Shown: positions 1 through 50,638 of the stretch, piece by piece
Layout: every line of letters begins with the position of its first letter
Numbering within the stretch: position 1 is the stretch's first letter
Assembly (NCBI RefSeq): GCF_006345805.1
Contig: NW_021835089.1
Span: 1 to 50,638 of the forward strand
DNA length: 50,638 nucleotides
Direction of reading: 5' to 3'
DNA from: Octopus sinensis
Lineage: Eukaryota
Notes under the pieces: model-generated
Seen by the model: only the letters and a program-made list of their open reading frames with translations
Database searches by the model: none
Told to the model about the DNA's origin: nothing
Translations under genes and position numbers: made by a program

Positions 1-782
1 CGAGTTGTGGACCGGAGCGTTGTCCTGCAGGAGGAGGATGCCTTTGATGATCTTGCCCCGCCTCTTGGTTTCGATAGCTTCTCTTAATTTCCTCAAAATG
101 AAACATGATAGGCTCCTGTATTGTGGTACCCTTTGCCAGGAAATCTGTCATCACTACTCCGTCCTGGTCCAGAAGACTGTAAGCATGGCCTTGCCAGCGG
201 AGGGCTGCACCCTTGCCTTCTTTGGAGGAGGTGAGTCATGGTGCTTCCACTGCATTGTGGGCTTTGGTCTCTGGATCATAGTAATGGACCCAGGTCTCAT
301 CCTGTGTAATCAGTCTTTTGAAAAATTTGACTCATCTTCTTGGCACATCCCTAAATTCTTGCTTCTGGAATTCTTGCGTTCTTGCGTCTGGAAAAGTGTG
401 AGCAACCTGGAAATCCATCTGGCAGCCACCTTTTGCATATGCAATGGTCATGAATGATAGTTTCCACAGACCGGTACTAATCTTGACCTCATGGGCTATT
501 TGGCGAATAGTTATGCGTCGATCTTCCAAATGGCAGCCTCAACTTGACGGACAGATGCCTCATCAATGGCAGAAGGGGTACGACCAGACCTGGGAGCTGT
601 TCCACAGAGTTCCGACCATGTTTGAATTCACGATGCCAGCGTTTTACAAGTCATATGATGGGGCATCATCACCATAAGTTACTTTCATTCATTAGAAGTC
701 TCCTGTTGTGTGCGTCATTTCAAATACAAAAACCGGATCACTGCTCGACACTCAAACATGCTCCATTCCCACTTGACTCATT
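1..782 (-). pseudogene. Mariner DDD transposase pseudogene (stops and frameshifts)
   Basis: Manual translation gives CRAVIRFLYLK, EDRRITIRQIAHEVKIS (HTH), KVAARWISR (WVPxxL-like), ITQDETWVHYYDPET (first Asp) and GILLLQDNAPVHNS (second Asp). Confidence 0.92.
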
Positions 783-925
783 TCAAACACCTGTAAATCA
801 GAAACCACAATTAGTTCGGAGCTGTAATTTGCCACTTAATCTATAGAGATATCAATAATTGCACATGCAAAATTTCAAACAAAGGCAAGTGGGTCAGAGG
901 CATTACTTATTGAACGCCCCTCGTA
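1..925 (-). mobile_element. Tc1/Mariner (mariner-family) DNA transposon, 5' half; runs off the window start
   Basis: Minus strand begins TA-CGAGGGGCGTTCAATAAGTAATG (mariner-type TIR with TA target site at 924-925), followed by a decayed transposase. Confidence 0.92.
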
Positions 926-939
926 TGTATATATGTGTT

Positions 940-1123
940 ATATAGTGCAATACAATACTGTATTTCTATACATTAATTTATTAATTTTTAGGTGTGAAAA
1001 TGGCTATTTTATCATAGAAATATTTAAATCTAAAAAAGTATAAATACCTATCGGCCGCAATAATCCGTGATATACTAAGGAGTCCGCAATAGGTGAACCG
1101 TGACGTGGCGAAAGAGTACAGTA
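940..1123. mobile_element. Tigger/pogo-like non-autonomous element remnant (terminal part)
   Basis: End reads gagtccgcaataggtgaaccgtgacgtggcgaaagagtacagTA, resembling Tigger-type TIRs; related to the ends of 34686-34906. Confidence 0.45.
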
Positions 1124-1134
1124 TATAGATAGAT

Positions 1135-1168
<34 letters not shown>

Positions 1169-1227
1169 TGATAGATATTATATTATATTATATTTGTTGT
1201 TTTACGCCTTACTAATTATTAAACCGA

Positions 1228-1520
1228 TAAACGTTGCCCTTTTCAAGACTAACCAGGTTCATGGACCCGGTTTCCCGTTTTCTATGGTGTATGTGTCCCT
1301 CATAGTTGGACGGGACGCCAGTCCATCGCAGCGTTACTCAAGAAACAGGAAGAGAGTGTGCGAGATAGAAATGTCGTCGCCACTACCCACTGCCGGAGCC
1401 TCGTGTCAGCTTTTAGGTGTTTTCACACAATAAACATACGCAACGCCCGGTCTGGTAATCGAAACCGCGATCCTCGACCGCGAGTCCGCTGCCCTAACCA
1501 CTAGGCCATTGCGCCTCCAC
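1228..1520 (-). mobile_element. tRNA-derived SINE (family A)
   Basis: Minus-strand head GGAGGCGCAATGGCCTAGTGGTTAGG (A box) ... GGTTTCGATTACC (B box); body gggacgccagtccatcgcagcgttactca shared with 32036-32286. Confidence 0.88.
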
Positions 1521-1551
1521 ATACTAATTATTAGCGAGCCATATACATATA

Positions 1552-1592
<41 letters not shown>

Positions 1593-1594
1593 TG

Positions 1595-2024
1595 TCTCCC
1601 CGCGGCCATTACAACAACTTCACAAGCCAGCCCCATACTCAACTCGTCCTGTCGAAAGACCCTTGTCTTACGTCCTGGTTTGTTTTGTTGTTTATTTTTT
1701 ATTTTTACCGTTATTGTTTTACGTTTTTGTATTCTTATTGGTGTCACGTATTCTGTATTTTGTTCGTGTACTTCGTTCGTTTTCCGTCCTCGTGTTGTAT
1801 ACATTCGAAGCTTCTTCCAGGGGATCTAATGCGCTTGGCTTAGATTTCCCTTGGCGGGCTGGCCATATCGGAGCAATCTCAAGATTAATCAGCCGAATTG
1901 CTAAGATGATCTGGTTCTTGACTGATGACTGAGGGCTTCGAATGTCCCGTCCTGTGGGTCTTGTGTCGTCTCTGTGGTGTTTCATGTTCTTGGTCCATGT
2001 CTGTAATTATTTTTACTGTTTACC
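1595..2024. mobile_element. Structured ORF-less element inserted in (TA)n, probably Penelope-like/retroposon-derived
   Basis: GC-richer island flanked by (TA)n on both sides; inverted repeat acattcgaagc (1801) / gcttcgaatgt (~1935) encloses further hairpins; motif cgtcctcgYgttgt shared with the element at 40285-40482. Confidence 0.5.
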
Positions 2025-2131
<107 letters not shown>

Positions 2132-2824
2132 TATATGTGTGTGTGTGGAGGTGAAAAATATATATATATATATATGTATTTTCTTAATATATCTAACTGT
2201 AGTGTAACTATAATTACGTAGTCTCAGACACTATTTCTACGAATGTATATTATTATCCTAAGTATTTACCTTATATACTTTAATTCTATCCCCATCTACA
2301 ATACTAAATAATATTACTCTTATCTTCCATTACAACCTAAGCTCTATGTGCTTATACCTTTGTACTTATTATTCTTATTGTCTTCCATATGTTTAATGTA
2401 TTTTTAAGATTACTGTCTATTAAATATTTACGTATATCTTTGAACTTATAATTTTTAATTTAATGTTGTCATTTTTTTTGTTAATATCAATCCCTAGAAA
2501 TTTTATTTAGCATCACTTTGTTATTATTTTTTCACTTATATTTTCTAGGCTCTTAATGATAAAATTATGTTTCATTTTTTCATATATCAAAATTATCTAC
2601 AAGTTACTTTTTAATATATTTTACTAAATTTCCCTTTCCTTCTTTAGAAAACCGTCTTATTAATATCTATTAATTTTATTCTTATTAATTTCCATACCCT
2701 TTAAGGTTCTTTTTTTCTTCAAATATTGACTCTTTGCTATTGAAACGTTACATCGATGGATTATTTTTTATCATGGGTTTCTTTTAACCTCAAGACCTAG
2801 CTTAATATCTCCATTAATTTAAAA

Positions 2825-2855
<31 letters not shown>

Positions 2856-2919
2856 TAATGCAGATATGTAAATAATCTATTACTTCTAAAATATAATAAA
2901 ATAAATTTATTATACATTG

Positions 2920-3285
2920 CCGCAGGCGTGAGCCACATCGTTCCATGTACTGTCCGTGTGTCACTTTGGACAAATATCTTCGACTATAGCCTCGGGCTTT
3001 GTGGGTGGATTTCGTAGGCGGAAACTGAAAGAAGCCTTCGCATATATATATATATGTGTGTGGTGTGTGTGTGTGTATGTGTGTGTATTTGTCCGCCATC
3101 ACGCGTCACAATCGCTTTTGGTGTATTTACGTCCCCGTAACTTAGCAGTTCAGGAAAAGATACCGATAGAATAAGTATTAGGCTTAGAAAATAAGCCTTG
3201 GAGGTCAATTTGTTCGACTAAATATCTTGCTGCGGTACTCCAGAATGGCTGCAGTCAAATGACTGAAGGAAACAAATATACAAGA
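2920..3285 (+). mobile_element. tRNA-derived SINE family C (bipartite, internal (TA)/(TG) microsatellite)
   Basis: gtggatttcgtaggcggaaactgaaagaagcc, then microsatellite, then tttacgtccccgtaacttagc...gcagtcaaatgactga; homologous to 13978-14345 and 44861-45285. Confidence 0.85.
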
Positions 3286-3524
3286 TAGAATACACGTTTA
3301 CGAAGCCGCGAAACAATTGGTGCTGCACAAGAATTTCAAATGGTAAATTAAATGATATCATAGTACATTTCTCTCGTTATCTATAATTTTATTCACTGCT
3401 CATAATTTTCTCCTGCATTCTACTATATATTCTATGTTTTGTAGAATGACATATTAAGGTGCTTTTTTATGAATGCCACCTGATTAGTTGAAGCCATATG
3501 TGGTGACTTAAATGTGTGTATGTA

Positions 3525-3578
<54 letters not shown>

Positions 3579-3647
3579 ATATATTTGTATACATATATAT
3601 ATGTGTATATATATATATATATGTATGTTGTATGTTATGTATGTATG

Positions 3648-3687
<40 letters not shown>

Positions 3688-3904
3688 TATATATATACAA
3701 ATATATGTATTATTTATATTCTGGGCTGTAGTATACATACACTATTAAAAATAATGGACCACTGTTGGATAAAGGGAGGTTATTATGTACAGTTTGGGTT
3801 AGGTTTGGGGTTAGGATGAGTCAGGTTAAAGTTTACTGCTAGGGCTTAGTTTATGTCCAGTGTTAAGTTTAATATCGCATTAGGTTCAGGGAAAGATAAA
3901 TATA

Positions 3905-3939
3905 TAGATCGATAGGTAAGTAGATAGATAGATAGAGAG

Positions 3940-4010
<71 letters not shown>

Positions 4011-4012
4011 AT

Positions 4013-4057
<45 letters not shown>

Positions 4058-4168
4058 GTAAGTAGATAGATAGATAGATAGATAGTAAGTTACCTAGGTA
4101 GATAGGTAGGTAGGTAGGTAGGTAGGTAGGTAGGTAGGTAGGTAGGTAGGTAAGTATGTAGGTAGGTA
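3905..4168. repeat. Compound microsatellite (GATA)n then (GGTA)n
   Basis: Direct inspection. Confidence 0.97.
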
Positions 4169-4324
4169 GAATGTATTCATAAAGCTGGATATCTTTACAA
4201 TATGACACACTCCAGAATCTTGAGATAGTTTATATAATCGTAGCTTTTGCCCATACCTAGACTCTTTATTCACTGCAGTATTTTGAAAGGGAATGCACCA
4301 CCAACAATACTCAATGAAGAAAAA

Positions 4325-4530
4325 GCGGTTTCAAATTTTGGCGCTGAGCCAGCAGGTTTCGATTGGAGATGGAAGTCAATTACATTCACCCCAGTATTTG
4401 ACTGGTATCTATTTTATTGACACTTGAAAGGATGAAAGACAATGTCATCCTCAGTGGAATTTAAGCTCAGAATGTAAAGATGGGCGAAATGCCGTTGAGC
4501 ATTTTGTACGGCATGATCACAACCTTGCAC
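4325..4530 (-). mobile_element. tRNA-derived SINE family B, decayed
   Basis: gactggtatctattttattgacacttgaaaggatgaaagac..ggaatttaagctcagaatgtaaag matches the better copies at 36590-36735. Confidence 0.75.
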
Positions 4531-5524
4531 AATGAATAGATAATAAAAAAACACGTTCTATCCATTGAAATTTTTTTCTGATAATATTTAACGTTTATGA
4601 TTATAATTTAGACTCAATTAGCAAATTTGCTAGATCAAATTAATAATGGTTACTAGTTCTACTGACAGATTTCAAACGATCTGATCTGTAAAGATGATTT
4701 AAAGCAATGTATTTAAAACAATTTGCAAGCTTCAGAACCCTAGCTAAAATCTGAAATATATAATTGAATTATACAATGTTATCGAGGTGTGACTTTGCTA
4801 GAGCAGGCATCACAGCTTTGAGGATATCAAAATGTATTCAATATATTGAGTTAGACTGCGATTGTGAAATCTGAGATTCTGAACAGAACCACCCAAAAGC
4901 CTTGTCCAAAGTACAGGAAACTGATAAAATACAGCAAAGTGGGTATGAAGAAGGAAACTAAAATAATTCTCACTAAAAACTTAACCCAAAACCAGAAATG
5001 TAATTATATTGTATCTATCCCCGCCACAAATATCTGAAATGTAATTATATCAATGATAGCTTTTCTTCTCGATGAAAAATTATTCGCATGCTTCTAATCA
5101 TCGCTTTGTGTGTGAGTGTGTGTGTGTGTGTGTGGTGGGGTGCTTCTGGATATTCCGAAAGAAAATAAGTGTTTACGCACTTTTGAAATATTTTGATACT
5201 GTCTTAACGTCTCCAAGATATATCTTAGTAGGAAAACACACATACCTACACACACATATAACTGTAAGTATTAGAGACGTCTATGGAAATAGTGAGCTGA
5301 GAATACAGTTAGCATATTTAGTAACTGGAAGTTGTAAGTTGCCAGGGATGGTCAGGCCCCCCGGCATAGCTGGTCCTCACACTTAAGATCTAATAGGGTC
5401 ACAACCTGTTACCCCCACTTCAACCAAGTGAGATGATGTAGAAGCTGCACAAGCTGGAGAGAGTAATCAGCTAGACCCGAGGAACCTGGCCTGTTATTTA
5501 GTGAGAGGGGACCAGTCCATGACG

Positions 5525-5670
5525 TCAATCCCAGTGTTTCACTGGCACTTAATTTATCGACCGTGAAAAGATGAAAAGCACAATCGAAATGGCGTTATTT
5601 GAACTCAGAACGGAGCGATGGTCGAAATACCGCTAAGCATGCTAACGACTGTGCCAGATAGCCACCTTAG
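5525..5670 (-). mobile_element. tRNA-derived SINE family B
   Basis: ttatcgaccgtgaaaagatgaaaagc..tttgaactcagaacg..aaataccgctaagcatgctaacgactgtgccagatagccacctt. Confidence 0.8.
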
Positions 5671-6031
5671 CTTCAGATATGATAATAGCATAATAAATGT
5701 AACAAGATGTTAAAATCCCCTGTATTATCGCTCTGCTGTTGTCGTATTTACCATATATTCGGCTTGGATATTAACACCAATATTGCAAATTATAAAAAAT
5801 CAATCCAAATCCAAAGTTCTAAGATTTACGTTCCGTTTGAAGATGCATAAATATAAGTCTGTAGAAGAAAAACTGGGTTTTTATATTTTTTATTTTCAAG
5901 AAGAGGGTGGTGAGATTCTTTCTCATTTTTTTCTGTTGTTATTTAGAAACATTCATGCTGCTGAATATATAATAATCCGAAGGGCAGTGATGACGAGAAG
6001 ATAAAGGATTCTGAATTTATTATGCGTGTGC

Positions 6032-6090
<59 letters not shown>

Positions 6091-6680
6091 CGTGTGTGTT
6101 TCTGTGTGTGCGTGTGTAAATATATATATTTATATATGTATATATGTGCATGCATATACATACATATATATATATATATATATATGTGTTTGTGTGTGTA
6201 TGTGTGAATGTATGTATGTATGTATGTATATATAAACTGACCTCCTTCAGTGTCTCCAGAAGTGATACTACTATGACATATTGAAGTGTAATTCAAAGTA
6301 ATTCTTGTTTATACATATCTTTTCTATGCTCTTCAATCTTCCTATTCAATCTATCCAAGTTTTTTTTTTAAATATTAAAACCCATCCACGCAATTAGAAG
6401 TCATTGTGAGATTAGGATTGGTAGATTTCAAAGTATAATTTATAGTAACCATTTTCCACCAAACGCTGAAAGGAAGAAAGCAAAAAAATACTTATTACGC
6501 TTAGTATTTACCTGTGGCTCACGTATTCTGTAACACAATTTAGCTGTCGTTCCTATATAGCATACTCTCAGAGCTTCAATATTTATTTGACATCATTGAA
6601 CTAACCACAATATAAAGCTATTTATTCAAGAGTGTAAAGAGATCGTGTCATCGTAGACATTTTTTTTATTTTCTGTGTAG

Positions 6681-6751
6681 GTTTTTTAATTTTATTATTA
6701 CATTTTCATTTATCTATGCTACGTGGCATTGCCCATGGTTTTAGTAGAATG
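6681..6751 (+). CDS. Candidate exon of an unidentified plus-strand gene (hydrophobic, signal-peptide-like)
   Basis: Acceptor tttttttattttctgtgtag, donor ATG|GTGAGT; phase-1 frame open: xFLILLLHFHLSMLRGIAHGFSRM. No homology evidence. Confidence 0.3.
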
Positions 6752-7654
6752 GTGAGTAAATAAGACTTAATCAGATTAAAGAATTTTGGCTTATCTTTAC
6801 AAGGTAGGTTTTCGCGTTTTACAATGGAAAAGCGTATAGTAGATTTGCGGTATATATTTTCATCAATTAAAAATATTGATTATTTCATTTACTAAGTGGG
6901 ACTACAAATTTTCTAGTAATGAAAGATAAATTCGATTTTTTTATGTATATTATGGAGCCTTAACTAACGGGCGGTAATATTAACACCAACAAGTTTTGAA
7001 CTTGTGTTGCTGCACTCAGTGAGCCAAACTGGCTTGCTTACTTGAAACATAGAATAATGTAAATATTCCTTATATTTAGCTGTTCCATCTCAGCTATCCA
7101 TAGAACTCTACAATATTTGTCAAACGATTTAGTTGTAGAGCGGCCGTTCAGCTCTGATTGTGTGAGCATATAACCGAAAGCATTCTAACCGTGTTTTCCC
7201 CTTTTTCTTAGACACAGTGCATCCAGTATTGCGTCAGCCAAATTACTCTCCTTTTCAGTCTGAATAACTGTTGACAATTCATAGCATGTAGGTGTCCACA
7301 TGGCTGAAACTCTCTCAATGGGACATAACTTTGTTTGTTGTCATAATTGTTATCATTTGGACAACTTCAGCCCTGAATCTGCATCCCACTAATCCATATA
7401 GTTTCGACACTTAATGTTGGGATTTCATACTTTTTTCTCCATATCAGTTATTACATTTTCCCATCTATCTTTTACAATATAAGCAGTTTGGGTTGGATTT
7501 GTTAGGAGTTTAAAACTTAGTCCGCCACAAGGCGTACCCTGAACTCGTTCCTAATTGTTCTTACTTTTGAGCCACTTTTCCAGATGATAGAAAGTTTGAA
7601 GAGAGTCAAGCTCCCTTAGTGGGGTTAAGGTTACTGCTTCGTCTAGGGGCCGGA

Positions 7655-7855
7655 TTATGATTAGGGTTAGGATTAGGTTTATGGTTAGTATTAATATTAG
7701 GTTAGGCTTAGTATTAGTATTAGGGGTTGACGTTAGAGTTATAGTTAGGGTTAAAGAGAGAGTCAGATGTAGGTTCACTGCTAGGGCTAGATTTATATTT
7801 AGTGTTAGGTTAATTTCGGCTTAGGTTCAAAGTAAGGGTTAGTTAGTTAGTTAGT
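7655..7855 (+). repeat. Degenerate (TTAGGG)-like tract
   Basis: ttagggttaggattaggtttatggttag...gttagggtta; a shorter counterpart lies at 3793-3890. Confidence 0.6.
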
Positions 7856-8815
7856 TAGTTAGGTAGGTAGGTAGGTAGGTAGGTAGGTAGGTATGTATGT
7901 ATGTATGTAGGTAGGTAGGTAGGTAGGTAGGTAGGTAGGTAGGTAGGTAGGTAGGTAGGTAGGTAGGTAGGTAGGTAGAATGTATTCCTAAGAGATAATA
8001 ACTTCATGGCACACTCTAGAATCTTCAAGATATTATACATAACCGTAACCTAGACACTTTATTAACTGCACTATTTTGAAAGGGTGTGCACCGCTAACAA
8101 TACTTAATGAAGAGAGAAACTGATTCAAGTTTTGGCACAAGGCCAACAAATTCCGAGGGGAGGTGGAAGTCAATAACATCCACCCCATTACGTGACTGGT
8201 GCCTGTTAGAATTTCAGCTCAGAATGTAAAGACGGACGAAATGTCGCTAAGCGTTTTCTACGGCATACTAACAACTCTTCCCGCTCACCACCTTGCGCAA
8301 TGAATAGATAATATAAAAAATACATATGTTCAATCCATAAAAAAGTATATTTTTTTCTGATAATGTTTATCGTTCATGTTTATAGCTCTGATTTAATTAG
8401 CAAATTCGCTTGATCAGACTAACAATGGTTACTAATTCCACTGACAAATTGCAATCGATCTGATCTGTAAAGATGATTTAAAACGATATATAAAAACGAG
8501 GAGCAAGCTTCATAACCTTAGCAAAAATGTAAAATACGTAATTGAATTATACAATGGTATCGAGGTGTGACATTACTGGAGTAGGCATCACCAGCTTTGA
8601 TGATATCAAAAGGAATTCGATATATTAAGTTAGACAGAGATTGTGAAATCTGAGATTCAGAATAGAACCACCCAAATGCTTTGTCCAAAATACAGGAAAC
8701 TGATAAAATACAGCATAGGAGGCATGAAGAAAGAAACTAAAATAATTCTCATTAAAAACTTAACCCAAAACCAGAAATGTAATTATATATTATCTATTCA
8801 AGCCACAAATATCCG
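7725..8815 (+). repeat. Local direct duplication, copy 2 (partner 3795-5036); contains (GTTA)/(GGTA)/(GTAT) microsatellite 7840-7978 and a SINE-B remnant ~8115-8295
   Basis: Colinear alignment by eye with copy 1. Confidence 0.92.
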
Positions 8816-9537
8816 TTTTACTATAATATACTTAAAGATAAGTAAGACGAAATTCCTCAACAGAGAAACCGAAAACTCCTCCCTACATTCCAAACACACC
8901 AACCTAAAACTGATATAGAAGCGTGCACTTATCAGGCACAGCAAGAGGAAGATCCCGGGCAAAAATAAATAATGAATATTTAGTCTCTGCAGAGGGTCTC
9001 GAAAATTACTTCCAGTAAGAAAAGTAGACTGGTCTTTATAACTCCACATATCAGACTACAAAAACTTGAGAAGAATACAAAGCATTTTATCTATTTACCA
9101 GTTAAGGGTATCTTGCACAGTAGAAGCTAATTACAAAAAGAAAAAAAGTGGTTTAGATAAAGATCAGACGACAGAATAAGGTATGGAAAGGATCCAAGTA
9201 TAACAATAACTAAATTCAAAATGGGAAAGACTATTCTTTACACAGTTAGTATTCTGCGGGATTTGACAGAATGACTTAAACTAATGTTAAAGCCTCGCCA
9301 TCAAAAAGACGATCTTGATTGGAGGTAGTTAAATAAGTTCTTATTTTAGATTCACGAAATCATTTCGTATCCTTAGTCAATTATAGACTTTGCAATTAAT
9401 ATAACGAAACGATCCACCCGTCATTTCCGGCTGTTCGATCTTCGCAAAGGGAGAATATATTCACCGATATACTTGGATTGGTGGGTATAGTCATTGAATA
9501 AACGATATACTTTTGTGTGGAAATGTCTGAATTTTCC

Positions 9538-9642
9538 TTAATGGAAATAGCTATGAAAGTTATATAAGAATGCACCAAACACCGCATGTAATAATGACAT
9601 AGCCGCAATATTCAGGGATATGTCTGTGTCAGCTAGTTTGAG
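9538..9642 (-). CDS. Candidate terminal exon with hydrophobic C-terminus
   Basis: Acceptor ccttttacag; the longest frame (the other two stop within four codons) reads LKLADTDISLNIAAMSLLHAVFGAFLYNFHSYFH*. No upstream partner identified. Confidence 0.2.
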   Translation of the reverse strand, partial: LKLADTDISLNIAAMSLLHAVFGAFLYNFHSYFH

Positions 9643-10369
9643 CTGTAAAAGGATCCGTCCAAATGATTAATGCTAAAACTTTTGTTTTGCACAGACATCT
9701 CACTCTCTCTCCCTCTTTCTGTCTGTCTCTCTCTCGGAAGGGAAACGCCACACAGCAGGGAGAAGAAAAGCTATCACATTAAAAGAATCTCTGTTATGGG
9801 AACGACGAAAAATCCAATGAACAAAAAAAGCAGGAAAATAATTACAGGATTGGCAATTTACACAAAAATCCCAAATGCGACTGATTAAAATCACTGAAGG
9901 GTATGCATTTTACTAAATATGCAGAAATGCAATTTACGCAACACAAAATCTATATATTCATCTGTATTATAAAAGATTTTAAATGAAACAAGTGCAATAC
10001 ATAGGCACATAAAATAACGAAACAAACAGCCAAGGTAAATGACACTCGAGCCAAAGTTGAAATTTGTACGACGACGATAAGCATGGTTGAAATAGCGACT
10101 GAATCTCTTAAACCTCCTGATTAGAAACTAAGAAAAAGTTTTATTATATCTTGCCCGTATTCTGTATTTATATCTGGATGAAATATACTTAAGACAAGGT
10201 TTTTCAACGGGTGCTAGATGCGGAAACATTTACAGCCAATTGTTACTCAGACCAAATGATGTCTTAAACAGAAGCAGCTACATTGGATACTCAAAAATAA
10301 TAGAAACAATGTATTTATGATCCTGATGAGCTTTCCAACGGGCGCTAGTGTAGTTATAGGTTTATATCA

Positions 10370-10500
10370 GCTGTAGGGTTAAGATGCTTTCTTCCAAATA
10401 ATGCGGACATGTGTTCAGCCTCGATGCACAGCATTTTGGACAAATGACTTCTGCTATAGCTACGGTCTGGCCAAAATTTGGGAGTGATTTTGGCAGGCGT
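10370..10500 (-). mobile_element. SINE family C 5' fragment
   Basis: ttggacaaatgacttctgctatagc..ggagtgattttgg resembles the SINE-C head region; strongly decayed, so orientation and limits are uncertain. Confidence 0.4.
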
Positions 10501-10584
10501 TGTATATTCATATATACGTGTGGTGGCATGTTGGCGTGTATGTATATACAAATGCATATACACGTGTACATGTCGCGTATATAT

Positions 10585-10596
10585 CTATATATATAT

Positions 10597-10659
<63 letters not shown>

Positions 10660-10864
10660 GTATGTATATATGTGTATGTATGTATGTATATATGTATATG
10701 TATGTATGTATGTATGTATATATGTATATGTATGTATGTATATATGTATATGTATGTATGTATGTATATATGTATATGTATGTATGTATGTATATATGTA
10801 TATGTATGTATGTATATATGTATATGTATGTATGTATATATGTATATGTATGTATGTATATATG

Positions 10865-10896
<32 letters not shown>

Positions 10897-10915
10897 TGTG
10901 TGTGTGTGTGTGTGT
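10585..10915. repeat. (TA)n, then higher-order TATATG/TATG repeat, then (TG)n
   Basis: Direct inspection; recurring unit TATATATGTATATG(TATG)2-4. Confidence 0.95.
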
Positions 10916-11165
10916 GAAGGCATGTGGCTTAATGGTTAGGGTATTCGGCTCGCGATCGTATGTTCGCGAGTTCGATTCACGGCGGCGCGTTGTATCCTTG
11001 AGCAAGACACTTTATTTCAAGGAGTCATACTTGTCATGCTGAATCTTCTTGAGAAGTATGTTAAGGGGTACTCGTGTCTGTGGAGTGCTCAGCTATTTAC
11101 ACGTTAATCTTACGAGCAAGCTGTACCATTGATCGGATTAAGGGGAACCCTTTTCGTCGTGAGAG
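10916..11165 (+). mobile_element. tRNA-derived SINE (family A-related head)
   Basis: A box TGGCTTAATGG, B box GAGTTCGATTC, then gttgtatccttgagcaagacact; similar decayed body at ~31850-32020. Confidence 0.85.
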
Positions 11166-11201
11166 ACTGAGTGACAATGTATATATATATATATATATAT
11201 A

Positions 11202-11234
<33 letters not shown>

Positions 11235-11235
11235 A

Positions 11236-11319
<84 letters not shown>

Positions 11320-11650
11320 GATTTAGAGATGTCTCTCTATGCCAGTATAAGTGTGTGGTGCCATTGTCTGTTTGTCCCCAACCACCTCTTGACAACTGGT
11401 GCTTATTTTGTCTACGTCTTTGTAAGTTTGCACTTATGTAAATGAGATTCATAGAGAAAGTACAAGGATTTAAAATTGCGTTGCCAATTTTACATATTAA
11501 ACCCTTTTCTCGAAGCTGGTCCACATTAAAGACTTGTGTTATATAAGACTGGTCCCTTCTCAATGTACCCCCAAGTCATTAGCGTGTATAAATCATGCAA
11601 ACGATTATATCTAAGAGCATACGTCGTCATAATGCGGGACATAGCAAGAC

Positions 11651-12004
11651 ATTTGACTACAGCCATGCTGGGGCACCGCCATGAAGAATTTTCGTTGTAA
11701 GCCTGATAGTACTATATCGCCCTCTTCTGTTGAACTGCTAAGTTACAGGTGCGTAAACAGAGTAACACCGTTTGTCAAATGGTGGTGTGTAGAAAAACAC
11801 AGATATAAAGACACACACATATATAAATATATACATACAGAGAGCGAGAGAGACGGGGGACCTCTTTCAGTTTCCGTCTACCAAATCCACTCACAGGTCT
11901 TTTGTCTGCCCGAGGTTATATTAGCAGAAAAGACAATTACCCAAAATGACACGCGGTGGGACTGAGCCCGGAACCATGTTTTCTTAACACGCAGCCATGT
12001 CTGC
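11651..12004 (-). mobile_element. SINE family C
   Basis: Reverse complement of the SINE-C consensus: ctttcagtttccgtctaccaaatccactcac...gggactgagcccggaaccatg. Confidence 0.87.
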
Positions 12005-12043
<39 letters not shown>

Positions 12044-12247
12044 CCTCTTTCTCTCTCCCTCTCTCTCTCTTTACATATATATATATATATATGCTTGTTT
12101 TCAGTGAGCCTCCTGTGGCTTCGGAGTACATCTAACTCTATTTCTAGCAAAACTGGTAATTTCTAGAACTATAATGTTTTGAACTTGCCTATACGGTTCA
12201 TGCTTTGAATTGCCACTAATATTAGTATTCATTGTTCATAATAGTAT

Positions 12248-12322
<75 letters not shown>

Positions 12323-12619
12323 TATATATATACATACACACACATACACACTGTGTATACACGTAGTTCGTATTGATACGTTCACCGTAATGCTTAACAC
12401 TGATATCTTTTCAAAAAATGAGATCACACGAAGGATGATTAAACGGTCCAGATCTTTCAAATGGAAATCAGAAAAATTTGGTGCATACATCCACACACAA
12501 GTACGCGTGTATGTATGCGTGTATGGGTGTGTGGGTGGGTGTATGTGTGTGTGTGTGTGTAGATAGATATAGATATATAGACTGATTGATTAATAGAGAG
12601 ACAGAAAAGGGTTAGTTAT

Positions 12620-12678
12620 ATATAGAGATAGATAAATAGATAGATATATAGATAGATGGATAGATAGATAGATAGATG

Positions 12679-12776
<98 letters not shown>

Positions 12777-12785
12777 CAGATAGAC
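12620..12785. repeat. (GATA)n microsatellite
   Basis: Direct inspection. Confidence 0.97.
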
Positions 12786-13722
12786 ATAAGTGCGTATGTG
12801 TGAATGTGAGCAACATTTATTTGTACTATCGTATGGATAATCATCTAAAGAATATAAATGAAATTGCAGTCAATCTCGACGTCACTTGTCTACCAGTAAG
12901 ACGAATTAGTAGTTAATATAAGTGACGATGCTAACACTAAGTGGAGAGCTAATTTTGGCTGAGCTAAAATTAAATACAAATCCAAGATTATGAGTCATTT
13001 TCTTTCTTTGTAATATATAACAACCACACCCATAGAGCCGATGTTTATTCCTTTCTGTCCTATTTCCCATCCCGCGCCTATCTACCTCATCCGCCACACC
13101 CTTGCATCACCTCCATTAACCTCTCAACATCTTACATCTCTATCGTTCTATAACTTTTTTTCATATGGTGTCTTTTAACATCAGTCTTTCTCTCTCTTTC
13201 TCTTTCTCTCTCTCTCTCTCTGTCTTCTCTCTCCATCATTCTCACCCTCGTCCCACCTCTCTCTCTCTCTTACACACCCTCTCTCGTCCCCTCTGTCTTT
13301 TTCTCTCTCTACCGCACTCTTCTTTCACATCTTTCCAGATTTGTCTTGTGTTCCTGCTTTTTTTAATTTTTTTCTTCGTATTTTTATTGCGCTTTCTTCA
13401 ATTCTACCGTTCTTCCCCACCCCTCTTATCCCTCTTCTTCTTCTGGGGTTTGTTGCCGTTTTTGTTGCTGTTGCAATTTTTGTTGTTTTGGTGGTGTTGT
13501 TGTTTGCCTTCTTCATCTTCTGTTTTTCATTTCTATCATTTGTTCTTTCCTCTGCTTTCTTCTTTTCATTAGATGTTTTTTTTTTCTTACAATCTTTTCT
13601 CTCTGAATCTAGCCAAAATTCTTGTTATCACTGCTGAAATATACATATAGATATGTGTGTGTGGATGTATGTATGTATATATATATATATAAAGAGAGAG
13701 ACAGATGATAGATAGATAGATT

Positions 13723-13806
<84 letters not shown>

Positions 13807-13977
13807 CAGATACATAGAAGGAGATATGAGTGTGTGTGTATAAATATATATGTATTATGTATAGCATATATATATATATGTGTGTATGTATGTATGTATG
13901 TATGTAGGTATGTATGTATGTATGTATGTATGTATGTATGTATGTATGTATGTATGTATGTAGTATGTATGTATCAC

Positions 13978-14345
13978 AGGCGCAGCCGTTTCTGTCTGGG
14001 AAGAAACTTCCTTCCCAGCCACATGGTTCCGGGTTCAATCCCACAGCATGGCACGTTGGGAAAGTGTCTTCTTCTATAGCATCGGGCTGACCAATGCCTT
14101 GCGAGTGGATTTGGTAGACGGAAACTGAAAGAAGCCCGTCGTGTATATAAATGCATATATATATATATATATATGCATATGTTTATGTGTCTGTGTTTGT
14201 TCCTACTGCATAAGAGGTTCGGCAAGAGAGACCAATAGAGTAAGCACAAGATTTACAAAGAAAAAGTCCTGGGGTTGATTTCTTCGACTAGTGCTGGCGC
14301 TCTAGCATGGCAACAATCAAAGAAAGAAATAAAAGAATAAAAGAG
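13978..14345 (+). mobile_element. SINE family C, near full length
   Basis: Head with B box GGTTCAATCCC, gagtggatttggtagacggaaactgaaagaagcccgtcg, internal (TA)n, tail aagtcctggggttgatt..ctagcatggc..aaaagaataaaaga. Confidence 0.9.
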
Positions 14346-14689
14346 TAGTTATATATATTTATGTATGTGCATGTCTGTATATGTATGCATAATATATATA
14401 TATATATATATACATACGAGCAAAACGCCCCCTTCCAATGGACGGTGCTGAGTTGTCAAACATTTAAACCAAATTTTCTCAAAACAACTTGGCCGACCGT
14501 CCCATAGGCCTCCCCTTTGGGAAACACTGATTTAACCTAAATTTGAAACACCAGCAAAAAAAAGAAATAAAGATAGAGTTTTTTCTTTTCCAAAGAAAAC
14601 GATTTTACTCACACAAATATGCAACCGAAGCGTTTAACATACCAGTAAGTACATCGCAACAGCTGATGTACTTGCGCGTACAAATGCAC

Positions 14690-14877
14690 GTTCTTACGGC
14701 TTTATCGATCGCATTCTCACCTGGAATCAGTTTTTGTAATATTTTCAAGACTTATACATATACACACCCTGATTCCGTCGGTATCTACACATCAAATTTA
14801 AGCGCAATCGAATGGAGGATGCCCGAGATCCTAGAAGACACACAAACAGACAGACAGAACGGATTTTATATAATAGA
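14690..14877 (-). mobile_element. Non-autonomous Helitron-like element, 5' part
   Basis: Minus strand starts A|TCTATTATATAAAATCCGTTCTGTCTGTCTGT (5' TC after A, internal (CTGT)n), an architecture like Lep1-type Helitron MITEs; 3' CTAG/hairpin not found. Confidence 0.5.
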
Positions 14878-14906
14878 TGAAACATGTATGTATATATGCA
14901 TATATA

Positions 14907-14966
<60 letters not shown>

Positions 14967-15696
14967 TATATATATATTATATATATATATACGTATATAT
15001 AAGTATATACATCCATACATATGCTCGTATATGTATTTACCACACGCACATACACGCTGATACACTCACCTAAGTACATTGGTGTCCTGCAGTATTCCTG
15101 TATCGTACTTGTACCATTATAGGCGTATGTTCTCAGATGTCACTTTACATACAGCCAAATACATAGTTGGTAACACACGCTTCATTTATTTGAACTTATA
15201 CTGTATACTGCAGGCGGTATATTGGCAAAATCGTTCGATCTTCCTATGTAATGGATGCTAGTATTTGTTCCGTCAGAGTTAATTTTATTTTTAATATGCT
15301 TGTGTGTACGTATATATAGAAACAAATTTACATATCCTTACGGCTTTAAATAGTAGCTTTGTATGTTTCTTTTCATGTAGATTCCCCTCTCGGCCAATTT
15401 ACTAAAATTCAAACTGTGATTGGATTATCGTTAAAGAGACGGCTGCATGGTAAATGATTCTGAATTCAGATGTTTTACTTATCCAATTGAGGGAACTTCA
15501 CAAATGACAATAAATGAGATGAGATGGAGACGAATTAAGCGACCTCGATTCTAATTTTGAATTTTCTTTTTTGAATGTTAAGCAATATATTTTATATAAG
15601 CGAAATTCAAAGAAGTATAAATTGTAAAAAATAATTATCGTTGCAATATCAATTTTAATAAATATTTGTCACGATTGGTACAAATGTCATAGATTC

Positions 15697-15697
<1 letters not shown>

Positions 15698-15763
<66 letters not shown>

Positions 15764-15764
15764 T

Positions 15765-15830
<66 letters not shown>
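15698..15830. repeat. (GATA)n at the 3' end of the Tx1-like LINE
   Basis: Direct inspection. Confidence 0.97.
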
Positions 15831-15831
<1 letters not shown>

Positions 15832-17488
15832 TGTTTCTTTATTCGCCACACAGGGCTGCACACAGACAGAACAAATTACAAGGTAGAGCTTTTCTTTTGG
15901 GGGTAAAAAAAAAGGGGGTTGGTTTTCGATCAAAAGGGATCGTAAAAGGAAAGAAAGAGGACAAAAATAGGGGAGGATTTTTTAAAAAAAGGGGGAGAGG
16001 GGATCGTAAAAGGGAAGAAAAGATTTTTAAAAATTAATAAAAAAAAGGAAAAGGAACAAAAGAAAAGAGAAATGAAAAAAGAAGAAAAAAGGGGAAGAGG
16101 AAAAAAACGATCAATAGGGATCGTGTATCACAGTGTTATGATATATGGTGTAAAGGGGAAAGCAAGTAAGGTTTATCCGTGGGAAGAAAAGCCTACGAAA
16201 AAGACCACGGTAACCTTGGTCAATATTGTTATATGTTACCACATTTGTTTGCAAGTGGGTAACCTCTTGTTTTCAATTTCTGGGTTCATAGGATTATGCT
16301 CAAGGTGGCTTCGTCATTCATACGTGCCATCCTTGCTACATTCACCCATCTTTTTTTAAAACATTCGCTAGACAAAACTTGCCTCTCTACTCTCACTTTC
16401 CTTTTCAAGTGGGACTTGAAGAAGTTGATGAGAGATTGACCAGAGAGGAAAGTGTTTGTCTCCAATCCTTTCAGACGCGTCCGCCAGATACATTCTTTCG
16501 CCATAGCCACAAGGATGATGAAAATAGCTCTTCCTTCCCGTTTGAAGGAAGGAGGCGTGACAATATTGACGATAGACTCAGCTGATAAACCGACTCGTCC
16601 CACACATGACAGCAGTTGTTCGACATAAGCCCAGAGGTCGGAAATTGTTGGACACTGCACGAGTGCGTGCAGAACGGTTTCGTCGCTCTGACCGCATCTC
16701 GGGCAGGTCGGCCCCGTGTTTCTCGAGCCGTATCTGTAGATCTTATCCCGAACGGGTAGCGCTTCTCGGTAGCACTGTCAGGCCAGGGATCTCTGGAAGT
16801 TGTCCATGGGCCCTGGCCCGAAACTCGTCCCGTATAGGCGGGTCAGGTACTCCTCGTCGACGTCCAGGTTCGCCTCGAGCTCGTCGTCGTACCTCCCCTC
16901 CACGAATCCCCTATAGAATGCTTTGGTTGTGATGAAGTCACTCAAGGTCGACCCAGGACGGCAGAGTTGCTTGAGAGCAACGCGACACTCGCGGTGCCAT
17001 TCTCCCTTCCTCGGCCTCTTTTTGATCCACGACTGCAGTTCGGTCATGGAGACGAGCTGCGGGAAAGCGTGCCTCACAAATGGCGACCACACCTGTTCAC
17101 CGTCGTCTACGAAGAGCCTGAGATGTCGCAATCTCAGCGCGTGTCTGCGCATCATCAACCACATCATGCCCAGTCCTCCTTTTAACGAGTGTTGACAGCA
17201 AATGGATCGCCTGACCATCGGGACGCATCCTTTCCACAAGAAGCGAAAGAGAATGCGTTGTAGTTTGGTGATGGTAGGGTCGGGACAAGGCACGACGGTC
17301 AGGCGGTAGTAGATGACGGACGCGATGTACGTGTTCGCCACCTCCGCCCGACCTTTTAGGGACAGTTTCCTCTCGGCCCATTGCCGGGCGGGAGTGACCA
17401 CCCTACTCGTTATCTCGTTCCAGTTCTTCTCCACTTTGAGGTCCGGACCAAACCAGACCCCGAGCAACTCAACCGGACCGTCGGTCAC
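15831..17488 (-). mobile_element. Tx1/L1-clade non-LTR retrotransposon, 5'-truncated (copy 1)
   Basis: ORF2 C-terminal half plus pyrimidine-rich 3' UTR ending AATAAAGAAACAT(ATCT)n. Confidence 0.93.
16286..17488 (-). pseudogene. Tx1/L1-type ORF2 (RT thumb to zf-RVT CCHC region), one premature stop at 16778-16780
   Basis: VELLGVWFG..W...KLSLKGRAEVAN..FLWKG..GGLGM..FQRSLA*QCYREALPV..CPRCGQSDETVLHALVQCP; the stop is TGG (Trp) in copy 2. Confidence 0.92.
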
Positions 17489-18559
17489 ATACATACATAC
17501 ATACATACATACATAAATACATACATACATAGATAAATAGAGAGAGACTAGAGAAGAGAGAGAGAGAGAGATTACATACACTTGCCACACTCACACTTTC
17601 CTGTACAATCATGCAAAGGCATGTGCATAAACGTATATGCATACATGCATACATATATATATATGCACACATGTATGTATATGTAGTGTATCTTAACGAA
17701 TCGAAGAGTAGATTCTCTAATATGGACCAATAAAATCTGAGTCACCCGACTACGGTCACGTGGTGCTAAATAATGAATACCTTATGTGTGTTTGCAACAG
17801 CTGCTCGGCCGTTTGTGATTAACCTCCTCTCAACCTATTCCTGAGAGCATTTGGTGGTTCTGTGCGTAATCTTGCTTCACATTCTTCCGTCCTGGACGTC
17901 TAACTTTTTACAGACCGGTCGGTGTAGACTCTCTTGCCTTAGACCGACGTTGACGTGCCAGCTTATACCAAAATGGCCCAGTTCATCCGACATGTTTGTC
18001 AATGCACCTAACTTGAACAGCTGAAGTACTCAAGGGCCTGAACGTAAAGAAAGTGATAGAAGCACGTCCTTTACCTATTAAGAATGTAAATCACAACATT
18101 TCCTATGGGTGGCCATGTCCTTTAACCATTAAGCCCAATCTGCTGTATATTCAAGCTATCTCTCCCCAGCAAAAGCGACCAAAATCGGCTTCACTAGCAC
18201 CGATTGGGGTGCGTTCACCTTGTTATACACATCTCAAATGAGATTCTTTGAATCTCACATATCTGCGCCCCTAACCACACAGATAAAGGCAAATGACAGC
18301 GTTTTGGAGGGGAAACTTAATCAATTATTAAACACCGTGATGAAGAGAGACATGAGCGCAAGATTGTCTATAGTATTACTCTTAAATGTTTCTTTTCTCA
18401 TAAGCACGATAATCCATTCACAACACAGCATGAAATGTTCCCTGACTGCTAAAGTTATGATATTTGTCATCTTAGAGTAAGGCCATGCGAACTGGCCGTT
18501 GTACAATTACTGACAGATACTACTATTATCAAATTGTTGCAAAACTCTACATTTAAGTG

Positions 18560-19090
18560 GAACGTCATCGTATGCTATCGTATACTTTGACTGTGTGGTC
18601 GTTTGGCCATATATATCAATGTCTTTCTGCTCTCCTAGTCGGCAAAATTAAAGCCATTCCACAATTTGATGCTGCAAGCTCATCTTTCCATTGTCCAACT
18701 TTTATAGTGCCTTGCAGGACTGTCTTTTCTAGGCTGGAACTTATTTTGACATGGCCGTAGCATTTCATTTACCTTCTCTTTACACTTATCAACAGATCCT
18801 TCTATGATCTGAGAGGTTGGATCTTTCTCATTCCCACTTCAAGCTAGACACCAAAACCCACAACCATCTCACTGTAAATAACTCCAACCATTTGTGTGTA
18901 TTCCTGCTGGGAAAACTGCATTCGTCTGCCTAAAAATTACACTGTACACATCCATCGTGGTTTATCAAAGAGTAATTGAAAATTTCAATGTGTATCAACA
19001 CCTTTGCCACTCGAGAACGTTGAACAGCTTTCGTGCCTCTTGGCTAGGAGCACGTGCCTTAGCTCAGACATCACAGAGCCCAGTGGGATG
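18560..19090 (-). mobile_element. RTE-clade LINE 3' fragment, old
   Basis: Minus translation LLISVKRR*MKCYGHVKISSSLEKTVLQGTIK resembles the RTE C-terminal KRRKLKWYGHV..KTILQG motif; LGSVMS near 19080. Confidence 0.7.
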
Positions 19091-19467
19091 AAAGCATAGA
19101 AAATAAACAAGACAAGCTAACTGCTACTCGGTATTTATGCCACGCCCCGTCTGACTATAACAAAGATAAGTAGAGAACTGCGTATTCGCTTCATGTGGCT
19201 CAGATACAAAAAATATTAGATCATACAACGAAGCAAATTTTGTAACACAATCTTACATACATATATACAATTATATCTTGAGGAAATTCGGTCGAAATAA
19301 GTTTTTAAAAATAATTGAAGTAATTTGAAATTACTCAAACCAAACAGTTTTTCTCTCTTTTTCTCCTTTCTTTGTCTTTGTCTTTCTTTCTCCTCCTCTA
19401 TTTGATTTTCCCACTTAATTTCAGTTTCTATCACTTTGCACATGTACATATGCATATGTTTGATAGC

Positions 19468-19506
<39 letters not shown>

Positions 19507-19612
19507 AGCACACACTCACACCACATATATACATATGCTTATATGTATGTATATGCATATATATACATATACATACAATATGTGTATGTATGTATATATA
19601 TAGTAATATATT

Positions 19613-19687
<75 letters not shown>

Positions 19688-19719
19688 TATATATATATTA
19701 TATATATATATATATATAT

Positions 19720-19900
19720 CAATGCAAAGATCTGGAAATAGAGGTAACACGTATGTGGAGTGTGGTTTTTTGTGATTTCTGGGAAGGATTTGGTCGTGTG
19801 ATGAAGTTCAAAATCCTTCAGTCTCTGCTTTGAGTCCTGTGCTTCTCATCCACTGTTGGGTTTCATGCACATCTGTTGTTAGATAGATCAGATCACTTAT
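19720..19900 (-). mobile_element. R4/Dong-clade LINE fragment
   Basis: Minus translation ETQQWMRSTGLKAETEGF*TSSHDQ, equivalent to the R4-type WL..GLKxETEG..AQDQ motif. Confidence 0.7.
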
Positions 19901-20204
19901 GACAAGACACCCGAATGAAATTCTATAGCCTTAATATATGAACCAGGGTTTTTTGTTAGTTGCTAGAGATTGATCAACTTTTTCCACATGCTTGATGAGG
20001 AATGGAGGGTCACCAATCGGCTAACCCCTACTATATTGCGTTAGGTTAGATTAACAAAAAATTATTAGACTATCATGCTTACACTGAGATGTCAGTGGAT
20101 GGATGGATGGAGCTCATCCCTTCTTCTCTATATACTTTTCGTATTGCCTTATTTCTTTGTCCTTTTCATATAGATATATACATAACTTCTCGTTACTTAA
20201 AAAC

Positions 20205-20231
20205 TTATTATTATTATTATTATTATTATTA

Positions 20232-20274
<43 letters not shown>
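20205..20274. repeat. (ATT)n microsatellite
   Basis: Direct inspection; another at ~26005-26092. Confidence 0.97.
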
Positions 20275-20508
20275 TCAGCTAACACTGCAGAATTCCTGAA
20301 GTAGATCCAACGGAAATATACCCTGACAAAGTATGACATCACATCAGGTGGCTCAAACTGTGCCAGTGCTCTACTCAACAGTTCAACACACTCATCGACA
20401 TATATCCATTAGTTCAAAATCTCAAATATATATATTATATATTATATATATATATATAATACATATACATATACATTATACATATACACATATATATATA
20501 TATAATAA

Positions 20509-21302
20509 CAATAATAACAAAGGGTAAAATTAATTAATTAAGAAGTAATCAATAATTTCACCAAGTAGAATTCGGCATGAAAAAGGACCATTTCACGGTA
20601 AACTTAAGTAATACTTTATAATTAGGGTTCAGCAAAGATTTGCTTTACCACATACCGAAGTTTAGAAATAGCAGCCAAAAAACCTTCGCTATTTCTTCTA
20701 CTTTGAAAACCAAAATACTTGAAAACAATCCACGCAGGCAGAGAGGGAAAATAACGAAAATCAATCTATATCTGGTCACCCATGTACGCGCGTTTCGGAA
20801 TTAGATCGGTATAAAGAATATAGAATTATACTTTACCCACCCATTTTCTCCATCGGCATGGGACTCCAACAATATTAAATATTAAAAATATTAAATTCGA
20901 AGGTACTGGAAGGATTGAACATATCTCTCCACCTAACGATATCAGACAGATCATATTCAGTGTTAATACCGCCGAATTCAAAATACGAATGAGGTTCATC
21001 ACCTTCCCCTGCCCATCCGCGTGTGTGATCAAGTAAAATACTACAGAAAAATCTATAGTTTGTTATCAGGGAGAAAATTATGTTATCAATAATAACAAAG
21101 GGTAAAATTAATTAATTAAAAAGTAATCAATAATTTCACCAAGTAGAATGCGGCATGAAAAAGGACCATTTCACGGTAAACTTAAGTAATACTTTATAAT
21201 TACTTTTTGAAGTAGAAGAAATAGCTAAGGTTTTTTGGCTGCTATTTCTAAACTTCGGTATGTGGTAAAGCAAATCTTTGCTGAACCCTAATTATAAAGT
21301 AT
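20509..21302 (-). mobile_element. Penelope-like pLTR element with direct and inverted terminal repeats, flanked by (TA)n
   Basis: 20509-20624 is directly repeated at 21087-21202; 20611-20703 is inverted at 21210-21302; eroded hammerhead at 20775-20864. Confidence 0.8.
20775..20864 (-). ncRNA. Eroded type-I hammerhead ribozyme
   Basis: Minus: cccatg-CCGATGG-(long helix II)-GAAA-CGCGCG-TA-catggg; helix I cccatg/catggg, palindromic helix III ACGCGCGT, GUA triplet; core deviates at two positions. Confidence 0.6.
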
Positions 21303-21330
21303 ATATATATATATAGATAGATAGATAGAT

Positions 21331-22370
21331 GAGTTCCTTTATTGGCCACACAGCAGGGCTGCACACAGATGGGACAAGTTACAAGGTAGAGCTTTTCTTT
21401 TGGGGGAGAAAACAAAAGGTGGCGTAGGTTTTCGATCAAAAGGGATCGTAAAAGGGAAAAAAGAACAGAAAAAAAGAAGAAGAAAGGGAAAAGGAACAAA
21501 AGAAAAGAAAAATGAAAAAAGAAGAAAAAAGAGGGAAAAAGAGGAAGAGGAAACAACCGATCAATAGGGATCGTGTATCACAGTGTCATGATGTATGGTG
21601 TAAAGGGGAAAGCAAGTAAGGATTATCCGTGGGAAGAAAAGCCTACGAAAAAGACCACGGTAACCTTGGTCAATATTGTTATATGTTACCACATTTGTTT
21701 GCAAGTGGGTAACCCTCTGTTTTCAATTTCTGGGTTCATAGGATTATGCTCAAAGTGGCTTTGTCATTCATACGTGCCATTCTTGCTACATTCACCCATC
21801 TTTTTTAAAACGTTCGCTAGACAAAACTTGCCTCTCTACTCTCACTTTCCTTTTCAAGTGGTACTTGAAGAAGTTGATGAGAGGTTGACCAGAGAGGAAA
21901 GTGTTTGTCTCTAATCCTTTCAGACGCGTCCACCAGATACATTCTTTCACCATAGCCACAAGGATGATGAAAATAGCCCTTCCTTCCCGTTTGAAAGAAG
22001 GAGGCGTGACAATATTGACGATAGACTCAGCTGATAAACCGACTCGTCCCACACGTGACAGCAGTTGTTCGACATAAGCCCACAGTTCGGAAATTGTTGG
22101 ACACTGCACGAGTGCGTGCAGAACGGTTTCGTCGCTCAGACCGCATCTCGGGCAGGTCGGCCCCGTGTTTCTCGAGCCGTGTCTGTAGAGCTTATCCCGA
22201 ACGGGTAGCGCTTCTCAGTAGCACCGCCAGGCCAGGGATCTCTGGAAGTTGTCCATGGGCCCTGGCCCGAAAGTCGTCCCGAACAGGCGGGTCAGGTATT
22301 CTTCGTCGACGTCCAGGTTCGCCCCGAGCTCGTCGTCGTACCTCCCCTCCACTAATCCCCTATAGAATGC
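21331..22370 (-). mobile_element. Tx1/L1-clade LINE, 5'-truncated (copy 2), (GATA)n on both sides
   Basis: Highly similar to 15831-16921; 1-bp deletion in the T-run near 21801 frameshifts the C-terminus (FKKDG*). Confidence 0.93.
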
Positions 22371-23009
22371 TAGATAGATAGATAGATAGATAGATATACG
22401 ATGGATGGATGGATAGATAGATATGCATTTGTATATGCATGTATGTATTGCGACCTCAATTTCACGGTACTATTATCATTAGAACTCTTGTTCCTATAAT
22501 TTGGGCTTTTTAATACGTGTTGAAATGTGCTCGTTCTTTGAATGGGTGTCCATTTCATCCGCCTGTTTCTAAAAGTTGTTTATTAAGTTATTCTCTATAA
22601 ATATCTTCGTAACATTTGATAAATCGTTTGCCGCTTTAGTTTCATTAGTCATCGACAGTATAATTCCCAGATTGTCAACAAGCAAATAATGCATGTGTTT
22701 TGTATTTATATGGGGATATCACTTTCCATTGACGATCTCTCTATTTGCTTTGGCTCTATTAGTCGCTTTACTAATTGCAAAGTGTGTTGTTTTATTTTAA
22801 ACCATACCCTGTTAGCGGGTTGTTAGCGAGCTTCGTTCTATCTGCATACCGTAATATCTCAGTCGTATACTTGTATATTGTTTAGGCTAAATTTAGTGGC
22901 TCGTAACAAAACACTTCCTTAACACTAATCAACAAATATTTATGAAACAATGTGTTTCATATTCTTGTAAGTGTATACATACATAAATACACAAACACAA
23001 ACGCATACG

Positions 23010-23200
23010 CTTTACTCTTTACTCTTTTACTTGTTTCAGTTATTTGACTGCGGCCATGCTGGATCACCGCTTTTAATCGAGCAAATCGACCCCCAGGTCT
23101 TTGTAAGCCTAGTACTTATTCTGTCGGTCTCTTTTGCCGAACCGCTAGTTACGGGGACGGAAACACACTAGCATCAGTTGTCAAGTGATTTGGGGGGGGG
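23010..23200 (-). mobile_element. SINE family C 3' half
   Basis: tttacttgtttcagttatttgactgcggccatgctgg..ttgtaagcctagtacttattctgtcggtctcttttgccgaaccgcta. Confidence 0.85.
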
Positions 23201-23429
23201 GGCAAATACACAATACATATTCATATATATGTATGTATGTATGTATATATGTATGTAAGTATATATATATGTGTATGTATGTAAGTATATATTATGTATA
23301 TATGTATGTATTTATATATATATATGTATTATATGTATTTATATATATATATTTATTTATATATATATATATATATATAATATATATATATATATATCTA
23401 TATATATATATATATATAGATAGATAGAT

Positions 23430-23479
<50 letters not shown>

Positions 23480-23837
23480 GCGTGAGTGTGTGTGTGTGTG
23501 TGTGTATAACAACTCATAAACCGACGGGTGACATGTTGTCCCACATTTCATTTATATGTCTCCGGAATATTCCACGTGATCACTGCAGATTAATACCAAT
23601 TAATTACGCAACGAACAACAGAAGACATCCTGCATTCGTGATGTCACGTCTGAGACTCTACGATAAATTCATTTCAAAAATTAGATCCTTAAATCTACGG
23701 TTGACTAACATGTTTTTTTCAATATTCAACCGAAATTCAAAAGCATATGCATATGTGTGTGTGTGTGTATGTGTGTGTGTATGTGTTTGTGTGTACATTT
23801 ACATGAATATACACACATACACATATAAATATGCATA

Positions 23838-23873
<36 letters not shown>

Positions 23874-24125
23874 CTGGGCGAATATGTAATCCATTGTAAT
23901 CCTTCTCTACAAACATCGTTTTAGCGTCCAATTAATGTACATCATAATTGATACTATCTGTAACTCCTTGTTTATATTAGTTGTATTTGTATATAATGCA
24001 TACGTATATGAATTTAATTTTCTGGAATTCATATCTATTTTAGGAAAATGGTATAAAGAATGGTACAAAAAAATGTTTATGCTTTTCGTTCATGTATTAT
24101 TATTTTTATCCTTTTATCTTTACAG

Positions 24126-24140
24126 TGCTTGTCGTTGTCG
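24126..24140 (+). CDS. Candidate 15-nt symmetric microexon
   Basis: Long polypyrimidine acceptor tttttatccttttatctttacag, then TGCTTGTCGTTGTCG, then a perfect GTAAGT donor; no stop in any phase. Confidence 0.45.
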
Positions 24141-25261
24141 GTAAGTTTCGTAATTCTTTGAAATCTGAAGAAAATTCTAGGAGAATGTTGCAGAAGAAAT
24201 GTCATGGCCATGTTTTCGTCAATTACTTAAACCTTCATAAAAGCAACGCAAAAATTACAAGTAAATCTACCTGCATTTACCCGTCAAATTACGTCAGCTT
24301 CCCAATGTCTGTCCTAAATTTCCCTACATCCATCCTAGCTTCCTAATCTAGGTCGGGCCAATCCCTTTGGTAAAGCGTCAGAAGTTTAGAGGGTTTGGTT
24401 TGGGTGTTCGGGGTGGTTCAGAAATGATGGGATCAGACAAGTCTTACTGGGTGGCCCCCTCCTTCTACAGCCCAACACGTATTTAAACAAATCTATAGGG
24501 GATTAATGCTTGATGTTTGATGCAAGATGTGAAAAGGAATAAATACATTACGATGCCACAAACACATGGTGCCTATAAGTAAAGACAAAGACACACACAG
24601 TCTCGCACAAATGTATATACTTGCATACATATATATGTATGTGTGTGTGTGTGTGTGTATAAATATATACATATATATATGAATATATGTATATTATATA
24701 CATATACGTATATATATATGTATGTATATTTATATATATATATACATATGTATACATACATACATATATCCGTGTGTATATAAACAAACATATATATACA
24801 TATATGTATATATGTATGTATATATAAAATCATATAGATATATACATATATATGAATTTGTATTTATGTCTTTATATGAATTCGTATGTTTATGCCCATA
24901 TATAGTCTTATAAGTTTGTTTAGATATATGTACTTATACGTATGTTGTTAAATATATCATTGACACAAAGATTTTTACATGTATGTATATATATATATAT
25001 ATATAGTTATATATCTATATTTATAATTATACATATTAATGTATATATATATGTGTGTGTGCGTGTGGTATGTGTATAAATTACACATATGTACATATAT
25101 GTATAAGTACACTAAATATACACCTACATAATTTCAAATACAGACGCAAACATGCGCATAGGTTTATGTCTATGAGTGTGGGTGTGTGGGCGGGTGTTCG
25201 TGTGTATGTGTGCATGTGCGTGCTTAAACGCATATAATCCCTGTATGTATTTAATATGCCC

Positions 25262-25612
25262 AGAGGCGCTGCCCAACCAGATGGTTCCTAGTTCATTGGT
25301 ACTTTGAGCTCGCACTTTTTATTATAGCCTGAAACCTTGTGATTTCACTTGTTAAACAGAAAGAAATCCGTCATATATACTTATAACTTTCTTTTTTCTA
25401 TCGTTTACTTGTTTCAGTCATTAGCCTGCGGCCAAACTTGGAATCGCCCAATGAAGAGTTTTTAGTCGAATGAACCAACATTTTATAGAACTTGTATTTT
25501 CAAAGCCTAGTATATAATCTATCGATATTTTTCGTCCAATTCCTAAGTTACGGGAACATAAAGATGCCATCACCTGCCATCAAGGGATGACGGGGGCAAA
25601 CACACAGACCCA
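25262..25612. mobile_element. SINE family C remnant with 5' half on + (25262-25375) and 3' half on - (25395-25612)
   Basis: Head aaccagatggttcctagttca..gaaagaaatccgtcata is in + orientation; tail tttacttgtttcagtcattagcctgcggcc..taagttacggga is in - orientation. Confidence 0.6.
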
Positions 25613-25704
25613 AACATCTACACACACACACGTAATATTATATATAATGTAATTGTGGTGTATGTAAATATGTATAGGTATATATATATATAATATATAT
25701 ATAT

Positions 25705-25780
25705 ATAATCAAAATAAGCAACAAGGATATCCAAGGGTAGAGTAGTACAATTGTTTCATGCTACTTCATTATATTAAACA
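25705..25780. mobile_element. Terminal fragment of the Penelope-like family seen at 38923-39187
   Basis: tataatcaaaataagcaacaaggatatccaagggtagagtagtacaattgtttcatgctacttcatt matches the 38923 arm; embedded in (TA)n. Confidence 0.8.
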
Positions 25781-26025
25781 CATACATATATATATGTATG
25801 TGCGTATATGTATATATATGTATAAATACATACATATATATATAATATATACATATATATATATGTATGTATGTATATATATATAATTTAGAGAAAAACA
25901 TCAATTAAACAATTCAATAATGAAAGATGTTATTCACACCATTTAGAAAACGTATGCTATAAAAGCCTTATTCTAAAACTCAATAAGTTTTGGAATTATA
26001 TTTCTTATTATCATTATTATTATTA

Positions 26026-26094
<69 letters not shown>

Positions 26095-26610
26095 CATCAT
26101 CATCATCATCATTACTATTATATAAATAGATAGACAGATAGATAGATATACAAATATATGTATATATGTATAAAACAGTATTTATATCTATGAATATGCA
26201 TAGAAACATAGATATGCGCATCCGAAATAAGTTGCCTTCAGTAAACGTGAATATACAAAATCGCTTGCAAACACACAAGAAACAACAGTACATAAGTAAA
26301 AATAGATACAGAGCCAGTGCAAAGTACCAAATCAGCATCTAGTGACATAAGAGAGAAGGTCAGTCATAATATATTTATGTAAACATGGTGAGTCAATAAA
26401 TCATTTTGAAACAATTATATCGATGTTTTCAGCTCAAATTCTTGGTTACTTCATCAAGTGCTTTTTACGATGAAGTACGCCTTGTGATTGTAGTGTGTGT
26501 ATATGTGTGTGTATTTGTGTGCCTAAGTCCGTATATACATACACACCACATACACACACATTCGCACACACACATATATATATATATATATAATTATATA
26601 CTTTATTTGT

Positions 26611-26668
26611 TTAACAAAAACTGTCCGACGAACGGGAACGTGAAACTCCGAGTAACAGGTTTTGTTGA
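26611..26668 (+). ncRNA. Type-I hammerhead ribozyme (U4C core variant) in a ~140-bp (TA)n-flanked element
   Basis: aacaaaaactgt-CCGACGA-ACG ggaa CGT-GAAA-CTC c GAG-TA-acaggttttgtt: 12-bp helix I with one mismatch, 3-bp helix II, near-palindromic helix III; predicted cleavage after GUA at 26654. Confidence 0.8.
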
Positions 26669-26754
26669 AATTCTGCTACCCCTGGTATTTGAGTACTCCT
26701 TTTTCCACCTTGTTTCACAATTATGTGTTTACTCCGGTATATAATTATATATAC

Positions 26755-27189
26755 ATATAAAAACAGATGAGTGGTACAGAAGGCACCAATATTTACTGGA
26801 AAATAGCAATTGATACAAATACGACGCTATTGTAAAGCTTCACTGTGTATATACTGACAAAGACGTGTGTGTGCAACAAACATTAAAAATTTGTCTTACC
26901 TCTAGGAAGAACATTCGCTAAATGAACAACCTAGAATCGGATAATGCAGGACCGGTTTCTAACTCTTCAAATAAGTTTGACAACGTAAATTTGATCAGTC
27001 TTCATCAACTGCATTTACCTAGACAATATTTCAAATGTTGCCACATCAATGCCAGTATACTCGCCTGAAGTTAACAGAACGAGAACAGTGAAAAAGTTTT
27101 CAATGAAAAATAATATTACAATACAAATGTATTACTTTCCTTTAAAGTATAGCCCCATAAGGGTAGCAGTATAGATATAAAAACAGATG
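26755..27189 (-). mobile_element. Penelope-like pLTR/retrozyme-like unit (~420 bp) bounded by a 15-bp direct repeat
   Basis: atataaaaacagatg at 26755-26769 and 27175-27189; contains the hammerhead 26943-27015; no ORF. Confidence 0.65.
26943..27015 (-). ncRNA. Type-I hammerhead ribozyme (C3U core variant)
   Basis: Minus: aatgcag-TTGATGA-(gact..tcaaat/atttga..agtt helix II)-GAAA-CCGG-TC-ctgcatt; 7-bp helix I, palindromic helix III ACCGGT, GUC triplet, cleavage after 26950. Confidence 0.8.
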
Positions 27190-27564
27190 TGTGTTTGTAT
27201 ATATGTATATATAGGTGAGTGGATAAAAGAAGGCAAGGGTACCCGACACATTTATTGTGTTACATCAATTACTCAAAATAATCTAATTCAGTTTCCGTGC
27301 TACTTCAAGTTTCGAAGCTCCTAACGGGACCTTTCTTGTGAGGCTGGTAAGAATTCAAACTATAATTAACTCAGTTGACAGGCATGGTATTATGCACTTT
27401 TTTTCTTTTTCTGAGAGAAAACTCGCTTCATAGATGTGTTGTGCTTATACAGGAATGGAATTTTCCCAAAGGAAATGTTCATATTTGGTTATAGAACGAG
27501 GAAAGTCAGTATTCCAAACCAAAAATCTGTGCATCAACGCTCTCTCTATCTCCCCCATTCGACA

Positions 27565-28385
27565 CAATCCATAGACATCAAAAACCGCGAAATCCTGACA
27601 TCAACTGGGAACTTCAATAGAAACAGTGATGTTGACAGGCTCTACCTAAGAAGAAATGAAGGTGGTAGAGGCCTGAGATCAGTGCAGACAGCCTTAGGAT
27701 GTCGTATGGTAACACTCAGAGAGCACCTGCTAAACAACAGCAGCAAAGATAAATATATTAATGAGGTCCTGAAAAGTGAAGTGAGCAACATTGTACGAGT
27801 TGGTAGTGAACTCCTCAAGAAACTCTCTCTTCCTCATGATCTATACAGCCCCAAAACAGCTGGGCTCTCTGACATCAGAGAATACCTGGATGGAAAGCAC
27901 TCAGCATACAAAAAAGACCATGCATGGGTAAGTTGCCCGGAAGCTTGAATTGACACGAAGCCCAGCCGCACATGGACACAAGACCACTACATCACATCGC
28001 ACTTTGAAGGCTATGCGTTAACAACCCAGGAACAGGAGATTGCCACAAAGTACCCGGTGAACAAGAGAGAGACAGTGACGCTCTTGTAATCCCAAGGTGC
28101 AACCGCATGTGTAGGTTATGTCATGTTACTGTGGGAGACATTACACAAGTGATTAGCAGGCTGTCCTAAAAGGTACTATCTTCCTATGCGGCACGATGTT
28201 GTTGTTAACACAATTTACAATGCTATCCGCAAAAAAGACTGTCCTGAAATTAACTTAGAAAATCCCTCTGTTATGGAAACATTCATAAACACCAACTCAA
28301 GGAATACTGGTGGACTATCCCCATCAAAACGTCTGTCAAAGGTAAGCATAACTGACCGGATATTGTTGTTTGGGACAGAGGAGTA
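27565..28385 (+). mobile_element. R4/Dong-clade (RLE-type) LINE fragment, frameshifted
   Basis: IDIKNREILTSTGNFNRNSDVDRLYLRRNEGGRGL, QEQEIATKY, CRLC, YLPMRHDVV and a PDIVVWD-like endonuclease motif. Confidence 0.88.
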
Positions 28386-28392
28386 AATGTAT

Positions 28393-28490
28393 ATAAGTCC
28401 TGGGGTTGATTATTTCGACTAAAGTCGACGCTACAGCATGGCCGCAGTCAAACCACTGAAACAAGTAAAAGAATAAATGAATAAAAGAAT
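28393..28490 (+). mobile_element. SINE family C 3' tail
   Basis: ataagtcctggggttgatt..cagcatggccgcagtcaaaccactgaaacaagtaaaagaataa. Confidence 0.82.
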
Positions 28491-28555
28491 ATTATATATT
28501 CACACACACACACACCACACACACACATATATATATATTATATATATATATATAT

Positions 28556-28587
<32 letters not shown>

Positions 28588-29498
28588 ACATATAAAAATA
28601 TATAAATGTATCACATACACAACAGTCACATGAACATTCTTAAATACAACACACACACACACATAGGACCAAACAACTAGAAAAACAATATAATCACTAC
28701 CAGCCTCACCGCCACGAAGAAAAACAACAGCAACAACACGAGCAACAACAATATAATCCGTTTGTCTTCAAAACCCAGCACCACCACCACCACCAACGCC
28801 ACCACTATCAACCACATCCCTGCCAACATCATTCGGTTCATATCTACAAATTCTTCTTCGCCCGCACCCTCCACCACCACCACCACCACCACCCTTTTAA
28901 TTCTTCTTCTTTAACATCTCCATGCCATTCTCTATACTTACATTATAAATCTACAGCAAGGAATTAAAAACTTGGCTAGAGGTAGGGAAAAGAAAGAATT
29001 GCTTTGTATTGTATTGTATTGAATTGTATTGCCATCAGAAGAGAACGCATGAGGCTAGCTTGCATTGGCTTTGGAAAAGGCCTGTACTCCAAATATATAT
29101 ATATATTATATCTATTATATATTATATATATATATATATCTATATATATATATGGATGGATGTATGGATGTAAATATATGTATATATACAAACATATACA
29201 TATATGAAAATAATATATATATATATATATATATATGGGAAAAACACTTAAGCAAACCTTCGTTTGCTAATCCTTTGCTGTTTGTTTCTTATGAAAATGT
29301 GCGGAGAAATAAACCTCATCTATATTCTCTCATGCTTAAACAACCCGCTTGCCAGTATATATGAATTTTATTTATCTACATGTACGTAACCAATTGTTTG
29401 AGAGCATACACATATGTGTGGTGTATGTATGGATGTAACGTGTAGATAAATGAACAACTTGCGAGTGAGAACAATATATGTGTGTGTCTATGTATATA

Positions 29499-29550
<52 letters not shown>

Positions 29551-29766
29551 TATAGTGAAAGGAAGCATAAAGTGATAGACTGAGATGTATGGAGAGTGGT
29601 GAGACGTTTATTTTCTCCATATGAGTATGTCCGTATGTATTTATGCAAGCGTGTATGTAAAAATTTGTATATATTTAGTCGCTTGTTGGCTGGTTTCTTA
29701 GTAAATGAGGAGTGAGCAGAACAAGGCACGATATATACCTGCATTTCTTCATATGTGTACATTGTA

Positions 29767-29927
29767 CAATTATATATATATATGTAAATACACATTTGCC
29801 AGAACGTGTACCTATCTATGAGTCCTATCTTCTTCTTTTCTGTGATTTCCACGTGTATGCGTGTATATGCATATATGTACATATAAATATCTATGTATAA
29901 TATATATATATCACTTATTATAAATAC

Positions 29928-29978
<51 letters not shown>

Positions 29979-30254
29979 GTATGTATGTATGTATATATGT
30001 ATGTATGTATGTATGTATGTGGATATATGCATGTACATATATGTTCGTATGCATACGCACCTAGACAAAAATATGTACATATATACATGTGTGTGTATAC
30101 AGACACACACGTTCTTTGTATGTGTCTGTGGCTGTGTCTACTAGTGTGTATGTGTGTGTGTGTAGGTGTATGTGTGTACGTGTGTATGTGTCTGTGTGAG
30201 TGCATGTGTGTGCGCGTGCATGTTGAGTGCGACTATGTACATAAATGCAAAGGT
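29767..30254 (+). repeat. Donor segment of an inverted duplication (partner 33012-33516)
   Basis: Unique anchors gagtgcgactatgtacataaatgcaaaggt, gcatacgcacctagacaaa and cagaacgtgtacctatctatg recur reverse-complemented at 33012-33516. Confidence 0.92.
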
Positions 30255-30576
30255 AGATAGATAGATATACGAATATGTTTGCACTCATACACAAACACAC
30301 ACACAAATACACACAAACGCACAATCGCAATCGCATAATCCATATACTTGCATAAAGGCCGTTTGTAACAGTCAACTACCTTTTGGAATTCTTAACAATT
30401 ATATTCTTTGAAATTCCAAATATCTTTCATCTTCATTGTAAAGTTTTCAGTTGTTAAAAAAACATTGCTGGTTCACTTTTAAATTTCAGTACAATGTGTA
30501 CGATATATATATATACACATATCCATACACAGACACGCATATCGCATATATATATGTATGTGTGTATATATGTATG

Positions 30577-30646
<70 letters not shown>

Positions 30647-30666
30647 TATAGATAGATAGATAGATT

Positions 30667-30708
<42 letters not shown>

Positions 30709-30779
30709 GAGAGAGAGAGATAGGTAGCTAGATAGATAAATAGATGCGTACATACAAAAATACATACATATATGTATAT

Positions 30780-30820
<41 letters not shown>

Positions 30821-30836
30821 TGTATATACATATATG

Positions 30837-30887
<51 letters not shown>

Positions 30888-31341
30888 GGAGAGAGAGATA
30901 CACATGCATATGTGCATATATGTGGTATACATACGAATGGCAGAATCTATACAATATACATGATTTTGTATTGAAAACATATGTATAAATATTTCGCTAT
31001 CTCTGTTTTTATCCTGACTTCTTCAAGTTTTGTACTATACAACTATTTGTTATGGTTTTATTGTTGCATTCTTGTTGTTAGTGTCGTTGATTATACTAAT
31101 CTTGCTTTTTCTTGTTGCTGTTCTTATTGTTGTGCTAATCATGTTTTTTTTCTTCTTTTTCTCGTTTCTTTTCCTTCTTTGATTTCTTACTGTATTTTTG
31201 ATTTTGTTCCGTGTCTCCCTATTGATATATAATAATACCCTCTATTGATCCTGTTTCTGTGCACGCTTCGTGCTAAGCAGTTTTTCGGCATGTACATCCA
31301 TGAGTAGATATATATGTATGTGTATGTATATATATATGATA

Positions 31342-31393
<52 letters not shown>

Positions 31394-31588
31394 ATATAAT
31401 ATATATATATATATATGTATTATGTGTGTGTGTGTATGTGTGTATATATATACATATATATATATCGATATAGATATTTGTTGTTCTTTTTGTGTTGTGG
31501 TAGTTATTGCTGGTGTTGTAGTTTTTGTTGTTGCTACTGTTGGCATTGCGGTTGATGTTGCTATATTTGTCGTGTGTGCTGTAGTTGT

Positions 31589-31663
31589 TTCTTCTTCTTC
31601 TTCTTCTTCTTCTTCTTCTTCTTCTTCTTCTTCTTCTTCTTCTTCTTCTTCTTCTTCTTCTTC
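31589..31663. repeat. Perfect (TTC)25 trinucleotide repeat
   Basis: Direct inspection. Confidence 0.97.
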
Positions 31664-32035
31664 TCCTCCCTCTCATTCTCCTTCTTCTTCTTCTTTTTCT
31701 GCTTTTTCATCATGTCTTTCTCTTTACCTTTGAACTTTTCAGCTGTCCTGAAAAAGGAAATTGATAACTGAGATCAGATCGGAAACTTGTATCTTCCATT
31801 GCTAAGAGATTAATAATAGCAAAAATGGTTTAAAAAGCTACTTTCCACTGATGAATTCTCATGTCGTGTTCGGTCCCACTACGTGGCACCTTGAATTGGT
31901 TTATTCAACCATATACAAAGAATAAAATTCAGTGGGGAAAGCATGTCTGTTATCCTGTCGTGCGCCTGTATTTCAAAGAGCCGGCCTTGTCATACAGTGT
32001 GGCGAGTTAAGTTTATCTCAAGATTTTTTTTTAAC

Positions 32036-32286
32036 AAATGCGCCCTTTTAAAGCCTAGCCAGGCTCATGGGCCCGGTTTCCTGGTTTCTATGGCGTATGT
32101 GTTCCCCCCAGCTGGACGGGACGCCAGTCCATCGCAGCGTTACTCATTGTTTCCAGCTGAGTGAACTGGAGCAACGTGAAATGAAGTGTTTTGCTCAAAA
32201 ATACAACGCGTCGCCCGGTCCAGGAATCGAAACCACAATCATACGATCATGATGCTGACACCCTAACCACTACGCCACGCGCCTCT
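32036..32286 (-). mobile_element. tRNA-derived SINE family A
   Basis: Minus head AGAGGCGCGTGGCGTAGTGGTTAGGG..GGTTTCGATTCC; homologous to 1228-1520. Confidence 0.9.
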
Positions 32287-32999
32287 ACTTATCTCAAGAT
32301 TATATCAACGATATTCGTGAATGCAGAACATTCAGTAACTCACTCTAATATTCAATGAATAAATAAATCCATTGATCGAACATCTGAAATAATGATCACC
32401 AAAGTCGATACGAGATCGATTTATGTTGCCTTAAATAGGAATCTCCGGCAGAATATCACTCATTGGGCATAAAATCAGTATTTTACGGAGAAAGTTCAAA
32501 CGGCGGTATATCTATGTTTCTTTATATTTTGGGCTTCATTTTCTGGATCGATAAAATAACATGATGTAATACATAATGATCGATTAAATAGATTACATGT
32601 AATCTTTATGAAGGTTTGGCCTCGTGTCAATCCAACGAATCAATAATATTTTTTTCTTAAGAATGGCACTGGAGAATGGAATACAATGATGTATAAGATT
32701 TGAATTTCTACAATGCAAGTTCAAACTTAACTCAGTTTGACTTTGCCTCTTATTATTTTCTTTCCTCCCTTCAGCATAAGGTGCTTGTAGCCCTTTTGGT
32801 GGCTTTCTCGGCAACTCCGATTTTCCTGGTAAAATACCAAGATGTTTTCCGATCAGCTTACTTCACCATGTAAGGTATACACAGTTCTGAGGTAATGTAA
32901 GAGAGATAAAGATTAAATAACTCCGGACGAGAAAAAGTTTTGATACGAATAAAATGGAAAACTAAGTTCAACTAATTCAAATGAAAATAACTTGTAGAG

Positions 33000-33209
33000 C
33001 AGGGTTTCTCAACCTTTGCATTTATGTACATAGTCGCACTCAATATGCACGCGCTCACACATGCACTCACACAGACACATACAAAGAACGCGTGTGTCTG
33101 TATGCACACACATGTATATATGTAAATATCTTTGTCTAGGTGCGTATGCATACGAACATATATGTACATGCATATATCCATATGCATACATATGTATATG
33201 TACATATAC

Positions 33210-33240
<31 letters not shown>

Positions 33241-33348
33241 ATATATATATTATATGTATGTATATAAAATATGTGTATATATATATATATATTATATATA
33301 ATATATATATGTAGTATTTATAAATATATGTATTTATATATATATATA

Positions 33349-33414
<66 letters not shown>

Positions 33415-33820
33415 TATATGCATATACACGCATACACGTGGAAATCGCAGAAAAGAAGATAGGACACATAGATAGGTACACGTTCTGACAAATGTGTATT
33501 TACTTATATATAATTGGCCCATTTGTTTACTGTTTCATTCTGGTGGATCCCCATGAAAAAACTTTTTTCAGGCGGACTCCCATAGAAACATTTTGAAAAT
33601 TTCAATTTTATTTTTCTCACGTTAACTTGTGCAGGTTTAACTATGTAAAATGTCAGAGAAAGAAACCTACCTGATTCTTGCATTACATATATCAAAAGCA
33701 AATTTTTTTCAGGGGCCCTTAAAATACTATTGTGGATCCCAAATGTATTTTGTTTCGTGGACCTCCAAGAAATATTACATGGACCCTTAGTGGTCATATG
33801 AACTCTGCGAATGATGGCTG
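33000..33820. mobile_element. hAT-type MITE interrupted by an inverted templated insertion (33012-33516)
   Basis: Starts CAGGGTTTCTCAACC (hAT/Charlie-like TIR); repeated ggatccc/ggacc subterminal motifs at 33540-33800; decayed right end. Confidence 0.6.
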
Positions 33821-33857
33821 TAGAGTTTCTACATTAGAATTATTTAGCCAAATTCTA

Positions 33858-33983
33858 TTAACAGTTTAAACATGAATCACTGGAAGAAATCATATCATCT
33901 TCCTTCACTTCACCCTTTTCTGCCCTCTTTTTCCCCGATTTTGTTTCTGACGACTTAGTCTGAGTTGTAGGTTCTTTTCTGGT
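33858..33983 (-). CDS. Candidate exon (low confidence)
   Basis: Acceptor tttccttccatttttag; phase-0 frame TRKEPTTQTKSSETKSGKKRAEKGEVKEDDMISSSDSCLNC*. Confidence 0.2.
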   Translation of the reverse strand, partial: TRKEPTTQTKSSETKSGKKRAEKGEVKEDDMISSSDSCLNC

Positions 33984-34615
33984 CTAAAAATGGAAGGAAA
34001 TTCTTCAGCTTAAATATTACAATAACTTACTCTACACCAGTCTCTAAACCAGTCTCTAACATTGCATTATCATAAACACACACACATACATACACACATA
34101 CACACATACATACACACAACATACACACATATATACATGCATACATGCATACATACATATATACACACATGTATATGTGTATATAAAAGAATTTTAGTAC
34201 GAGAAGGAACGAACGGATTTTATTACAAATCACAACGATTGTTTCCCTACATCAGTACCAGATTGTAGTTGCAGAATATTATATATATATATATATTATG
34301 TACATTATTGCATTAATATTATCCAACACTAGCTGGATACATGCACTCTTCCTTGAGCAGAACCCAAACCACTGCTAAATCATCTTTGGTTTCTCTTTTC
34401 ACCATCATGTTATTTTTAGCATTCCATTGACAAAGAACTACAGGGGAATACAGAGAGTTAGAAAGGAGAGAGATAATATACATATTGTTCGAATAATACC
34501 AATGCAAAGCTGTTTTAACAAACGAGCGTTTATTGTCGGTCTGACTCAATAATATTGGAGGCATCAAATTTGCCGTGAAGGAACAAGTGTACATGATATT
34601 CACAGTATATATATA

Positions 34616-34655
<40 letters not shown>

Positions 34656-34685
34656 TATTATAATATACATATATATATATATATA

Positions 34686-34905
34686 ATTCTTGCCATTATC
34701 GCGGTTCAACTATCGTGGTTCTCCACGGTCTAGTATTTAAGCCTACGTCCATGGTGTTATTTTACATATATAATAAAAAATAAATATATACAAGTTATAA
34801 AAATAATGAAGAAAAATATACAGTACAGTACTGTTTCTACTTCGCAGACTAACACATATTGCGGGGCGTTTGGGAACGCTTCACCCGCGATAGTCGAGGA
34901 ATCTG

Positions 34906-34906
<1 letters not shown>
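34686..34906. mobile_element. Tigger/pogo-like MITE remnant in (TA)n
   Basis: Ends attcttgccattatcgcggttcaactatcg ... acccgcgatagtcgaggaat are imperfect inverted repeats; internal tacagtacagta. Confidence 0.55.
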
Positions 34907-34952
<46 letters not shown>

Positions 34953-35221
34953 TATACGCATACACATATACATATGCGCATGCGCGTATGCTCACAGACA
35001 CACACAGATGCACACATACACACGTATATGTTAATAGATAAGTCTACGTACATATATGTCATACAAACCTTAACTTCGATGTCACTTTCAAATTTTTCGC
35101 TATATATACCTCTCTGTCTATCTATCTACTATATGTATACATACATATATATATATATACTTATATATATATATACTATATATAGTTATATATACATATA
35201 TATAATCTATATATAAATATA

Positions 35222-35256
<35 letters not shown>

Positions 35257-35263
35257 CATGTAT

Positions 35264-35317
<54 letters not shown>

Positions 35318-35334
35318 TATATATACATATTAAT

Positions 35335-35391
<57 letters not shown>

Positions 35392-36169
35392 CATATCCAT
35401 ATATATGAACATACATATAGTATATATTCGCACGCACACACATATGCATCCAGAAACCTACACACATATATACACTGCTACGTACTTAATCGGAGCTTTT
35501 GAACAGCTTTAATGCTACGTTGAAACAGAGAATAGGAAAGTGGTTGAAAAATGACAAACACAAAAATATGAAAAATAAATATGAATAAAAGTTTGTTTGT
35601 TTTTTTTTAAATTGAAAAGAAGACAAAACTGAATAAATTCTGGGTGAACTCAACGGCATATATAATGCTTTCATTATGAAATAGATAGAAAACAGTTTCA
35701 GGTAGGCTGTGTAAACTTCGTTGTATTCCTTTCACAAACCGGATTAGTTCTACATAACAAATATATAGAGAGATAAAACAAATTTTATAAATAAAATATT
35801 TATGCATACAGTTATATAAGCACACACGCACACACAAACACATACCCACACATACGTACGTATATGTATGTGCATATAAATAAATATATAGAGAGAGATG
35901 TGTGTGTGTGTAAGTTAATGGAAAAATTTAATAAATTTAACATCACTTTGAAAGCAACAATACGAACAATGATGACGAATGTGACTGCGTCTGTTACTTT
36001 TTAGAATGTACAATTTATGCATCGTTTGCCTGGTCAAATGTCCATTCGTCATGACGACCACGACGTCACGACTGTAAAAACCATCCCATCACTAGCAGCT
36101 TGTATAACCCGGATGAAGACAACAAAAAAAGCCATATTCGCCAACTTCAATGACAACAACAATTATTCT

Positions 36170-36735
36170 GCTATAGGCACAAGGCCAGAAATTTGTGTGG
36201 AGGGGACTAGTCGATTACATCGATGCCAGTGCTTGACTGGTATTAATTTTAGTGACCCCTAAATGATGAGAGGCAAATTCGAACTCAGAACGTAGCGACG
36301 AGTGAAATACCGCTATGCATTTCGCCCAACGCCCTAAAGATTCTACCAGCTCGCCGCTTTAACAACAACAATAATGATTCTCTCCATTATAGACACAAGG
36401 GCTGACATAACTGGTACTATTTTATCGACCCGTAAATGATGAAAGGCAAAGTCGACCTCTGTGGAATTTGAACTCAGAACGTAGGGTGAAATACCTATTT
36501 CTATTTCTTTATTACCCACAAGGGGATAAACACAGAGAGGACAAATAAGGACAGACAAACGGATTAAGTTGATTATATCGACGCCAGTGCGTAACTGGTA
36601 CTTATTTAATCGACCCCGAAAGGATGAAAGGCAAAGTCCACCTCGGCGGAATTTGAACTCTGAACGTAGCGGCAGACGAAATACTACTAAGCATTTCATC
36701 CGGCGTGCTAACGATTCTGCCAGCTCGCCGGCTTA
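36170..36735 (-). mobile_element. Tandem cluster of about three SINE-B copies
   Basis: Repeated tcgacc..gatgaaaggcaaagtc..gaatttgaactcagaacgta..ccagctcgccg units separated by (AAC)n. Confidence 0.88.
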
Positions 36736-37373
36736 ACATCAACAATAATAATAATAGCGATGGACTAAGATAGCTTCTACGGTGACAATTGTTCTTTTAT
36801 AAAAGGGCAAATAACAGATTTATTGAATCGTTATCTACAAAGTTCTATGAATGCTATACGGTGCTCATTTGCCACTCCATCTTATTCTTTTCTTGTCTTT
36901 TTTTTTAAAGGTGATACAAGAAATTATTAAAACTATAATTAACACTAACACACACACACACACACACACACACAAGCACACACGCACACACATGCACGCA
37001 CATACACACACAAATTCCATACGAACACATATACAGAAGCAACGATTACGAAGGAGCAAAGATATGTTTGATATGATACCAAGTAATATTGTATTATTCA
37101 TTATCCGGAGATGGGCCACCGAGTGAACATACCAGTGGCCGCGTCGAATACGTAGAAATAGCAGCCAAATCTCCTTGAAGTTCCATTGTGCAGTGTCTTG
37201 GTAAAAAAAAAAATAGAGGCAGAAAATGGTGGATGAGTGAGGTCCATGACATATTGGATTAGAAAATGAAAAGAATATCTTGTTTTGTAAAGCAAAGAAA
37301 CGAATGTAACCATTGGAGATTCTGTGTATCATAGCGTAGGTCTTTTGGATCAGAGATGGACTTTGATTAAGCG

Positions 37374-38060
37374 ACGAGGAGGAGGAGGAGATTAAGAAAA
37401 TAAAAAAATGTAGCAGAGGAGAATGAGGAATAAGTGACTGAAGAGAAGATTATGGAGCAGGTGAAGGAAGAGGAGGAGGGGGAGGAGAAGAAGAAGTGGA
37501 AGAAGAAGAAGTGGAAGAAGAAGAAGAAGAAGAAGAAGAAGAAGGGAAAAAGAAAAAGAAAGTGGCGGAAGGGGGAGGAAGGGAGGAGGGAAGGAAGAGG
37601 AGGAAGGGGAGGAGGAAGAGGAGGGGGAAGAGGAGGGGGAAGAGGAGGAGGAAGAGGAGGAGGAAGAGGAGGAGGAAGAGGAGGAGGGAGGGAGGGAGGA
37701 GGAAGGGGAGGAGGAAGAGGAGGGGATGAATCGAAGGAGGAATAGGAGGAGGAATAGGAGGGGAGGAGGAGGAAGAGGAGTGGAGGAAGGGGAAAAGAGG
37801 AGGAGGAGGAGGAAGAGGGAAAAAGTAGCGAAGTAGTAAGAGATGGAGGAGGAGGAGAATATAGAGGCGTATTTCACTGAGGAATAGAGAACGGAGGAGG
37901 AAGAGGAATTTTAGGATGAGGAAAAGAAGACAGAGAAAGAGGTATCGTGGAGGCAGAAGGTGAGGGTGAGGAGAAGGTGGAGAAAGGAGAAGAGAAAATG
38001 ATGTAAAAGAAGAAAAGAAGGAAGATAAGAAAAACAAAAAGAAAAACGAGAGGTTGGAGG
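37374..38060 (+). repeat. ~690-bp polypurine (GAA/GGA) low-complexity tract
   Basis: Nearly pure A/G on the + strand, with a 12-bp GGAGGAGGAAGA periodicity at 37600-37725. Confidence 0.95.
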
Positions 38061-38156
38061 TGGATTAGAAGAAAATCAGGAGAAAAATAACAAGGAAAGA
38101 AGTTTAAGAGTTGTTCTGGAAAGCGTTTTCCTGCCACTAATATTAATGTTGAATGG

Positions 38157-38295
38157 AAGGCGGCGATCTGGCAGAATCGTTAAAACACCGGGTAAAATAC
38201 TAGCCGCTATTTCGGCTATCGCTACGTTCTGAGTTCAAATTCTGTCAAGGTCGACTTTGCCTTTTATCCTATTGGGGTCGATTAAATGAGTATCA
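38157..38295 (+). mobile_element. SINE family B
   Basis: aaggcggcgatctggcagaatcgtt..ctacgttctgagttcaaattctgtcaaggtcgactttgcctttt. Confidence 0.85.
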
Positions 38296-38729
38296 TTTAC
38301 GAAAGATTTGAGGATTTGGTTTGATAATGGTTTGGACAGTGTCTACTTTTCTAAGCCTGGGTCTAGTCTGATAAAATACTTATGTACACTTTTCTCCGAT
38401 TTAAGACCATTTGTTCTTTGTGATGTTGCCTCATATGGCCGCAATCCAGTATCTGAAAAAAAGTAAGAAATAAAGCGTACAAAAGATTACAGACAAACAC
38501 CACCACACACATAAATGATGAATAACTGTTACTTCGAAGTATCCGTCCTTCAGCATTTGTCGGAAGGATAACAGGCCGAACCCTGGTACTCACTCTCAGC
38601 CGTCTTCTTGTAAAATTTTGAAATGACAAAATCTCATTGAGTAATTCTTTTATTTAATGTTAAATTATTTTCATATCTTTGCATAAAACCATTATTAATA
38701 CATATTTATACATAGATGTGCATGCACAC

Positions 38730-38811
<82 letters not shown>

Positions 38812-38922
38812 CTCATGGTGCCATATGAACATTTAACGTGGTTTTATAGTCAGAGTTTCGACTGCTATTTCGGCATGTTGGTGTCTTTTAGACACCCTCA
38901 TTTTTAATTATATATATATATA

Positions 38923-39285
38923 TATAATCAAAATAAGCAAGATGGATGTCCAAGGTAGAATAGTACAATTGTTTCATGCTACTTCATTTTATTAAACACT
39001 GTAAGTATTACATCAGTTTTAAAATATCGAGCAATCTTATCCTTAAGAATGTGTATTGTCCGTTTAATTGAAAAATTCTATATGTGGCTGAAGATTGTTC
39101 GATACTTACAGTGTTTAATAAAATGAAGTAGCATGAAACAATTGTACTACTCTACCTTGGACATCCTTGTTGCTTATTTTGATTATAATCACCCCATTTG
39201 ATTTATATGGATAATACCAGACAAACTCTGGTGCCTTTAACTTAAGTACCATATTCATCTGAATCTAAATTTTGCTGAACTTATA
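38923..39285. mobile_element. Penelope-like element with ~86-bp inverted arms (38923-39008 / 39102-39187)
   Basis: Arms nearly identical in inverted orientation; flanked by (TA)n; same terminus at 25705-25780. Confidence 0.75.
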
Positions 39286-39289
39286 TATG

Positions 39290-39345
<56 letters not shown>

Positions 39346-40121
39346 CTTCCATCCATTCATCCACCCATGCATGCATACATACATACATACATATATATAG
39401 ATACATATATTTATATGTATGTACATACATAGACATACACTTACCCAGGTACACACCAATCGACACACTGATGCGCACACGCACACACATAAGTTCAGAT
39501 TACGGGTGTAAGCGATCAATCAACAATTAATCAAATAAATGAACGCCATACAACAGATTCAGCAAAATATTGTTGGTATGTAACCAAGTATGATTTGGGA
39601 TGTAGCCTAAAGGTCAAAAGTAGCTGGTGATAAATTGTGTCGGTAGTAAATAGTTAATAGAATTGTTAAAATGAATTGAATTGACGTGTTGACAGACTAA
39701 AAGTGAGGCCCACGCTCGAAACAGGAGTCTGACTTCAAAAAATGATATATGGGTTTCAAGCCTGTGAATGAATTCGCGGAATTTCGAAAGAAAGTAGGTG
39801 AAACTTAACATATCCGACCATGCGTGAAATAGAAAGAATATCAACAGTCTCGGGGTTGATTAATAAGGAAAGATGGAAGCCTAACGAAAGTGCAACCATT
39901 CTCTGTAGCAATAAGTGCAGCATGCTCCAACATTTGAGATTGGAAAGGGTGACATTTTTGAGGGGGCTACTAGAAATAGCTGTCAAATCTTCAGTTCACA
40001 CTGTCACTAATGGAGAGGTTCACCCAACATAACATACATACATACATACATATATACAAATATACGTACGTATGTACATACATACATACATACATACATA
40101 CATACATACATAATACATACA

Positions 40122-40154
<33 letters not shown>

Positions 40155-40284
40155 GCATACATAATACATACATGAGCATGTCTAGATATCCAACTATATG
40201 CATGAGGATACATACATAAAAGATACGAATCTGTACATACATACATACACTCATACATACATACGTACATACATACATATATAC

Positions 40285-40482
40285 ATAATTAATCCAAACA
40301 TGAACAAAGAGAAAACACAACAACGCGAGGACGCAGAACAAGTATTGGACGTACAGGAAAGGAAAGAAAGAAGAAGCATTTAACGCTTCGAGCGAAGCTC
40401 TTCGTCAGAAATATAGAAAAAAGGAAAAGTCCAAGGAAGGGAAGACGGTGATAGAAAATCGCCAACGATACACACGCGGTCA
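40285..40482 (-). mobile_element. Penelope-like pLTR fragment in a (TACA)n tract
   Basis: Pyrimidine-rich minus strand containing a minimal hammerhead; microsatellite on both flanks. Confidence 0.7.
40377..40413 (-). ncRNA. Minimal type-I hammerhead ribozyme (GAAA to GAAG change)
   Basis: Minus: tattt-CTGACGA-a-GAGC ttc GCTC-GAAG-CG-TT-aaatg; PLE-style minimal fold with loopless palindromic helix III (A/G)CGT. Confidence 0.75.
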
Positions 40483-40656
40483 TGCATGCCTACATACATA
40501 CAACATACATACATACATACATACATACATAGAAAAATACCCTGCTGCTGATGTTGTAATTCCAATGAAGGAGCCTTGGATCTAGGTTAGAAATCGGTTC
40601 TTTCACTATTGGCAAGAAATCTTGAAATAAACTGAATAATGACGTACATACATATA

Positions 40657-40905
40657 TGCAGAAGAGAAATAGTATAGAGTTGTAGAAATCATTTGCAGAG
40701 CAGATGTTAACGGAAAGCTAATGATCGGTGAAAAAGAGAATGCTTACGCTGAAATACTGAGAAATCTAGTTATTCTATCCATATTAGTTTACAGGTTTAT
40801 ACCTGCATTTATTGAGGTACTGGGATATGTAAGATACTGCCTAATTAGCAGTATTGTGAAATTAGGCTTCTTTCGGCCATAGATATAAAAAGATTTGATA
40901 AAACT
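40657..40905 (+). mobile_element. R4/Dong-clade LINE 3' fragment
   Basis: VVEIICRADVN..EKENAYAEILRNL..YRFIPAFIEVLGYVRYCL; homologous to the minus-strand end at 45300-45500. Confidence 0.75.
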
Positions 40906-40977
40906 AATATATATATATTATTACGGAGATGTACTCGTATAGCAAGTAATTTGATCTGAGATCGTGTACTGGAACGA

Positions 40978-41183
40978 AAGCAATTGCAGCGTGGAAGGTG
41001 TTTGTAAGCCATTTAAGAAACACACAAAAGCGTTCCATTCACTTCAACATTTAAGTTTAATTTCTCAAAATATTTTCGTCACTAAAATATTTTGACAAAT
41101 TAAACTTAAATGTTGAAGTGAATCGAACGGTTTTTGTGTGTTTCTTAAATGGCTTACAAACACCTTCCACGATGCAATTGTTT
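40978..41183. repeat. ~100-bp-arm near-perfect palindrome with 7-nt spacer (likely inverted pLTR fragment)
   Basis: Arm 40978-41076 and arm 41084-41183 are reverse complements with few mismatches; spacer cgtcact. Confidence 0.92.
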
Positions 41184-41465
41184 ATATATATTTATTTTAT
41201 TTATTTATTTTATTTTATTTATATTAAAATTTTATGTATTGATTAAGTCTTTCCTTGTTTGGTTTTAAAATAGTGGTTTTGTCTCGAATTATATTATATA
41301 ATATTTTACTATAAAATTGAATTTAACCCTAAATCTGATTTTTCCCTGTAATTTTGGATTCATTCCCTAATATTTATATATATATATATATACTTTTTAC
41401 ACGCGCACACACACACACACCACACACACACATATATATATATATTATATATATATATATATATA

Positions 41466-42061
41466 TATCAGATGAATAAAGTTAAAATAAGGTCGGTTTT
41501 CACATTTTTATTATTGTATCTAAAACATTTTACAATGTTGGATTGCGTTCATTATTTAAAAAAATATTCTGTGATGTTCATAAAGTTCAGTTGGCGCTTT
41601 CATACGTTCATAGTAATCATCATATTTCGAAATTTATTTATCTGACAGTTGAGTTCTTGACAATCGACTCCAACAAGCTAAATTTTTCGAATACACTGTT
41701 CAAACCTGTTCTGAACGAAAACAGCAACAACAATATAACAACTAGTTAAAATGTGGATTAAAAAATATCTTTGACATATAAATATAATCAAATTACAGAA
41801 AACGCCCACCAACTGAAATACAAACGATCGAAACCAACTAGGTTCGCTCACTCATAAAGCCATTATATGTGATGTTTAAGCTGCATGCAGATTGGTCAAA
41901 ACCGTATTCGAAAAATTCACCTGACAGCACTAATTCAACTTTATGTACATTACAAAATATATTTTTAATGTTTAACACACTTCAACATTGTAAAAAAGTT
42001 TTGGAATACAACAATAAAAATCATGAACACAAGTCCATGTTTTAACTTTATCGAACTAATA
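41466..42061. mobile_element. MITE with long (~135-bp) imperfect TIRs
   Basis: tatcagatgaataaagttaaaa.. versus ..ttttaactttatcgaactaata; internal inverted 14-mer aatttttcgaatac / gtattcgaaaaatt; TA-rich flanks. Confidence 0.8.
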
Positions 42062-42112
42062 TATTATTCTATACACATATACACAACTTCGGAATATGTA
42101 TATATATGTATA

Positions 42113-42195
<83 letters not shown>

Positions 42196-42256
42196 TCGGG
42201 GTGAGTACTTGATAATTATAAGCACCTGTGTATACCGTTTAGTGGTGTAGGTGGTG

Positions 42257-42385
42257 GTTTTATTTTATTTTATTTTATTATTTTATTTTATTATTTTATT
42301 TTATTTTATTTTATTTTATTTTATTTTATTTTGATCAATTTATTTTATTTTATTTTGATCAATTTATTTTATTTTGATCAATTTA
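42257..42385. repeat. (TTTTA)n grading into three copies of ttttattttgatcaattta
   Basis: Direct inspection. Confidence 0.9.
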
Positions 42386-42683
42386 TATATATATATATCT
42401 ATATATATTATATATATATATTGAGAACAAAGTCCTCAGAATTTTAGAAAAAAATATTTTTATTTCTTCATTATTATTATTTGCGCTTTTGTTCCTTTCT
42501 CGAACTTGTCACATAGAATTATGGAAATGAACAAACAGCTTGTTCATTTATATAAAATACAGGTGTTTGGGGAGGGGGTTGTTGTTTAGAAGAGAACATT
42601 GTTTTGTTTTTGGGGTGAAGTTCCATGACAACGGAGATGGATAGATAGAAATTATAGGTAGGTAGATAGGCTGTTAGACAGAC

Positions 42684-43216
<533 letters not shown>

Positions 43217-43635
43217 AATCAAGCCCACTGATTTTTCCCGGTGCCATACAGTGCGACTGAACCAGGAACCATGAAGTTGCGAAGCAAACTGTTTACTGTA
43301 CACCCACATCTGTATATTTATTTCGTTTCTCTTCTTATTTCTAAAAATCTCATCATACTACAATGTTTTCTATTTACTTCTCTTCGTTTAAAAGAAAAAA
43401 GAAGTTTGCTCCATTTCCTTTATACATTTAATCACAGTTTACATTTTGTGTCACAGTTTACACTTGTACTGCCTCTCCCTCGCCCTTACACTGTAACTTG
43501 TTCCTTTCTTTATTCTTTTGTGCGTTTCCTTCATTCTATTCTCTTTGGCCATCATTCGAACAGACATTAGTGTTTCTCTTTTTAAACAGACGTATGGAGA
43601 GACATACGTTCACACGGATATCTCCCTCGGTACAC

Positions 43636-43678
<43 letters not shown>

Positions 43679-43794
43679 TAGAAGGAGAGAGAGCTATAGA
43701 TAAGCAGAGAGATAGGTATGACAGATAAATAGATGATAGTTAGGTACATATATATATATATATATATATATAACATATAGAGAGAGAGAGAGAG

Positions 43795-43863
<69 letters not shown>

Positions 43864-43960
43864 AGAGAGAAAGAGTGCGAAGAAGGGATGTGCATGTATC
43901 GGTGTTTGCAAATATGTATGTGTATGTATATGCACATTCATATATTTGTGTGTATGTATT

Positions 43961-43991
<31 letters not shown>

Positions 43992-44110
43992 AGTATATAT
44001 ATATGTGTGTGTGTATATGTATGTATATATACATTTATATGTATATATACGCTCATATACGTATATAATCATTTATATACGCATATTGTGCTAACATACA
44101 TATACTTGTC

Positions 44111-44142
<32 letters not shown>

Positions 44143-44860
44143 CACATACATGTGTACGTGTGTATGCGAGAGAAAAAAAAACTGAGTAAAGCACACAAAT
44201 TATAATAGTGTTAAAGTACTTGAACCTAGTTTTTTCAGAAACTTTTGATTAAAGAACTCAATTTTCCGGCCACCCACGTCGTTTCGATTTATTTTTTTAT
44301 CTGTAGTTTTCTTCTTTTGCATATTCATGATTATATTTTTCAACGTTCTATTTTCTTTTATACTTCTGAATTTTTTCCCTCATCTACGAATTACAAATGT
44401 GTAAAAGTTCTTACATTCAGTTACTGACTAACAGCAGATGATAGTAAAAACTGGAAATTTGCTCTTTGTAATCGTTCTAGTGAATGCATCGGTAATTAAG
44501 TATAGTTCTATGTATGTCTGTATCTGTGAACATATGCTCACGATTCTTTGTAAATCCTATTTAGCATTACTTAAGAATTCTTGCGTATGATCCTGTACCC
44601 CTATGTGTGTATGCGTATCTGCTTGGGTAGTTCGTTTCAATGTGACCTTAAAATCCATATCTCATTTGTGTGATGTATGTCACTTGATTAGACATACATA
44701 TACGCAGGATTGTAAAGAAGTACTTGTATATGTACGTATGGTTATCTACCTGAATGTTGGGGAGAATAAAAAGAGGGGAACAAAAGGAGGGAGAAGGTAA
44801 GCCGTGAAATGAGAGAATACCTGTGCAGTAGGATATATATGTATGCATGCGTTCATATAT

Positions 44861-45285
44861 AGGCGCAGGTGTGGCTGTGTGGTAAGAAGCTTGCTTCTCA
44901 ACCACATCGTTCCGGGTTCAGTCTCATATTGCGCGGCACCTTAGGCGAGTGTTTTCTAAAATAGACTTGGGCAGGCCGAAGCGTTGTGAGTGGATTTGGT
45001 AGAGGGAAAATGGAAGAAACCAGTCGTATGTGTATGTATGCATGTGTGTGTGTGTGTGCATGTGTGTGTGTGTGTATGTTTGTCCCCCCCCCACCCCCAT
45101 CACTTGACAACAGATGTTGGTGTGTGTTTACGTCCCTGTAACTAGCGGTTCGGCAAAAGAGACCTATAGCATAACTACTAGGTTTACAAAGAATAAGTCC
45201 TGGGGTTGATATCTTCCATTAAAGCGGTGCTCCATCATGGCTGTACTCAGATGACTTAAATAGGTAAAAGAATAAAGGAATAAAA
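44861..45285 (+). mobile_element. SINE family C, full length
   Basis: aggcgcaggtgtggctgtgtggtaagaagc (A box), gggttcagtc (B box), internal (TG)n, 3' tail aagaataagtcctggggttgat..aaagaataaa. Confidence 0.9.
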
Positions 45286-45299
45286 CAATATACTATATG

Positions 45300-46700
45300 T
45301 GTAAGCCTAAATTTCTCAAGATTGGGGTGTAGGCAGTTTGTTACATATTCCAGGGCCCCAATAATTACAGGTATAAACCTGAACTTGTAATCTGGATAGA
45401 GTAACTGCAGCTTAGGTATTATGCTTTTTACTGATCTTCAGCTTAATTTTAACATTCGCTGGGCAGATAAATTATACAACTGTACACAGTTTCTCTTCTC
45501 AGTCCCAAATCATTGTATCAGGTCTGTTGTTCTTACATTTTATTGAGGTCTTCACTGGTACATTCCACCCGTATTCCTTTTTATTATGAGTGGCTATGTT
45601 TTGTACTATATCAATGTCTTTTATTTCTTTGTCCTCGGAGTTATCCTTCCGACCGATTTCATTGTAGAATGTCCTAGCTAAAACATCATGCTTCATCGGC
45701 AGATAATACGATGATGACATTTTCGGACAACTGCTTATGATGTGGGTGATATCTCACAAAGTCTGCATCGGTTGTCGCATTTTCTGTTTTTTCTGCATCT
45801 CTATCCCTTTTGTGCATCAGGTACTTGGTTGATATTACCTATTCTTGGATTGCAAACGGATATCTTTCACAGTGGAAGCTAGTACTCCGGGTATTGGTCC
45901 ATGATTGACTGCTTCGATGATCAATATTACTATCATCACGGAGCTTTTCTTCTAGTATACCCATGCATTGTCTTGTGATCATATAGGCTCATCCTTTCAT
46001 CTGATGATACATTGCGATATAGTCGCTCAACTTCTTTGGGCATGTATTCCAGGTTATCAGACAAAAAATGTCACTCAAGGAACTGCCTTCCAAGTCTTAT
46101 GATGTGATCAGCCTCATGTATGCAAACTTGGTCAAGGGATGCACTTTGTCCCTTGATGGTTAAATGATGTTGCCGAAGGTATTTGATACGACATTCAAAG
46201 GCATTTTAGATCGATGTTAAGCCTCTGCTGTCTTGTTTACGCTTTAGATAGAAGCGGTCTATATCACTGTTTATGCGGAAATTATGTGTTTGTTAGTATT
46301 TTTCAGATTTTCACATCAATGGCTCGGATCTCATCAAGTGTCCAATCAAGCAGTCCAAATGTTGGTCTGAGTACTGACACTGCAAATACATTGTGAGCCA
46401 CTGTTTTATTGAATGCAGAGAGTTCTGAGGTCCAAATTTTCTTTATTCGGCTGTAATATTCTTCAGTGACACGTGTTTTGTTACAGGTACCATTGTAAGA
46501 TATAGTTTCATCCACCCATAGATACCTGTAATTTTTCTCTCTAGATATAGGGGAAACAGTCAAATCATTAATGGAGATGTCGCTAGTCTAGTTTATAGTT
46601 CTCCCCCATTTTCACAACCATACAACATTTATCCTGACCAAACTCCAGCCCTGCATCTTTTGAGAATGTTGTAACTAGGCCAAGGCACTTCTTCATCTCA
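45300..46700 (-). mobile_element. R4/Dong-clade LINE, 5'-truncated and decayed
   Basis: YRYLWVDE..EYYSRIKKIWTSELSAFNKTVAHNVFAVSVL..FGLLDWTLDEIRAIDVK; CRLC..HIISSCP; YLPMKHD; NNRPDTMIWD (RLE). Confidence 0.9.
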
Positions 46701-47626
46701 TGCATATTCTTTGCATATATGTATATATGTATTTATGTATATATATGTATGTATGTTTGCATGTATGTATGTATGTGTGTGTGTGTATGGCAATTATTGT
46801 AAAAAACGCTGTCTTCGCTTCCAAGCTTGTAAAATGCCAGTATCTGGTTTACTCCCTTTCTGACTATTATGACTGCTGCCTTATTTCCTCAGACTAACCA
46901 ATGCAACCAAAACATTTTCCCCTTTTCAAAGTTTGGCATATTTATTAGACAAGATGTTCGGCATTAAGTAAGTTAGTGACATTTTGCTTAGTAAAAAAGA
47001 AAATTGTCTCTAGTAAAGAAAGAAATGAATTTCTTATGTGTTTACCATTTCTGGAGAACGTACCCAGCGCTTAACCAACTCCTGTGTTTATTTTATACGA
47101 AAATGCTTAAATGATAAATTGGTGAAACGGCGGCTCTGGAGCCAAAAGGTTGGCGATAACACATATGTTCCTGGTATATATATATATGACAGTCTAGCGT
47201 AGGGGTTAAATTGTTTATAGGACAAACAATCGTCAAAGCATTTCCTTCTACAGCTTTGCAACGTTCCTGTAAATGTTTAGTATCAAACAACACTCATCGA
47301 CATTTTCTGATGATGCTGGGCTACCACAACTCTCTAATAATGGATTTTCTGTCGATTTCCTAGAAGAATATTCACTTACAGAATGAACTCAATTCCCATC
47401 TACATATTAAATTAACCTGTAAGTGATTGAATATTCCAGAGGTATGTACAGCCATAACACAATTCAAAGGCTGAATTATTGTGATAAGATACATGAACAG
47501 ACAGGAGTTTTGAATTACTGGGTAATTCATCGAATGAGAAGTTTTAAAATGCTTCCATCTCTCAAGTTACGCGCAGAATCTACATATATATATAATATAT
47601 ATATATATAATATATATATATATTAT

Positions 47627-47663
<37 letters not shown>

Positions 47664-47696
47664 TTATGTATATATATATATATACATATACACACA

Positions 47697-47781
47697 CGAT
47701 GGATTTCAACACAGTTTCTGAGTACTACCTCGGGATTATTAGTCCGCGGCTTTGGTAAACAGAAACTGTGTTGAAACCTTC

Positions 47782-47785
<4 letters not shown>
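47697..47785. mobile_element. Small foldback element in (TA)n
   Basis: acgatggatttcaacacagtttctg / cagaaactgtgttgaaaccttcgt form inverted arms; resembles the SINE-C mid-domain end. Confidence 0.65.
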
Positions 47786-47827
<42 letters not shown>

Positions 47828-47829
<2 letters not shown>

Positions 47830-48180
47830 GTTCTGCGTTCAAATTCCGCCGGGGTCGACTTTGCCTTTCATCCTATCGGGGTCGATTAAATAAATACCAG
47901 TTACGCACTGGGGTCGATATAATCAACTTAATCCGTTTGTCTGTCCTTGTTTGTCCCTTCTCTGTTTAGCCCCTTCTGGGAAATAAAGAAATAAATACTT
48001 AGCGGTATTTCGTTTGTCTTTACGTACTGAATTCAAATTCTGCCGAGGTCAAATTTTGCCGTTCATTCCTTTCAGGGTCCATGAATTAAGTACCAGTTAA
48101 GCTCAGGGGGATCAATGTAATCAACGTAACCTCTTCTTCTCCACAAAATTTCTGACCTTTCACCAAAATTAGAAACCAAT
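47828..48180 (+). mobile_element. Two tandem SINE-B copies
   Basis: gttcaaattccgccggggtcgactttgcctttcatcc.. repeated at ~48030; the extension matches 36490-36590 in reverse. Confidence 0.85.
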
Positions 48181-48248
48181 ATTTACAGCAAGAAGAAGTA
48201 AGTAAACACTATGAAAGTTAATGAGTTGGTATAGCAACATGGTTCGAA

Positions 48249-48693
48249 TATAGTGAGATAACAAGGTAACCGTTAGTGGGAGGGGTTCGGAAGGTAAAGG
48301 ATGGGGGGGTTGAAATAAAATAAAGTAAAATAAAATAAAAGAGGATAAAATATAAAATAAAACGTATTAAAGTACAAGGAGGTGTGTGATGACTCAATAT
48401 TCGTGAGAGATTTAGGGATATAAAAGATTTAACGGTTCTTTATCCATCTATCTATCTATATATTGATCAATCCATCGATCGGTTGGTCGATTGCTTTATC
48501 CGTCTACCTCTCTATTTATCGACCTGTCATTCTGTCTCTAAACTTTGTTATGAACCTAATATTACTTCTATTTTTTTTTACCTTTTAATTTAATTTATCT
48601 TAATTTTTTTTATTTTAAATTATTATATTTCACCTTACTCCTTTACCGCCATATCCCCTCCTACTTACGGCATTACCTTGTTATCTCACTATA
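48249..48693. mobile_element. MITE with 21-bp perfect and ~110-bp imperfect TIRs
   Basis: tatagtgagataacaaggtaa (48249-48269) is the reverse complement of 48673-48693; similarity continues inward. Confidence 0.8.
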
Positions 48694-49607
48694 CTATGAA
48701 ATTTCCACAGTGTTTAACAGTATTTACACAGAAAGTGATTTAGTATACGTTGTATCATACAAACTACTGATTTGCCGGCTGTTTGTTCCATGACCTTATC
48801 GAATATCGATACATAGTGAAGGCCTTTATGTGTCTAATTGCTAAAATTTCAAGACATCAATAAATATCCTCTTTCGACTCACACAATACTGCCTTAAAAC
48901 CTGCAGGGGCACATGTGTATCATGTACATATCCAGATGATACATAACATTGGGTGGTCTCAGGTGAAACACCTTTGATCGTATGATGTCTATTCAATCAA
49001 TACTTAGTTGGTTCTGCACAAAAATAAAACAGCAAATAGCACTAATGAATTCTGAGTATTTACTAGTGCTGGTTATGTTACACGAACCGAGAACCTTTCT
49101 ATCGGCAATGAGCTAATAATCCTATCCGCACAACCATCGATAGAGCATTTCTATTAAAACGGAAAGAAGTATCAATCAATTAGGTGCTGAAATTTTTTTG
49201 CACCATGATTGAACAGATTACCAAATGTCTGGCTAAATCATACTTATTAATATCGCAGATTTGAGTTCGATGTGATATGGAAGAAAAATTATAGAAATTA
49301 AGAAAAAAGAAAAAGAGAAACTAATAACATTTTTCAGTTTAGCATACATACAGAGTTTTGTATCGCATAAAGATTATTTGTTTGAACTGGTGCTGCGAAA
49401 TTAGCTGGCGATGTGTTTAGCATACGAACAAAATAATTGCGGAGTACTCGTTTCATTCTGTAATTTTCATTTTTCCGTATCTTACATATGATTACTAACT
49501 ACAAATTTTGATAGATATGATTTTAAGATATAAGTAATATATTGTTAACATTTTGGATGATATATATATATATATATACATACAAATACCTATATAACCT
49601 ATATATA

Positions 49608-49646
<39 letters not shown>

Positions 49647-50207
49647 TGTATGTATATAGATATACATTATATACACGCAAAAATACATACATATGTGAAT
49701 ATGTACAATACATAATTTATTTACATATTGAATACATATCTATGTATGCATGTATGGATGCTTGCATGTATGTAACTCTATGTTTGTGTGTGTATGTGTA
49801 TTAATGTTTCTCTCGATAAATTTATATATTTATGTTTTGTTTACTAATATATCGCAGTCATTTTGAAATATAAATACTAAGAACAACAACAATAACAAAA
49901 AAATTTATACTAAATGAAGACAAAAACAAACAATGAAAAGGGAAAAGTGATAATATATTTCGAACGAACAGGGCAAATATATGTAAAAATCTGCAGGAAA
50001 TTTGCACCAGCTAATAGGAAGAGCTAACGACCTCCATCACAATAACGGGTGATTACAACATTTGAAAATAGTATAATGATATGCTGAAATGGTAAATCTT
50101 GAAAACATGATCAAAGGAACTGATACCGACATTTTACATACATACTTACTGGCGCGCACAAGCACATATATTGTGTATGTATATATTATCTATATATACA
50201 TATATGC

Positions 50208-50238
<31 letters not shown>

Positions 50239-50555
50239 ATATATATATAATATATATATATATATTAAAAGATAGTGCTGGAAGTATTTAGCAATCTAGT
50301 GTCGATCATACTACGTATTTATTTTGTTTATCATTGTATAGGTAATAAATATACACGTTGTGTATATGTGTGTATGTGTGTGTGTTAGTCTCTCTTGCGT
50401 ATGTGTATATGTGCGTTTATAGATGTTTGTGTGGAAGGCAGAGAATACATGTGTGTAATTTTTTTTTTTATTCTTATGTGTGAAGACGATCAGCAATGCT
50501 ATATGTCTGTCTGATTCACCTTTTACTAAATTGGAGAATTATATATTCTCTACAG

Positions 50556-50638
50556 TTATCGAATTACCGCCATCTGAACTCATAAATAAACCATGTGACT
50601 ACCTCAACCCCTTATACAATTATACTAGGAACCCTTTC
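50556..50638 (+). CDS. Candidate coding exon, runs off the window end
   Basis: Branch-like tactaa, acceptor ttctctacag; only the phase-1 frame stays open: xIELPPSELINKPCDYLNPLYNYTRNPF. Confidence 0.45.

Follow-up and report, generated by a model that had tools for sequence, protein, structure and literature searches.

Predicted hammerhead ribozymes in an Octopus sinensis contig lie in probable ends and derivatives of Penelope-like elements adjoining (TA)n

The window, that is the whole 50,638-nucleotide stretch of Octopus sinensis contig NW_021835089.1 analysed here, had been described as holding four hammerhead folds in short ORF-less islands. All four were recovered at their reported places with a type-I descriptor and are backed by repeat families, and the palindromic helix III described for each is present. 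The features of the span are as follows, the hammerheads of F1 to F4 being placed by descriptor and family alignment.

20505..21302, minus strand: F4, an ORF-less unit of about 590 bp, 1.2 copies head to tail
20779..20862, minus strand: F4 hammerhead, predicted cut after 20785
25704..25781, minus strand: F5 fragment, 3' half of a hammerhead plus short end, between (TA)n tracts
26601..26737, plus strand: F1, 3' end (pLTR and tail) of a 5'-truncated Penelope-like element (PLE), Hydra-type by its motifs
26613..26666, plus strand: F1 hammerhead, predicted cut after 26654
26755..27190, minus strand: F2, an ORF-less 431-bp unit, one full turn and a few bases, with a short-type 3' end in (TA)n
26943..27015, minus strand: F2 hammerhead, predicted cut after 26950
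38923..39283, plus strand: F5, a fifth hammerhead element, canonical core at 39088, (TA)n on both sides
40288..40482, minus strand: F3, 3' end (pLTR) of a 5'-truncated PLE, Neptune-type by its motifs
40377..40413, minus strand: F3 minimal hammerhead, predicted cut after 40382
40925..41182, minus strand: F6, an inverted-repeat element whose long and short ends are of PLE type
41204..41304, plus strand: fragment with an 85-89% match to the 3' side of a further hammerhead family

The earlier density of about four such elements per 20 kb was an undercount, given the further PLE-type ends at 25704-25781, 38923-39283, 40925-41182 and 41204-41304. The F5 copy at 38923-39283 has an 8-nt palindromic helix III and an inverted 5' piece (38923-39008); the F6 copy retains only the 3' half of its hammerhead, and its relatives carry a G3-C8 core. 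A further descriptor match at 33818-33894 may be due to chance. The ORFs of the window include LINE-like fragments only and no PLE frame, and the bins holding the retrozyme-like units have a GC content of 0.30-0.31.

The descriptor combined the core, helices I and II and a palindromic helix III. Across the window it placed single core mismatches at 26625-26654 (+), 26950-27008 (-) and 40382-40408 (-), and two at 20785-20856 (-), so that none of the four reported folds has a perfect core and each departs from the canonical one at one or two positions. Because two mismatches yield 12 matches in the window, the eroded fold at 20785-20856 does not by itself exceed chance; its family validates it, with U4 and A9 each canonical in 26 of 28 rows. 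A strict descriptor gave two window matches (26625 and the fifth fold at 39088), against none in 35 and one in five of 40 block shuffles. Over 395 kb of fetched loci, a set enriched for these elements by selection, it gave 87 matches versus 0, 2 and 1 in shuffles. Folding z-scores of the five window folds were unremarkable (-0.17 to -1.46), the minimum-energy fold differs from the hammerhead for most of them, and the 150 of 357 Rfam matches listed comprised microsatellite-driven miRNA matches only, the hammerhead family being absent among them.

Conservation within the families, the point on which the preliminary description had staked its folds, held for the cores. The C3-A9, G12-A15.1 and U16.1-H17 segments are canonical in the majority of F2, F3 and F4 rows, the F1 subfamily being U4C, and 26 sequence clusters keep one architecture with differing helices and paired changes at 3-8. 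Compensatory changes were seen in helix I across F4 and its sisters F4b and F4c, where 18/18 pairs are kept with changes at four of six positions; within-family helix covariation was negligible. The computed helix III self-duplexes amount to -7.8 (F1), -8.3 (F2) and -13.3 kcal/mol (F4), while the 4-nt helix of F3 is weak at -1.7 kcal/mol, and cleavage by the window hammerheads is predicted to require dimers. Predicted hammerheads elsewhere in this genome use each of the four Watson-Crick pairs at 3-8, G3-C8 and A3-U8 among them. The core variants seen here may already be listed by Lunse et al. 2016, whose subject is reported to be hammerhead variants of PLEs.

F1 proved to be the end of a protein-coding element. 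Its window copy has lost 23 nt internally and carries, on the 5' side, a few bases from a short end in inverted orientation. The hammerhead has a helix I of 11/12 bp, a 3-bp helix II with a GNRA loop and a 9-nt palindromic helix III, and its U4C is subfamily-wide (42/46 rows). In longer F1 copies the sequence is colinear across a 3' UTR and on into frames for a GIY-YIG endonuclease (EN) and RT; in loci L198, L203 and L223 it is the U4C hammerhead that is joined to an EN or RT-EN frame. No intact-ORF copy of the U4C subfamily itself was seen; a sister subfamily (L257, L260, L261) has the order pLTR-ORF (721-727 aa)-UTR-pLTR-(TA)n with intact ORFs, and 3348 bp separate the hammerheads in L260. 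The 727-aa ORF had no Pfam or PDB recognition and is identified by motifs, a weak BLASTP match and Atlas neighbours. Judged by its motifs (RWK, DKT, CxCX5C linker, no CCHH, CxxC and CxH) and (TA)n insertion against PMC8557442, with the reference proteins compared by eye, the F1 parent is assigned to the Hydra clade. The linker is intact in L203, L223 and L227 and has its second C changed in L237, L247 and L260. An EN upstream of one F1 copy (L012) belongs to another PLE.

F3 likewise continues into a PLE. Four natural copies show EN (plus RT in L186), a CA-rich UTR, the island and (TA)n in order. From the EN side, the F3 island lay within 1.5 kb downstream at 9 of 30 loci (8 of the top 12), two of the nine being places already found from the island side. 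The translations show RT, then a CX4CXXC linker, then a C-terminal GIY-YIG with CCHH, and on these motifs, with no tree, the parent is placed in the Neptune clade. Neither an intact-ORF copy of F3's own subfamily nor a 5' pLTR-ORF junction was recovered. The minimal hammerhead has a 5-bp helix I, canonical C3-A9, a bulged A, a 4-bp helix II and a 4-nt helix III, with A15.1G in helix III private to the window copy (A in 31/34 rows).

The description of ORF-less mini-elements thus stands for F2 and F4, which are head-to-tail units of the retrozyme kind, but not for F1 and F3; conversely, the linkage to RT and GIY-YIG ORFs that it had proposed to look for exists in F1 and F3 and was absent from F2 (0/30 pattern-picked copies running into an ORF) and F4 (0/25), neither of which showed an RT-EN ORF of its own in these copies. 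The F2 copies were 30 of 122 exact-pattern sites. F2 repeats with a period of 428-439 in 18 of 25 loci and F4 with one of 564-602 in 17 of 25 (two F4 pairs being duplicates). The F2 hammerhead has a 7-bp helix I, a long helix II, a 6-nt palindromic helix III and a private C3U in the window (C in 24/25 rows); that of F4 has a 6-bp helix I, private U4C and A9G and an 8-nt palindromic helix III. The window copies of F2, F3 and F4, which carry such private core changes, are probably dead. In the F4 copy, whose period is 578, a direct repeat (21084-21202 = 20506-20624) is followed by an inverted 5' piece (21204-21302); its long 3' end (20505) and an end of the short type (21302) both lie within (TA)n. 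Consecutive hammerhead-bearing units occur in F4b and at rare F2/F4 loci (L318, L096), the window copies having 1.0 and 1.2 units.

No autonomous driver for F2, F4 or F4b was found among the fetched loci. Locus L317 resembled an autonomous F2, with RT-EN remnants between two units 4982 bp apart, and turned out to be two separate insertions, since each unit ends in (TA)n and the unrelated, decayed element between them has a hammerhead end of its own. PLE-protein matches beside 3 of 30 F2 and 1 of 25 F4 copies, three of them read in detail, are unrelated neighbours, that at L276 lying on the other strand. Four contig sets presumed to be RNA cover F1 and F2, and in two presumed-RNA sets head-to-tail F2 joints occur, which fit circles or genomic tandems alike and show no ends.

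All four folds belong to dispersed families whose 3' ends adjoin (TA)n. TATATA stands at the 3' junction in 27/29 F1, 24/30 F2, 23/25 F4 and 20/30 F3 copies, compared with 10.5% of random flank positions, and at the 5' junction in 14/30 F2 and 14/25 F4 copies. Each family has two fixed 3' ends, variable 5' ends and inverted 5' arms. The 3' ends lie 37 and 108 nt past the predicted cut in F1, and about 186 and 281-296 nt past it in F4b. Inverted F1 pairs comprised 18 short with long, none like with like and 12 unclassified.

F4b is a young 603-bp sister of the F4 unit located outside the window, from which 21 arrays were picked among multi-unit top matches. The arrays hold 2.9-11.3 units and are flanked by (TA)n on both sides in 20/20 cases; they are purely unit-repeating, with a longest frame of 53 aa, and the hammerhead core is intact in 108 of 109 units. 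Two-armed inverted arrays carry a short end on one arm and a long end on the other in 15 of 16 cases (P = 2.6e-4 at 0.5). Variants are array-wide (17) or confined to single units (156, assembly errors included), with two partial. Of the 17 array-wide variants, ten are confined to a single array and seven are shared among arrays. Of 137 single-unit alleles, 14 reappear in another array. Units of the same arm are no more alike than those of opposite arms (3.8 vs 2.8 substitutions), and adjacent units differ slightly less (3.3) than non-adjacent ones do (4.1). Of 126 junctions, 121 read identically across the predicted cut and the others show single-base differences. Against the fetched PLE ends, F4b showed no sequence link beyond weak AT-rich matches.

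We consider it likely that the four islands, all adjoining (TA)n, represent ends or derivatives of Penelope-like retroelements copied by the route proposed here; we are more confident still, on sequence grounds, of the division into protein-coding PLE ends (F1, F3) and protein-less head-to-tail units (F2, F4), the latter classed as non-autonomous PLE derivatives or non-LTR retrozymes. Following PMC11167929, an RT-GIY-YIG protein would nick AT-rich DNA and begin reverse transcription from either of two internal start sites. We infer that it would prime on both target strands, each arm from its own start site, which would make the insertions inverted, with a short end on one arm and a long end on the other; early stops would leave islands of 140-200 bp. 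A PLE protein acting in trans likely copies F2 and F4. After the proposal in PMC7229834, their tandem transcripts would pair at the palindromic helix III and self-cleave to monomers, a host ligase would close these, and the PLE RT would copy round the circle to make arrays; on this circular step our judgement is evenly divided. Two published results count against the route: in vitro, the Anolis PLE hammerhead is dispensable for insertion (PMC11167929), and eight of nine Xenopus retrozyme dimers failed to cleave (bioRxiv 10.64898/2026.07.22.740005). Short/long end pairing, with variants either array-wide or single-unit, fits the birth of each F4b array in one PLE-type reverse transcription of a single monomer, which was probably circular. 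Somewhat more tentatively, with a little under half our belief, we suggest that F4b is a still-mobile retrozyme whose arrays would be rolling-circle reverse-transcription footprints of one circular ribozyme RNA, left at (TA)n by a both-strand-priming PLE protein dimer, one arm per internal start site.

Linear templates, either uncleaved multimeric transcripts or self-cleaved linear monomers onto which the RT jumps, could produce arrays without a circle, and are the alternative we regard as possible though unlikely. The in vitro insertion that did not need the PLE hammerhead, with uncleaved RNA the main substrate (PMC11167929), suits such templates, as do the shared array-wide variants (7/17) and the recurring single-unit alleles (14/137). 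The private array-wide variants (10/17), however, demand a single-unit bottleneck and then regrowth, and the uniform cut junctions (121/126) contrast with the untidy joints that template jumps would presumably leave. Growth in place after insertion of one unit, by tandem duplication or unequal crossover, a satellite model raised in the preprint cited above, would also begin from one unit and so fit the private variants, and the slightly greater likeness of adjacent units agrees with it. We think it improbable nonetheless: partial variants number two and single-unit ones 156, units from opposite arms are no less alike than those of one arm, both inverted arms can be multi-unit, and long arrays mark the young family whereas the old F4 copies examined have fewer than two units.

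PLEs do form partial tandems, and with 30 of 122 F2 sites examined, F2 and old F4 might be nothing but partial pLTR tandems left by an autonomous PLE, its ORF-bearing copies having escaped sampling. This, too, we doubt strongly, as each unit has its own 3' end upstream of it, at a constant period that leaves no space for an ORF, the sole pLTR-ORF-pLTR candidate was the double insertion at L317, and F4b consists of units alone. That all four islands are ORF-less non-autonomous mini-elements would accord with the short, TA-flanked window copies and a window devoid of PLE frames, yet is very improbable, being refuted for F1 and F3 by the many other copies that extend into such frames. Least credible is a chance origin of the folds in AT-rich repeats: unremarkable folding energies and the chance matches of loose descriptors speak for it, but it is refuted at the family level by the canonical cores of family majorities, and the constant architecture of the 26 clusters and the match of the F1 helix I and III motif to published Hydra hammerheads also oppose it.

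PLE-type type-I hammerheads in (TA)n-associated elements of unrelated families were thus borne out, whereas the suggestion of a poorly catalogued set overstated their novelty. Already published are minimal hammerheads, solitary or inverted, that derive from truncated PLEs (PMC4209133), Hydra PLEs that insert into (TA)n and share the hammerhead motif (PMC8557442), and the reading of retrozymes as non-autonomous PLEs (bioRxiv 10.64898/2026.07.22.740005). The window elements are of known kinds, ordinary PLE debris and retrozyme-like units, and matter mainly for repeat annotation. PLE mobilisation of retrozymes via circular RNA is put forward as a proposal in PMC7229834, and the preprint supports it by co-occurrence and pLTR phylogeny. 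If true, the rolling-circle reading of F4b would link retrozyme circles to PLE machinery by an integration signature and account for PLE inverted ends and tails in one step. F4b has the greater bearing: its near-identical arrays, with intact ribozyme cores and PLE signatures at their ends, occur alongside two PLE families whose frames are intact in this genome, so that the proposal is directly testable by RNA and in vitro assays.

Among known systems, the F1 parent resembles Hydra-clade PLEs (PMC8557442) in its single ORF, RWK/DKT, CxCX5C-type linker, lack of CCHH, terminal CxxC and CxH motifs and (TA)n insertion. Its hammerhead shares the short helix I and ACTC-N-GAGT helix III of Hydra-2_Amil and Hydra-2_Ajap and, with many listed there, unpaired bases flanking helix II on both sides. 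The parent differs in its pLTR-to-pLTR length (3.35 kb vs generally <3 kb), in the U4C fixed in one subfamily and in the second linker cysteine lost from some intact copies; by eye, it is a different family from Hydra-1_Obim in hammerhead and protein. The F3 parent has the RT, CX4CXXC linker and C-terminal GIY-YIG with CCHH of Neptune-clade PLEs, unlike which it has a long CA-rich 3' UTR, and its hammerhead is of the minimal kind of Cervera and de la Pena 2014, with a bulged base before helix II and a 4-nt palindrome. Poseidon_Ac (PMC11167929) and the Penelope elements of D. virilis and A. vaga (PMC3846280) also have two 3' ends per family, a tail on one inverted pLTR, AT-rich targets and a hammerhead just upstream of the RT start sites; the tails here are longer (about 70-105 nt vs 30-40), and the first in-frame ATG of the F1 parent lies 175 nt past the cut, not inside helix II. 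F2, F4 and F4b share with non-LTR retrozymes (PMC7229834, bioRxiv 10.64898/2026.07.22.740005) ORF-less AT-rich head-to-tail units with one type-I hammerhead each and, in F4b, dispersed multimers, whereas F1 and F3 extend into PLE frames. Their units are larger (431 bp in F2 and about 600 bp in F4 and F4b vs typically about 300), and the F2 and F4 window copies hold only 1.0-1.2 units. Two-armed inverted arrays that sit in (TA)n and bear the short and the long PLE end, as in F4b, are not described in the available portions of those two sources.

The preliminary description placed four hammerhead folds in the window, in islands at 26.6, 26.9, 40.4 and 20.8 kb, whose families are here called F1 to F4. 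With a descriptor for type-I hammerheads with a palindromic helix III all four were recovered; the core has a single mismatch in three of them and two mismatches in the remaining one, none possessing a perfect core. Compared with the rows of their families, the window copies bear private or rare changes, namely C3U (F2), A15.1G (F3) and U4C plus A9G (F4). U4C is typical of the F1 subfamily (42/46 rows), and is described as a natural variant with lowered activity in vitro (PMC3088659). Folding energy alone does not favour the window folds (z -0.17 to -1.46), and no hammerhead was present among the 150 of 357 Rfam matches listed for the window. A strict descriptor gave 87 matches in 395 kb of fetched, element-enriched loci versus 0-2 in shuffles. 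From about 1.2 Mb of fetched loci, 263 descriptor matches fell into 26 clusters with unrelated helices, the core and the palindromic helix III being common to all; this cross-family comparison offers the best structural support for the hammerheads. Among the clusters, the 3-8 pair is C-G, U-A, A-U (one place) or G-C (six rows, three places), the rarer forms including the following, where PLE denotes a Penelope-like element and L numbers are loci of the same genome:

L129:2072 / L148:5387; L142:5663; L123, L125: PLE 3' ends whose cores have A3-U8 (one place) or U3-A8
L012:2183 (-), L075:1295 (+), L241, L026; window 40925-41182: G3-C8 hammerhead family

The G3-C8 family has a helix I of 7 bp, a helix II of 5 bp and a palindromic helix III of 6 nt, and its window copy breaks off inside the ribozyme. 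A fifth family (window 38923-39283 and 25704-25781) has a Hydra-like architecture with an inverted 5' piece. A one-mismatch descriptor match at 33818-33894 (+) matched no family and may be due to chance.

Every one of the four islands belongs to a dispersed repeat family. First-look candidates in the 2.72-Gb genome numbered 2125 (F1), 1638 (F2), 2820 (F3) and 906 (F4), figures which are not copy numbers, 40 being scored per family; exact 22- and 25-nt patterns found 122 F2 and 25 F4 sites, and reversed controls none. As to the siting in (TA)n, TATATA stands at the 3' junction in 27/29 F1, 24/30 F2, 23/25 F4 and 20/30 F3 copies, and at 10.5% of random flank positions. Most of the remaining F3 3' ends open with related alternating tracts. 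At the 5' junction TATATA was found in 14/30 F2 and 14/25 F4 copies.

The window, a complete contig of 50.6 kb (GC about 30-40%), is dense in microsatellites (127 TRF rows), and its ORFs include LINE-like fragments and no PLE frame. Two broken LINE-like reverse transcriptase (RT) fragments of one family, at 16286-17590 and 21792-22469 (-), are both interrupted by microsatellites, the former having a zf-RVT match. The frames at 27415-27948 (+), 45499-45753 (-) and 46303-46587 (-) we take to resemble other non-LTR retrotransposon RT ends; Pfam gave no match for the two of them that were scanned.

The islands had been interpreted as ORF-less mini-elements, which proved half right overall: none of the pattern-picked F2 and F4 copies enters an ORF, whereas copies of F1 and F3 elsewhere lead into PLE frames. 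Judged by its sequence context, F1 is a truncated PLE of the Hydra type. Copies with variable 5' ends share >1 kb of upstream sequence, and in L198, L203 and L223 this leads to a GIY-YIG endonuclease (EN) or RT-EN frame, the hammerhead half of the window copy being 97% identical to L198 and 91% to L223. This frame has 19,445 candidates in the genome, many frames exceeding 700 aa. A sister subfamily (ORF 88% identical to L223 in DNA) is represented by the complete natural copies L257, L260 and L261, with the layout inverted piece, terminal repeat (pLTR) with canonical core, 721-727-aa ORF, 1-kb UTR, pLTR and (TA)n, the inverted piece being missing in L257. The ORF was not scored by Pfam and PDB; BLASTP against a Pfam-confirmed RT-GIY-YIG frame of the same genome gave E 1e-7, and HTH_animal, GIY-YIG and RVT_1 occur on parts of the members of its Atlas neighbours. 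Compared with PMC8557442 and its supplement, the protein motifs of the F1 parent agree with the Hydra definition, and coral and sea-cucumber Hydra hammerheads listed there share the helix I and III motif of F1. F1 copies stop either 37 nt (short end) or 108 nt (long end) beyond the predicted cut; their inverted pairs combine a short with a long end in 18 cases and two alike in none, 12 being unclassified.

F3, by the same kind of evidence, is a truncated Neptune-type PLE. Several copies share upstream sequence, and in L151, L186, L187 and L188 a GIY-YIG domain (CX4CXXC linker and CCHH; RT motifs also in L186) is followed colinearly by a CA-rich UTR, the F3 island (72-88% identity to the window copy) and a microsatellite flank. 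A search with this EN gave 11,739 candidates in the genome; an F3 island followed on the same strand, no more than 1.5 kb downstream, in 9/30 fetched loci, including 8 of the top 12, two of the nine being places already found from the island side.

The linkage to RT and GIY-YIG ORFs that was to be looked for is present in F1 and F3, and absent in the pattern-picked F2 (first 30 of 122 sites) and F4 (all 25) copies, none of which has an ORF joined to the unit. Each of these copies aligns with unit sequence in direct or inverted orientation, and the 3' ends fall into two classes. A unit is preceded by its own 3' end, the head-to-tail period being 428-439 bp in 18/25 F2 loci and 564-602 bp in 17/25 F4 loci. 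One apparent pLTR-ORF-pLTR case in F2 was rejected as coincidence. Diverged relatives of F2 (L182:2534-2905, 69%) and F4 (L197:1998, 73%) have altered helices that are mostly still paired, which marks both unit lineages as old.

A relative of F4, named F4b (77% identity to the window F4 copy over 191 nt, 63% over 390 nt), forms tandem arrays on many contigs, its 603-bp unit having full-length matches 95-98% identical:

G000:C6:41174265-41181787 (L321, L254) and L352-L371: (TA)n-flanked arrays of 603-bp hammerhead units

The 20 arrays fetched whole contain 2.9-11.3 units, lengths biased upwards because the sample of 21 came from multi-unit top matches, and all 20 have (TA)n on both sides. The hammerhead (canonical core, G10.1-C11.1, GUC site) is intact in 108/109 units, and in F4, F4b and a third relative together 18/18 helix I pairs are preserved, 4/6 positions having changed. 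Sixteen arrays consist of two arms that point outwards and meet at a variable position; 15 of these combine an arm ending near +186 with one ending at +281-296 (P 2.6e-4). F4b is a young sister family, and our best candidate for a live retrozyme.

A PLE protein, predicted to be a dimer, has been described to nick AT-rich DNA and to extend both strands, its reverse transcription starting at two internal RNA sites which define the tail; the hammerhead is protein-assisted, and insertion in vitro works without it (PMC11167929). Beyond the linkage, the structure of the units, the pairing of ends, the targets and the pattern of variants, all observed here, we infer priming on both target strands, each strand using one of the two start sites; short islands would be early stops, and F2 and F4-type units would ride in trans. 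Uninterrupted PLE frames occur in two families, Hydra-type (721-727 aa; L257, L260, L261) and Neptune-type (775-781 aa; L142-L144, where a long frame in a different phase lies upstream), and their proteins are candidates for the active driver.

Among 98 full F4b units, minority variants ran through a whole array in 17 cases, 10 of them private to a single array, and were confined to a single unit in 156 and partial in 2, and opposite-arm units are as alike as same-arm units. Each array may have arisen from one monomer sequence in one event, most simply on a circular template. RtcB is reported to circularise retrozyme monomers in vitro, with copying by a PLE RT proposed (PMC7229834). Linear templates, whether as linear multimers or through template jumping, are a possible but less probable source of arrays with this variant pattern, and local growth seems improbable.

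Minimal PLE hammerheads have been described as weak and in need of dimers, most of those in genomes being remnants of truncated PLEs that stand alone or in inverted orientation (PMC4209133). PLE hammerheads and (TA)n-inserting Hydra elements (PMC4209133; PMC8557442), the tail on one of the inverted pLTRs (PMC3846280) and the non-autonomous PLE nature of retrozymes (bioRxiv 2026.07.22.740005) are already published. The hammerhead families found here appear to be new; six nucleotide motifs searched in the PMC8557442 supplement gave the sea-cucumber match and no other. The literature listings and passages searched gave no description of retrozyme arrays that have two arms and paired PLE ends, and no earlier natural G3-C8 or A3-U8 core; one listed paper, PMC3884650, mentions G3-C8 once, and Lunse 2016 may already list such cores. 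Beyond the known kinds of element, the F4b arrays provide one testable mechanistic lead.
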